Source: Botryllus schlosseri (lineage: Eukaryota). Taken from it: a stretch of 64,000 nt of DNA. The translations under genes and the position numbers were made by a program. The DNA lies in contig CM119371.1 in the NCBI GenBank assembly GCA_051294905.1, positions 7,504,001 to 7,568,000 on the forward strand, in the 5' to 3' direction. The notes below the pieces were generated by a model. It did no database searches, was not told where the DNA came from, and saw only the letters and a program-made list of their open reading frames with translations. This document shows, piece after piece, positions 1-64,000 of the stretch (the first letter of the stretch is position 1; each line of letters begins with the position of its first letter).

Positions 1-115
1 GTGACTTGGACTCGACTCGGTGATTAATTGAAAATGACTCGACTTGACTCGAGTCAAAACCACAAAAGTAAGATTGACTCGTGACTCGGAACAGTGTGAC
101 TTGGTTACAACCCTG
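1..115. mobile_element. Right end of GACTCGAGTC-rich hAT-like MITE (cut by window edge)
   Basis: Clustered (T)GACTCG(AGTC) motifs ending in TTACAACCCTG, matching the termini of the complete copy at 6560-7125. Confidence 0.7.
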
Positions 116-210
116 GTAAATATTAGAATGTGCAACATAAATGGCATATTTTTCCAAGTCAAGAAAGAGAGTGTATTTTGGCCTTGGCAATAGTCAAGGT
201 TAACATATCT

Positions 211-611
211 TAGGGTCACCATACGTCCTCTTTTGAGAGGATTTGTCCTCTTTTTTGACTTTTTTGAAAGTGTCCTCGGAGGACACCCTTTCGTCCTCAT
301 TTTTGAGATTTTGTCCTATTTTTTGAAAATTTAGGTCATATTTAGAGCAAAATGCGAGTGATATGCCGTAAATTAGCACAGAAGTGACACTCCGGCTGGG
401 CGAAAAGTTGGGTTTTTTTTAGTCAACCACCTAGCAATGTGTAGAGAAAAACGGTATTTTGAGCTCCGAGCGGAAAGTTTACCTTTTTTTAGTCAACCGA
501 TCACAAAGTTGGAAAAAATCACCGATTTTTGAGAATTCCTCTCCGGATTTTCAAGTCTCAAATTTCTGAAAAAGTGTCCTCTTTTTAGATATCCAAAATA
601 TGGTAAGCCTA
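211..611. mobile_element. hAT (Blackjack-like) MITE
   Basis: Termini TAGGGTCACCATA / TATGGTAAGCCTA, internal GTCCTC motifs, 8-bp TSD ACATATCT/ACACATCT. An inverted relative lies at 40604-40932. Confidence 0.8.
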
Positions 612-859
612 ACACATCTACAATAAGCAGTTGTTGTTGTCCTTTTTATAGCTGACGCCCAATTTCCATTATGCAATATGCCATGACCCACCACTCGTCC
701 TCAGTCTTCTCTTAAGCGGCGGCAATACAACAGGTTCAGGCCTAGCAGTTCATATCAAGGCGGTTTGTTCTCGTGAGCAGGAGAATGGCAAATGTATGTA
801 TCGCAAGCACGGCTCGTTTCGAACTATACAGTTCTTCTTCAACGAAATCTGTCCAGTTG

Positions 860-1170
860 TCCAAGCCTGCCTGGACGGTATCTGCCATTTTGGGTCAATT
901 GTTTGATTTGGGAGTCCGACATGGATTGTTACTTAGGGCCTGCAGTGCGGTTCACCCGGTCACGAGGTGTTGACAAAGTGATGAGTTCTCGACAAATTTG
1001 AAATTTTGTTTGTGTCTGATTCCGTCGTTGTGACAACATGCGACCCAGGTAGAGGGTCTGGGGTTTGAATTTTACAAACTCTTTGTTTGATTGAGCCGCC
1101 AAATAATTACTCGCTTTGGAACGCCTCGCAGGACTGGGCTGGTTCACGTCTTCCTCGATCTGCAAAAATA
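860..1170 (-). pseudogene. Possible decayed terminal exon, copy 1 of 3 (others ~14870-15195 and ~38140-38470)
   Basis: Shared acceptor TTTTTGCAG followed by a frame reading IEEDVNxPSPxRRSKA..AAQSNxEFVKFKPQTxYLGRxLSxRRNQT, disrupted differently in each copy. Confidence 0.35.
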
Positions 1171-2692
1171 GAAGGGGGTCAGTCATTACTAACATTGGAA
1201 TCCCGGGAATTTATGGTATATTTCTGATAGCGAATCCGCGATCAACGAGATCTGACACTACTTCCACTTACAGTTTTTTTCCAGCAAAACTAGGCCTATA
1301 ATACCCTAATTTTTACTCAGGAATTTGTACTTGTACTTGAGTATAAATTTACGACGCTACTTATCCTTCCATTTGAGTACCAACAATGAATACTTTGTTC
1401 TTCTCCTGAAACAGCGATGTCGAATGACCTCCAACCCCAATCTTCACCCACATTTGTCACCCACCTTTTTACATCGGGATCGACTGACTTTTCCTGTAGG
1501 CATCCGAACCAATGGTGCGTCTCGTTGAAACTTTCTGGCAGATCACTCACAACTAGAGGGCCGACCTTTTATCAATTGGACGGTGTGCCGGAAATCCTTC
1601 TCGAGCAAGGGTGACACTGTAACAAAAGGGGGTCAGATTTTTGGGAAACCCGGAGCAGATTGTGACACTGGCTCGATTACAAATATAATTGTAAATAATG
1701 TTTTCCAAATTAGATTAGCATTAGAACGATAGCTACAGTTTCCCCAGATTAGATTACAGAGGTGGTCACTAATGAAGTTTACCTATACTTACAACATTTA
1801 CCAAAGTAGGGCCTAAATCAAATTTTCCGCCACTTTTACTTCTACTGTGTCATGTTTCGTGACTTACCAACTTTTTTCTATTTACAGTTTGTCAAGTAGA
1901 AGTGTAACATTCTTCCAATAAGAGAGATAGAGTGACCAAGATGAAGAAATTCAGGTGCTGCTTTTGTGGAGAGCCCAGATGTTTTCTCGTACTTTGCGCA
2001 AATATATGGGGTGACCAATATCGCAATATGGTTCTACTAAAGTCTTGGTCAATATAATTGATGTTGCAGTTTGTGTGGTTCATGTGAGGAGTTCCGGGTC
2101 GCCTAGTTGCCCATACGACAGTGTCATTACAGTAAATAGGCCAAAAGTTCATCAAAACATTTGGAATTATGCGACCTGCCATATTTCAGATTCCTTCCTA
2201 ATCGCGCGAAGCATCAATGTAGTGTCCGGGTAGAATTTATCGACATCGTTCATTGGCTTGTTAACTACAGGCATTGCAATACGATTGAGGGCACAATACC
2301 ATCACATTTTCCGAAAGGAGGCACTGGGGTGAAAAAACAAGGCAAGAGCCACTGTTTTTTGGCAATGCTGTCATTTGTAGGCTATCACATGATACGTTTC
2401 AATCCTCATGCTGTTAAAATATATCTCCTGGTATGTAGCGACACAAACCCAGCTCTCCGCACCATCCGCATATGTCAGTTTTGAGGGTGTATTTATGACT
2501 GATTTTCATAACTAAAGACATAATTACGTAGTTTTCTAAGGCAGCAAATTATACTTCTTCCTGAAGTAGGCTACTTCTGGGTTGCTTGAAACAGCACTAC
2601 TCCTCATACTTGGGTGGAATATGCATCGCTACTTCTCTTTGAGTAGCTGTCTTCACTACTTTGAGTACTGAGTACTGATGATGCATGCGGAC

Positions 2693-3279
2693 TAGGGTTG
2701 TTCAGAAATAACTTTTTTTTTTCGAATTTCAGGTATTTACTGATTATATTGTTTGGTTGCTTAAAAATGCTCCACACCAATTTGGCTTGATTCCAACCAG
2801 TAAAAAAGCCTACATAGAGTCTATTGCAATTTTGGAATTTACTATCGTTTTTTTTTCAAATTTTACTGCCAACATCATAAAATTGATAAGTTGCTTAAAA
2901 GAACAATGCATAACAATTTTTGCTCAATTCCAACCGGTAGAAGATAAGTTATTGCAATTAAAAGTTTCGGATTTGCTAAAATAGCATCGATGGCGGGTGA
3001 TCCCAGAATTATTGACGAAAAACTAATTCTACTGGTTGAAATTGCGTCAAATTTGTTTTGCAACGTTTTTGTAGACAACTAAACAATTTCATGAGGTTCA
3101 CAGCAGAAATCGAAAAAAAAAATTAAATTTTTCCAATAAATGATAAATTTCAATTGACTCTGCCTCGACTTCTACTGGTAGGAATTGAGACAAATTTGGT
3201 GTGCTGCGTTTTTTTACGCAAACTAACATTTTAATCAGCGAATCCTCGGGATACGGAAAAGTTATTGTGAACAACCCTA
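2693..3279. mobile_element. hAT (Ac-like) MITE
   Basis: 12-bp terminal inverted repeat (TIR) TAGGGTTGTTCA / TGAACAACCCTA. Flanks ATGCGGAC/ATGCACCC match only partly. Confidence 0.55.
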
Positions 3280-6200
3280 ATGCACCCAATCGCAGATAGT
3301 TATTTTTTAGTGACTATTTCGCGACAACTAAACGACTTTACCCCCCTCCGAATTTACTGGAAATCAGAGAGCCATATTTAGTGCATGAATTATTTGTCCG
3401 CTCAGAATGAGCTGGATATAGGAGTCTGTAGGGTGTAAATATATGATGCGCTGATGTTAAGGAAGACAACATGATAATAAGAAAATCCACGGGATTCCAC
3501 TTAGGGAAACAGTTCACTTTGCTTTATCCATTCCATCTTTACGACATTACAGAAACGTCACAGTGCTAGGTTTATACAATTTGGGAAGATTTGGTTGTTC
3601 ATTAAACTCTGACCTGTGCCCAATGTCACAGCAACGGTTCAGTCAAGTACCGGCATCTCATAAAAGAGTTTAACCACGATTGCCTCTAATAAACATAGAG
3701 GCATGCATGGATGCTTGCTTCTCAACGGGATTTCAAGAACATGCAGCACAGTTATTAGCCATACCTCAATTGTTTTACTAGCAGTCACGCGTGGTTCAAT
3801 CACTTCCTGTGAAACGGGTTAGTAGTTTTAGCGTGGGAGCAAATGGGAAACTGATAACCTCCGGATATGAGCTGGTAGTTGCGATGCGAATAGAATGTCG
3901 ATGTACTTACTAAATGTGGCTTGAAAATATAGCCGGATAAAACTCACCGTGAATGACAATTGGTAAATTGCTTGAAACACGCAACTTGCTTACTTCTGAT
4001 CGAAACAAAACCCTTGCCTGTGATGATAAAGAAAGGATACATCGGGTTAGAAACGATTCATTTGAACTTTACAGTCAACCAATGTGTTGAGGCTTTTGTT
4101 ACAGATAGAAATATGATCGTTACTAGTGGTTGAGTTGAGTTTATTGGTAATAATTTAATCATTTCAAAATTTTATAGCAGGGGTCTGCAATTATTTTCCT
4201 CCGCAGGCCAAATGAGAAGTAGAAAACACGTTGGCGGGCCAAGTGCGAAATTTTAGCTATATTCTCCAGCGTATTTTAATTTTATTTCTAGATTGCACTG
4301 TTAGAAAATGCTGCTCATCGAATGTGTTGGTAATGAGAAATTGACGGTTATTTAAAAAACATCTATTTGCCGTCATAATTGGCAACAATGTTCAACATGA
4401 TACATAATTAACTCTCATTAAACCCCTATCCACGTTCTGCTATTAAGACTCTAGAACAGTGTTTCTCAAGCTTTTTTTGGCATGCCTTCCTTTATGATAG
4501 CGAAAAATTTGTCGCCCGCCTTATCATGATATTACAAAATAACAAAAAGTGTAACCAGAATGGTAGCAATCCCAATGGATAGTTTGATGGCATGGAAGGT
4601 TCTGTAAATGCGTACTATCCGATATCCCCAAAACTAGTTATAAAAAAGAGGGTTTAAGACTTTAACTGAAAGCTAGGCAGTCAACACAATAACTCGTACT
4701 AGAGTCATAAAACCGTGACTCACACTCGACCCTTTGTTCGCTGACTTGGACTTGACTCGGTGGTGAATTGAAAATGACTCGACTTGACTCATTAAAGTGA
4801 GTTGGACTTGTGACTTGGTTACAACACTGCTTATACTTTGACTTGACAGTGTTTTCAGTAAAACTATGCATAGAATACTTTCTTTTTACTAGGGTTGGGC
4901 ATAATCGCTTGCCTGAGTGAATCGATTCTGAACCATTATTAGGCTTCGAGTTGAGTATTCAAGTATCACTCACTGTGACGGTGTAAGTGTACAAAAGGCG
5001 TAAAAGTTCAAATATTCATCTTTTACGCTGCGAGTAAAAATATAATGGCGATTTTACGTCACGTTAAAGATAAATTGGTTGAGAACGGCTTGACATGGAT
5101 ATTTAATTCCCACCAAAGTCCATAGCTCTGTACTGCATGTTTCGTATGCTGCGACACGACCAATCGAGTTTTCTGGAATGGGAAATGGTATCGAAATTGT
5201 AATTCTCGTTGATAAATAACCTGTTAGTGGTAAGGAGCGTATGTATGCAAGTCTATTTCAGTACCCAAAAAATCATCTTCCACCACTCGACTCGGATAAT
5301 TAGGGTTAATACTCGATTCAGAATCGAGTACTCAAATCATGTGCAATATGTGCTCTGCTATCCATTTTACCTATTTGAAAATTGATACTTGCATTTGTAC
5401 CTAAGTAGAAATTTACGACGTTACTTATCCTTTTGAGTAACATCTGCTCCTGAAACAGCGATGTCACAAAACAGCGATGGCGAATCACCCCCAACCCCAA
5501 CCTTCACCCTCATTCGTCACCCACCTTTTTACATCGGGACCAACCTGCTTTTCCTGCAGGCACCCGAACCAACGGTGGGACCTGGGGCACCTTCTGGCGG
5601 ATCACTCGCGCTGCTGGGCTGATCCTTGGTCAATTTGGTGCTGGGTCACAAGTCTATCCTGAATGCGGGGGACACTGGATTAAAAGGCGGTCAGTTTTCT
5701 TCGGCAACACAAAGCAAATTGTATCATAATTGCAACTACACAGTTTTTTTCTGAATTTTGATTAGAATTGCTTCTTGGAGGTACAGAACTGCAGTATACA
5801 ATTGAATAGCATATTCATATTGAAATGAGCCCGAGTATTTCCTGCTTCATTTCAATATGAATAAACTATGCAATTAGATTAGAATAAGACCTACACTTTT
5901 TTGAAATGAGATTAGAACTACAATTATATCTACAATTTTCCTCCAAATTAAATTAGAATTATTGAATTTGTGAAAAGTAGGGCATGGAATGAAGTTTAGT
6001 TCATCAGAGTTCGTTCTCATAACCATGAAAATGGCAAATGTCTGTAACTCGTTTCGCACTATACAGTTCTCCTGTCGCCTTTATAGGAATTAGATTGGAA
6101 TTAAAATGATAGCAAAGAAACATTTCACAAATCAGACTAGAATTAGATCACCGACATTTTGCTTTATTTATTCTAGAGGTGATCACTAACGCGGTCCCGC

Positions 6201-6441
6201 AAAACGTTTGTAATTCTACGATCTGCCATATTTCCAGTTTCCTTCCTAAGCGTGCAAAACGTCAATGTAGTGTTCGGACACAACCTATCCGCGTAGCACA
6301 TCCTGTTATTAACTACAGGCATTGTAATATGAGATAGGGCGTCATAGCGCCACATTTTCTGAAGGGAGCAGTTGTGTGAAAAAGAGGTCAAGAATCTCTG
6401 TTCTATAGCAATGGTGTCCTTTGCAGGCTATTACATGATAT

Positions 6442-7687
6442 CATAGGCGCTGAACTCTATTTTTCCGAAGGTATGCGGGATTAATGACGTCATAATATGT
6501 CAGAATTGACAAATGAGCTGACTCCCAAGAGCTCAATATCCCCTGTCGCTTGTATATGGCAGGGTTTTAATCAAGTCACAAGTCAATCCCACTTTTATAG
6601 TTTTGACTCGAGTCAAGTCGACTCATTTTCAATTCAACACCGAGTAAAGTCCGAGTCCAAGTCAGCAAACAGCAGGTCGAGTCTGAGTCATGGGTTTATG
6701 ACTCGAGTCCGAGTCCAAGTCATTGTGTTGACTGCTCAGTTTCCAGTTGAATTCTTGTTAATTCCACTTTTTATAACTATGTTTGGTGATATCGAATGAA
6801 ATATACTAATTTTCCTCACTTCTAGCAGTTTCTGGTCGCATTTGCAAGTACCAGTACCAATAGATCAAGTATGAATGTTGCGGTTACTTTACTATTCTTC
6901 GAAAGTATAATGAAATATCGGTCTTATCCGTCTGAGTCATGCGCAATGACTCGAGTCTAAGTCGAGTGAATACACAGATTGACCCGAGTCAAGTCGAGTC
7001 AATACACAGATTGACCCGAGTCAAGTCGAGTCATTTCAATATTTTGAGAAAATGACTCGAGTCAAGTCGAGTCATCAGAAAATTGCGACCCGAGTCGAGT
7101 CATGACTCGAGTCATTACAGCCCTGGTATATGGTGACAAAATTATGATACTGTTAAGCAGGCGCAGAATGCCAATTCTGTTCTGGACTCTGTTCAGTATG
7201 TGACACTGATTTCAGAGGAGTCGGAACTTTCGATATCCAGAGCCTGCAACCATTTTCTGATCGTTGTGTTTTAGTATTAGCGCAAATCAAAATAAATAAC
7301 GCCGCTTGATTCTGTTCACAGCCACAGCCAGTATGTTTTTTTTATCCATTGCGTCCACGTTCGATGTCTTGGGCAAGTTGTCGTCACAATCACAGCAGAC
7401 GCGACAGTTCCGGCCGGCGCGCCAGATATCACATTTGGACACAGCAGAAGATGACAATCCCTGCATTTCGCGCCTATACAAAGTGACATGTTTGGTATAG
7501 AGGTCTCGGTCTTGTTGCCTTGTGACACGTCTTCTAACGACTCACGTTCGATAAATGTATAGCTGCTGATTTGCTCACGTGAGCATTACAAAATACATTG
7601 CTGATTTCTAAACCGAACATTTTGTCAGCTAGTCAGGCAGTTACATGCGTAACAAAATTCTGGGTTTACCTGAGTTTAGCGCCGATA
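6442..7687. mobile_element. Short-TIR non-autonomous DNA transposon with CATAG terminus (P-like)
   Basis: CATAGGCGCTGAACTC ... GAGTTTAGCGCCGATA, TSD CATGATAT/CATGATAC. The paralogous empty site CATGATAC is at 2388-2395. Confidence 0.75.
6560..7125. mobile_element. GACTCGAGTC-rich hAT-like MITE nested in the CATAG element
   Basis: CAGGGTTTTAAT ... ATTACAGCCCTG, perfect 8-bp TSD GTATATGG. Empty paralogous site near 44304 (GTATATAGTGACAAAA). Confidence 0.85.
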
Positions 7688-7914
7688 CATGATACAGCCG
7701 AATCCTCATGCTCTTAAAATCCACATCTCCCGGGATGTGGAAAAACAAACCCAGGTGTCTGCACCTTCACCACATATGTCAGATTCCAGGCTTCGAGAGT
7801 GTTTAGCACTGACTTTCACAACCACTTACATAATTCAGCGGTTTTCGAAGAGAGCCAATTCTACTTATGGGTTGCTTGGAAAAGCATTACTTTTCATCAT
7901 ACTTGAGTGAAACC

Positions 7915-9609
7915 TGCTGAATCCGAATTTACTGGAAATCGGTGAGCAATATTTATTGCATGATTTCTCTGTAAGCTCAGAATGAGTCAATACTGGACGT
8001 AGGTATAGGTATGGTGTAAAAATCTGGTGTGCTGATGTTACGGGGATAAAATAGTGATATGAATGTCCATGGGTTTTCCTACTGAAATTTGCAACGTTGC
8101 GGACAGAATGTTTGCTATACACACTAATTGCCAATTCTAGATATCTCACAGTATTTCAAGGCAACTCACCATAAGTCGTCACGATCCCTCGAAATCTTGA
8201 TATCACGATCTTGTCTTTTGACAGGCGACAAAACCTGAAAGAAAATCTTATAACTACACAGCCGTTAAAAATAGACTTGGACTATTTACGTCTCAAATGC
8301 AACTTGAATATGTAAAAGTGAACATTTGATCCGCCAATCATCTTGAACTTTATAGAGCAGAGGTCCTTGAACGCCGGTTCGCCAAGTACATTTAGAACTT
8401 TATTTGTATCAATTCGACAACACAAGAAGGTAAACCCTTGTTCATTATTGGAGAAATGCACACCAAAGGTGAAGTTGATTTGAAAGTTTGTAATGCATTT
8501 TCTGCATGGTGTAATAATAGAGAGTTCATGGTCTACTTTGGGCATACATAACAATGGTGCAACTGCTGTACAAAACTGTTTGAAAGTAGCCTCCAATTTC
8601 TGACAAGTTACATATGAAAGCTACTGAGACTTTTAAACAAACTTCCTTGACTTCCGACAGTACAATTAATCACTTGTCAGTATAATAAAGACTGCACCAA
8701 ACAGCAATGTCGCATTTCTTTTAGAGGATACTGAACACTCACAATCAAGTTACTGGTATGTAACAGGTATTTGCGAGCTTCGACCACGGTCTCTAGTAAC
8801 GAATACAGAGGCGTGCATGAATGTCTGTTTCCAAATGAGATTTCAAGGAGAACACGAGACACGGGCAAGGATAGCTAATAGCCATATCTCATTTGTTATA
8901 GTAACAGGCACGTAAGGTTCATTCTGTTCCTACAAACTGGGGTAATAGCTTCAACGTAGCCTCAAATTGAAAACTGATATCATTATGTCAGTAATCAATT
9001 GTTAAATACTTGGGTAGGTTTGAATAGAATGTCTATTTACATCCTAATTGCGGATTGAAAATACGAAGCCAGATAAAACTTACCTTGAATGAAAATTGGT
9101 GAACTTGCTTGAAAGTTGCAACTTGTTTGACTCTGATTGAAAGAAAATTCCTGCCTGTGATGATAAAGAAACGATACTTCGCGATAGAAACGATTCAAAA
9201 TTCGAACTTTGCAGTCACCAAATGTGTTGAGACTTGTTGTTACAGATTGAAATAAGATCGTTCATCGGATCGCGGTTGAGTTGAGTATAAACACCCCACT
9301 ATAGCCTTGATGGCAAATAATCGAATCCGAAATCATTGATTTTGTAAAAAGATAAACTCAGAATTACGGTACTCACTTTTATCTCCCAGGTAGAATTTTC
9401 ATAAATTGATGCATTACAGATTCCAACTGATTGATAACGGTTGAGATTGTCATGCAAACTTCTTTTATCACCAAAGCCTTTTCCCATCGGACAACCAGAC
9501 CATTAAATGATACGTTATAAATTATGATCTTCTGATCGCAATTAACTGTAACAAAATGAAGAATGGTCATGAAAAGTAAACTCAATGAATGTATAATTGA
9601 ATTGTACAT
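7915..9609 (-). pseudogene. Best-preserved relic of an unidentified multi-exon gene
   Basis: AG/GT-bounded blocks 9154-9084 (71 nt) and 8234-8170 (65 nt), donor after 9377, acceptor near 8930. Hydrophobic signal-peptide-like start MYNSIIHSLSLLFMTILHFVTVNC. Stops and frameshifts present; homologous blocks recur elsewhere in the window. Confidence 0.5.
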
Positions 9610-9891
9610 GCACCACAGGCTGTTTAAGCCTGGCTACTGTACCAGCAAAAGTGGTAGTCTATATAACAAGTTGCCGATAGTCGCCTCATATAAACAGAAT
9701 CGAAATGGTTTATTTTGAGAATACATACAAATTTGGTATCCTGATCATGGATAACGAAAAGCGAACGACTTTTTTCAATCAAGGTGTCTCCAAATTCGTC
9801 AAAAACAATCAATAGAAAGATTTTATTATGCAGTAAAATATTGTTTATGCAAGATTCTCATAAAATAAGACGGGCATATGAACTTGTAACC

Positions 9892-10320
9892 CAGGGTTGT
9901 AATGACTCGAGTCAGGACTCGAATCGAGTCCGACTTGAGTCACCATATTTTGGTGACTCGACTTGACCATGGAGTCATTTTTTCAAATGCGCAAAATGAC
10001 TCGACTCGAGTCAATTTTTGTATTGACTCGACTTGTAGGCCTACTCGATTCATTGTGCACGACTCGAACCAAGTCATATGACTTGAAACTAGGACGGCCA
10101 AGACAGACATTTCATTGTAACTTCGAAGAATAGTAAAAGTCACCACATGATTGGTATTTCGTCTATTAGTTCTGATACTTGCGAAATGGGCTACAAACTG
10201 ATTGTACCGAGGAAAATTACAATAGTGTCATCATGAATGCGAACCATTCTATTTCACTCGAGCAGAGTTGAAAGAAGTGGGTTGGACTCAAAAAACTGAA
10301 CAGTAAACACAATGACTTTG
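9892..10320. mobile_element. Truncated GACTCGAGTC-rich MITE
   Basis: Starts CAGGGTTGTAATGACTCGAGTC and is absent at the paralogous site near 23338. Right terminus not found, so the end is approximate. Confidence 0.6.
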
Positions 10321-11286
10321 AAGAGTGAATAGCTCGAAGCATATATCGCATGCGGCTCAACTAGTATTGAGATAATTCTCGCTCATTTGAAATTTCCATG
10401 CATTGAGTCATTGTATGCTGTGGGTTATTTCATACCGAATTAGCGCAAGTGTGAAACTTGAACCGCCTGCAGTATGCAGTAGGTACGAACTCCTGATATT
10501 GGCCATATAACCATTGTGGCAACAGTTGTAGGCTACAAGTCGTCATAATCATTGACCATGTCTATATTGAATAGGCCTAAGGAACTAAATATATGATTGG
10601 ATGCATCGACTAAATCTACCGGCCAGATCATGCACTGTGGCACAATTAATGAAAGTATATTACCACAAAATTACTGGTTACTATTGCTATTACATTCATC
10701 AAATGATACGAATTTACCAAAAAGCAGTTTACACTTATCAAATTACTGCCGCATTGAAATAAAAATGCACAATTTTCAATGCAATTATGATGGATATGGC
10801 TTGATGAATTGAAAATATCAAATGTGAGAAACTTTATATTCATTCATGTCAAAGCTGCAGACTTGTACTAACTACTAATTGAGTGACTTCGACGGTCAAG
10901 ACTAGTTCTAATTACCGATTTTGAAAGCAAATAGTTGTAGTGTTGATATTAGTGTAAATACCAACAGCGGTACACTGGCACAGTAATTGGGTGGGTTGAA
11001 AACGGTACATTTCAAACTATTATTAAAATTCTTTTTAAACGCCGACTCTATCCCGGATATTTTCACTTATCAGGCTCATTTACAATTCAGTAATTCACAT
11101 TAGCAGTACTGCAGTTGCTTCAGAATTGAAACTACTAAGTTGTTTTTATTTGCCAGTTACGGATTTTTAAAGCATGTGAATTGTAATTCTAGTAGCCAGT
11201 TTTGAAAAGTGAGTGGTTCTAGTTCTAGGTTGAGTTGCATTTTGAAAATCCAGTAATTTGTACAAGTCTGCTCAGGTGAGTGTAAT

Positions 11287-12906
11287 CTATCTCTTCACAA
11301 ATATGGATGTGTAAATTTCAAAACATTGATCCACTTTTGGTGTCACTATTGTCCATTTATCTTGTGATATATCATACTTTTCGATTGTATGAGAGGTTTC
11401 GTAATCTGTTACTGCAAAAATCCACTTGTCAATGTGATACACAGAAACCCAACCGTGAGAAGCATTCATAGAAGATAATGAAGTCCACTGAGATGAAATA
11501 ACATCGTAACATTCTACGTTGTTGACTTTCATTCCTGGTGTCCACCCGCCGATCACAAATATCTTTTGATCAACTGCAACAACGCCACTCCCACGTACAC
11601 GATATCTCATTGGTTCGAGATCAACCCACTCTGATGAGGATGAAGTGAATCTGCAGAATGATGAAACTATGACATCATCTTGTCCTCTACCTCCGATACA
11701 ATAGATGGAATCATTCAACGATACGAGACTTCCATCATATATCGCTGTAGGTTTGTCTTTCAGTTGAAACCATTGATTCACAGGGGAAGTAAATATTTCC
11801 ACATCACTCGTTGCTTTACTATAACTTCCTCCAACAACGAATATCGATCCTGACAAAAAAACTGAGCGAGGATTACTTCCATGATCACAAATCATATCTT
11901 TCACCCTTTCCCATTTTGAATTTTTGCTCTGAAAATTGAGTCGATGAACTGATTTATTCCAACATAAGACGTAGATGTACGAGTCCAGACAAATCGGTGA
12001 AAACTGTGTTAAATTCCTAAACTTTTCCTCGTGAAACTTCTCTAGTTTCTCAGTTACTGGATTGAAGGATCTGATACAATCTGCCTGATTGTCAAAGAGA
12101 ATTATCAATTCATCTCTGCTGATTTCTTCGTTTGTTTTCTGTGATGCTTTTAACAGATGTCGAGTGATCAACTTGTACAGTCCGAAGTCGTTACTGATAA
12201 TTTGGTTTGATTCCAAAAGACGTTTTAAAAATGCCGAAGAGACTTTATCAAACTTGATCGCTTCAAGACATTCGTGCAAATGTTCCTGATTTTTCCGATT
12301 TTTCTCGACCCAATTGAACAATAACGTTAGTTTTTCTTCTTCGCATAATTTTGATTGTTCCAACTTCACAAAATTCTGGATGTAAGTTTTTTCAATATTT
12401 CCAAATTCGGGCTGGTTTGAAATTTCCATGATATTTTCATGGAAAAATGTTCTACATTGCGTAGAGATGACATCCAGTCCATACATATCGGCGACATTTC
12501 TTGCAGAGAAGTAATTCTTTACATTAAGTGTTTCCTCCAAAATGTCAGATACTGCCTGTTTCACGTCTTCCAACTGCATCATGATTGCAACATGAAGAAG
12601 ATCATTCATCTTTTCATCAGGAATCTCAAATTTGCCGGAATATATGAAATCGATGCAGTTTTTCACACACTGAGAATCAACCTCTTTCAAAACGACTTTT
12701 CCTTCTCGACTCTCTTTAGTGTCGTTTTTCAACATGGCTTTGAAATAAGCAGAACCAGCCGACAATACATTTTTGTGAGAGCAATAGACATCATCTCCTA
12801 CTTGAATTATGAAATCACAATGATCGTTCTCCTGCTTCATTCGATGTAATTCTTCCATCATCTTCACTGAATGTTTCTCTACATTTGGACACACAATCTG
12901 CACCAT
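11287..12906 (-). CDS. BTB-BACK-Kelch (kelch-like) protein, paralog 1, 539 aa, intronless CDS
   Basis: BTB (CDFIIQV..HKNVLSAGSAYFKAML..FIYSG), BACK (LFNWVEK..IKF) and kelch repeats (IFVVGG, IYCIGG, IFVIGG..VECYD..QW). Confidence 0.95.
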   Translation of the reverse strand: MVQIVCPNVEKHSVKMMEELHRMKQENDHCDFIIQVGDDVYCSHKNVLSAGSAYFKAMLKNDTKESREGKVVLKEVDSQCVKNCIDFIYSGKFEIPDEKMNDLLHVAIMMQLEDVKQAVSDILEETLNVKNYFSARNVADMYGLDVISTQCRTFFHENIMEISNQPEFGNIEKTYIQNFVKLEQSKLCEEEKLTLLFNWVEKNRKNQEHLHECLEAIKFDKVSSAFLKRLLESNQIISNDFGLYKLITRHLLKASQKTNEEISRDELIILFDNQADCIRSFNPVTEKLEKFHEEKFRNLTQFSPICLDSYIYVLCWNKSVHRLNFQSKNSKWERVKDMICDHGSNPRSVFLSGSIFVVGGSYSKATSDVEIFTSPVNQWFQLKDKPTAIYDGSLVSLNDSIYCIGGRGQDDVIVSSFCRFTSSSSEWVDLEPMRYRVRGSGVVAVDQKIFVIGGWTPGMKVNNVECYDVISSQWTSLSSMNASHGWVSVYHIDKWIFAVTDYETSHTIEKYDISQDKWTIVTPKVDQCFEIYTSIFVKR

Positions 12907-13619
12907 GATTGTTGATCAACTACAGTATATAACTATCCTACGATTATTATAATATAGTCAAGCACTGTTATTGAAGTGAAGATGATTACAACTCAAGTAG
13001 GCCTAATGCCTGTTGATTGTTGAAAGAATCCCAATACGTCTATCAACGTCACGAGTATGAATTGAAGCAAATTCAACTACACACAAGGTGATCATGATTC
13101 ATGATCACTGAACAGTCCTACAAAGATTGGTTTCAAAAGAGCAGCAACACGAAATATCACGCTGATTTCACTCCGTGTTTGGAAACGAAATCAGCGAAGC
13201 ATGTAGCTTGTCAGCGTCATCTAACGGATAATTAGTTATTGCATTTGCAGTGTAGCCGTTACCAATGATATATATTTATCATTGCGGTTACTGACGGGTA
13301 AACCTTTTTCTATGAGTAATAGCTATTCATTTTAATAATATTTTCAACATTTTGAAACACCGCAATACTGCGACTAGGTGATGTAGAGAAGAGGCATGCA
13401 CGCACATTGAATGAAAAGTACAGCACAGAATATAAAAGACAAGCTAGACAAGACAAGCTAATACAATCTTTGAAAATATACCCATCATCATCATCATTGG
13501 TTTATTAGCAATTTTATCCGTCGTATACACCACAAAAAATGCGATACAATGAAAAGAAAGGAAGATGTCGAAGCGACTTGGAGTTGTCTATGGGATCGGA
13601 CACCCACCTCAGCCTAGGC

Positions 13620-14615
13620 CAGGGGTTCTCAGCCATTTCTTGGCCGTGGCCCATTTTCCGGTTTGAAAATGTGCTGTGGCCCACCTCTTATCCTAGATTC
13701 ATAATCCTGTTCAATGCATAGTTATCGACGGCGCCGATATCCTATTCCTCTAAAATATGCGCATTTTTCTCATAATTTACTGATGATATTTAAATATAGA
13801 CCTGTAAGACCATGAAATCGCGTGAAGGGGAATAATATAATTATTCTGGGTCCGCTTCAAACAATTTATTGGTGAATGGGGTACTACAGAGAACTGGAGA
13901 AAGATATATTCAATATGCATGCTGTACAATGCACATTGTATGTCTTGTACCAAACCAACTGCAGTTGCGATGTCGGAATATTCAATCCAATGATACAATC
14001 AATTCATGTCACTCTTACACTATGTACAATAATTTCCAGGGCGGGCATTTTGAACCGACTCCAAAGATTAATGCGCTCCGCTAAACCCACAATCCATTAC
14101 GATTTGTTATGGTGGTGCATATACCTCCACCAGAAGTTGCTAATAATTTTAAATTATGGCTATTTTTATCTCACAATCATACGACTTGCCATAGTACAGT
14201 AAATCTATACCTCAATTACCCTTCATTCCGAGTTTATTCCACACCCCTTTCAACGGCATACGACATATGACCATGCCGGAATACTTGGTTACTTCAGAAT
14301 TACCTTCCAGTTATTATATAGGCCTACTCGAAATTATTTCAATTGCTATTAGCCGTAGGTTGTCATAGCCATTGGAAAGAGCCGCTGTTTCTCCCTCCTG
14401 TTTTCGACTTGAACATGCTGACTCCATACGCGCCACAACGTCTCATCAGAGTCGGATGAAAAGCTTTACGTAGCCTATGTATAATCATTCGATAATATGA
14501 ATATATTTTTAGCGATTAATATAACAAAACTTACATTACCGTAATTCTAAAATTTTATAAATAGCTTTGTGGCCCACCTCAAATGCTCCTGTGGCCCACT
14601 CTTTGAGAACCCCTG
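13620..14615. mobile_element. hAT-Charlie-like MITE
   Basis: CAGGGGTTCTCA ... TGAGAACCCCTG, flanks GCCTAGGC/GCCTAGCA. Right flank matches the element-free paralog near 740. Confidence 0.75.
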
Positions 14616-16319
14616 GCCTAGCAGTTCATATCAAATCATAGTTCGTTCACATGAGCACGAGAATGGTCAGTGTATGTATCGCAAGCTTGGCTCGTTTCAG
14701 ACCATACAGTTCTTCTGTAAACTTTACAGTAAACCGGAAATTAGAATGGAACATTTCCCAAATTATATTAGAATTAGAGCAAGAAACATTTCACAGATTA
14801 GATTAGAGTCAGATTACTGGCATTTCCTCAAATTAGTCGAATAAGGCAATTAAAACTATCCAGTTATCCAAGTCTGTCAGGACCGTATAAGCCTTTTTGG
14901 GTCAATTGTTTGATTTGGCGGTCCGACTTGGATTGTTACTTGGGGCCTGCAGTGCGCTTCGCCCGGTCACTCGATGTCGGCAAAGTGAACAAGGCGCTTT
15001 CCGTAATGAGTTCTCCCTCGACAAATTTGAAATTTTGTCGCTGTCTGATTCCGTCGTCGTGACAACTTGCGACCCAGACAGGGGGTCTGGGGTTCGAATT
15101 TAACGAACTCTTCGTTTGACTGAGCCGCCATTCTTACTCGCTTTGAAACGTCGAACAGGACTGAGCCGGTTCACGTCCTCCTCGGTCTGCAAAAATACTA
15201 GGGGGTCAAGTCAATACTAGCATTGGAATCACGGGATCAACTCTACTGAAATCACGAGATATCGAGAAAGCATCTATCAGAGCTGTAGTAGCATTTACTT
15301 TGCTCTTAAAGCAGCGTTTCAATATCAGCTTACAGTCTTGAACACGCTACATTGCCTTGCCGATAATACCAACCATGGCACAACTATGAACTACACCAGT
15401 GGTTTCAAATCTTTTTTAAAACGGTACACCATTTTAAAGGTCACGCAAAACTTGTACCCCTCATTTAACAAAAATACATCGAATCCCTCGTAATGCTAAT
15501 CGGAAGGCGGCAATCCTTCGGAAACGCTAATGCTAAAAACTAATCAGCGGTCGAGATTACCACATCACGATCTAACAGTGGTTTTCAACGGCGGTCTACG
15601 AAACATTTTCAGGAAACCGGAAGCCGATCGAATAATCTAATTTGTGATATTGCAAGCTAGGGTAGACCATGTAAAGCAATTTTCCTTCTAATTGCTATAA
15701 CTTCATGGTTTACATCAGCCGAATGACCGTTTAATACAAGGTATTAAACCGCATCATGTGATATTAATTGCTTGCAAACCATTTAGTCAATGAGTAGAAC
15801 TATTGTTACAAACATTTTGCTGTTTAGAGCTGACATTGAGGTTTGTGTAAAAACTGCAAATTTGGAATAGAAAGGTCAAACAGAGTGATCATAATCAGAA
15901 ACCGCTTTAACGACGATATTCTCAGTGCTCTCACGATTTTGAGTCGGTATTACAATAATGTGACTTGCAAGTGTATATTTCTACATCGCTAATCTCAGGG
16001 TTGGGGAGTAAAAATCCGAATCGTCGGGTTTAAATTTTAATCCCTAAATCTGAACTCTTGTGAGGAATGACCCAAAAAAACTCACCATCTTCCGTGGGAC
16101 CCGCACTTATTCTGGTATCCTATCTTGAAAGAAAGACTGCACGGATGATAGAAATCAGAGCTTCTACTTTTCAGAGTTCTGTAACTAGATTTTGTCTACA
16201 TCTACAACCACCTCACCGCGGTCGGTTTTTATATTCTTCCACTTCTTCTTCTACAAATTTTTAGGAAAAACTAGTTGCTTGTTACACTTTGGATTTCGCT
16301 CGCAATCTTTTCACTAGGC

Positions 16320-17421
16320 CAGTGGTTCCCAACCTGTGGTAAGCGTACCACTAGTGGTACGCGAGGGTCATCCAGGTGGTACGCGAGTACATACGTTTTT
16401 TTTCGACCGAAGGAAGTTATTAGCTTAGTTGGGTTGATTCTGAATGTGTTGGATTTTTTTGATTATGTTGTGAAAAAAATATTCCATGCATCTCATCAAC
16501 CCGAGCTGATAATGCCTAGTTTAATAAAATTTGTTATTACTAGGGCGATTGAGCGTTAAGTCATAAAGTTGTCAATTGTTTACAAGGTCCACATTTTTTG
16601 GACCCCTCCATTTCGTTTGTATCGTAGTTTTGCTATTTTCCAGCTTGTAGCCCACTTTATAGGCCTACCGTTGTAGGCGGCCCATTGTCTGCTCATCGAG
16701 GATCATAAATTGTTAAACGAACAAATAAGGTTGACAATTGATATGGTGTTATGCTCAACGTACCGTAATATCGTGACTGAAGCAAGACTGCTTGACATCG
16801 CATGGTTATTTCATCAAGAACATATTGAAAAATTGTGATGCATGGCAACATTGACAGTATGAAGCGACATTTTGTGTCACCAGCAGTGAACGCACAGCTT
16901 CAGTGTTGCCAGCCAACAACTACTGCTGTTAAACGGTATTTCTCCATTCTTGGCAAGCTACTTAGTAAGCACAAACACTTTCTACCCGAGAATGTAAGAA
17001 AGTATATTTCGTTGCACTACAACAAATTTTAGTCAACTCTACCATAATACGTGGTGTAACTACTGGGCCAGATATCGTTAAAATAAAGTTTTTTCATGTC
17101 AAAATTTGTAAGTTTTCAGGTCTAAAACGCTTTTCGTAAGGACAGACAGTCCCACTCCCTACCAGAAATGAATATAACATTATGTGCGAAAACACCTAAT
17201 TTGCGTACATGATGTCAAAAATTGGTCAAAATCCTCCGATTTTTAGGGAAAAAATCGCCCCAGTTATTACACCTCACATAGCTCAAATATACGTGAGTAT
17301 GATGTCATAAACGGTGAAAACATTCGACCGCCTACGGCGTGCGTAAATTATGTAGGTGGTACGCGAGCACCGCATAAAACCTTGAAGTGGTACGTGGGTG
17401 GAAAAAGGTTGGGAACCACTG
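16320..17421 (+). mobile_element. hAT-Charlie-like deletion derivative with transposase dimerisation-domain remnant
   Basis: TIR CAGTGGTTCCCAACCT, perfect TSD CACTAGGC. ORF 16835-17032 PTTTAVKRYFSILGKLLSKHKHFLPENVRKYISLHYN resembles the hAT C-terminal (ERxFS) domain. Confidence 0.85.
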
Positions 17422-17459
17422 CACTAGGCCCACAATACTTTATTTTTTTACTATTTGGA

Positions 17460-18720
17460 AATTTCTACTTGTACTTGAAAAGAAATTTACCACACTGCTT
17501 ACCCTTTCAGTCAATTACCAACGACGAACACTTTGACCACATCTGCTCCTGAATCGCTGCCAAACCCAACCTTCACCCACCTTTTTAAATCGGGATCAAT
17601 CGACTTTTCCTGTAGGCGTTCGGACCAAGGGTGGATCACTCCCGGTGGTGGGTGGTCCTTCGACCAATTGGGTGCCATGCCGGAAATCCATCCTGAACGA
17701 GGGCGATGCTGGAATGAAAGTGGGTAGTTTTTTTGTTGGCAACACGAAGCAAAATGCAACACTGATTCGGTTACAATCATAATTGTAAATACAAGGTGTC
17801 TTCAAAATTAGAGTACAACGATAACTACATATTATTTATAATATTATAAATGAGCTTAGAATCAGAATTACATCTATACAGCTAACAGACTTTACCTCAG
17901 TCCGAATTTACTGGAAAACCGTGCCCAATATTTTTTGCATGATTTCTTTGTCAAATCGGAATGAGTAAATGCTAGACGTAGGCGTAGGTAGGGTTTAAAT
18001 ATCTGGTGTGCCAATGCGAAGGATAGCAACATCTTACAAGAAATGACGTTATGGTGTATGGAATCCATTCGGTTTCAATTGATTCATTTCACACTGATAT
18101 TGTGATCATTGTGGACAGAATGTTGCTATTGCCAATTCTGGACATGTTACAAAATTACACAGAAACTCACCTGTAATCATCACGATCCCTCGAAATCTTG
18201 ATAAAGAGATCTTGTCTTATGGGAGGAGATAAAGCCTGAAAGAAAATCTAATTATTATGCATCAGGAAGGATAAGACTATAGCACTGCTGCTTGAATGTG
18301 ACTTGATCAAAAACAGTGAAGCTATTGAACAGTTTTCCACCGATCACTTTTAACTGTATAGAGCCATAAAATGTGAAAAATATTCTCTTCTTGGGTAGAA
18401 AATCTGTTACTGTGCGCAGGGTGTGTTTCGCTTTGATTTACTCATTCATCTTTATGGCATCACAGAGCTGTCGTCGTGCGTGTTAAAACCATTATTACAC
18501 ATTCCCCAGTGCTCAATGTCCGACATCGATGGATTTTTCCATAACAAAAAAGAGGTCAACCACAATCGCCTTTAACGAATACAGATCAGTGCATGAATCC
18601 AAGCTTTTAAACGGGCTCTCAAGGAGAATGTGCAGTAAGTGCGAGGATAACCCTTAGTTCAATAACTCGTCATTTAGCAAGTAGCCATCGGAAAGAATTG
18701 TATCATTTTCACAAGTGAAA
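17460..18720 (-). pseudogene. Second relic of the multi-exon gene
   Basis: 65-nt exon 18235-18171 with AG/GT, exon ~18035-17895 (AHQIFKPYL..THSDLTKKSCKKY..SSKFG), acceptor near 17709. Confidence 0.45.
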
Positions 18721-19660
18721 TTATTGGCAATTACTACTTGCTCTTGAAGCAGCGTTAAAATATAAGCTCACAGTCTTGAACAGTCTACATTGCTGCGATA
18801 ATAATACAAACTATGGAACAAAAATGAACCATGCCAGTTGCCTTTATCTTTTTGGAAACATTTTGTAGTATACTCAAAACTTGTCCAGTTCAGCTTCACA
18901 TAATACATCAAATCCGTAGTAATCCTAATCGGAATAGGGATGGGTAAGGCTGCAACCTATCAGAAATGGTAATGATAAAAACTAATCGAGAGTATTGGAT
19001 CACGGTCTAACAGTGGTTTCAACTGGGGTCTAGGAAACATTATTAGGAAACCGCAAGCCGATTGATATATATAATTTGTGATATTGGAAGCTAGGGTAGA
19101 TTATGTGAAGCAATTTCGTTTGTAACTGCTGAACCTTCATGGCTTGCATCAGCCAAATGACCGTTTGATACAAGATATCAAACTGTGTCAGCTAATTTTA
19201 ATTGCCTGCAAACCCTTTTAGTCAATGAGTAGCCCTAATGATACAAACATTTCGCTGTATCGGGCTGATTTGCTGAGGTTTGTGGAAAAACTGCAAATTA
19301 GGAATGGAAAGGTCAATCAGAGCGACAATAATAAGAAACCACCTAAACGATGATACTCTTAATGTTCCCATAATTTTACGTCGGTGTTATAATAAATGAA
19401 TGTGGCATGCATGTGTGTTTTTCTATTTCATTAATCCTGCGATTTCAATTTTGATTCTGAAATCCTAACCCTAGTCAATACACCCACGCAGGGGGGCGAA
19501 CCCAAAAAACTCACCATCTTCCGTGGGTCCCGCACTTATTTTGATATCCCATTTTGACAAAATGATTGCACATATGATAGGAATCTGAACTTGTACTTTT
19601 CAAAGTTCTTCATGTAGGTTTCGTCTACTTCTACAACTACTGCAAGTGGTTAGTTTTTAT

Positions 19661-20201
19661 TATCGAATGTAAACATGGAATGGCAACGACCCATTTTGCA
19701 GCAGCTACTGTAGGATTTCTGGCAATCCAAAAGCTATCTTCCAGAGCGCAGAATTTACTGAATCTGGTCTTGATCGAAAGCTACTGTCGCACAGACTCCG
19801 AAAATATAAATTAAAATATGATCAGGCACTGAACCACCCAGAATTCACCCTCCAAGTCTGAATTATCATCATTGTCCGAGCAACGGAGGATCCGCGATGG
19901 GTATTGTTTTGGTCATTGTTTTGCGGTCATCCGATTGTTCTGAACAATGCAGATTTTAAATGTTGAGGGAGATTTTTCACCCATTTATGGAGCCTGCCAA
20001 TTTTTGATATACATTTTTGGAATCAGTAGCGACAGTAGCTCTCGATTGAGGCCAGATTCAGTAAAGTCTGCACTTTGGGGGATAAGTTTTGGATTGGTAG
20101 ATATCCTACAGTCGCTGCTGCAAATTAAGACTGAATAAAGCCTCAGCAAGCAGAACGAAGCTGCAAAACCGGTCGTTGCCATTATATGTTTACATTCGAT
20201 A
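19661..20201. mobile_element. Diverged foldback element, family B
   Basis: TATCGAATGTAAACAT ... ATGTTTACATTCGATA, 8-bp TSD GTTTTTAT/GTTTTTCT. A single GTTTTTAT occurs at the paralogous empty site near 39495. Confidence 0.8.
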
Positions 20202-22259
20202 GTTTTTCTACTCTTACACTTCTACTTTTTGAAAAAAACTAGTTGCTTGTCACACTTTGGATTTCGCAAAGTGGAATGTAGTTTTGTGATACTTGTAATT
20301 CTTACTTAATTGATGACGATTTCAAACTACTTCCATTTCTACTCAAGTTTTTAGGAAAAACTACTCGTTTATTATAGTAGGTAGTAGTTTTGTGATAGTT
20401 TTGCAACTTGCGTGGTAGCAATTTTAAACTACTACCAGCTACAGTTTTTCGGCAAAACAGAGATTACTTACGGTACTTTTTTACATATCTGGAAATCACG
20501 ATTTCCATTTGTACTTCAGTAGAAATTTCAACGCTCCTTCTCCTTTTATTTGAGTACCGACGATGAACACTTTGATCAACTCTGCTCCTAAAACAACAAT
20601 GTCGATTCACCCCCAACCCAACCTTCATCTACATTTGTCACCCACCTTTTTGAATCGGGATCAAACTACTTTTCCTGTACGCACACGAACCAGCGGTGGG
20701 ACCTGGGGCACTTTCTGGCGGATCACTCCCGCTGGTGGTCTGACCTTCGACCATTTACGTGACGGGCCGGAAATCCACCCCGAACGAGACGGACGCTGGA
20801 ATAAAGCGTGATACGTTTTTTATGGCAAGAGGGAGCAAATTGCGACATAGACTAGACTGGATTAAAATTATAATTGTAACCACACAGTTATTTCCAAAAC
20901 CACTAACACACCGTACAAATGCATCAGGACACCGTAAAAGCTGTCGCGTAATAATTTTGCAGCTAGCGGACTTTTGACTGTCACAATAGAATATTATAGA
21001 GTTTTACAAAAATTGATCTGATATCAGAGCATTGGAGCAGTACAGCCTAATCCGGGTTTCGGGGTTTCTCCTGATAACTGAGGTATTGATCAATCACTAC
21101 CTAAGTCAAATTAAATCAGCGTTAGATTTACCATCGAGTATTGGAACAGATTTATAACAGCTATAGCATGAGATATGTCAATTCGCCGAAGAATCCATTG
21201 GTATTACAGGCGTGAAGGCTACGACTACTGTATACTCGCTACATTTATTGGCGATGGTAACAAGGATAAAGATACCCAAGATGACACAGGATGTAACAAC
21301 TATACATCAAGAGGGTAACATACTCCCAATGTCTGCATACCGAGCTACTTAGATATCTACATAAACTACGCAACACAAGCTAACACCTTTTGATATGTTA
21401 CCATTCCCCATACCAGTTTGATAGTTTTTTGCGTCCGTGGCGTTCCGAGTCCCAATAATTCCTTCTCTGATTGTGACGTTTGACGGGACGGGAGTCCGAG
21501 ATCGAGTTATTCTACAAACGGTCGCACTCAAGTCCAAATCACAATTTTCAGTCACGAATCATTAACGGGCCATGTTTTACCATCATAAACAAGTAGTGTG
21601 AGTGTTTGACGTAATAGCTGCTCTTCCACTGTGTAGCAACTTTTGAAAGTGATGTAATAGTGAAGTTTGATGAGTAGTTTTAGAGCAAATTCCCAGTTAT
21701 CAAATTAAAAAAAAAAATTAGCAGTTAAAGATTCTCGAATGCTTCGAACTCCAAAATGCCTTTGCAGGACGCGAAAAAAATGCCCGCGGGACGCTGGTTT
21801 GAGAAATTATCCAATAGATTTTGTTATGGTGATCACCTAGAAACAATGACCATCAGTCTATAGAAAATAGATAGATACCTTGTTATTTTATTGCGTCACT
21901 GCTGCAATCCGAGCATTAGTAAAGTGCACGGATTTTTATTGACCCCGAGTACTTGAAATTGACTCAACAATTTTACTGCAAGTCACGAGTAAATCAGCAT
22001 TTCTGGAACGCCGAGTCAAGTCATACGAAAAAGTTGACTCGAGTCACGCCAACACTGCTACTTTGGGCGTACAACACAATGGTGCCACTGTTGTACGAAA
22101 CCGTTGGAAATTAGCCTACAACTTCTGAGGAGTTCCATATATTTGAAAACTACAGTGACTTTGAAACAAACTTCGTTAAATTTCAACAATGCAATTACGC
22201 ACTTGACAATATAATGGAGACTATAGCAAACAGCAAAGTCGCGTTTCTTTAAAAAAAAT

Positions 22260-23100
22260 GCTGAACACTCACTATCAAGTAAGTGGTCTGTAACAGGACT
22301 TGGCGAAGGACGAGCTTCGACCACGATTGCCACTAACGAATACAGAGGTGTGGATGGTGCATGCTTTCAAATGGGATTTCGAGGAGCATATGCAGCACGA
22401 GAGAGGATAGCTATTAGCCATATCTCAATCGTTCTATTAGAAGTCACGTGCGTATCGATCACTTCCTACAAACTTGGATAATAACTTCAACGTAGCCTCA
22501 AATAGAAAACTGATATCATTACTTCAGTTATCAATTGTTAAATACCTAGGTAGGTTTGAATAGAATGATGATGTACATCCTAATAACGCAGCCCGATAAA
22601 ACTCACCTTGAATGGCATTAAATAAACTTGCTTGAAAGTTACAACTTGCTTGACTCTGATCGAAAGAACATCCGTGCCTGTGATGATAAAGAAAGGATAC
22701 ATCGGGTTCGAAACAACTTAAATTGGAACTTAACAGTCACCCAATTTGTTGTTGCAGATTGAAATAAGATCGGTACTAGTGGTTGAGTTTATTGCTGATA
22801 ATTTTATCATTTCAAAACACCCCGGCATAACATTGATGGCAAATAACCGAATTTGAAATCTTTGATTTTGTAAATATCACTCACTTTCATCTCCCAGGTA
22901 GAGTCGTCAGACATTGATGCATGTCAGATTCCAACTGATTCATTTCACAACAGGCGACCAGATCAATAAATGATATGTTATGAATTGTGGTCTTCTGATT
23001 GCAATCCACAGAGACAAAATGAAGAGTGGTTATGAAAAGTAAAATCAACAAATCTATATATACAGCACAGGCTGCTCAAGCATGACAATCGTACCAGCAG
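22260..23100 (-). pseudogene. Third relic (5' part) of the multi-exon gene
   Basis: 71-nt AG/GT exon 22677-22607 homologous to 9154-9084 and 4017-3948. The next exon reads EVIDTHVTSNRTIEIWLIAIL. Confidence 0.45.
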
Positions 23101-23581
23101 CTGTGGTACAAAACGAGTTACCAATAAAAACATAATCGAAATGGTTACGTTGAGTATGTGTACAATTTTAGTACAGTATCTTGATTATGGATAGCGAAAA
23201 ACTGATGACAATTCTTGAATGAGCGTCCCCAAATTCGTCAAAAACAATCAAAAACAGGATAAACAAAAATTTCATCAGATTTTATTACGTAGGCTAGTCA
23301 TTCATTGTTAATCCACGATTATCATAAAAACTTGTAACCTAGGCTCAATTCGGAAGCACACACTGTTGTGAGTATAATTTTTGAAGAGCAAATAACTTAC
23401 AAATATTGTATGCGGCAAGGACAAGGAAGAGATCATAAACACTCATCTGAAATTTTCAAGCATGGAGTCATTGAGTGTCGCAGGTTATTTCATACTGAAT
23501 TATGGGAAGGGTAAAACTTATACGGCTTAAAGTAATCAGTAGGTTTCCCCCACTCCTGATATTGGCCATAGAACCCTAGTG

Positions 23582-24442
23582 CAGGGGTCACCAACACGGC
23601 GCCCACAGGCCCCAGGTAACCCGTGAGGACCAGATGAGTAGCCCGCGAGCATGTTCTAAAAATAGTTCGGATCGCACCATTGACCAATATTCGTCAGATT
23701 ATTATCAGCGAGCTTTTAAATGAATAGATTGATTGATTTAGCTATTCTTGTTTAAATCACAATAACATGTACCGGTAACTTACAAATGACAATACATATA
23801 TATAAACACTTAAAATGATGATATCAAATATCCTCAATTACAATTAGACACATACTAACACCCCAGCATGTAATAGAATCACAAGATGTCGAAGACGTTG
23901 GATACGGCGCAGGGCGCACTACCTACTTTTAATGCCTTGCTAACACGGAAAGTGCAGTGGTGTATGCGCAGCAGCTGTGAAGGTTGCAAGCGTGTTTGGT
24001 TCAACTTATCGTTGTTAATCAACCTTTTCGGACATGGACTTCATCATAAGCAAACACAAGACACGCCTCACTAATGCACATCTGGAACACTCACTATGAG
24101 TTGCATTGTCAAGTTACATACCTGAGTACAGCGCACTAGTTGATAGCATGCAATGCCAGGCTTCCCGCTGACTGATACAGAAACAGATAAAATGATGTCT
24201 GGTGTAATGTGTGACATGATTTGTTTTCAAATTTGAGGTGAGTGTTGTTGTATAATTTATACAAATATGGTGCGAAGTAATTCATGATTTCCTGAAAAGT
24301 CTTAGTGGCTAGCTAGCTGAAATGAGATGTTTTGATTAAAAGACTCTCTTGCTGCAATGTGATTCTTGCCCGGTGCTATAAATGTCGCTTAAATCAGTAC
24401 CCAAAAAGTAGCTCTTGATTGCAAAAAGGTTGGCGACCCCTG
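23582..24442. mobile_element. hAT-Charlie-like MITE
   Basis: CAGGGGTCACCAAC ... GTTGGCGACCCCTG, perfect TSD CCCTAGTG. Confidence 0.85.
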
Positions 24443-25138
24443 CCCTAGTGGGATCAATTGTACAAGTCATCAAAATGATCGACCATATCTATAATGAGTA
24501 AATAGGTAAAGGTAAAGGTAGTAAATATATGATGGGCTGCATCAACTAGAATTGCCGGCATGATTATGCACTTTCGTACAAATCATGAAGTATATTTTCA
24601 CAAAATTACTGCCTACTATTGCGATGGCATTCATCAAATGATACGAATCTACCGTGAAGTAGTTTCCACATGACACAATTTGAATAATTGAACGTACGAA
24701 GTTCCGCCGATTTGAAAGAATAAAATGCAAAATCTTGAAGGCAGTTATAATGCATAGAGCTTTATCTTGTGAGCGACTTTATCTTCATTCATGTCTCAGC
24801 TGCAGACTTGTACAAACTACTAATCTAGTTGGTTCATGGTCAAAGAGCAGTTCCAGTTGCAAATTTTGAAAGCGAGTAGTTTAGCGTGAATAGCGATACT
24901 GGTGTTCTGTTGCGTGACGTTCTTGCAGCTATTGCTAGGTTGGAGTCAACACTACTAACAGTGGCGTAGCCAGGGAGTGAGTTTTGAGGGTCGAAAACCA
25001 TAATTTCATAGTCTAAAACCTGTTCTTTTGAAACGAAGATTCTATTTCCAACTCAGTAATTCGCATTATAAAGTACTGCAGTTGCTTCGGATCTGAAAAA
25101 TCCAGTAATTTGTACAAGTTTGCTCAGGTGAGTGCAAT

Positions 25139-26758
25139 CTATCTCTTCACCAATACGGATTTGTAAATCTCAAAACATTGAACCACTTTTGGTTTCATCA
25201 TAGTCCATTTGTCTTGAGATAATTCATACTTTTCAATTGCATTAGAGTTTTCGAAATATGCTACTGCAAAAATCCACTTGCCAATGTGATAAGCAGATAC
25301 CCGACCATGACAAGCATTCATAGAAGATAATGAAGTCCATTGAGCTGAAGTAACATCGTAACATTCTACCCTGTCAATTTTCGTTCCTATACTCCAGCCA
25401 CCGATCACAAATATCTTCTGATCAACTGCAACAACACCACTCCCCCACACAGGATATCTCATGGGGTTGAGATCAACCCACTCTGACGAGGATGGAGTGA
25501 ATCTGCAGAATGATGAAACTATGCGATCATTTTTTCCTACGCCTCCGACACAATAAATGGAATCATTCAATGATACGAGACTTGTTAAACGAATAGCTGA
25601 AGGTTTGTCTTTCAATTGAAACCATTGATTCGCAGGGGAAGTAAATATTTCCACATCACTTGTTGCTTTACCATTGCTTCCTCCAACAATGAATATCGAT
25701 CCTGACAAAGAAACTGAGCGAGGATCAGATCCATGGTAACAAATCATATCTTTCATCCTTTCCCATTTTGAATTTTTGCTCTGAAAATTGAGACGATGAA
25801 CTGATTTATTTCTACATAAAACGTAGATGTATGAGTCTAGACAAATCGGTGTAAACACTGGTAAATTCCTAAACTTTTCCTCGTGAAACTTCTCTAGCTT
25901 CTCAGTTACTGGATTGACGGATCTGATACAATCTGCCTGATTGTCAAAGAGAATTATCAATTCATCTCTGCTGATTTCTCCGTTTGTTTTCTGTGATGCT
26001 TTCAACAGATGTCGAGTGATCAACTTGTACAGTCCAAAGTCATTACCGATAATTTGGTTTGATTCCAAGAGACGTTGTAAAAATGCCGAAGAGACTTCAT
26101 TAAATTTGATCGCTTTAAGACATTCGTGCAAATGTTCCTGATTTTTGCGATTTTTCTCAACCCAATTGAACAATAACGTTAATTTTTCTTCTTCGCATAA
26201 TTTTGATTGCTCCAACTTCACAAAATTCTGGATGCAAGATTTTTCAATATTTCCAAATTCGGGTTGGTTTGATATTTCCATGATATTTTCATGGAAAAAT
26301 GCTCTACATTGCGTAGAGATGGCATCCAGTCCATACATATCGGCCACATTTCTCGTAGAGAAGTAATTCTTTACATTAAGTGATTCCTCCAAAATGTCAG
26401 ATACTGCCTGTTTCACGTCATCCAACTGCATCATGATTGCGACATGAAGAAGATCATTCATCTTTTCATCAGGAATCTCAAATTTGCCGGAATATATGAA
26501 ATCGATGCAGTTTTTCACACACTGAGAATCGACCTCTTTCAAAACAACTTTTCCTTCGCGACTCTCTTTTGTATCATACTTTAACATAGCTTTGAAATAT
26601 GCACAACCAGCCGACAAGACATTTCTGTGAGTGTAATAGACATCATCTCCTACTTGAATTATGAAATCACAATGATCGTTCTCCTGCTTCATTCGATGTA
26701 ATTCTTCCATCATCTTCACTGAATGTTTCTCTACATTTGGACACACAATCTGCATCAT
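25139..26758 (-). CDS. BTB-BACK-Kelch protein, paralog 2, 539 aa, intronless CDS
   Basis: Colinear with paralog 1 without gaps, same domain motifs. Confidence 0.95.
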   Translation of the reverse strand: MMQIVCPNVEKHSVKMMEELHRMKQENDHCDFIIQVGDDVYYTHRNVLSAGCAYFKAMLKYDTKESREGKVVLKEVDSQCVKNCIDFIYSGKFEIPDEKMNDLLHVAIMMQLDDVKQAVSDILEESLNVKNYFSTRNVADMYGLDAISTQCRAFFHENIMEISNQPEFGNIEKSCIQNFVKLEQSKLCEEEKLTLLFNWVEKNRKNQEHLHECLKAIKFNEVSSAFLQRLLESNQIIGNDFGLYKLITRHLLKASQKTNGEISRDELIILFDNQADCIRSVNPVTEKLEKFHEEKFRNLPVFTPICLDSYIYVLCRNKSVHRLNFQSKNSKWERMKDMICYHGSDPRSVSLSGSIFIVGGSNGKATSDVEIFTSPANQWFQLKDKPSAIRLTSLVSLNDSIYCVGGVGKNDRIVSSFCRFTPSSSEWVDLNPMRYPVWGSGVVAVDQKIFVIGGWSIGTKIDRVECYDVTSAQWTSLSSMNACHGRVSAYHIGKWIFAVAYFENSNAIEKYELSQDKWTMMKPKVVQCFEIYKSVLVKR

Positions 26759-27173
26759 GATTGTCGATCAACTATAATTATCCTACGATTATTATAATAC
26801 ACTCAGGCACTTTTATTGAATTAAAGATGATTAGTTAACTCTAGTAATGCCTGTTGAAAGAATCCTAATACGTTTATCAACGTCACGAGTATGAATTGAA
26901 GGAAATTCAACTACACACAAGGTGAACACTGAACAGTGCTAAATCAGAGGCAACCCTGCCATAATGCAGTTATGAAACCTTCTTCCATCGATTTGCTTTA
27001 CACTTTTATTCGCTGTATTGACACGAAACCAAAGAGTTATTGCGGTCGATTACCACCACCTCGCGAATGATCGAGTTGATTATCGGTAATCTAAATTGTA
27101 TGTTGGAACATCGTCAAATAATTTCATATTGTGGTATATTCCAGGAGCGGTCGCATCTGCTTCATCCTCCAAC

Positions 27174-27771
27174 TATAGATAACTAACCTACGGATAGATG
27201 GGCAACACGAGAGTCACGGTCGAGTGATGCGACAAGCGCAGATTTGTTGTCGCTTCATAGCATGAAACGAGAGCGTAATTGCTAAGCCCATAGATGACGA
27301 CCCGAGCGCTCAAATTAAATAAAGTTGATCTTATTTGAAAGCTACAGTCGCGCTGATTCTGATAATATACATTAAATTTTCATGAAGGCAATGGAACCAC
27401 CCCGCAATAGCATTCAAAATATGAAAATCGGCATTGTTCTAAAACAATTGCAACGGCGCAGCACAATGACCATAATAACGGTCCGTGCGTGGTTGCGATT
27501 GTTTAGAACAATGCCGATTTTCAGATTTTGAAGGCTATTTCGGGGTGGTTCCATTGCCTTAATGAAAATTTAATGTATATTATCAGAATCAGTGCGACTG
27601 TAGCTTTCAAATAAGATCAACTTTATTAAATATGAGCGCTCGGGTCGTAGTCTATGGGATTAGCAATTACGCTCCCGTTTCATGCTATAAAGCGACAACA
27701 AATCTGCCGTTGTCGCATTACTCGACCGTGACTCTCGTGTTGCCCATCTATCCGTAGGTTAGTTATCTATA
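27174..27771. mobile_element. Foldback element, family C (598 bp)
   Basis: TATAGATAAC...GTTATCTATA, ~280-bp inverted arms, flanks CTCCAAC/TTCCAAC. Absent upstream of paralog 1. Confidence 0.85.
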
Positions 27772-28875
27772 TTCCAACCGAATATCACAAAGATTGGTTG
27801 TAAAAGAGCAGCAACACGAAAGATCACGCTGATTTCACTCTGTTTGGAAACGAAATCAGCGAAGCATGTAGCTTGTCAGTGTCATCTAACGGATAATTAG
27901 TTTTTGCATTCGCAGTGTAGCCGTTACCAATGATATATATATTTATCATTGCGGTTACTGACGGGGTAAACCTTGTGCTATGAGTAACAGCTATTCAGTT
28001 TATTATTATTTTCAACATTTCGAAACAGCACAAGACTGCGATTAGGCGACGTAGAGAAGAGGCATGCACGCACACTGAATGAAAGTACAGCAGAGAATAT
28101 AAAAGGCAAGCTAGCCTGACAAATGGGTACAATCTTAGGAAATATATGCATTTACGATAGTCATGGGTCGAAAGAACAGTTCAAGTAGTAGTGGAAGTAA
28201 AATTTCAAAAGGTCACCATTATGGTATGTAGCGCAAATAAGCAAAACCTACAGGAGTAGTGCGACTAGGGCCAATCTTCAGTAATATATTCAGTTACGAT
28301 AAGTGGCTATTTTACGGGCTTCTTATGGCACTCATAAAAAATATCCAAATTATCCCAAAACTACTTTCTACTTTCCAAAACCCAAAGTGTGAAAAGTAGT
28401 TTGCATATAATCTGTTTAAGTAGTTGCTTCTACTAATGGCATAAAAAGACAGCTACTTCAGTACTTCCCAAAATTAGTAGTACTTGTTATAGACCCCATC
28501 TGGCAATATGTCCCTAACTTTGCGCAGGTTGACCAATATTATTGTCGTCATAGCAGTATCAATTTGAACGAGCTTTCGAACGCCTATAGCGGTGTGCTCC
28601 AGAAAAAAAAAAGTGGGGAAGATTATCTGCATCCGCCTGGACTCTCCATGACTGTAAAATCAGCATTCGTTGTGTACCCTTTATTTGATATTCATGTGTT
28701 GTTATAGTTTAGGCCTACCATACGTTGGGGTTGCCATACGTCCAGAATTTCCCGGACATGTCCGGAATATCACTGTTCAAACTGGCGTCCGGGAGGAATT
28801 CTGAAATATGCCAAAATGTCCGGAATTTTGAAGGCTTGAAATAGGATCAATTTTTGTTCGTAAATCAACATAAAC

Positions 28876-29289
28876 GAGAGAGATAGAGAGAGAGAGAGAG
28901 AGAGTCTTTATTTTCATTGAACCAAAATACATAACAAACGGCAGTGATGGTGGTACAGAAAATATGCTTCCACAGTATTCGGTATTAGATAGGAATGATC
29001 GATAAGACCGTGAAGGTCATCTAGTCTGATCACACCAGCATCAAACAGGTACACTTGACTCTGAACAGTCTGGCTGTAAAAAATGTTTAGTTAAGAAATG
29101 AAAACAGCAAAAAAAATCAAACAATGGTAGCAAATGATCAATGAAGCAATGTCTGGGCGAGGTAGGGCAACAGTGTTAGTGTAACGACAAGAGGTGGTCA
29201 AGTAGGGCTTTTTTGAATCTATTATAAGGCAATTCACGGATATGTGGTGGTAATGCATTCCAGATGATAAGTCCCGAGTAGTCGATAGC
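28876..29289 (-). mobile_element. 5'-truncated CR1/L2-group LINE 3' end with (TC)n tail
   Basis: Minus frame DYSGLIIWNALPPHIRELPYNRFKKALLDHLLSLH* (stop 29178-29176), the typical WNxLP C-terminal motif, followed by AATAAA and a TC microsatellite. Confidence 0.75.
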
Positions 29290-29300
29290 AGTGTTGGGAT

Positions 29301-29500
29301 CAGGGTTGTAATGACTCGAGTCATGACTCGACTCGAGTCAGACTCGAGTCACGTTTTTTTTTGTGACTCGACTTGACTCAAATCATTTTCTTGAAATGGG
29401 AAAATGACTCGACTCGAGTCAATATTTGGATTGACTCGACTTGTACTCGAGTCAATACGCATGACTCGACCCAAGTCAATGACTCGGCTTATTTTATATG
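29301..29500. mobile_element. Left end of GACTCGAGTC-rich MITE
   Basis: CAGGGTTGTAATGACTCGAGTCATGACTCG; right end not found. Confidence 0.65.
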
Positions 29501-29645
29501 ACTTGAAGATGAATAAATTTGCGAATGGTAATGGCTAGTTCAACACATCTGACGCATTCTGCCGACATCGCTATTTGTCACCACTGCTTTCGTTGCACTC
29601 GTCTGATATCAGATATGCCGTCGAAAAAACAACAGACAATGATAC

Positions 29646-30261
29646 CATAGTGTCCTATATGGTGTCGACACAAGCAAATCGCACGGTTCAATGAAATTGT
29701 AGCACGTCACAGTTTCCATTTGGCTACAGGCAATTTGACGGTGATTTTTGACCGACTTGCCGAGCATCAAATATGATAAAACGGGTATCAATCGAAAGCT
29801 GCCGCCGTACTGATTACGAAAATATAAATTTTATTCCGCTCGCGGCCCTGGAACCCCCACAATCAGCCTCTAATTTTTCATTGTTATGGAGATTGGCATT
29901 GGGACGCAACAATGCTGTCTAGCGAAACGAGACAGGTGCTCGAGAAAAAGGGAGCCAGACAGTATTGTTGCGTCTGTCGTTTCGCCAGACAGCATTGTTG
30001 CGTCCCAATGCCAATCTCAATAACAATGAAAAATTAGAGGCTGATTGTGGGGGTTCCAGGGCCGCGAGCGGAATAAAATTTATATTTTCGTAATCAGTAC
30101 GGCGGCAGCTTTCGATTGATACCCGTTTTATCAAATTTGATGCTCGGCAAGTCGGTCAAAAATCACCGTCAAATTGCCTGTAGCCAAATGGAAACTGTGA
30201 CGTGATACAATTTCATTGAACCGTGCGATTTGCTTGTGTCGACACCATATAGGACACTATG
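29646..30261. mobile_element. Foldback element, family A (616 bp)
   Basis: CATAG...CTATG, 285-bp arms (29646-29930 / 29977-30261) with about 4 mismatches, 46-bp spacer, flanked by ATGATAC on both sides. Confidence 0.9.
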
Positions 30262-32611
30262 ATGATACTATAGAAATTAAACATGGAACGGCAACGACCG
30301 ATTTTGCAGCTTCGTTCCGCTTCGCCGAGGCTGGAGTGGAGAGTTGTTTTGCGTAAGCGACTGTAGGATTTCTGGCATTCCAAAAGCTATCTTCCCGAGC
30401 GCAGAAATGAGAGGGTAAACCGAAATTGCAGTCACTAGAGGGCGCGCGTGCGACTGGTCCTTTGTTTACGTATCTACGACGACGACGCAAGAAGTGTAGT
30501 AGAGGTAGTATTGGAGTGGTAGTAGTGGAGTAGTTATAGTAGTAAAGTAGTAATAGAGGTAGTAGTGATGCCGTGTTGTTCTGTTCCCCGTTGCTCAAAT
30601 GCCGGCGGTCACCGATTTCCGACTCGCGTAGACACCAGAAAGAAGTGGAAGATTGAAGTGAAGTGAAGTAAAGTAAAAGTGAAGTAAGTGAAGTGAAGTA
30701 AAAGTCTCTGAGCTTAGGCAAAAGGTACTCCTTCCAAAATTTGTCATCATACTGCACTTCCTCGATCAATATGCACGGTTTTCCATTACAGGGGGTGTAC
30801 ACAATGAAGTAGCAAGCATCCCTCTTGCTTAGTGCCAGGCCTCCTTGTATTTGGCAGTAGTATGGGTGCGATATAGGCCTACGTAATGCCATTCTCCCAT
30901 CAGACCTGAACTCGAGGAATGAGAAGTCCTTCCCTGGTGCAGTATGGTTTTCACGGGCAGTGTATGGGCATTTAATTTCTATGGTGTGGGTAGACCCCAC
31001 TAACCCATCTGAAGTATCCCCAAGGTAGGGAAACGATGGCAATATCCAGAGACCTGACGAGTCTACAGTAACACACATCTCTTCCTCAAATGCCCGCCTC
31101 GCTATTGGCTCATAGGTCTTTCCATGAATAATTGGCTGAACTTTGAGTTTTTGGGGATTAAGGATGGTGCTACACAGAGAATGGAGATTACGTCGGGCTG
31201 TGAGATGGAAAATGGTGCCGAAGTGACTTGCTGTTAATCGCCATTCTCTGTGACGAAACCACAAACTGCTGTGGCTTTGTTGTCTTGTAGCAGACTGAAT
31301 CTGTTCGGCTTCTTTTTCTGTAATCTGGAAACAAAATAGACAATTTCATTAAAAAGAAACATGGTTACGAACAACTACCACTAGGCCTACTAGGAAAAGA
31401 AGCATCCCACCTTTAAAGAATAGTCCACCCAGTACTGTCTCCAGTCAATACCAAAATAATTATGATCATGAGTGGCTTCAAACAAATTTGCTTTTTTGTA
31501 CATGTGCCGCATCGGAAGGTCTTTGCCAGAAGAAAAGCAGAAACCAATGACTTGATTTCTGACATAATCATTATAGCCAGGCCAGTTTTGAAATTTTGAA
31601 GGTCGTGGATCCTCATCGTTCTTTTGGACAAACAGGTCTTGGCATTTAACCGGAGAAGCTGTAAATCCAAGAATTGTTACATTAAGTTTTGATCAAATCA
31701 TCTATATATATATAAATAACCTACTCTGAATCTTAGATAATAAACCTGTTTTTGATCATCTTTGTCTTACCTAAACGAAACTTGCGAGGCCTGTTAAAAG
31801 TCTGAAGAGCGTCAGTACAGCCGTTTGCAACCTTAAGTGCGCCTGACTCCTTGAAACATGCAAGCATCAAGAGAATGGCTGCAATATGCTTGCACGTACT
31901 GTGAAGACCGGCTCCTGCTGGGCATTCACACGCACTATTCTGGATTTCACCACTTGGCAGTAACGCAACTTTCACATTATAGGTGAGCTGAAAAAAACAG
32001 ACCTAAGTATTCTTGGCCTTTCATTAGTATTCCAACACAATGACTAACATCACTACGCATGGTTGCGCACACCAAGCCCGAGACAAAAAACTTGCGGTTG
32101 TTCTCAACGAAGCTGGCCACCACTACTCTTTCACTTTCTAAAAGATTTGCCCCTTTCTCAATGCCTTTGAGATCTGCACAGCATGATTTGTCTGAAACTA
32201 GTCTGTACCGGAAGTATCCGTCGATCAAATCCTTATTCACTGGAGGTACTGAGTGCTGGTGATCCTCACATATTTGGCTAAATCCTTCTTTTGGCCACTC
32301 CACAGGGTCTGGTGCTGGCAGGACAATTTGAGGTCCCCGGAAATCTTTGTTTCGGTCATAAGCTTCGAGTCTATGTAACAACAATGGAGTAGCTCATAAA
32401 TTTGATACGAGACAGACACACAGATGGACAGATGGCCGACTGCATGCAATTGTTTATATAAAACCCAGCTTAATTATAGTGGTGCGCATACCGCAGCAAC
32501 ACGCCCTACTTACCTTTCCAATAGTTGACTTTTCCGGCCAGATGTCTTCGCTCCACGTTTTTTCAATTCTTTACGGAGTTCTTGTAAAGTCTTTCCAGCA
32601 ATTTTACCCAT
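30257..32611 (-). CDS. SAP + SWIM + YqaJ/lambda-exonuclease-like protein (ISL2EU accessory gene), 5 exons, native C-terminus lost
   Basis: Phase-compatible GT-AG exons: 32611-32514 (SAP: LQELRKELKKRGAKTSGRKSQLLER), 32370-32049, 31987-31771 (SWIM: CECPAG..CKHIAA), 31658-31411, and 31324 onward (TRQQSHSSLWF..RLTAS..DGLV..EIKCP..YYCQIQG). Homology ends ~30700 and the frame reads through to 30257. Confidence 0.85.
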
Positions 32612-32741
32612 TACTAAATCATACAAGAACTGCGAACGTCGCTCGGGTACTGCTGATGTATGGAGTCACACGCAACTGCAACGCGACTGAAAGGACCAGA
32701 GCTCTCGATTCCACCAAGTGGTGACCGCAGTTTACCCTCTC
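30409..32741. mobile_element. ISL2EU (PHIS group) DNA transposon, internally deleted
   Basis: Perfect 12-bp TIR GAGAGGGTAAAC and 2-bp TSD AT (30407-8, 32742-3), confirmed against uninterrupted B copies. Carries a convergent THAP ORF and YqaJ exonuclease gene. Confidence 0.9.
30568..30666 (+). pseudogene. N-terminal THAP zinc-finger fragment of the ISL2EU transposase
   Basis: MPCCSVPRCSNAGGHRFPTRVDTRKKWKIEVK* matches the THAP CxxxxC..HxFP..RxxW signature. The DDE domain is missing. Confidence 0.85.
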
Positions 32742-33201
32742 ATTACTGAATCTGGTCTTGATCGAAAGCTACTGTTGCACCGATTCCGAAAATATAAATT
32801 AAAATAATGATCAGGCACTGATCCACCAAGAATCTGTCTTCCAAGTCTGAAATATCGGCATTGTCCAGAACAATCGGGTAACCGTAGCACAATGGCCATA
32901 ACAATGACCCGTTGCGACTCTCCGATTGTTCGAACAATGCCGATATTTTAGACTTGGAGGACGGATTCTAGGTGGATATGTGCCTGATCATAATTTTAAT
33001 TTATATTTTCGGAATCGATGCAACAGTAGCTTTCGATCAAGACCAGATTCAGTAATTTCTGCGCTCGGGAAGATAGCTTTTGGAATGCCAGAAATCCTAC
33101 AGTCGCTTACGCAAAACAATTCTCCACTCCAGCCTCGGCGAAGCGGAACGAAGCTGCAAAATCGGTCGTTGCCGTTCCATGTTTAATTTCTATAATGATA
33201 C

Positions 33202-33792
33202 TATGGAAATTAAACATGGAACGGCAACGACCGATTTTGCAGCTTCGTTCCGCTTCGCAGAGGCTGGAGAGGAGACTTGTTTTGCGTAAGCGACTGTAGG
33301 ATTTCTGGCAATCCAAAAGCTATCTTCCCGAGCGCAGAAATTATTGAATCTGGTCTTGATCGAAAGCTACTGTTGCACCGATTCCGAAAATATAAATTTA
33401 AATAATGATCAGGCACTGATCCACCAAGAATCTGTCTTCCAAGTCTGAAATATCGGCATTGTCCAGAACAATCGGGTAACCGTAGCACAATGGCCATAAC
33501 AATGACCCGTTGCGACTCTCCGATTGTTCGAACAATGCCGATATTTTAGACTTGGAGGACGGATTCTAGGTGGATATGTGCCTGATCATAATTTTAATTT
33601 ATATTTTCGGAATCGATGCAACAGTAGCTTTCGATCAAGACCAGATTCAGTAATTTCTGCGCTCGGGAAGATAGCTTTTGGAATGCCAGAAATCCTACAG
33701 TCGCTTACGCAAAACAATTCTCCACTCCAGCCTCGGCGAAGCGGAACGAAGCTGCAAAATCGGTCGTTGCCGTTCCATGTTTAATTTCTATA
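33202..33792. mobile_element. Foldback element B2 (591 bp)
   Basis: ~274-bp arms, ATGATAC on both sides. Right half appears identical to B1. Confidence 0.9.
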
Positions 33793-33799
33793 ATGATAC

Positions 33800-34301
33800 T
33801 ATGGAAATTAAACATGGAACGGCAACGACCGATTTTGCAGCTTCGTTCCGCTTCGCCGAGGCTGGAGTGGAGAGTGGTTTTGCGTAAGCGACTGTAGGAT
33901 TTCTGGCAATCCAAACCTATCTTCCCGAGCACAGAAATTATTGAATATGGTCTTGATCGAATGCCACTGCTGCACCGATTCCGAAAATATACAGTAAAAT
34001 ATTGATCAGTCACTGATCCACCTGGAATCCATCCTCCAAGTCGAAATATCGGCATTGTTCGAACAATCGGAGAGTCGCAACGGGTCATTGTTATGGTCAT
34101 TGTGTTGCGGTTACCAGATTGTTCTGAACAATCCCGATATTTCAGACTTGGAGGACAGATTTTAGGTGGATCATTGCCTGATCATAATTTAAATTTATAT
34201 TTTCGGAATCAGTGCAACAGTAGCTTTAACGGCAACGACCGATTTTGCAGCTTCGTTCCGCTTCGCCGGGGCTGGAGTGGAGAATTGTTTTGCGTAAGCG
34301 A
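33800..34301. mobile_element. Foldback element B3, spacer in opposite orientation, right arm rearranged and truncated
   Basis: Left arm intact. Right arm breaks at ~34227 and is followed by a second copy of left-arm sequence to ~34301. Confidence 0.8.
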
Positions 34302-34537
34302 TTCAGGGATATATAGAACTCCGGGATGACTGACTGCGTCAATTGCGTCATCGCGGTATTACCTAAGTGGGTCCAGATTCGCGCATTCAGTTTTGATGCA
34401 CGTTCCGTTCAGCCGCTTCATCTGTGTGTAATTTTAAGTTTCTGAGAGCGGTAGACGAGGCATATAATATCCATGTTTATGTTATTATATAAAGCTAGAG
34501 GTTAACTAGGTTATGAGATGTTCAGGTAGTCTGAAAC

Positions 34538-35128
34538 TATAGAAATTAAACATGGAACGGCAACGACCGATTTTGCAGCTTCGTTCCGCTTCGCAGAGGC
34601 TGGAGAGGAGACTTGTTTTGCGTAAGCGACTGTAGGATTTCTGGCAATCCAAAAGCTATCTTCCCGAGCGCAGAAATTCTTGAATCTGGTCTTGATCGGA
34701 AGCTACTGTTGCACCGATTCCGAAAATATAAATTTAAATAATGATCAGGCACTGATCCACCTAGAATCTGTCCTCCAAGTCTGAAATATCGGCATTGTTC
34801 AGAACAATCGAGTAACCGCAACACAATGACCATAACAATGACCCGTTGCGACTCTCCGATTGTTCGAACAATGCCGATATTTCAGACTTGGAGGACGGAT
34901 TCTAGGTGGATCAGTGCCTGATAATTATTTTACTTCATATTTTCGGAATCAGTGCAACAGTAGCTTTCGATCAAGACCAGATTCAATAATTTCTGCGCTC
35001 GGGAAGATAGCTTTTGGATTGCCAGAAATCCTACTGTCGCTTACGCAAAACGATTCTCCACTCCAGCCCCGGCGAAGCGGAACGAAGCTGCAAAATCGGT
35101 CGTTGCCGTTCCATGTTTAATTTCTATA
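34538..35128. mobile_element. Foldback element B4 (591 bp)
   Basis: Complete arms. Flanks CTGAAAC / GTTTCAT are not a direct repeat. Confidence 0.9.
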
Positions 35129-35231
35129 GTTTCATGCTCCAACCTACTGAGCTATATAAACAACCAAATATCATAAAGATTGGTTTTAAAAGAGCAGCAA
35201 CACGAAAAATCAGAGCAGGGTTGGTTCGATT

Positions 35232-35570
35232 ATGTTCACAATAAGAACAATTTTGTTCACAATAAGAACAGTCTCATGTTCACAATAAGGACAGTCATGT
35301 TCACAATAAGAGCAGTCTCATGTTCACAATAAGAGCAGTCGTTGTATTCACAATAACATCAGTCGCAGCACCACCATATCCCCTGGACACGATGTCCGAG
35401 TGGCAACATAGTCCGAACACAACCCAGACATGATGTCCGAACACCCCCAGACATGGTGTCCTAGTGTCAACGCAGTCCGAACACACCCCAGACACGATGT
35501 ACGAACGCCCCCCTTAAGACATGATGTCCGAGTATCAACGCAGTCCGGACACACCCCAGACACGATGTCA
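35232..35570. repeat. Two adjacent minisatellites
   Basis: About 6 copies of TGTTCACAATAAGANCAGTC(TCA) (~20-22 bp), then imperfect CAGACAYGATGTCCGA units. Confidence 0.8.
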
Positions 35571-36242
35571 TATCAAAGACTCGAAAATTGGTATCCGCAG
35601 CTATCCTGCTAGGCGCTCAGCAATCACGGACAGCATGGAGGAGAAAAAACTGGTGCGCAGACTAGATGACCTCACGGCCGTATCGCAAGTCCGTCGTCAT
35701 GGTCGCGTCGATGGTGCAGGCAAAGAAGAATATCATCTCTCTCCGCGATATACGGTTACATTCATATTTGATTATTATACTGCTATGCAAACGACGTTCG
35801 CTACCCTGAACATCAATGGAGCTTGCACTCATATTGTTGGACGATGAGAATTGTGTCGATAAATCTATGTTCATAGATTCAAATATTTCATTGCTGTAAC
35901 AGCACTTGAACTTGAAACATTGCAGATTTGCTGCATATGTGATAAAAGGCAACGATGTTGCCTAAACTACGGGTATTATTGGTAAAATGTGGGGTGTTGT
36001 TCCCAGAAATTCGATCTTTAGCACGTTTCCGATTCCATATAATTTGCATATATATATCCATATAGGTGCCGTTCTTCCAGGTTGAAACAAATCATGTACG
36101 AATGAAATGGATGTCGCAGTCACTATCGATGCCGTGCACATATATGCCAAAGGATAGGCTACTTGATTACTTGGGGATCGTTTTGTATCGCATGTTGTTG
36201 TTGTTACCCATGTTGTTGTAACCGATGTGGCGGGCATAGGAC

Positions 36243-36657
36243 CAGTGATGGCTTTACGATTGGGGGGGGGGGCTGGGCGAAACTCAGGGGGCCCCCTATG
36301 TGTACGTAATCGAAGCTTCCCCGCCTTTCAATAATCACTACGGTTTCTATAATATTTTTTGGTAACATGTTTAGTCAAGAGTGTGGTTACAACCCAAAAC
36401 GCCTAAAAACTGCAGGAATTAACATTTCCTGGCAGTAAAATCTGTCATTTGCAGTAAACCATATTGGACTTTCAAACGAATGCAGAGAGTTGATGATTAA
36501 CCCATTTCTACGGTATCATAGGGATGGGTACAGCGGTACAGGGATTATCGCCGTTAATCGTCAAATGATAACGTTCGAAAAAAGCAAGTAGACGAAGAAG
36601 GGGGGCCCATCGAAAGCGAGGGGCGCCAGCGACCGCCCACTCCAAAAGCCACCTCTG
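36243..36657. mobile_element. hAT-like MITE (GGGCCC-containing)
   Basis: CAGTGATGGCTTT ... AAAGCCACCTCTG, perfect TSD CATAGGAC. Confidence 0.8.
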
Positions 36658-39600
36658 CATAGGACGTACATGTGCCAGCTATATAATCAAACAACTGTTA
36701 TAATAAATGACTCCAGATACTTTGCGTTATCAAATACAGCACCATCGATCGATGAAAAAATGCCTATGTCAAGCGTATTGACCAGTAATCATGATATATT
36801 TGTGGTTGATGCGAGGAACAATGGAATATTTCCCCAAGTCAATGTTCAGCGAACAATCTCGATATGATGACACAGGCAAGTTCCAGACGTTCATTATAGT
36901 TCAGCATCTGAATGCAGTGCAAATACTTATCGCCGTGTAAAGTGTAGCTGATCTCTTGTGCCCCTCGGCGTTTTCTGTGAAAATCATGTATTCGACACAT
37001 TGCATTTACCTACTTGTATATGAATGATTGTAATCATATCTTCGATTGCATTCGATTTTGTGAAATTGGTAACGGAATAAACGAACTTTTTGCAGCAAAA
37101 TATGATGATTTCTTCATGTAAAAAGGAAGGAGTGGCAGGGAGTCAGATTATTATCTACGTTTGCATCACTAATGGGCTAGTGAGATGACGAGGAAACTGC
37201 AAGGCTATCGAGTCTGTCGTTTGTCTGAACGAGCAATAAGATGTACGCTCTAACATTGCTCTATCAACTGCCTAGGAAGTTCAAGTAACACATATGTTTC
37301 GGTGTTAGTTCAAAATCCACCGCCCCGGTGCAATTTTCAATAGTCAGAGGTAATTAAATTCATTTCTACAGCAAACACAGAAGATAAACATTTGTAAAAC
37401 CGAGGTAATTTTTAACCCATCCCTGAACTACTCAATAAAGTGATAATATAACTATCGAATGGAAATAATAATGTAACTTAAGTGCGTGCAATATTAGTGG
37501 AAGCCGTCTACAAACCTAGTCGCCGGCAAGTTCGTAGTGCAAAAGAAGAAGATCTACCGAAGTATAGTCAAATTGGATGCAAAGGGCGGATTTTGATCCT
37601 ACTAGATATAAGGAAAAATGACAAACTGGCCATGAAATTCACTGTGGCCGGCCACGAGACAACGCTTTCGGGGCCGGCCACAGAAAAATCTGTGGCCAGT
37701 AAGTGGCCACTGGAAAGCGGAGACCCCTACTGACTCACCCAATGCTGCATCCTACCCTTGTAGCCGTGCTCTGTTTGCAAAATCACAGAAAAAAGGAGCT
37801 GACTAGTAGTCAATGACTACGCATTGTGAGCATACAGAATATAAATCCAAGAATAATGCATTCCCAACACCGTTACACAAGAATATCAAAACGCCGCAGG
37901 TAGCGTACCCCGAAATACGAGCAGCCTGAATGAACAGCGCGTTACCGTAACTAAAAGTTTGATTGACAGCGTTCCGGGAACTCAGCTGCGCTATTCGTAC
38001 TCAGTCGGTCCAGTAAAAATCTCCGAAAATAAGCGCGTTCATACCACCCCGAAAAACCAGATTTATTTCACATAGAGGGGTTCCGGTAAACATTTTCGAG
38101 AAATTTTATTCCCGGAACCCCGGTATGAAAAGGGCCAGTTGACCAAGTCTGTCTGGACCGTCTCCACCTTATTGGTACAAATTGTTTGATTTGGGGGTTC
38201 GATTTGGATTGTTACTTGTGGCCTGCAGTGCGCTTCGCCTGGTCACTAGATGTCAACAAAGTAAAGCAGGCGCTTTTTGTAATGAGTCCTCCCTCGAAAA
38301 TTTGAAATTTTTTCGGTGTCTGATTCCGTCGTCACGACAACTTGCGACCCAGGTAGGGGGTCTGGGGTTTGACTTTTACGAATACTTCGTTTGATTGAGC
38401 CGACACATTCTTCCTCGCTTTGGAACGTCGCACAGGATCGGGCCGGTTCACGTACTATTCGATCTGCAAAAATAGTAGGGGGTCAGTCAATACTAGTATT
38501 GGAATCACAGGATTTTAAGGTACATCTCTGATCCCGATCCCGGGTTTAACTGTATTGAAATACAGGGATACCAGGAAAGCATCTATCAGAGCTGAAGCGG
38601 CACTAACTCTGCTCTAAACGCAGCGTTACAATATCAATTAACCATCTTCAACACTTTACATTGCCGTGATAATAATACCAACTATGGCACAACAATAAAC
38701 TACGCCAGTGGTCTTCACTCGTTTTCGTAATCGTACATCATTTTAAAGATCACTCAAAACTTGCGCATCCCAGTTCACATAATACGTCGAATCCGTAGTC
38801 ATAGTGATCAGAAGGGATGGGTAAGGCTGCAATGTATTAGAAATTTGAATGTAAAAAACGAATCAGCGCTCTAGATTACCCGCTCACGGTATAACAGTGG
38901 TTTTCGACCGAGGTCTATGAAACATAAATATAATTTGTGATATTCGTATCTATAATTTTTGCTTCATAACTGCTAAAACTTGATGGCTTACATCAGCCGA
39001 TTGAGACAAGATATCAAACTTTCCAGACTCGTTTTGATTGCCCGCAAACCATTTAGTCAACCATTGTCACAAACATTGGGCTGTTTTGTTTAGGTTTAAG
39101 AAATAACTAAAAATTTGAAATAGAAGGGTCAAACAGAGTATCCATAATCAGAAATCGCGTAAGCGATGATATTCTCACTGCTCTCACGATTTTACGTCGG
39201 ATTACAATGAATGAATGGGGCTTGAGACTGTATATTTCTACATCACTGGGTTAAGGGGCAAAATACCTATCCTTGGTTTTAAATTTTAATCCAGGAATCA
39301 CAACCCTAGTCAATACACGCATGCATTCAGTGTGGGACGATCCCCATAATATCGGCATCTTTCGTGGGTACCGCACTCATTTTGGTAGCCCACAGTGAAA
39401 GAAAAATTGCACGGATGATAGGAATCTGATCTTCTACTTTTCAAAGTTCTTCAAGTAGGCTTTGTCTGCTTCTACAGCTACCTCAAGTGATTTAGTTTTT
39501 ATACTCTTACACTTCTACTTAATAGATTTTCAGGAAAAACTAGTTGCTTGTTCCACTTCACGTAGTGGGAATAATTTTTGTGATACTTGCAATTCTTACT

Positions 39601-40603
39601 CGAGTGGCAACAACTTCAAACTTACAGTTTTTTTCGGCAAACTAGGCCTACACTTCACTTATTTGGAGATTTCTACTTCTACTTGCACTGGAGTAGAAAT
39701 TTGCAACACTGCTTATCCTTTTATTCGAGTAGCGACGATGAATACTTTGACATCTGATCCTGAAACAGCAATGTCGATTCACCACCAACCCCAACCTCCA
39801 CACACCTATTTACATCGGGATCAATTGACTTTTCATATAGGCACCCGAACCAACGGTGGGACATGGGAAACTTCCTGTTGGATCACCCGCAGCTAGTAGG
39901 CCGACCTTTGACCAGTTGGGTGCCGTGCCGGAAATCCATCCCGAACGAGGTCGATGCTGGAATAAAAGGGGGGCAGTTTTTTTTCGGGCAACACGGAGCA
40001 AATTGTGACACTGACTCGATTACAATCAAAATTGTAAATACACAGTGTCTTCAAAATTAGATTATAAGTAAACTGATAGCTAAATATTATTTCCAAATGA
40101 GATTAGAAACAGAATTATATCTATATAGCGAACAGACTTTACCTATGTCCGAATTTGCTGGAAAACAGTGCACAATATTTACTGCATGATTTCTTTGACA
40201 AATCAGAATGAGTAAATGCTGGATGTAGGTGTAGGTACGGTGTAATAACTGGTGTGCCATGCGAAGAATAGCAAAATCTTACAAGAAATGACATAATGGT
40301 ATGGAAATCCATTCGATTTGCATTGCTTCATTTCACACTGATAGTGTCAACATTGCGGACAGGATGTTTGCTATATCCTACACCGTTGCCAATTCTGGAT
40401 ATGTTACAACAATTACACAGATACTCACCTGTAGAGTCATCACGATCTCGAAAATCTTGATGTGGAGATCTTGTTTTGTGGCAGTTGACAAGGTCTGAAA
40501 CAAAAACTCATTACAATGAATCAGGAAAGATAAGACTAGCACTGCTACTTCAATGTCATGTGGACAAAAGAACAGTAAATTATTATTAAAACCTTTCCAC
40601 TAG

Positions 40604-40932
40604 TAGGCTTACCATATTTTGGAAATCAAAAAGAGGACACATTTTCAGAAATTTGCAACTTGCGAAACCGGAGCAGTTCTCAAAAACCGGTGAATTTTGA
40701 CTAAAAAAAAAGGTCATCTTTTCGCTCAGCGCGAAATTAACCGTTTTTCACTCCGAAATACCCGCCGGAGCTTCACTTCTGTGCTGATTTGGGGCATATC
40801 ACTCGCAATTTGCTCTAAATCTGACCTAAATTTTCAAAAAAGAGGACTAAATCTCAAAAAAGAGGACAAAAGGGCGTCCTCCGAGGACACTTTCAAAAAA
40901 GAGGACATATCCTCTTACGTATGGTAAGCCTA
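40604..40932. mobile_element. hAT (Blackjack-like) MITE
   Basis: TIR TAGGCTTACCATA, perfect TSD TCCACTAG. Element absent at the paralogous site near 18337. Confidence 0.85.
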
Positions 40933-40994
40933 TCCACTAGTCACCTTGAACTGAATAGAGCACAAAAATGTCAAAATTGCTCTCTTAACGCATA

Positions 40995-41090
40995 GTCTTT
41001 TATATTTTATTGCCTTTTATGTACAGCGCCCCAGTGTAGTAATGATATATTGTTATATTCGGCGCTCTATAAATTATTATATTATTATTA
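40995..41090 (+). mobile_element. Short L2-like LINE/SINE 3' tail
   Basis: TGTACAGCGC...GGCGCTCTATAAAT followed by (TAT)n. Absent from the paralog near 18390. Confidence 0.5.
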
Positions 41091-44000
41091 CAGAAAATCT
41101 GTTACTGTGCACAGGGGCGCGTTTCAGTCCGATTTACTCATTTATCTTTATGGCATCAAATAGACGTTGTCGTGTGCGTTAAAACCATTGACGTAGGTTT
41201 TCTTGATCATTACACATTGCCCAGAGTCAATGCAACTGCCCATCACACAGAAGAGGTCAACCACAATCGCCACTAATCGATACAGAATAGGCCTAGTGCA
41301 TGAACGCATGTCTTTAAACAAGTTTTCAAGGAGAGCATGCACTAAGCGCGAGGATTCGTCAATTAGCAAGTAGGGAGTAGCCATTGGACAGATTTGAATC
41401 ATTTTCTAAAGTGAAATTAGTTGCGCTTACTAGTGATAAAGAATATCATTTCAAAACTCCTAACTATTTGCATCGCAATTATTCATTATGCATTACTTGC
41501 AAATATTGTTAATGCTATCACTGGTAATTGGCTAACAAAGCCTGTGACGCAACTTTGTAAAGTTACTTACTTTGATTCTTTTCTGATCTTGCTCCTCGAC
41601 TTTTACTTCAAGTAGTTTCGACAGCTCTTGTGAATTTTTATTTTACGTCTCATTGAATATAAATTCTGTGGATGACTTCATCTTGAACTGATGAGTAAGC
41701 GCAATGATGGAATGTCGGATTCTCGATCGGTAGGCAGAGGTTGTTAATGTAGTCTGCGTGACTACTCTACTAAAAGTAAAAGTAATATTGTAGATTGCCA
41801 TTGTAGATATCCTATTGAATCAGCAACTAAATATATGACGGGCTGTATCAACTAGAATTGCCGTCAGTATTATGCACTGTCGTACAAGTAATGAAGCATA
41901 TCTCCACAAAATTATTGGTTACTATTGCTATTTCATTCATAAAATGGTACAAATCTACAGAAACTAGTTTCCACAAGACAAAATTTGAAAAACTGGAGCA
42001 ACGAAGTTATTCCGCTTTGAAACAAAATATGAACAATTTTCAAGGCAGTTATGATGGATTGAAAATGAAATTAATCGGAAATTGTAATTGTGGGCGACTT
42101 TATTTCATTCATGTCTCAGCTGCAGACTTGTACAAACTACAACGGTAATCTAGTTATTTGATAGTCATTCTGAAGCATGTATTAGGCTTCGAGTCGAGTA
42201 GGGTATCCGAGTATCAGTCATTATGACGCCATAACAGAATGTAATGCGTCAAAGTTCAAATATGTACCTTTTATGCCACCACAAAGAATATAATGACTGT
42301 TATCCATCACATTAAAGACACTTTGGTCTTTTTTTCGACCATACCGATTTCATTGCACTTGGAGACAATGTTGTGGGATAACCATGACTTTGGAAATGTG
42401 CCGCGTCCAGTAACCTTCGTAGATTTTGTACTGTATGTATTGCATGCTACGATACCGTCCATAAAGGTTCCAAGGCTTCAACAGTGAAAATAAGTATCGG
42501 CATTATAATTCTTGTTCATAAATTAACTTTCAGTGGCGAGAAGCGTATCATTTCAGTATTCGAAAAAATCCTCTTTTGCTACTCGACTCGAATCATTAAA
42601 TTTAATACTCGATTCAGATTCGAGTACTCCAAAGTCCAATCATTGTGCCCAGCCCTAATTATGACGCCATGAGTGTATAAAAAACGTTAAAGTACATAGA
42701 TGTATCTTTTATGCTGTGACAAATAATATAATGGCGGTTTTACGTCACGTTAAAGATAAATTGGCATATTTTCCAACCATGTTTATTTCATTGCACTTTG
42801 TGACAATGCTGTGGGTTGATCACGTCTTCACATAAATATTTCATTTCCATTAAAGTGTGTAATTTTGTACTACATGTTTCGTATGCTACGATACGACCAA
42901 TCTAGGTTTCTGGGCTGCCACAGTGAGAAATAGTTTTGACATTACAATTCTTGTTGATAAATAACCTGTTTGTGGCAAGGAGAGTATGTATGTAAGCCTA
43001 TATCAGTATTCGAAAAATCATCTTCCCACCACTCGACTCCGATAATTAGGATTAATACTCAATTCATTGTGCCCGTATGTACCCAGCACTACATTTTACG
43101 CATTTGGAAATCGATACTTGTATTTATACCCGAGTAGAGATTTACGACATTAGTTATCATTTTGAGTACTAACGATAAATACTTAGACATATCTGCTCGA
43201 GAAACAGCGATGTCGAATCACCCCCAACCCCAACCTTCACCAACATTCGTCACCCACCTTTTTACATCGGGATCAACCGGCTTTTCCTACAGGCACCCAA
43301 ACCAACGGTGGGACCTGGGGCACTTTCTGGCGGATCACTCCCGCTGCTGGGCTGATCCTTGGCCAATTTGGTGCTGCGTCAGAAGTCCCTCATGAACGCG
43401 AGGGACACTGGAAAAAAGGGGGTCATTTTTGGGCAACACATAGCAAATTGTATCATAATTGTGACTAAACAGTTTTTCCTAAATTTTGATTAGAATTGCT
43501 TCTTGGAGGTACAGAGCCTCAGAGTAGGCCTACAATTGAATAGCATATTTACATTGAAACGGCTGCATTTCAATACGAATACACTATTCAATTAGATTAG
43601 AATTCTAGCTACACTGTGTTTTTTTTTCAAATGAGATTAGAATTATAAGTATAGCTACAATTTTTTCCAAATTGAATTAGAATTATTGAATTTGCGCAAA
43701 CTTGGGCATGGAATGAAGTTTAGTTCATCAGAGTTCGTTCTCATAACCATGAGAATGACAAATGTTTGTCCAGTAAGCTTGACTCGTTTCGCACTATACA
43801 GTTCCCCTGTAGCATTTATTGGTATTGGATTAGATTACATTATAGCATGGGAAAATTACACAAATTAGATTAGAATTTGAGCAAAATCAGATTAGAATTA
43901 GATTACCGGCATTTTACTTTATTTATTCTAGAGGTGATCGCTAACGAGGTTCCGCAAAACGTTTGTAATTCTACGACCTGCCATATTTTCTGTTTCCTTC

Positions 44001-45173
44001 CTAATCGTGCAAAACTTCAATGTAGTGTCCGGCACAACCTATCCGCGTAGCATATCCTGTTATTACCTACAGGCATTGTAATACAAGAGAAGGCGTCATA
44101 GCGCCACGTTTTCTAAGGGGAGCACTGGTGTGAAAATGAGGTCAAGAACCTCTCTGTTCTATAGCAATGGTGTCATTTGTAGGCTATCACACGATACCTA
44201 GGCGCTGAAGTCTAATTTTCTGAAGTTTTGCTCCGATCGATGACGTCACAGGGTTATGACGTCATAATACGCCAGAATTGACAAATGAGACGAATCGCAA
44301 GCAGTATATAGTGACAAAATTAAGATAATATTAAGCAGGCGCAGCCAGCCGGTTGCTGAATTGATTTCAAATTTACCAAGGTAGCATCAGTTCATTAGGG
44401 TTAAGTACATGCACTGATACATCGATCAGATCGGCTTCCTTTGCACGAATGATATATATATATATAGTTATACACTTCACATCTCACGTTCCCATGAGAT
44501 TGCTTGCGAGTCAGACTGTGCAGTCAATTAGTAAGATCACGATTTCCCGTAAAAAACACACACAAACATACTCGTCGACACGCGCCTCGACAACCCTACC
44601 TAGAGAACAAACGAATACGCATCTTCAGCGAAGGCTAATAAACATAAGTCACAGGAATTATTTTCTCAAATGCTAAGTCTGTTCTGGATTCTGTTCAGCA
44701 ATTGTCAATAGTTTCAGAGGAGTCAGAACTTTTGATATCCAGAGCTTGCCACCATTTTTTGATCGTTGTTTTTGTTTTGTTTTTATGGTATTCATGGTGT
44801 TTGTCGACGACTATGGTCATTTACACCAGGCCGATATTCTTCATTTATATTCCGTAACTGCCGACTTATAGCACGGCCCACCTCTAGGCTTTTTGTAAGA
44901 CATCGCTTACGCGCATGAGGTGGCGAGGAGGAGCCTAGGTAAACCTCCAACACTTAAGCATCAGAATTCTGAAGTCGACCTCGGCAGAACTCTTACCCGC
45001 ACCCGTTCAATGTCTGAGCAAGTTGTCGTCATAATCACAGCAGACGCGTCAGTCCTGGTCGGCGCACCAGATATCATATTTGGACACAGCGGAAGATGAC
45101 AATCGATCGTTGCATTTCGCGTCGATGGAAATTGACATCTTTGCTATCGAGATCTCGGTCTTGTTGCGCTGTG

Positions 45174-46515
45174 CATTGGCCAGTGGTTCCCAACGTGGGT
45201 GATTTGGCGGCGTAGGGAGGCGAAAATGGACAAAGGGGGCGACAGGGGGCGAAAATGACGAAGTGGGCGATAGGGGGGCGATGACGCGTTGAAACGGCTA
45301 TATTGGAGTCAAGTCGGAGAAATGACCTTTTTTTTAGTCAAGCCACGGAAATTTGGTTGCAAAAGTGTAAAATTCGACAACGAGCCGGAAAGTTGACCTT
45401 TTTTTTCTATTCAACCCGCCGATGATTACAGATTGTATACCGGATTTTCGGTTCACAAAATCTGGGGGGCGATGATCGGCGGTGAGCTTGAAAAGGGGGT
45501 GATGAGTCGAAAAAGGTTGGGAGCCACTGGCATAGGCGCTTGACGTTGATTTTCCTCAGGTGCAAGTATGCGGGTTGCATGACGTCACAAAGAAATAACG
45601 TCATAATGCGACAGAATTGACAATTAGGGTTAGTATAGCATCGATTCATTATGGTAAAGTGCATGTGTAAATGCCGATCATAAAATCTCCTCGTGATGAC
45701 GAACTTAGTGGTTTGATAAGCTTGTCAACGAGTCCGGAAGTGCTGTCAATTAACGAGTCTCTGATCTCTCACGAACAATTGAATACGGCGCTTATAAACG
45801 CGTATTACGTAACCTCGGTAACGATTTGCGCAAGTCAAAATGTCAGAGTTGTTACGGAATCTGCTCTATAATGGCACCGCGATTTCAGGCGGTTCAAACC
45901 GTACTCGTCTTCTACTACTCAAGCCTCCACACACAACTTCTGATGGTTATGTTCAAGTATTAGCGGGGTTCAATGATTCAATATAATCGCACATGACTGT
46001 GGACATTCAATGTCATTCAGTTTTCCGATATCACTCTCTAATCACAATCGCTAATCAGCCTATTCTTAACGGCATTGTCACCAAGCCATCGAGAGATAGC
46101 AACCAAAGCATGCTAGGCCCGAGATGCGATAGTTGGCCAGCGGTGATATCTTACGTACCAGGCCCATTGCACATGAGTTTGTGTAGGTCAGCGATGCAAT
46201 CGTGCTCACCAAGCCAATAATGCAAATGTGACAATGCCGGCAAGCGATGGCATTGTGCCCACCGGGCCTATTGCAGATGCGATTCTTCAAGCCAGTAGAA
46301 CTATAGTGATATTGGAGACGCAAAAAATCCAGCGATGATTGCCGAGCGCACGACAATCAAAGACCTAATTCCGAGCCATTCGTTCTAAACAGTACAGTAG
46401 GCATTTATGCTGATACATGCCAAGCGGAATTCTAGGTATGCCGCATGCCTGAAAAAATGCCTAGGTATGCGTGGCATGCATTGCATAGAATGCATACCCA
46501 GGTTTGGCGCCTATG
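45174..46515. mobile_element. Second CATAGGCGC-terminus element nested in the first
   Basis: CATAGGCGC ... GCGCCTATG. Flanks GCGCTGTG/GCCTTTTG versus a single GCCTTGTG at the paralogous site near 7517. Confidence 0.6.
45181..45529. mobile_element. hAT-Charlie-like MITE
   Basis: CAGTGGTTCCCAAC ... GTTGGGAGCCACTG, TSD GCATTGGC/GCATAGGC. Confidence 0.8.
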
Positions 46516-47491
46516 GCCTTTTGTCGCGTCCTCTAACTACTCGCGTTCGAGCAATGCATTGCTGCTGATTTGCTCACGTGAGCAGCAGCATTACAAAATA
46601 CATTGCTTAATTCTAAATCGCACAATTTGTCGGTTACATGCGCAACGAAATTCTGGGTATGCTGCATACCCAACAAGATTGCTAGTTATGCGTGGCATGA
46701 TATCTGAGTTGAGCGCCTATTATGCATGATACGGGCGAATCCTCACGCTCTTAAAATACATATCTCCTGGGATGTGGCAAAACCAACCCAACTGTCTGCA
46801 CCGTCAGCGTATGTAGAATTCCAGGTTTCGAGAGTGTATTTAGTACAGATTTTTACAACCACTTACATGACTCATATCGACCATATCGATATTGAGTAAG
46901 GTACTAAATATATGATGGGGAACATGAAATAGAATTGTCGGCAGTATTACGCACTCCCTTACAAGTAATAAAGTATATTTCTCCCAAATTACTGGTTACT
47001 ATTGCTAGTACATTCATCAAATGATACGGATCCACCGAAGAGTAGTTTAAACATGACAGAATTTGAAAAATTGAACGTAAAGTTGTGCAGATTTGAAACA
47101 AAAGTAAATGCACAATCGTCAAGGCAATTATGATGGATATAGCTTGATGAATTGAAAATTGTAATTGTCATCCTCTTTGTTTTTATTCATATCTCAGCTG
47201 CACACTTGTACAAACTACTAATTTAGTTTGTTCATGGCCAAGAGTATTTCCATTTGCAAATTTTTGAGGCGTGTAGTTTGGCGTGAATAGTGATACTGGT
47301 GTTCTGTTATGTGACGTTCTCGCAGCTATTGCTAGCTCGAATTCAACACTGCTAACCAGGGCGTAGTTAGGGAGTGGGTTTTTGGGGTCGAAAATTGTCC
47401 CATTTCGAACTCTAAACCCCGTTATTTTCAAACACAGATTCTGTCTCCAACTCAGAGTAATTCGTGATGTGCTGCACTTGCTGAGTGCAGT

Positions 47492-49135
47492 CTATCTCTT
47501 CACAAATATGGATCTGTAAATTTGAAAACATTGGTCTGCTTTTGGTTTCACTATAGTCCATTTGCCTTGCGATGTATCATACTTTTCAATTGGATTAGGG
47601 GTTTTGAATTCTGCTACTGCAAAAATCCAATTGCCAATGTGATATGCAGAAACTCGACCATGACAATCATTCATAGAAGATAATGAAGTCCATTGAGATG
47701 ACGTAACATCGTAACATTCTACGTTTTCGAGCTGGCGCCCTCCACTCACCCCACCGATCACAAATATCTTTTGATCAGCTGCAACAGCGCCACTTCCCCA
47801 AACAGAATATTTTATTGGTTCGAGATCAACCCACTCTGATGAGGATGGAGTGTATCTGCAGAATGAAGAAACTATGACACCATCTCGTCCTTCACCTCCG
47901 ATACAATAGATTGAATCATTCAATGATACGAGACTTGCATCAGATATTGCGGTAGGTTTATCTTCTAGTTGAATCCATTGATTCACGAGGGAAGTAAATA
48001 TTTCCACATCACTCGTTGCTTTAGGACCGCTTCCTCCAACGACAAATATCGATCCCGACAAAGAAATTGCACATGGATACTGTCCATGGTCACAAAGCAT
48101 ATCTTTCATCCTTTCCCATTTTGATTTTTGCCTCTGAAAATTGAGTCGGTAAACTGATTTCCCCTGGCATAAAATGTAGATATACGAGTCCAGAGAAATC
48201 GCCGAGAATTGTTTCAAATTCCTAATTTTCTCATCATGAAACTTCTCTACTTTCTCAGTTACTGGATGGAAGGATCGGATCAAATCTGCGTTATCATCAA
48301 AAAGAATTAACAATTCATCTTTGCCAATTTCGTCGTGTATTTTGTGCGTTGCTTTTAAAGTTTTCAAAAGATGTCCATTGATCAGCTTGTACAGTTCTAA
48401 GTCATTGCTGATAATTTGGTTTGACTCCATAAGATGTTCTAAAAATGACGGTGAGACTTCATCAAACTTGATTGCTTCGAGACACATTTGCAAATGTTCC
48501 TGATTTTTTTGATTTTTTTCAACCCAATTAAACAATAATCCTAATTTTTCTTCTCCACATAACTTCGATTTTTCTGACTTCACATAATTGAGGATGTTAG
48601 TTTTTTCAGTATTTCCAAATTCAGGTTGGTTTGATAGTTCCATGATATTTTCATGAAAAAATGCTCCACATCGGGTAGAGACGGCATCCAGTCCATACAT
48701 ATCGGCGACATTTCTTGTGGAAAAGTAATTCTCTACAGTAAGTGATTCCTCCAAAACGTCAGATACTGCCTGTTTCACGTCATCCAACTGCATCATGATT
48801 GCGACGTGAAGAAGATCGTTCATCTTTTCATCAGGAATCGTAAATTTGCCCGAATATATGAAATCGATGCAGTTTTTCACGCACTGAGAATCGACCTCTT
48901 TCAAAACAACTTTTCCTTCCCGACTCTCTTTTGTATCGTGCTTTAACATAGCTTTGAAATAAGGACAACCAGCCGACAATACATTTCTGTGAGTGTAATA
49001 GACATCATCTCCAACTTGAATTATGAAATCACAATGATCGTTCTCCTGCTTCATTCGATGTAATTCTTCCATCATCTTCACTGAATGTTTCTCTACATTT
49101 GGACACACAATCTGCACCATGATTGTCTCATTCAT
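47492..49135 (-). CDS. BTB-BACK-Kelch protein, paralog 3, intronless CDS
   Basis: Same architecture with a 3-aa linker insertion. The Met homologous to the starts of paralogs 1 and 2 is at 49120 (MVQIV). Confidence 0.95.
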   Translation of the reverse strand: MNETIMVQIVCPNVEKHSVKMMEELHRMKQENDHCDFIIQVGDDVYYTHRNVLSAGCPYFKAMLKHDTKESREGKVVLKEVDSQCVKNCIDFIYSGKFTIPDEKMNDLLHVAIMMQLDDVKQAVSDVLEESLTVENYFSTRNVADMYGLDAVSTRCGAFFHENIMELSNQPEFGNTEKTNILNYVKSEKSKLCGEEKLGLLFNWVEKNQKNQEHLQMCLEAIKFDEVSPSFLEHLMESNQIISNDLELYKLINGHLLKTLKATHKIHDEIGKDELLILFDDNADLIRSFHPVTEKVEKFHDEKIRNLKQFSAISLDSYIYILCQGKSVYRLNFQRQKSKWERMKDMLCDHGQYPCAISLSGSIFVVGGSGPKATSDVEIFTSLVNQWIQLEDKPTAISDASLVSLNDSIYCIGGEGRDGVIVSSFCRYTPSSSEWVDLEPIKYSVWGSGAVAADQKIFVIGGVSGGRQLENVECYDVTSSQWTSLSSMNDCHGRVSAYHIGNWIFAVAEFKTPNPIEKYDTSQGKWTIVKPKADQCFQIYRSIFVKR

Positions 49136-49849
49136 AATATCAAACTATCCTACAATTATTATGATAGAGTCAACCACTGTCATTGAAGTACCTACTGATG
49201 ATGATTAGCAGGGCGATGTTTTTGACAGGTCAAAACAAGTCAAAATTTCGCCAAACTTGAAGCGCTAGATCAAAAAATTGTCAAAATTGATTTCTAAGTC
49301 AAAATTTTCTCTGAACTCTGCATTTCGTTTGTATTGTAGATTTTGAACAATCGGTGAACTTATCATTTGATATTTTACTACTTGTAGCCTATTTTATAAG
49401 CCTATCGCTGCAGATGGCTGTGGGAGTAGTTAATCATAAACGATTACAAGCACACTCTAGCTATTAAAAACATTGGTTGGAAACGAAATTTAGGAAGTAT
49501 TCAAATAGCATATGTATATTGTCGACATACACTTAGTGAAGTAGACAAGGAATAGGACTTGCAGTCTTTCATAATCATTTGTTCAACCCAACCAGTTGAG
49601 CTACACTATAAATATTTTTAATTTGGTGAAGTGGGAAGCAGCAACATCAATTTACAATTTAACGAAACCAGCCGGTGTATTTACTTAGTCACAGTATCAT
49701 GGCATAATTCCAAAAATTGGATCGATTTGTGACTGCATCGCAAAGATGCATATTGCATATTTTCTTCCTATATGCTACTGAATTGCAATTTGCAAATTAT
49801 GACCAATTTTATAAATATATCGTTACTAATAACAGTGATTGATGGTATA

Positions 49850-50039
49850 TAAAAATCCTATTTTAGTTATTATTAGGAATTTATAGATACTTATGAAGGC
49901 AATTGTTTTCATAATAAAGAAGTTGATGTCGGAGTCAGGGTCCTTTTTACAAACTCCGACTTCAGGCACTATAGTTTTCATGCCTCTGACTCCAAGGAAG
50001 ACTTGGACAACTAGGAAATTCTAGTTGTCGAATTTCACT
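49850..50039. repeat. ~200-bp direct repeat, second copy at ~61308-61519
   Basis: Shared GATGGTATATAAAAATCC...GTCGGAGTCAGGGTCC...CTAGTTGTCGAATTTCACT. Confidence 0.8.
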
Positions 50040-50060
50040 AAATTAGAGCGAAATGCCAGT

Positions 50061-50197
50061 AATCTAATTCTAATCTAATTTGTGAAATGTTCCCATGCTC
50101 TAATTCTAATCTAATTTGTGAAATGTTCCCATGCTCTAATTCTAATCTAATTTGTCCAATGTTCCTATGCTCTAATCTTAGTTCTAATCTAATTTGC
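50061..50197. repeat. 36-bp minisatellite, ~3.5 copies
   Basis: TCTAATTCTAATCTAATTTGTGAAATGTTCCCATGC. The reverse-complement ATTAGATTAGAATT motif also occurs at 5.9-6.2, 14.7-14.8 and 43.6-43.9 kb. Confidence 0.8.
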
Positions 50198-51541
50198 TGT
50201 TTTCCTGCAAATCCTTCTATGTCCGCGGCGCGCATCTTGCAGCGAGTCAACAAGAATACCCGGGAAATCGATTGCCACGCAGTCAACGCAGTAATTAGAT
50301 ACACCGTATAGTTATAGTAGTTATTGTGACGAATAATAGCCACGCTGGCATAGTTTAGGCTAACTTGTAGTCTGCGAAGAACATTCTAGTTTCGATATCA
50401 AAGAGAAAAGCAGCGAACAAAAAGAGATGGTAACATAGGCGTGTTCACTTTATTGCCCTTAACTACAACATGAAAAACGATTATGATTGCTTTAGATTTA
50501 ACCAATGAAAATATATTAGAGAATAAAGTGGAACGAGACGGAAGCAGAGCGTGTGAGGATGGACTGCGATGTTTTGAGTTACTGGAAAAGAGAAAACCGT
50601 TCTCCTCATATTAAGGCATCTGCACAAAAACTCGCAGGCATGACTGCAACGTTAGGAACAAATTTTCAGACATGCAGGAGAACTGCAGGGCTCGCCAACT
50701 CAAAACAGGCCACGGGTCACTTTTAAAATATCGTAGAGGCCGCGGGCCGCAATCACGCAATAGTGAGGAATAGTGCTGTTGGGTACAGGTGAATAGCGAT
50801 GGCGGCTCGTGATAATATTGGGTGGTGGGGCATGGGGTTGCAAGTCACTTTATTTTATCAACATGACATCACAATGACGTTTTACAACATAAAAAAGTAA
50901 CTTTATGATCTTCACATGAATTTTTCGACAACAGTGATTTTAACGCAGGTGTCTAGCCGAACCTAGTCGCGTTACCTATAAATTTTGGTCTGAAGGCAAT
51001 TGCGTAAACGAAACGCTGATCAAAGATTCAACACGCACTTGACCTGACTGTATCAGCAGAAATGTCTAGAACTCGAGAGTGTTGCGTAAGCCTAACTGGA
51101 AAGTTTATATCATAGATTGGGACTGTCATATTAAATCCAAAACATCATTTTAAATGGAATTTGAAGAACTAACGATAACAACCTCGGAAATTCGGTCTCG
51201 GAACAACATAGGACATTTTGTCCTTGAAAGTTGAAACTGGAGATTGTGACACAACACATACGGCTTGCTGTCTATAAGTCTGCTGCAAAATCGCCGTTGG
51301 GAAATGTATTACCGCATAAATACGTGAATGAAAGCCGTAAAGTTAGTACACCGTGACATGACACCATCGATAAGTAGCATACGCATTCTCATGACTCACT
51401 GCGGCATGGTACGCTGTCAAAATCAATACAGACAGACGAACGCCGAACTTTGAGTAAAATAGATTAAGGAATAGGCTGATTGAGTGATTGATCACTGATC
51501 AGCTGTTGTATGTATGTATAGGGGGAGGGGGTGCTTCTCGG

Positions 51542-54500
51542 CTAACTGACGCCTTTTGCACCATGCCTATTTTGATCAATAATACAACTATAAGTCTCTA
51601 TAACAAAGTCTAACAGTGATTGTAGCGTGTGAGGACTTTTCAATAGCGAACTAAGCGAAAGTGGAATATTGTGTCTATGTGCGGATTGAATTAGATGGAC
51701 CCTGGCTCGGTCGTAGCGATTGCATGAAATAACAAAGTGGTCAAGCGTCTCTAGTTGATTACACGTGTCGCAAAGTCCCGTTTCATGAAGTCCAAGTTCA
51801 TACAGATGAGCGTTTAGTCGACAATGCCCCGTTTGCATCCTAATGAGAATGGACGATTCTCTACGGGAGAGCCGCGGCATGTTCGTATGATCATTGATGC
51901 TTGAAAAAATTCGTCGATATTGCGACTCAATGTCGATTTGAGTCTAGTGATAATCCCATTTGGTTTTGCAGAATTCGTGGATCAGAGTTCTGGCTTCGTT
52001 CGTAGATATGTCCTGTTTTTCTATGTTGTTTGGTAGATCGTTCGCTGCGTCTCGCGCCAGTTGATCAGCTCTCTCGTTGAAACCAACATTCTTGTGTCCA
52101 GGTATCCATACCATCGAAACTGATTTCTTATTGAAGGCCAAGGCGTTGTTGCGTTCTTGTATGTCTATGACGATGTTATCAGTTGTAGTGGTCGTGTTAA
52201 TTGCTGTCAGAGCGCTTTTGCTGTCTGAAAAAATTGTGATGTTAGAATTTGGAAAGCAATTTACCGTAACCCAGTCCAACGCTGCTCTTATTGCAATAAG
52301 CTCTGCTGAAAATATCGACAATACGCCCATTAGTTTCTGGTTCCAGGAGTGATTTTCCTCGTCCACGTAGAAGGCTGCTCCACATTGCTTATCGTTCTTT
52401 GACCCGTCTGTATAGATTTTTATAGAGTCAGCGTAGTGATCGTCAATATACTGTTCGCACTCCCGTTTGACGATTTCGGGATGTACAATATTTCTAATCA
52501 ATGATTCGATTTTCAAGTCAATCGAGTAGGGGAGATGTGGTACCGATGGATCAAAAATTGGAAAATGATCGCTGGCTCCGAAATGTTGAGCCGAAAACAG
52601 CAGATCTTTTGCTGGCTCAGCACTTTGATACAAGCTCTACCTATCGCGCACATATACATGAATATCCGTCTTTTCAAAAAATATTTATGGACGTTCAAAA
52701 TTTGTTGCTCGAACGTGTCATCGGTCCCCACCCGGTGGGTCCAATGACACACGACCCGGGGACCTATGACACATATACCCTAAAAAAGTCAAATGTGACT
52801 ACTTTTCTTGCTCAGTATTATAATATAAGCTGCAGCAAACCAAAGAAGAATGTTTGGTCGCAACTGTCAAAAAATAGAATAAATATTAACTCAAATGTTG
52901 TCATAAAATCACGTTTCGATTTAGGCTCGAACTTATAAATTTGTGTGTACATACATATTGCCCGAAAATCGACAGTGTGACTTCCAAATACCTCGTTATA
53001 GCGATAAAACATCATATGCAATTATTACATTAAGATTTTCTGTACGTAGGCATGTTTCATTTATTTCATGATTAGTATGCTTGATTATTTTGCTTGATTT
53101 GGCTATTGTATCATCGGTCCCCACCCTACGAATTTTATACATGAATCGAAAAAAAGTCCACTCAAGGAAAGTACTGAAAAAAATAATAGGTGCCATTACA
53201 TAGCCTGATACAAACCCTACACTTCACAATAAAAATGATTGCTGGTTTGTTCGTGTTGAAGGTTACAAAGAAAAATGTATATGTCGATCTAAATTTAGTT
53301 TAGACCCCCAAAAACAAAAATCAGCTGTGAGAGACCCCATAGCTCGCACACGTCGAATTTTTTTGTATGTGAGGAAAGATTTTGCCAGCATGCAATTGTA
53401 GACAAGATCACGGAGTGTAATCATGGAATTATCATAGAGAATTTTCAAAGTATTTTCGGTCCCAGTGATCCATCGGTACCACATCTCCCCTACTTCATTG
53501 CTTTCCATGGTGGCGTTGGCAGGAGATTTCGTTTCGCTATACCGAAATTCTGAAACATAGGAGCACGTTTCGTCAGCATGTTAAATCTAATAAAATGTTC
53601 CGAGTCAGGAAAGATTTCATGCCATGATTCCTGTGTAATTGATTGACATGGATCGGAATCGTGAGCTAGAATGACCGACCTATATGTTAAGCATGCCTGG
53701 AGATGTCTAAGGTGCATGGGCATTTCTCTGCACGAATGTTGCAGTGCGTATATCGGGGTACTTTTCATTGCTCCGCAACATATTCGGAGCGCGGTATTCT
53801 GGATAGTGGCGATTGGTCTTCTGACATACTTCGGGGAGAACATGAACGCTTCCATGCAGTATTCGATGACCGACCTTATCAACACCCTATACAGAATCAG
53901 GAGACAAGATTTGGAAGCACCCCAATTAGTTCCTGACAGGCAGTGCAGCACATTCAATCGCATTGTGCATTTCTTGACCACAGCTTTGGATTGATGTGCG
54001 TAGCTCAGCCGAGAGTCAAAAGTGACTCCTAGGTATTTGTACTGCTTGACAAATCTAATATAGGAGTGGTTGAGCGTTAGTTTGACAGCAGGTATTTTCC
54101 TTTTCCTCGAAAAAATTATTGCCTCGGTCTTATTAGTATTTAGACTGAGTCCCCATTTCTTGCACCATGATTCTATTACGGTTAATGACTCTTGGATCGC
54201 GGTTCTTATTTTATCAAAACTGAGGCCAGATTCCCAGATGCAGACATCATCTGCAAATACGTTTATATTAGTTTTAATCATTTCGGGGAGATCGTTCATC
54301 ATTACGGTATACAGTAATGGACTTAAAACGCTTCCTTGAGGGATGCCGTTTTCAACTTTATGACTGTCCGACACCTTATTTCCTACTCTGACCTGAAATG
54401 TGCGGTTGTGTAAGAAGCTGTGAAGCCATCGCAAAAGTTTTCCGGATAAGCCCATTTTTTGCAGTTTGATTATCATTCCCGTCCCTCCAAACACGATCAT

Positions 54501-56256
54501 AGGCCTTTTCGATGTCCAGGAATATACAGATTGCGGATCTTTGATTTCCCAAGGCCTTGTAGAGATCATCATGTAACGCCATCACACTATCTTTAGTTGA
54601 CCTGCCATTGCGAAATGCGCTTTGAGATGGGTGGAGGAGTTTTCGGTTTTCAAGCCACCAATATAGCCTTTTGCAGATTAGCCGTTCCATTATTTTGCAC
54701 ATATTGCTGGTGAGAGCGATCGGTCTGTAACTCTTTATTGAATTTTGAATTTGACCGTTTTTCGGGATAGGTACGATGATGGAGTGACGCCATGCAGATG
54801 GGCACTGAGCTGTCTTCCACACCTCGTTAATGGATCGTAATAGAAGGTTTAGACAGGAGGGTGGTAAATTCATTATCATTTGATAGCATATTCGGTCGTG
54901 GCCTGGAGCTGTATTCTTACGAGGCTTTAATGTTTGTATAAGTTCCGAAACACTGAATTCGATGTTTATTCCCGTGGTGTCATCTTGCATTTCGCATAAG
55001 CGTTGGTGCATTGCTTGCTTCATAGCATCGCGTCTATGTCGGAATTCTGGTTGAAGGCTATCATCACTACTGACACTCGCAAAGTAGGATGCCAGTGCAT
55101 TTGCTTTATCCTGCTCTGTTGTGTTACACTTGATCGCCGACTTTAAGGGAAGTAATACGACTCCAGGTGCGACTTCCGCTCATGGATTTGACTACGTGCC
55201 AAACACGCGCCAAGTTTGAATTTTCAGTGAGGGTGCTGCAAAAGGTTTCCCAGTATTGCTTTTTGGCGGCGAGAATAGTTTTCTTTGCTTGTGCGCGTCG
55301 ACGCTTGAAGTTGATAACGTCCTCCGTGTTGAAGGTCAGCTTCATCTTTTTGAAGGCCGCACGTTTGAGGCGAAGGGATTTCGAACACTCTTTATTCCAC
55401 CATGGAACGGAGCTTTTGGAGACCGGTCTAGATTCAGGAATGCTTTTCACTGCGGCGTCTATAATGATAGTTGATATGTCCTCCATTTTTAGAGGTGCAT
55501 CGCAGGCGACGGAGAATCGCTCACTACAGAGGCTTTTGAATTTATCCCAATCCGCGCGATGAAATGACCAACTCTTCGTGTATATGTCTGGGAAGTATCA
55601 ACCGTTACGCTGAGTTCTGTGAGCACGACGTAATGATCGCTTCCCAACAGATAATCAGTAACGTCTGTTGAGACGTTATGGGCCAGGTCTTTGGTGCATA
55701 TTGTCAGGTCTAATAATGAACTATTGTCGGGAGATTGGGATGAAATGTCAATCCTGGTCGGGATAGTGGTGTTTATTACCACAAAATCCTTGGTATCAAT
55801 AACATGGTAAAGATGTCTACCGCAACTGTTTATTCGGTCGCTCTTCCACGAGGGATGATGGGCGTTAAAGTCTCCGACTATAATGCACTTTGTGGTGAAG
55901 GGGCGAAAACATCGTTCGAGGAGCATGCGCGATAGATTGCGATTTGGAGGGATATAAACATTCAAAACAGTAATCTGGTCAAGTTTGATGGCTTGAATCT
56001 CTATTGGGTGTACACTTTCTATATCTAATTGAACGAATGATGGATTCGATTTGACAAAGAAGCAGATGCCACCGCCATGGATGTCACGGTCTCTCCTAAC
56101 GAGGGTATAGTCTTTGATTTTAGGAGTGTACTTATTAACCAAATGAGTTTCCTGCAGTGCGAGTACATCAGGTTTTGTATCAACTCTTTCTATGAAATAT
56201 TTTAATTCCGGGATTTTTCTATAAATGCTCCTACAATTCCATTGTAGTATTTTTAA
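51542..56256 (-). pseudogene. LINE ORF2: AP endonuclease, reverse transcriptase, RNase H, C-terminal zinc finger
   Basis: LKILQWNC, LQETH, VGDFNAHH, GSDH; YRPIALTS, PQGSVLSP, FADD; YTDGSK, SAELIAI, WIPGH, NERADQLA; CDTCNQLETLDHFVISC. Frameshifts at ~55560 and ~54480, stops at 55124 and 51944, and one transposon insertion. Confidence 0.92.
52529..53490. mobile_element. Non-autonomous TA-TSD DNA transposon (Tc1/mariner-like) inside LINE ORF2
   Basis: Perfect 25-bp TIR GGGGAGATGTGGTACCGATGGATCA, TSD TA. Confidence 0.88.
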
Positions 56257-56327
56257 TTTACCTTTGAAGGCGAAGCTTGTGTGAGGTCCATTGCAATAGA
56301 AGACTCGTCGGTAGTTTGTGGTGAATT

Positions 56328-57560
56328 TTATCCGCCGTACGTCCTGTGTCGGCCGACGCTTGAGGCTTCTTCTCGATAGGCGGTATTTAGTTGCAATCCG
56401 GGAAATCCTATTCCAAGTTCCTTCTGTGCGGTCTCCGATATGACCTTTTCAATGTCAATTTCCTGTCCTTCGGTGATCGATTTTATTGTACTTTTCAATA
56501 CGCCTGCGATAAAGCTGAACAGCGCCGATGTTGATAAGGTTATGCTATCATTCGATGGCAATAATGGATGGTTTGTGGAGATGACGTGTCGACTGATTGG
56601 AGCTGATCTTACAGCGACGTTACGATGCTGCTGGTGAAGTACCAGGTTTGAGGTTTGGTCACTGCTGTCTTTTTGCATTGGTGGGAATTCGTTCTGAGAT
56701 AAAACATTTGGGATTTGTCTCTGTTCTCGTTCGATTCCTCTGGCAGTCCAGTAGTTGACATCGGAGTTCACCATAATAGCGTGGATTCGAGTTTCCTGTC
56801 GATACCTATCACAACCCGCGTAGCCAGCTGAATGTGGTTTGCCACAGTTAACACAATTGGCTTGGTTCGTGCAGTTCTTGTATTCATGATTATTACCGCA
56901 TTTAGTGCACCGTGCTGAGCTACGGCAATGCTTTGCCTTATAGCCGAATCGACTGCAATTGTAACAGCGCAAGGGTGGTGGGTTGCATATCCTGGTCTTG
57001 AACCGCAAAAAACCTATATGTACGACAGTGGGAAGCATGTTCGCTGAGAAACATAGAAGAACCGACCTGCTTGGAATAACGCCTTCCTTTGACCGGTATG
57101 GCAACCTTTTGACATATGTAACGTTGTCATTCGATAGTGCTTGTCGTATTTCTTCTTCACTAAGATCCATTGGAACGTCGGAGATGACTCCGCACGTTTC
57201 CGGTGGTTTGGTTTTGTAAAGCTCCACTTTGACCTCAATCTTATTTTCGTTTGTCCCCAGATCATAACATGATAATAGTTTGGCCACCTGTCCGCTGTTT
57301 GCACATTTTACGCAGAGATCTCCTGATGGAAGAACACGTATCTCGGTGTAGGAACCTCCAAATATCTTGATCAAATTCCTGTTGATGACTAAAGGATCTT
57401 GACGACGGATTGGCTTCTTGATACCCGTTATAACTACAGAATGCTCATTGAATCGACTTAATCCATTAAAAGCTGACTCCTTTGGCGCAGGTTCATCAGT
57501 AGAATTTTCGGCGGGCGTTTTACCACCCCTCTTCCTTGTGACATTTATAACACGCTTTCA
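56328..57560 (-). pseudogene. LINE ORF1, gag-like nucleic-acid-binding protein
   Basis: Three zinc knuckles (CYNCSRFGYKAKHC with H>Y, CTKCGNNHEYKNC, CVNCGKPHSAGYAGC). The frame is open upstream of 57374 to a TGA near 57560; the original start is not identifiable. Confidence 0.88.
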
Positions 57561-58580
57561 CAAGTCACCTTATACCGTAGTCGCGTGTTTCCGAATGGTA
57601 AATCCTCCTTACTAATTGAAGCAGAGTCCGTACGATGCTCGTTCAGCTGACAGAAGTCGCCGATCGAAAGCTCCTACTCAACTAATTACCCGCTCGAAGA
57701 AGCACGTCCGTTCGCTACGGCGTTTTTGTGATCAGCTGTTAGTCGACATCGAAAATGAAATAGTCATCGGATTTGACAGGGGATTGCAAGCAACTGGTTT
57801 GAAGGCCACAATGTCACAGTAAAATCAACAGTGAAGTTCTTGAGTGAATATTTGAATGCAAACCGATAATATTAGTAAGCTGTTTCATGCGAACATCGAG
57901 ATATACCATTGAAAATATCATCACCGCAGGACCGTAACTGCCGCACGCCAAAACCCCCGATTGAGTGGGGGGGGGGAGCTCGAAGAGGGCCCAAAATTAT
58001 TTCGTGAATTAGCATAAATTATAGAGTATTTCTTGAGAATCCATGCAACTTTTAAAAAAGTTTTTCGCGTTACGCGCGATTTCAAGTTGCAAAATGTCTT
58101 TAATTTTGTTGAGTACTCTTCCGCCAAGAAAAAAATACGCAAGATTTATAGATATGGGCATGCCGGCTTTGGCCATTACCGCGCCACGATTTACCAAGAC
58201 ATATAAAGTTTTAGGCCATGTAATATGTGACTCCAAGAAGTGGGTCAGGACGATCGGCAGCGGGAAAACCTTGGCCGAAAACGACCGCCCCTATGTTGAC
58301 CGAAAACTTCGTAAAATATATGCAAAATACAAATAGGTTTAATTGTCCATAGGCGCCTAAATGACTGGCGCCGAATATTCCTGCCTTGGTAATCTGAACC
58401 TCGCAAGACAAATTCCATCCCGCACAGAAAAATTATATGCCAGTGAAGAAATACCAATTTGAAATCGTGTGCGTCATTTACTTTAGTAGCCTACGTTTGG
58501 GCGATTCTATATATATTGATATAGCAGACAGGAGGTCACTAAATAACATCATGTTACGGAGTCATATCAAAGAGCCCTAC

Positions 58581-60344
58581 TATAGAAATTAAACATGGAA
58601 CGGCAACGACAGATTTTTCAGCTTCGTTCCGCTTCGCTGAGGCTGGAGTGGAGAATTGTTTTGCGTAAGCGACTGTAGGACTTCTGGCAATCCAAAAGCC
58701 ATCTTCCCGAGCGCAGATATTATTGATTCTGGTCTTGATCGAAAGCTACCTTCGCACCAATTCCGAAAATATAAATTAAAATAATGATAAGGCACTGATC
58801 CACCTAGAATCCGTCCCCCAAATATAAAATATCGGCATTGTTCGAACAATGGGATCGTCGCAACGGGTCATTCTTATGGCCATTGTGTTGCGGTTACCCG
58901 ATTGTTCTGAACAATGCCGATATTTCAGACTTGGAGGACAGATTCTAGGTCAGTGGTTCTCAACCTTTTTCGCGTCGCGGACCCCTTTTGACCGCCACGG
59001 ACCCTCGCGGACCCCCTCAAGTTTTAGTTCAATTTTAGCTCTTTTATGGTGCAACCTTCATCTGTCTTGTGTAAATATGAGCTGTAGGCTTGTGGTAAAC
59101 AGAAAAATATTGCTTTTTCTTGAAAATAATATTATACTATTTATGTATAAATTGGTAAACTTTCATTACTTCAAAGCTAATTATGCTGCTGTGTTTCTTG
59201 AAGTACGTGGTCGTGTCTTGAAAATCCGGGTCTTCGTTTTGGTATGAACGAGGAGTGCCGAAAACCATTTCCGCAAAGATAGATGGAGGCTAATGCAATA
59301 TTAACGCATAACGCTTCCGACGACACTTTTAGTGTGATCGCAACATTTATGGCACCAAAATGAAGAAACATATATTTTATGAACATATCACCCCCAGCCT
59401 CTAGCGCAGAGATGGGTAACATGCGCACCGCGGGCCGGATTCGGCCCGCATAGAGTTTCTACCGTCAAAGTGAAATCCTAATCTAAAAGTATGCATTAAG
59501 AATGCGCCCAATTTGATAGCCGAGCTTTAAGAGTAGGTATATCATTGTCCGATTTATGACGAGTGTCAACCGTAAATATTCGGGTTCATTTCAATATGAA
59601 TATGCTATTCAATTGTATATTGAAGTTCTGTACCTCCAAGAAGCTGTTCAAATAGTGGTTATGTATATCACATAGGATAAATGGATTTGGTGGCGAGGTT
59701 TCAATCCCTGCATTGAGACAAACCAGGGAAATACTTCGGAAATTTTTATTTCAAACGACTGTTCACTAATTTGCTGACAACTTCAAATCGAGAAGGTTTC
59801 GTAGACATTACGAAGTCACCCTGATTGACGTTACTATCTCCATATTTACATTTTAACCCCAAACCCCAACAAAACGTCTCTAAACAGCAATATGTTTGTA
59901 TCAGCAGGTTATTGGAAAATGGGCAATGAAAATGAATTTCCACACGACGATAGTTCATGTCAGACGATTATTATGATGATATGAGTCATGAGGTTTTAGC
60001 AGTTGTGGTGCGAAACTGCCTTATGCTTTCTCAAGTTAAAAAATAGAATAAAAATTAAGTTATCAACTATTACAAAAATTTGGAGGTCTCGCGGACCCCC
60101 GGTTGAGAACCGCTGTTCTAGATGGATCAGTCCCTGATCAATATGTTAATTTATATTTTCGAAATCGTTGCAACAGTAGCTTTCAATCAAGACCAGATTC
60201 AGTAATTTCTGCGCTCGAAAAGATGGCTTTTGAATTGCCAGAAATCCCACAGTCGTTCACGCAAAACAAATCTACACTCCAGCCTCAGCGAAGCGGAACG
60301 AAGCGGCAAAATCGGTCGTTGCCGTTCCATGTTTAATTTCTATA
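58581..60344. mobile_element. Foldback element B5 (591 bp) with nested hAT
   Basis: TATAG...CTATA, perfect 7-bp TSD GCCCTAC. Confidence 0.9.
58951..60115. mobile_element. hAT-Charlie-like MITE nested in B5
   Basis: CAGTGGTTCTCAACC ... GGTTGAGAACCGCTG, TSD TTCTAGGT/TTCTAGAT. Confidence 0.85.
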
Positions 60345-61675
60345 GCCCTACAGTTTTTAAGACACCTCATCCAACTCTACCGGTAAATCCGATTACGTGA
60401 GCAGAGAGGACATGAAATTGATAGCAATAGATATGCAATTCCCTATATTTTTGACCGATTTTATCATGATTTATCGAAAATTTTCGCGCTTCTCGCTGCC
60501 TCACTGCACAGTACGGCAGATTTCGTGGCAAAAGCGAAAAACGTCATTGGGTGTAGGCTTAATACCCTATGGTGGTCTAAGACCCAAGCTTTTTGGGGGG
60601 ACCTGACGAAGTGCTGTTTTCTTCCTGCGAACGGGTATACGCCCGAAGGTGTTTAATTATTATTGGGGAGTCCTACCTTTTCAAACCCCCCTCCCTTGTA
60701 AATCTGATTACGTGAGCAGTGAGGGGATAAAAATTGATAGCAATAGATATGCGATTCCCGATGATATTGACCAATTCAATCATGAATTATAGAAATTTTT
60801 CGCGCTTAGCGCGTGTAGGAGAGAAAATCAGCCACAGGCAAAGGCGCCCAATATTGATGACAAGTATCACGGTAAACAGCGGATAGCGTGAGGGGGGTCT
60901 GGGGGGTATGGGGAGCCCCCCGGAGGTTTGGTTCATCTTCATGTGGGGATCCCAAGACCAACGTTTTTTTGGCGGGGGGGGGGGGGGGGGGGGTCGAAGT
61001 GCTGTTACGGCCCAGCATCACCGATCCCGTTATGGAAGGCAGACTAAATTAGCACAGACCGACACCGGCTTTTGCGTGAAATACGCAATGATGTAGGTAA
61101 GTATCACATCTCACATCTCTACCATCCTCGAAAACGAAAAAACTGCCTCAATCATTGAGTGTCAACGTTGAGTGAGACTTGGCCCCGCGTTCGATAATAA
61201 AATCAAGAAATACCGTGCAAAAGCTCATAACAGATCTAGGTATGGAGCATCGTTAAAATAGATAGAGACTAATTGCGGCTTTTGAGTAAAATCTCCTTGC
61301 TGTACATGATGGTATATAAAAATCCCATTTTAGTTTATATTTTATTTATATTTTTTTAATATATAGATACTTATGATAGCAATCGTTTTCATAATAAAGA
61401 AGTTGATGTCGGAGTCAGGGTCCTTTTCACAAACTCCAACTTCAGCCACTATAGTTTTCATGCCTCTGACTCCAAGGAAGACTTGGACAACTAGAATTTT
61501 CTAGTTGTCGAATTTCACTGATGGATCAGCACGCATTGAGCTTCGGAAACGATATTGCTGCCCTAATCTTAGAGTAGCAAGCCTGAAACTTGGGTCAGTG
61601 GTAAATACCACCTTCACGACATAACATACTTAGTTTGGATAATTATCATGGTACGAAACACCGTCAAAACCGATA

Positions 61676-62085
61676 TACACTGTTAAAAATATTCTATGCC
61701 AAATTACTGGTCTGGTCCTGGCAGCAGTTTTACGACTCTGAGACCGGTAAATTTGAAAAATATTTTCCCGTAAATATTATTGACCGTAATTTATTTTTAC
61801 AAAGACTGACTGTTAAATTTTTTACGGAAAATTCCCGTTACCTGATGTTACGGAAAACGGCTGTAATACCAAGTTACTGGTCTGGTCCAGTGCAGCAGTT
61901 TTACGCTGATGAGACCAGTAAATTCGAAATAACTCTCCCCGTAATATGATTTTACATATGCAGACCGTAGGAAATTTTACGGAAAATTTCCGTAACTAAA
62001 GGTAACAGAAATCTGCTGTAATATCAATATACTCGTCTGGTCCCTTGCAGCAGTTTTACGTTCCTGAGACCAGTAAATTTGAATC
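61676..62085. repeat. Tandem ~160-170 bp repeat x3, probably the end of a CACTG-terminus DNA transposon
   Basis: TACTGGTCTGGTCC..GCAGCAGTTTTACG..TGAGACCAGTAAATT repeated three times after TACACTGTTAAAAA. Confidence 0.6.
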
Positions 62086-62386
62086 AGGTTTATTTGGTGC
62101 GGGAACACGTAAAAAAAAAGTAAGTGTGGATAATGACGAAAATCCAGTCTTTCTTGTGGAGATCATCAGTCAGCAACTGCCTGAATGAAGAGCGCTTCAT
62201 CAAAACTTCAGCAGCAGTTGAAGGACTGTACTTTGGGCCATGCTCTTTTGTAGGTTCTTCTATAATCTGAACAAAGATTATGCTGTCATCAACACAGTTA
62301 CAATTTGGAAACTTTGAGACGCTATAGTATGACATACTGCGACTTTTCATATTCTTGTCAATTTCTCGAATAATGATGGCCTAGGA

Positions 62387-63213
62387 TAGCGGCGTCGAAC
62401 ATAAGGCCAGCGGGCCGCATGCGGCCTACGAAGCAATTCTGAGTAGTTTGAAAAACCCCTGTATTACCCAGCACATTTTCTAACAAATGTTGAGATATTA
62501 TTGTAAGAAATACTTCCCGCAAGGCCACAAATGTCAAGATCATAGACCGTGATATAATTATCCGACAGTGGTGTTATAGTTTCACTCTAGTCATCATCGG
62601 GAACAAGTTGGTGATACTGACATCCAATTCCCAAAACTCTATAAAAAGTGCACACTGAGTTCATATTTTTATGAAGAAATGTGCCAAAAAGTAGTTATTC
62701 GTGAAGTGAAAAAAAAACTGGTCGCACTGCTGTATCACTTCTACTCAAAGGCCCCAGACAGACAGAGAAACCCGAATGACGATTAATAATGAGCCAAATT
62801 CTAACGTCTGCGTTTACAATTAAATCACTTGTGTTCCTCAAAGCGCATACGATGAGTTAACGGCAGATTACGAATAAAACAAAGGAAGCATACAAATATG
62901 TCAGCTTATTCCGTCGTTAGAGTGAGTGTTTTAGCGGTTGAATTCAAACGATCAATCTTTGAAATTGTTCCAAAATTCCGTTGTTTGCGAGTAAAGGCGC
63001 TGCTAGAATATATCCATATGATATGATCGTGAATGTTATGTAATATAGCAAAATGTATACAGGATTGATAATAAACTATTCAAGCGAAAAGTAAGGTCGG
63101 GTGTTTTGATGTACCGTAACATTTTCGAATGATTTGACTGATCCGGCCCGCGAACGGTTTTAAAGTTTGAATCCGGCCAGCGACGCAAGTTGAGTTTAAT
63201 ACGGATACCCCTG
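62387..63213. mobile_element. hAT-Charlie-like MITE
   Basis: Subterminal GCGGGCCGCATGCGGCC / CGGCCCGC motifs, perfect TSD GCCTAGGA. Confidence 0.8.
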
Positions 63214-64000
63214 GCCTAGGACTTCGTACCTGAATCATCTTTTCCAGCGTGATTGCAAACTTTTCTGGCAATATTCCTTTGCATCGCACGTCCAATGTAT
63301 TTCGCACGGCATCGTGCTAGAAGCGAGAGGCGAAATGATCCCTTTCTATCACATAAGCATTCGACGTCATGATTCATAATGCCATAACGCTTCCATTTTC
63401 GTGTAGTTCAACGTCAGAAAATGTAATAGATTCTTATAAGCCATAGCTTCTGTTCGCCATTAAACTGTAACGAAAATACATACGTCTTCAGAAACAGGAC
63501 TCTGAATAACTTACCAGATTTGAGCTCGGATACTGCTATACCTACAATGTTTGCTATCAACACCTGCAATATTCTAAAGCTAGAGTTAAGCTGTGGCTTC
63601 GAAACCCTCAATATCTTACAGCAACGCATCTTGTTATTATCCAATACGAAAACATCGCGTCGATATAATATCTATCTCGGAACATTCAGCCGCACGTGCT
63701 AAGGCTCAGATATGTCTGACGTCTGACGCCACTATGTCTGGAATATGTATGACGTCACAATGTACTGTTCGCTCGAGCAGCTTCGAATTCATGATCAAAC
63801 AATTCATAAGACCATTCGCGGGAAAAACGTGAAGGACGTATACTACTCTCGTCGCAATGGCAAAGGAGCATGGCGGCTATGCGCCAGCTCCAGTGTTTCG
63901 ATATATAGTTTGTATCATACATGCGTTAAGGAGTCTACAATGGTGGCAGAACTGGTCCAACAGATAATTACACAAAAGATCATACATGCAGTAAAACTAC

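Follow-up and report, generated by a model that had tools for sequence, protein, structure and literature searches.

Botryllid BTB-BACK-Kelch paralogs vary on the predicted substrate-binding face: a candidate rapidly evolving ubiquitin-ligase adaptor repertoire

Why should closely related neighbouring genes hold one half of their protein nearly constant and let the other half vary? The question is posed by three BTB-BACK-Kelch paralogs in a 64,000-nucleotide stretch of Botryllus schlosseri DNA (the window), which lie in uninterrupted minus-strand frames at 11287-12915, 25139-26767 and 47492-49144. The original prediction counted by eye about 20 differences between paralogs 1 and 2 in the first ~298 amino acids and about 50 in the last ~241; counted from the start conserved in the family (MVQIVC), the differences are 20/295 in residues 1-295 and 52/244 in residues 296-539. 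The contrast weakens when either of them is compared with paralog 3 (54/295 vs 64/244 and 50/295 vs 70/244, N-terminal and kelch part respectively): in these comparisons BACK has also diverged and uniform conservation is limited to BTB.

The coding sequence of paralog 1 (11287..12906, minus strand) is intronless, comprises 539 codons and a stop, and is defined by its ORF, Pfam and an AlphaFold2 model. It encodes, all on the minus strand, a BTB/POZ domain that forms the constant part (12529..12843, Pfam residues 25-129), a BACK domain including the 3-box region (12214..12504, Pfam residues 138-234, helical in the model) and a six-blade kelch propeller (11293..12111, residues 266-538 from Met1, delimited by DSSP strands and Foldseek). 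Paralog 2 (25139..26758, minus strand, 539 codons and a stop) encodes a protein 87% identical to paralog 1, and paralog 3 (47492..49120, minus strand, 542 codons and a stop from the family-conserved start) one that is 78% identical. Paralog 3 has an additional in-frame ATG upstream, at 49135, and it was this position, not the conserved start at 49120, that the original prediction took as the end of the locus. Pfam identifies BTB (PF00651, E 1e-21 to 5e-22), the following BACK (PF07707, E 4e-13 to 1e-12) and Kelch domains (Kelch_1 at 1e-25 in paralog 1) in all three proteins, while the eight other ORFs of the window have no Pfam match. Upstream of paralog 1, a block at 13120..13480 (minus strand) recurs in the duplication unit of paralog 2 at 27787-28146, where blastn of the unit within the window aligns it at 89.6% identity; it is possibly a 5' UTR or promoter.

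The model of paralog 1 (mean pLDDT 88.5) shows a helical BACK region (132-254) and, by DSSP, six four-stranded blades, the first of which is closed by the C-terminal strand 530-538. Foldseek aligns the propeller with the solved kelch domains of KLHL12, KLHL3, KLHL2 and KEAP1 (TM 0.81-0.87), and the full-length protein with the KBTBD2-CUL3 and KLHL22-CUL3 complexes (E 1e-31 to 1e-29). Domain content, model and structural matches thus agree with the Cullin-3 adaptor build that had been predicted, and by homology the proteins would be Cullin-3-type substrate adaptors. The Cullin-3 contact motif in the α3-β4 loop of the BTB domain is hydrophobic-x-Glu; aligned to the KEAP1 BTB the family reads Thr63-Lys64-Glu65, the Glu and the Thr showing 90% or more conservation in alignment A2. 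This threonine in place of a hydrophobic residue, a point to set against the predicted Cullin-3 docking, distinguishes the family from the vertebrate KLHL/KBTBD adaptors (KEAP1, KLHL12, KLHL3, KLHL22, KBTBD2), which have the same BTB-BACK-six-blade-kelch build but share only ~20% sequence identity with these compact 539-residue proteins. The family also differs from them in being intronless, in its ~100 tandem copies and in its diversifying pocket residues, the vertebrate pockets being under purifying selection.

The window lies at the edge of an array of 52 copies spread over 1.01 Mb with a median spacing of 17 kb, paralog 3 being the last copy at the array's right edge; seven of the 52 are incomplete or interrupted by internal stops. 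A second, independent array is present at C1:35.9-36.1 Mb, and two combined genome search lists give, by our own count, 100 places in total. Among 1.84 billion representatives searched, the nearest full-length relatives number only three, at 45-54% identity, and none is closer. A word-based search turned up one named match, a KLHL10-like protein whose 20% identity is too low to show orthology, and look-alikes in the ESM Atlas are generic BTB-BACK-Kelch clusters bearing many different KLHL/KBTBD names. Together these intronless BTB-BACK-Kelch genes of a botryllid ascidian form a large, lineage-restricted family, evolving by tandem birth and death. An HSP70 identity of 97% puts the genome in B. 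schlosseri or right beside it.

The original prediction placed the changes after GG motifs and between blades, illustrating this by six motif triplets, all of which are found in the translations. Across 45 array copies amino-acid entropy peaks every ~47 residues, right after the GG doublets and right before the next blade. The hot positions accommodate 7-15 residue types each, and at framework positions (the GG doublets and the tryptophans of the blades) 42-45 of the 45 copies agree. Loop diversification is almost absent from a young subfamily of five copies that are 93-96% identical.

Pairwise comparison (NG86, 990 pairs of array copies) gives a dS of 0.267 in BTB, 0.310 in BACK and 0.276 in kelch, and a dN of 0.046, 0.109 and 0.147, respectively, so that kelch dN is about three times that of BTB, for which dN/dS is 0.17 across the array. 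Since dS is equal in BTB and kelch, gene conversion at the 5' end does not explain the kelch contrast. In a tree-free test with loop classes set in advance from the model, the BC loops have a dN/dS of 1.22 even with their GG doublets included, and dN exceeds dS in 73% of the 990 pairs; the DA loops, taken as a whole class, remain below 1 (0.61), and the ratio is 0.34 for AB and CD loops together, 0.30 for strands and 0.26 for BTB-BACK. A dN/dS of 1.83 obtained on columns picked by their entropy is circular and was left out of the evidence. Among near-identical recent pairs the nonsynonymous to synonymous changes are 20:8 in kelch and 15:18 in the N-terminal half, a suggestive difference, but one based on small numbers and confounded by conversion tracts.

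Codon site models were fitted to 40 copies, four near-identical ones having been dropped from 44, using custom code in which branch lengths could change only by a common scale factor and optimisation was by Nelder-Mead, under which the beta parameters of M7 and M8 may not have fully converged. For the kelch domain twice the log-likelihood difference (2ΔlnL) is 460 for M2a/M1a, 497 for M8/M7 and 428 for M8/M8a, with 5.8% of codons under selection at an ω of 5.07. Fifteen codons are selected (274, 297, 316, 344, 345, 363, 407, 413, 439, 455, 458, 459, 486, 502 and 530 in paralog 1 numbering), and ω at loop sites is well above 1. Discordance between N-terminal and kelch trees, together with conversion tracts, means that recombination breaks the single-tree assumption of these models. 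When the kelch domain is split into three segments with their own trees the same sites are recovered (2ΔlnL 175, 96 and 122), and three null simulations yielded 3.8 without recombination and 12.0 and 17.4 when the tips were shuffled across six segments. With synonymous-rate variation allowed, the full against restricted grid gives 2ΔlnL of 165 for kelch, as against 27 N-terminally. Taken site by site this grid is overly permissive, placing 58 kelch positions at posteriors above 0.9, many of them at the lower α bound, and we use only the 12 sites that keep a β of 3.7-10 (threshold β ≥3.7) at an α of 0.5-1.0. The N-terminal control half is also significant in the site models (2ΔlnL 57, five sites), reflecting method background or additional selected sites. 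In the independent array the 15 sites have a dN/dS of 1.92, against 0.40 in the remaining kelch domain.

Two explanations would dispense with selection for diversity. Loops free of constraint, in genes otherwise kept uniform by gene conversion, might give such a pattern, and conversion is real here, as seen in the discordant trees and in the tracts of recent pairs (in C1:7059284 vs C1:7551495 all 16 differing codons fall within the first 113). Conversion would, however, depress dS in the homogenised parts, and dS is alike (0.25-0.35) in BTB and in the strands and loops of kelch; ω = 1 is rejected by M8 against M8a, and even the extreme recombination simulated falls far short of the observed statistics. 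This non-adaptive reading is thus largely refuted and we regard it as highly improbable. Hypervariability could also be mimicked by misaligned loop indels or by assembly duplicates, given that the blade V BC loop, which contains sites 458-459, varies from 10 to 19 residues and that identity reaches 100% for two copies and exceeds 98% in four pairs. But the columns of 12 of the 15 sites are free of gaps and flanked by invariant residues, near-identical copies had been removed before the site models, and the pattern recurs in the second array, leaving an artefact with the slightest chance of any explanation considered here.

The positions of the selected codons on the AlphaFold propeller are one-sided: BC or DA loops contain 14 of the 15 (Fisher p 1e-5), and none is among the 39 codons of the AB and CD loops on the opposite face. 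According to PMC3597819 the kelch substrate pocket is built by the DA and BC loops of the upper face, which, with the loops of the model, concurs with the earlier placing of the variability in substrate-binding loops. In an HMMER alignment to KEAP1, with pocket residues taken from PMC6891428, R407 is equivalent to Y525, G439 to A556, W455 to Y572 and K460 to F577, and W486 adjoins S602; by this alignment several of the selected sites lie at or beside pocket-equivalent positions. The scaffold of BTB, BACK, propeller strands and lower-face loops is under purifying selection (dN/dS 0.2-0.35), and about 15 upper-face BC/DA positions are under strong diversifying selection (ω ~5) at ordinary synonymous rates.

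Overall, these data are best explained by a diversifying adaptor repertoire engaged in genetic conflict, to which we assign a probability of about 0.7. In such a repertoire dimerisation and ligase docking would fall to the constant BTB/BACK module, and the six-blade propeller would hold substrate on its upper face. With diversified pocket positions on a constant scaffold, every copy would offer a substrate pocket of its own, and the array would constitute a set of ubiquitin-ligase receptors tracking diverse or fast-changing protein ligands. The receptor repertoire under diversifying selection that had been proposed from the window is in this respect upheld by ω, by the equality of dS and by the location of the sites on one face.

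As to the class of ligand, germline or reproductive conflict and defence against foreign proteins are near-equal candidates, and the circumstantial evidence points to the germline at least as much as to foreign targets. A KLHL10-like, gonad-expressed expansion, shaped by sperm competition, by competition of germline stem cells between fused colonies or by selfish germline elements, is a real possibility though short of an even chance. It fits with KLHL10-like being the only named relative, although that 20% identity is insufficient for orthology, and with the low RNA coverage of the locus: in three bulk runs from coded tissues, aligned along with one contig set to window positions 8000-16000, depth is at most ~4 and mostly at the conserved BTB end. 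The reads carry fixed differences, suggesting that they come from other paralogs or alleles. The two large pile-ups, at 9869-10135 and 13340-13606, are repeats, because nearly all their reads fit only partly. A look-up for window positions 10500-13600 listed no RNA data set. In a B. schlosseri study (PMC4523013) a main-text table places a contig with the annotation Kelch-like protein 10 among the top up-regulated genes of fertile colonies, and in supplement files 1, 4 and 11 the BTB, BACK and Kelch InterPro combination is enriched among such genes (3/188 and 5/200, the latter with a listed p of 5e-6); these contigs correspond to the array at the level of annotation. Intracellular defence, in which variable pockets may bind proteins of viruses, parasites or transposons and expose them to ubiquitylation, by analogy with what is proposed for nematode F-box and MATH-BTB proteins, is only slightly less probable and likewise short of an even chance. 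Host-parasite conflict predicts a constant adaptor with a variable receptor, tandem birth and death and ω >1 at the binding face, and many transposon remnants surround the arrays; germline conflict, however, predicts the identical sequence pattern.

Other lineages have expanded comparable receptors. Positively selected families of cullin-RING receptors with F-box or MATH domains are known in nematodes and plants, and those of nematodes (F-box, MATH-BTB) and grasses (MATH-BTB) are lineage-specific tandem expansions that combine a conserved cullin-docking module with a positively selected substrate-binding domain. The Botryllus family resembles them in its tandem expansion, constant module and selected binding surface, and differs in its recognition domain, a kelch propeller in place of MATH or FTH/FBA, in the periodic placing of selected sites on a repeat propeller, and in its chordate host. 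TRIM5 and the fish finTRIMs, in which the surface loops of B30.2 are hypervariable and positively selected among paralogs, likewise attach hypervariable, selected loops to an E3-ligase-linked recognition domain, but are RING-type ligases with B30.2 where the present family is a cullin adaptor with a kelch propeller. The termite Zootermopsis nevadensis has 37 KLHL10-type BTB-BACK-Kelch genes against 10 in another termite, an expansion discussed in relation to male fertility (PMC4348803) and in keeping with a germline role. It has the same domain architecture in a single lineage, and this shared architecture is its one known tie to the Botryllus family; the available part of PMC4348803 describes no site-level diversification. 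In full-text literature searches we found no kelch-propeller version of such a repertoire described, nor any array of this kind from a chordate.

Botryllus is a colonial chordate that lacks antibody-type immunity and is studied for allorecognition and stem-cell parasitism. It is conceivable, though we consider it improbable, that the arrays are a germline-encoded repertoire of ~100 or more intracellular receptors on a Cullin-3 scaffold, their kelch pockets diversified like antigen-binding loops, which destroys non-self or selfish proteins within cells. If so, the targets could include proteins of stem cells, germline or somatic, that enter as parasites once colonies have fused, and the array would represent a cell-autonomous arm of Botryllus self/non-self biology. 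The ~100 naturally occurring versions of a single propeller pocket, all set on the same scaffold, also provide a system for studying a kelch specificity code, in which the predicted coincidence of selected positions with those by which KEAP1 grips NRF2 should make ligand-fishing and loop-swap designs simple. For Botryllus, the array is also a source of candidate genes for immunity within cells or for conflict in the germline.

The window holds three uninterrupted minus-strand frames, at 11287-12915 (paralog 1), 25139-26767 (paralog 2) and 47492-49144 (paralog 3), each with BTB, BACK and Kelch Pfam domains and each encoding 539-542 residues with a conserved MVQIVC start. The divergence gradient that the original prediction had counted by eye is borne out for paralogs 1 and 2, which differ at 20 of 295 positions in residues 1-295 and at 52 of 244 in residues 296-539, and the six variable motif triplets it had picked out are all present in the window translations. 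The gradient is weaker in the pairs with paralog 3 (54/295 vs 64/244 and 50/295 vs 70/244), in which the BACK domain is likewise diverged.

The window corresponds to G000:C1:7504001-7568000 in an assembly of 495 Mb. That assembly also encodes an HSP70 without introns that shares 97% and 95% identity with two Botryllus schlosseri HSP70 entries and 82% with a protein of Styela clava, which places the source in B. schlosseri, a colonial ascidian, or a very close relative. The three kelch genes belong to a large family. In a six-frame search of the 495 Mb assembly with paralog 1, all of the best 80 of 539 first-look candidates that were scored had E < 1e-207. At least 52 copies lie within C1:6,543,403-7,553,125, an array of 1.01 Mb (median spacing 17 kb) that has its right edge in the window; the minus strand carries 48 of the 52, and seven are incomplete or interrupted by internal stops. 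A family member of 58% identity was the query of a second search, in which the best 81 of 555 candidates were scored; it gave 20 further places, and the two combined give at least 100, mostly on contig C1 at 6.5-7.6, 13.8-15.7 and 35.9-36.2 Mb. The subfamily is rare beyond its source genome: a set of 1.84 billion representatives yields just three full-length proteins at 45-54% identity and a few fragments at 37-44%, with all others at or below 33%. Two array copies 145 kb apart, L037 (G000:C1:6706739-6708952) and L038 (G000:C1:6851576-6853789), have 100% identical coding sequences, and three more pairs reach 98.8-99.1% identity; either segments of the array were duplicated very recently or the duplication is one of the assembly. 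A further copy, L002 (G000:C1:6913040-6917554), lies 600 kb from paralog 1 and matches it at 98% identity from residue 38 on, its first 37 codons being unrelated sequence and its open frame 584 residues long.

The window also contains several other elements. A minus-strand frame of 362 residues at 30257-31345 carries a YqaJ-like viral recombinase/exonuclease domain (Pfam E 1e-11) and adjoins several copies of a ~260-bp repeat (32850-35041) and a 64-bp tandem repeat (35380-35569), in a stretch (flanks 28000-40000) richer in G+C (0.42-0.44); the neighbouring frames have no Pfam match. This frame probably belongs to a virus-like insertion or a DNA transposon that makes the interval from paralog 2 to paralog 3 longer. 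Directly past the last kelch gene, at 51944-57557 on the minus strand, lies a degenerate LINE-type retrotransposon with Exo_endo_phos, reverse transcriptase (two overlapping frames) and RNase H domains, frameshifted since these sit on successive shifted frames. Two short elements, at 9869-10135 and at 13340-13606 (~450-700 bases upstream of the ATG of paralog 1), attract very high pile-ups of reads and contigs in each of the four runs; almost all of these reads fit only partly and continue into unrelated sequence, and the elements are therefore high-copy repeats that occur across numerous transcripts or loci.

For paralog 1, AlphaFold2 (47-sequence alignment input, mean pLDDT 88.5) gives a model with a BTB fold, helices in the BACK region and a propeller of six blades with four strands each, the first closed by the C-terminal strand 530-538. 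At full length the Foldseek matches of this model include the KBTBD2-CUL3 and KLHL22-CUL3 complexes (E 1e-31 to 1e-29), and its kelch domain matches those of KLHL12, KLHL3, KLHL2 and KEAP1 (TM 0.81-0.87). The family has Thr-Lys-Glu at the position aligned to the α3-β4 loop of the KEAP1 BTB domain. Where four strands form an antiparallel blade, BC loops share a face with DA loops, and AB and CD loops occupy the opposite face. Solved KLHL structures have the substrate pocket on the upper face, shaped by DA and BC loops (PMC3597819, section 17). Our assignment of loops to faces rests on this strand topology and on homology to KEAP1, and the loop classes (48 BC, 60 DA, 10 AB and 29 CD codons) were set from the DSSP strands of the model ahead of any selection analysis.

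Among 45 array copies, compared in all 990 pairings by the Nei-Gojobori method, dS and dN are 0.267 and 0.046 for BTB, 0.310 and 0.109 for BACK, and 0.276 and 0.147 for Kelch. The original prediction had allowed that homogenisation of the 5′ half might account for the gradient; the conserved half shows no reduction in synonymous divergence, and this explanation is therefore removed. In the tree-free comparison of the predefined classes dN/dS falls from 1.22 in BC loops (invariant GG doublets counted in; dN exceeds dS in 73% of pairs) to 0.61 in DA loops, 0.34 in AB and CD loops, 0.30 in strands and 0.26 in BTB-BACK, with dS 0.25-0.35 across all structural classes.

Codon site models were fitted with our own likelihood program (F3x4 frequencies; IQ-TREE GTR+G branch lengths, fixed up to scale; Nelder-Mead optimiser) to the 277 kelch codons of 40 copies. 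These remained from a 48-row codon alignment, already without two broken copies, after removal of three out-of-array copies, one with an internal stop and four near-duplicates. Log likelihoods were -13682.8 for M0 (ω 0.575), -12994.0 for M1a and -12763.8 for M2a, which places 5.8% of codons at ω 5.07; they were -13024.4 for M7, -12990.0 for M8a and -12776.2 for M8 (ω 4.6 for 5.9% of codons), the shape parameters of M7 and M8 having hardly moved from their starting value. The resulting 2ΔlnL of 460 (M2a-M1a), 497 (M8-M7) and 428 (M8-M8a) support the class with ω > 1 that had been anticipated. Fifteen sites have an M2a posterior > 0.95 (274, 297, 316, 344, 345, 363, 407, 413, 439, 455, 458, 459, 486, 502 and 530), and, as predicted, they gather on one face: nine fall in BC and five in DA loops, none among the 39 AB/CD codons, and the last, 530, begins the closing strand, adjoining the last DA loop (14:1 vs 94:168, Fisher p 1e-5). 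Across the 45 copies these sites hold 7-15 residue types each, whereas 42-45 of the copies have unchanged GG doublets and blade tryptophans. The BC loop of blade V (paralog 1 residues 453-463, window ~11518-11550) also varies in length, from 10 to 19 residues with a mode of 11, so the repertoire differs by indels as well as substitutions.

In a HMMER alignment to a KEAP1 chain (chain index minus 7 giving the published residue letters), R407 pairs with Tyr525, D411 with residue 530, R438 with Ser555, G439 with Ala556, W455 with Tyr572, K460 with Phe577 and G485 with Ser602, all among the residues of the NRF2 pocket (PMC6891428), and W486 with the residue following Ser602; these are blade-equivalent positions and no one-to-one superposition, because the blades were aligned in a shifted register.

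Recombination is real in this family, as the kelch and N-terminal trees conflict and recent pairs carry conversion tracts. In one pair all 16 codon differences fall inside the first 113 codons, and between paralog 1 and its twin L002 the few differences concentrate in residues 438-485, a pattern resembling a short conversion tract. When the kelch region was split three ways and a separate tree used for each part, 2ΔlnL was 175, 96 and 122 and the same sites were recovered. Three null simulations gave 3.8 (M1a on the family tree) and 12.0 and 17.4 (six segments on tip-shuffled trees, one tree re-inferred; ω2 1.5-1.6). The N-terminal half gave 57 (ω 3.2 for 3.1% of codons), above this simulated background and eight times under the kelch value, with posterior > 0.95 at residues 7, 79, 204, 211 and 235 (window ~12886, 12670, 12295, 12274 and 12202). 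Residue 7 lies close behind the start and the BACK domain contains three of the five; the whole set may be genuine extra selected sites or recombination background. On an α-β grid admitting synonymous-rate variation, the full model exceeds β ≤ α by 2ΔlnL 165 for kelch and 27 for the N-terminal half, and 12 of the 15 kelch sites retain β 3.7-10 at α 0.5-1.0; its other posteriors are too liberal and are left out of the evidence. Six copies of a separate array (C1:35.9-36.1 Mb) provide an independent replicate, as the 15 sites had been picked in the first array: there they have dN/dS 1.92, vs 0.40 for the remaining kelch codons. A young five-copy subfamily with its own C-terminal tail (L055 and L063-L066, G000:C1:14.77-15.18 Mb; 93-96% identical) has nearly uniform loops, BC still being the top class at dN/dS 0.98; pocket diversification does not follow every duplication burst.

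Two readings of what the pockets would bind are equally compatible with the sequence pattern. Diversification against foreign proteins, as originally proposed, would fit it as well as a germline role would. The case for the latter is circumstantial: a Kelch-like-10 contig is among the genes that fertile colonies of B. schlosseri express more strongly (PMC4523013, main-text table), genes up-regulated in such colonies are enriched for the BTB, BACK and Kelch InterPro combination (3/188 and 5/200; PMC4523013, supplement files 1, 4 and 11), and a KLHL10-type expansion in a termite is treated under male fertility (PMC4348803), but none of this has a sequence tie to the array. An index of RNA records listed none for 10500-13600, and three raw RNA runs gave sparse reads only, chiefly over the conserved BTB end.

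In full-text literature that includes few subscription journals we found no publication that describes BTB-Kelch arrays as hypervariable or under positive selection, whether in tunicates or in other organisms, and nothing on such arrays in work on Botryllus and kelch. A conserved cullin-docking module joined to a positively selected receptor domain is known from the F-box and MATH-BTB families that have expanded in tandem in nematodes and plants. With its constant BTB-BACK module and variable upper-face pocket, the Botryllus array fits a predicted repertoire of Cullin-3 substrate receptors, which would be built on this same principle.

Follow-up and report, generated by a model that had tools for sequence, protein, structure and literature searches.

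Organization of the stacked elements

The window, the whole 64-kb stretch of DNA that was analysed, contains a stack of transposons separated by copies of the heptamer ATGATAC; the foldback units and heptamers are given here without strand. The original prediction placed ATGATAC at positions 29639, 30262, 33195 and 33793, with exactly one copy per junction, and all four copies are seen directly between element ends, with units A, B1, B2 and B3 set between them. Each copy joins an element end (...CACTATG or ...TTTCTATA) to the next element start (CATAGTG..., TATAGAAATT... or TATGGAAATT...) with no further base. Heptamer 1 (29639–29645) is the outer left copy of the target-site duplication (TSD), and the genomic base at −3 is A (…cagACA immediately before ATGATAC), matching the target motif described below. 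Heptamer 2 (30262–30268) forms the A/B1 junction, heptamer 3 (33195–33201) the B1/B2 junction and heptamer 4 (33793–33799) the B2/B3 junction. A fifth ATGATAC is absent 3′ of B3, and the rearranged right border there means that the outer heptamer on that side cannot be checked. The window holds 28 copies of ATGATAC against 11.6 expected; the 24 other copies sit within unrelated repeated sequence and have no connection to the stack.

Element A (29646–30261) is a 616-bp non-coding foldback with the ends CATAGTGTCC…GGACACTATG. Its arms (29646–29930 and 29977–30261) are 285 nt each, 99% complementary and separated by a loop of 46 nt. The 40 scored copies of A are 99–100% identical, and the A of the stack, which matches many copies at 99% or more, is very young; no other unit of the stack is as young. 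Exact 24-nt A ends occur 1786 times in the genome and exact B ends 593 times. B1 (30269–33194) is a B-family foldback with the ends TATAGAAATTAAAC…GTTTAATTTCTATA, the left arm of which is interrupted by an unrelated nested element of 2333 bp (30409–32741, minus strand). This insert carries a minus-strand gene with introns and Pfam matches to SAP (8.3e-08), SWIM (6.2e-05) and YqaJ (1.3e-11); its ends are inverted over 12–13 bp, (T)GAGAGGGTAAAC, and its duplication is a 2-bp AT or none. The left outer arm of B1 (30269–30408) matches its own right arm, once reverse-complemented, at 139 of 140 positions. B2 (33202–33792) is a complete 591-bp B foldback that starts with TATGG and has arms of about 261 nt and a loop of 69 nt; as in A, the inverted arms form most of the element. 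B2 is 96.8% identical to the family consensus and 99.6% identical to the right part of B1 (32742–33194, 451/453). Because the two agree at this level while both are just ~96–97% identical to the consensus, B1 and B2 are, as judged from their sequences, local duplicates, as had been suspected of B2.

B3 (33800 to about 34322) is a diverged and rearranged B copy, and the opposite orientation originally proposed for it holds: its identity to the B consensus is 88.7% when reverse-complemented and 81.2% when read directly. Its segment 34228–34322 is a direct copy of left-arm positions ~20–114, which replaces the outer right arm. The site thus consists of three complete elements and one rearranged element that lacks a canonical right end, rather than of four intact foldbacks. 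The assignment to two families with different outer arms also stands in part. The outer arms of A and B do differ; an inner-arm block is shared at ~71% identity, so the two are related families rather than unrelated ones. Since family, orientation and divergence differ, A and B3 are insertions independent of each other and of the B1/B2 pair, and simple tandem duplication cannot account for all units, in agreement with the original prediction.

Two further B copies lie in the window. B4 (34541–35128) is a separate complete copy 218 bp downstream of B3; it was rejected as a member of the stack, as it has no TSD (left flank CTGAAAC, right flank GTTTCAT). The right flank of B4 is similar to the one that a B copy has at a different locus (L004). 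B5 (58581–60344) is a solitary copy with the TSD GCCCTAC and contains a nested MITE with CAGTGGTTCTCAACC-type ends.

Target-site duplication and target motif

Outside the window, 26 of 29 copies of B and 27 of 29 of A are flanked by identical copy-specific 7-mers. As the 7-mer varies between copies while matching on both sides of each, it is a true TSD. Perfect 7-bp TSDs also surround the 5.25-kb A-long element (L083) and both coding elements described below. From 44 solitary insertions, taken as 88 half-sites, we derived a palindromic 13-bp target motif, A-n-n-[R-T-n-n-n-A-Y]-n-n-T. T occupies TSD position 2 in 81/88 half-sites and G or A occupies position 1 in 71/88; A is found at −3 in 60/88 (P = 1.4e-13), and the motif is symmetric. 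Positions 3–5 of the TSD are nearly without information.

Unoccupied sites favour A at −3 and, three bases past the TSD, T; the element termini (YAT...ATR; CAT...ATG in A and TAT...ATA in B) provide the same bases. As the flanking A and T come from the termini, two restored targets remain after every insertion. In 65 of 88 cases the TSD together with the three terminal element bases scores higher than the site did before insertion (median odds 118 versus 62). The heptamers of stacks fit the motif no better than those of solitary insertions (median odds 24.7 versus 23.0). There is also an internal hotspot, ATGGAAC at B positions 15–21, which YATRG-ended elements have entered at four loci.

Recurrence of stacks in the genome

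The junction search that the original prediction had put forward was carried out over 269,802 bases, comprising the window and 57 loci. The pattern CTATR-Nn-YATAG occurs 14 times at n = 7 and 0–4 times at every other n of 0–15 (Poisson P about 1e-9). Genome-wide, exact A ends and B starts lie 0–30 bp apart at ten junctions, nine of them at exactly 7 bp and one at 2 bp. The nine A-7bp-B junctions, among them heptamer 2, carry nine different heptamers, and at the recurring loci the internal heptamer matches the outer TSD, so the predicted identity of spacer and outer flank is found there too. Complete stacks, in which n elements are accompanied by n + 1 identical heptamers, are present at L059 (A, B), L002 (B, B′) and C4:18518354-18519566 (unknown end, A, B). 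At a further site, where a 7-kb coding element stands together with a TATA remnant and with a B, GTGAGAC occurs four times around them.

Short remnants that resemble footprints (TATAG, TATAGAGTA and TATA) lie between identical heptamers. A 24-bp palindrome, TATAGAGGATGTACATCCTCTATA, is found at eight loci, five of which have perfect 7-bp repeats on its flanks. The short remnants may be excision footprints; for the 24-bp palindrome a mobile micro-element is an alternative. Among 54 perfect-TSD insertions at the loci sampled, about 10 adjoin another YAT-type end or remnant. Whether mixed-family stacks exceed chance had also been raised, and from the 13-bp motif alone 0.26–0.52 A-7bp-B junctions are expected against the nine observed, an excess of ~17 to 35 times; therefore, motif restoration is not the whole story.

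Superfamily assignment

Drosophila FB and Mutator-related foldback elements have TSDs of 9 bp, and members of the hAT superfamily have TSDs of 8 bp, YARNG-like ends and an nT...An target. Both groups were rejected as candidates on the 7-bp TSD found here. The 8-bp length is exemplified by the hAT elements BuT3 and BuT4 (PMC2775673, Table 1). The target motif of the P element is ATRGTCCGGACWAT and reaches 3 bp past the TSD (PMC2577343); the motifs of P and 1360 are ANAGT/ACTNT, and Galileo has a 7-bp TSD, GTAGTAC/GTANTAC (PMC2775673, PMC4168063), with which the outer GT...AC of our TSDs agrees. Because of their TSD length, motif, termini and co-stacking, A and B are filed as putative non-autonomous, Galileo-like foldback elements of the P superfamily.

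Two coding elements were characterized. One is 7000 bp long, starts with TATAGATAACTAAGG..., has the TSD GTGAGAC and is stacked with a B; the other is 6294 bp long, starts with CATAGCCTTTAC... and has the TSD GTACTAG. The two carry the Pfam domains TNP-like RNaseH_N (6.2e-06) and RNaseH_C (5.4e-07), both over the cut-off, and share just the first 5–6 terminal bases with A and B. The genome contains 120 Tnp_P_element matches, some with open frames of 792–813 aa, and its best-scoring P family (799-aa frame, L071) appears to end with ...GGGGCTTG and not with ATR. No autonomous or coding copy with A-type or B-type arms was found. One transposase may have made the whole stack, as originally inferred, but coding P-type elements exist both with TATAG ends and with CATAG ends.

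It is unlikely that A and B belong to another superfamily (hAT, Mutator/Foldback or other) and resemble P elements by coincidence. Such an origin would fit the failure to find a transposase gene in an A- or B-armed element, and the YATAG ends and target recall those of hAT. However, 53 of 58 copies have TSDs of 7 bp rather than 8 or 9 bp, and the A-n-n-GT...AC-n-n-T motif agrees with those of P, 1360 and Galileo (PMC2577343, PMC4168063). Moreover, P-type RNase H domains are present in the coding elements with YATAG ends and TSDs of 7 bp that stack with B at a common heptamer; the remnants keep terminal element bases between intact TSDs, much as the staggered cleavage of P elements would leave them (17-nt cut; PMC2577343).

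Mechanism of stack formation

We consider it highly probable that the stack arose by repeated insertion at one heptamer, with P-type termini restoring the target each time. The original prediction that an element end and the TSD beside it together form a good target anew, and that every insertion adds one heptamer, is supported by the TSD, by motif restoration and by recurrence at other loci. P-type transposases encoded elsewhere in the genome would move A and B by cut and paste and insert them with a 7-bp stagger into the 13-bp palindromic target. After insertion both TSD copies again have the preferred A or T on their inner side, so that there are two targets in place of one, in most cases better than before. 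Whatever its family, an element that arrives later and shares this target preference could then enter one of the copies, adding exactly one heptamer. The history of the present site probably began with the insertion of B3, an old B in inverted orientation, and of a second B; the latter would have given rise to B1 and B2 by local duplication, through unequal exchange, slippage between heptamers or a sister-chromatid hop. The unrelated 2.3-kb element would then have landed in B1 and the right end of B3 been scrambled, and finally the very young A probably entered the leftmost heptamer.

The excess of junctions over the motif expectation, for the counts of exact ends given above (593 for B, 1786 for A), could also reflect active homing, in which transposase bound to resident arms tethers an incoming transpososome, or a sister-chromatid copy re-inserts next to its source. 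This is possible, but we hold it only tentatively, and it supplements target restoration rather than replacing it. The share of perfect-TSD insertions that adjoin another end or remnant points the same way; private variants common to B1 and B2 are expected for a sister-chromatid hop, and P elements keep preferring a site that is already occupied (PMC2577343). On the other hand, the expectation comes from a small weight matrix in which chromatin, local structure and selection play no part, any site that has been hit is a proven hotspot by definition, and insertions next to an existing element are less likely to be purged; tethering itself is hypothetical here.

Tandem duplication or unequal crossing-over of one element is very unlikely to have produced the whole array. 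It suits B1 and B2, which have a period of 598 bp (591 + 7) and share ~3–4% private divergence from the consensus, and that step was probably a duplication. As a full explanation it is already contradicted: A is far younger and has different outer arms, B3 is inverted and just 85–89% identical to B1/B2, A-7bp-B junctions with different heptamers occur at eight other loci, and stacks elsewhere combine the 7-kb coding element, A-long forms and B. That the assembler wrongly joined repeat copies is less probable still, even though B1 and B2 are near-identical neighbours and the contigs of public runs are fragmentary, none having been shown to span the junctions. Every junction has a locus-specific heptamer that also flanks the stack on the left, and the architecture recurs on at least eight contigs with the heptamer always matching the outer flank of that locus; such a match cannot be the invention of an assembler. 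The units also differ in sequence, orientation and content. Least probable of all is transposition of A+B composites as units via their outer ends, which are all of one kind and so could in principle cooperate. A mobile composite would carry one fixed internal heptamer, but the internal heptamer differs per locus and equals the outer TSD of that locus; this reading is therefore contradicted.

Comparison with known systems

Repeated insertion through target restoration is not a new mechanism. It was proposed for the P element by Linheiro and Bergman (2008), who described how P termini restore the target site, the singed-weak double P insertion included, and predicted a 'safe-haven' hotspot with multiple insertions one TSD length apart (PMC2577343). 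As here, the P target is a palindrome that takes in 3 bp past the TSD, A being found at −3 and T at +3, and it is rebuilt by the three terminal nucleotides of the inverted repeats (CAT...ATG in P, YAT...ATR here). The P element also has a hotspot just inside its own terminal repeat, at bp 19–26, which parallels the one in B (PMC2577343). The P TSD is 8 bp and the double insertion described in that paper is a laboratory allele (PMC2577343), whereas here the TSD is 7 bp and stacks of up to four units, non-coding foldbacks of different families, are fixed in a non-insect genome.

Tandem dimers formed by double insertion, in which an insertion preserves its target while making a new one, were demonstrated for P by McGurk and Barbash (2018) (PMC5932611), which bears out the statement that Drosophila P dimers sharing one TSD are known. 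Their head-to-tail junctions consist of exactly one TSD fitting the family target consensus, as the junctions here are one TSD long, and later growth by unequal exchange fits B1/B2 (PMC5932611). Their dimers are same-family copies (P, hobo, jockey, R1) inferred from short reads, unlike the different families, coding element and remnants found here at one site; the greater specificity of P-dimer junction motifs over solitary sites (PMC5932611) is not seen here. Arrays of R1 in rDNA and bacterial IS dimers, cited in the same article, likewise leave a duplicate of the target between tandem elements through its repeated use, but involve other enzymes, other targets and a single family (PMC5932611).

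Galileo, with Newton and Kepler, is a foldback-like P-superfamily transposon of Drosophila (PMC2775673, PMC4168063). As here, it has long inverted arms, a 7-bp TSD with GT...AC (GTAGTAC/GTANTAC/GTATTAC), subfamilies that agree in their ends and in the target they prefer, and rearranged copies; 14.7% of the D. willistoni copies bear other elements at their termini (PMC2775673, PMC4168063). Unlike in Galileo, the TSD centre is unconserved here, the ends are YATAG and the search for a transposase gene enclosed by A or B arms found none; the comparison is one of structure and target site.

The suggested resemblance to CRISPR spacer acquisition holds formally, as each integration duplicates a short repeat and the array grows as repeat-insert-repeat. 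It is an analogy and not membership: there is no Cas1–Cas2, the inserts are whole transposons, the repeat is any 7-mer that was hit first, and leader polarity is not part of the likeness.

Implications

With the mechanism itself in print for P elements (PMC2577343, PMC5932611), the unfamiliarity originally ascribed to the locus is narrowed to its form, a new example in which stacks mix families and reach four elements. Such stacks provide a natural, fixed case outside Drosophila of P-type ends rebuilding their own target, in which one insertion breeds others. The process crosses families, bringing a coding element, two MITE-like families and remnants to one heptamer, and the local duplication after stacking would be where the path proposed to lead from transposon to satellite begins. 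The data also give a sharply defined 13-bp target for a P-type transposase and a warning for annotation, since stacks resemble single long composite repeats. Finally, the excess over the motif-only expectation turns homing to occupied sites into a testable question. There is some chance, if a minor one, that occupied sites are actively sought, with transposase on resident arms or on a sister chromatid capturing elements of any related family. If so, mixed repeat-element-repeat arrays would extend at one heptamer as self-extending cassette arrays, the excess of A-7bp-B junctions would be a trace of homing, and such arrays would seed satellites or rearrangement hotspots.

Architecture of the stack

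The original prediction placed four foldbacks of two families, A and B, at one 7-bp site, and this stands for the four units and for the heptamer at each junction. The assembled order is cagaca-ATGATAC-A-ATGATAC-B1-ATGATAC-B2-ATGATAC-B3, with the heptamers at 29639, 30262, 33195 and 33793, one ahead of A and one between successive units. Unit A, a foldback of 616 bp (29646-30261), has arms of 285 nt, which are 99% complementary, around a loop of 46 nt. B1 (30269-33194) is a B copy carrying a foreign element of 2333 bp inside its left arm, and the foldback B2 (33202-33792) measures 591 bp, in which a 69-nt loop separates two arms each about 261 nt long. B3 extends from 33800 to about 34322; it has a B-like start, and its loop and arm variants are oppositely oriented. 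Its identity to the B consensus is 88.7% when reverse-complemented versus 81.2% in the direct orientation, which bears out the proposed inversion relative to B1. B3 is not complete at its right border: it shows neither a canonical right end nor a fifth heptamer, a direct left-arm copy lies at 34228-34322 in place of the outer right arm, and the border is rearranged. The outer arms of A and B are unlike, as had been claimed; in addition, the inner arms of both families have a block in common, with about 71% identity.

ATGATAC occurs 28 times in the window against 11.6 expected, a surplus that stems from other repeated sequence and is irrelevant to the stack. The heptamer lies within larger repeated contexts at 10703, 24638 and 47021, at 25570 and 47923, at 7689 and 46726, and at 5721 and 43450, a pattern suggesting that the window contains duplicated segments or a gene family; these recurrences are unrelated to the stack.

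Target site duplication and target motif

We sampled the assembly holding the window (495 Mb, 219 contigs, eukaryotic) by searches of its own genome and by fetched stretches; the A and B copies obtained are the best-scoring ones and not a random sample. The B family gave 1658 first-look candidates and 593 exact 24-nt ends, and the A family 2181 and 1786. The reading of the heptamer as a target site duplication (TSD) is upheld, since identical, copy-specific 7-mers flank 26 of 29 B copies and 27 of 29 A copies outside the window; they vary between copies and are thus not element sequence. The remaining copies show one-base mismatches or one-base offsets, and one B copy has no TSD at all. Identity to the A of the window is 99-100% for the sampled A copies, and the median identity of B copies to the B consensus is 98.3%.

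The target preference was derived from 44 perfect-TSD insertions without an adjoining element, read on both strands as 88 half-sites. Position 2 of the TSD is T in 81 half-sites, position 1 is G in 48 and A in 23, and the base at -3 is A in 60 (P = 1.4e-13). The opposite side of the TSD mirrors these preferences across the 44 insertions, so that the target is the 13-bp motif A-n-n-[R-T-n-n-n-A-Y]-n-n-T. The element ends, CAT...ATG in A and TAT...ATA in B, provide A at -3 or T at +3 beside each TSD copy. Under the motif matrix, the restored site has the higher score in 65 of the 88 cases, with median odds of 118 versus 62 for the original site; this fits the original proposal that an element end with its TSD is again a preferred target. 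The same restoration is described for the P element by Linheiro and Bergman (PMC2577343), whose account predicts safe-haven hotspots as well as insertions spaced by exactly one TSD, of which singed-weak is an example. Within the terminal repeat of B itself, the heptamer ATGGAAC (positions 15-21) serves repeatedly as a target: it is struck at four loci and recalls the P-element hotspot at bp 19-26 reported in that account. At three further loci (L039, L046 and L056), a young A occupies the same position, with TSD GTGAAAG, in different copies of another repeat (flank divergence about 5%), with a fourth A (L055) 37 bp off; this site is a sequence-determined hotspot within a repeat family.

Stacks elsewhere in the genome

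The junction pattern CTATR-Nn-YATAG, in which CTATR and YATAG are element ends, was counted in 269,802 bases (the window and 57 loci) for n of 0-15. A spacing of n = 7 accounts for 14 occurrences, and any other spacing, including the spacing of 8 that had also been suggested, for 0-4. Genome-wide, an exact A end is followed by an exact B start within 0-30 bp at ten places, nine of them at exactly 7 bp and one at 2 bp. The nine heptamers are ATGATAC, ATTTCAC, GTCTGAC, GTTACAT, CTTAAAC, CTTACAT, GTCATAC, GTACTAC and GTTCAAC. Complete stacks, defined as n+1 identical heptamers around n units, are found at L059 (ATTTCAC three times; A and B), at L002 (ATCGAAC three times; B and a relative of B with 80% identity) and at C4:18518354-18519566 (GTTACAT three times; A and B, with an additional ...CTCTATA end at the left). 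Locus L003 unites a TATAGATAACTAA-type end, two Bs and a long A form around three copies of GTACAAT, and at the locus of a 7-kb coding element (L088+L089) four copies of GTGAGAC separate the element, TATA, a 5'-deleted B and then the flank. L003 is also the single case in the genome of an exact B-B junction with 0-30 bp spacing; the B-B junctions of the window escape this exact pattern because B2 and B3 begin with TATGG. The spacer was expected to equal the outer flank, and the internal heptamer is the outer TSD of the same locus in every stack, which excludes mobile composites and assembler inventions.

We compared these junctions with the number that the motif would produce by itself, using 593 B ends and 893 A elements; the odds averaged 271 at restored sites and 1.12 in the background. 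The expectation is 0.26 A-7bp-B junctions, or 0.52 with either family as the incomer, against nine observed (P about 1e-11), from a matrix that is blind to chromatin and selection, and that is small and scored on its own training sites, so that the expected number is inflated. On the question whether mixed-family stacks exceed chance, the excess over the motif-only expectation is real. It may come from proven hotspots, from tolerance of insertions adjoining existing elements, or from homing. In the stacks, the heptamers match the motif no better than those of solitary insertions. About 10 of 54 perfect-TSD insertions in the sampled loci adjoin another YAT-type end or remnant, resembling Galileo in Drosophila willistoni, for which 14.7% of copies are reported to carry other elements at their termini (PMC4168063).

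Construction of the window stack

The right part of B1 and B2 are identical at 451 of 453 positions, and the identity of either one to the B consensus is only about 96-97%. These shared private changes mark the two as duplicates of one another, as had been suspected for B2, and the period of the duplication is 598 (591+7). It may have arisen by unequal exchange, by slippage between heptamers or by a sister-chromatid hop. The left outer arm of B1 matches the reverse complement of its own right arm at 139 of 140 positions versus 94-95% complementarity in typical B arms, which suggests conversion, perhaps linked to the nested insertion. B3, which is inverted, either is old or belongs to another subfamily; the youngest unit is A. 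The history of the stack thus comprises at least three independent integrations (B3, B and A) and one duplication; simple tandem duplication fails to explain all units, as argued at the outset, and probably explains the B1/B2 step.

Nested elements and surroundings

The element nested in B1 (30409-32741) has inverted ends of 12-13 bp, (T)GAGAGGGTAAAC, and a 2-bp AT duplication or none. A gene on its minus strand contains introns and encodes SAP, SWIM zinc-finger and YqaJ-like exonuclease domains. The interval is mostly covered, at modest depth, by contigs of four runs (X1, X15, X17 and X19). Inside it, beside microsatellite-like runs at 30490-30560 and 30640-30700, lies a short plus-strand open frame of 32 residues (MPCCSVPRCSNAGGHRFPTRVDTRKKWK..., 30568-30666), which we take to resemble the beginning of a THAP zinc finger; no Pfam domain matched this frame at E<=0.01. 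A solitary B copy, B5 (58581..60344), likewise contains a nested element of about 1.16 kb at 58951-60115 with CAGTGGTTCTCAACC-type inverted ends.

Another B copy, B4 (34541-35128), lies 218 bp beyond B3, outside the stack and without a TSD. The 7-mer on its left, CTGAAAC, is close to the reverse complement of the one on its right, GTTTCAT, and its right flank is similar to the corresponding flank of L004, a B copy at a distance of 0.7 Mb (TSD GTTTTAT/GTTTCAT). Inversion by ectopic recombination with B3 was considered for the absent TSD and rejected, as the flanks do not show the expected exchanged-TSD pattern; B4 may be a B inside another repeat, or a rearrangement. Immediately to its right are two short tandem arrays, one with 21-23-bp units (35211-35363, …GTTCACAATAAGAACAGTC…) and one whose unit is about 64 bp (35380-35560). 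Short repeats containing GACTCGA form the left flank of the stack (29300-29480), where contig depth is very high and variable joints are numerous in the same four runs. Of the short contigs listed for these runs, none extends across a junction of the stack.

Remnants between heptamers

Short remnants stand between identical heptamers at three loci: TATAG (L035), TATAGAGTA (L018) and TATA (the coding-element locus). They look like excision footprints. A 24-bp perfect palindrome, TATAGAGGATGTACATCCTCTATA, occurs at eight loci on seven contigs (e.g. L054:2124-2147 and L073-L079), five exact and three with one mismatch. Perfect 7-bp repeats flank five of the eight copies, one of which is stacked on a B end; the three others adjoin CAGGGG- or CAGTGG-type MITE ends. 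Two 14-nt ends joined across the self-complementary GTAC would give this palindrome, and such joining would fit P-type donor cleavage, which is described as leaving terminal sequence as long 3' overhangs (17 nt in P; PMC2577343). The palindrome may thus be a recurrent excision footprint, or it may be a 24-bp mobile micro-element.

Superfamily and coding relatives

Galileo is described as a foldback-like element of the P superfamily with a 7-bp TSD of consensus GTAGTAC/GTANTAC/GTATTAC (PMC2775673, PMC4168063), and the targets of P and 1360 are given as ANAGT...ACTNT (PMC4168063). The Pfam model Tnp_P_element has 120 matches in the present genome, several inside open frames of 792-813 aa. Two coding P-type elements lie at C1:19.196-19.211 Mb (L088+L089, C1:19195800-19211200): one of 7000 bp with ends TATAGATAACTAAGGTAAAC (20/20 inverted) and TSD GTGAGAC, and one of 6294 bp with ends CATAGCCTTTACAAACTAGC (19/20 inverted) and TSD GTACTAG. 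Their exon-sized frames match TNP-like RNaseH_N (6.2e-06, 27 bits, cut-off 24.6) and TNP-like RNaseH_C (5.4e-07, 29.9 bits, cut-off 24). These elements share with A and B the end type (YATAG), the TSD length and the GT...AC targets, and in sequence only the first 5-6 bases. The assignment of A and B to the P superfamily is well supported, and the transposase that acts on them is predicted to be of P type.

Genome searches found no coding copy with A or B arms. The top P-transposase family (L071/L072, frames of 799 and 792 aa) was rejected as the autonomous partner, having no A/B similarity and no YATAG end. A-type ends also enclose longer forms, many of about 2.1 kb, one at L003:2699-3654 and one of 5250 bp (L083) with TSD GTCTGTC and a nested B. 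L083 was likewise rejected: its open frames do not exceed 121 aa, and the 33 frames searched, out of 46 with at least 45 aa, gave no Pfam match at E<=0.01. A 40-residue tblastn match to P transposase (E 0.005-0.011) in its 91-aa frame belongs to an abundant stop-ridden repeat (1379 first-look candidates) and is not evidence.

Relation to known tandems

The original prediction knew of no mixed-family foldback stack of this kind, and our literature search, at the level of record listings for most hits, likewise found no description of mixed-family stacks with shared TSDs. McGurk and Barbash report P-element tandems with one 8-bp TSD between the copies that matches the target consensus, and conclude that target regeneration enables double insertion, which seeds satellites (PMC5932611). 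The present stack works by the same route. Unlike the P tandems described there, the stacks in B. schlosseri unite two MITE-like foldbacks, long forms, a coding element and remnants, and they reach four units, outside insects.
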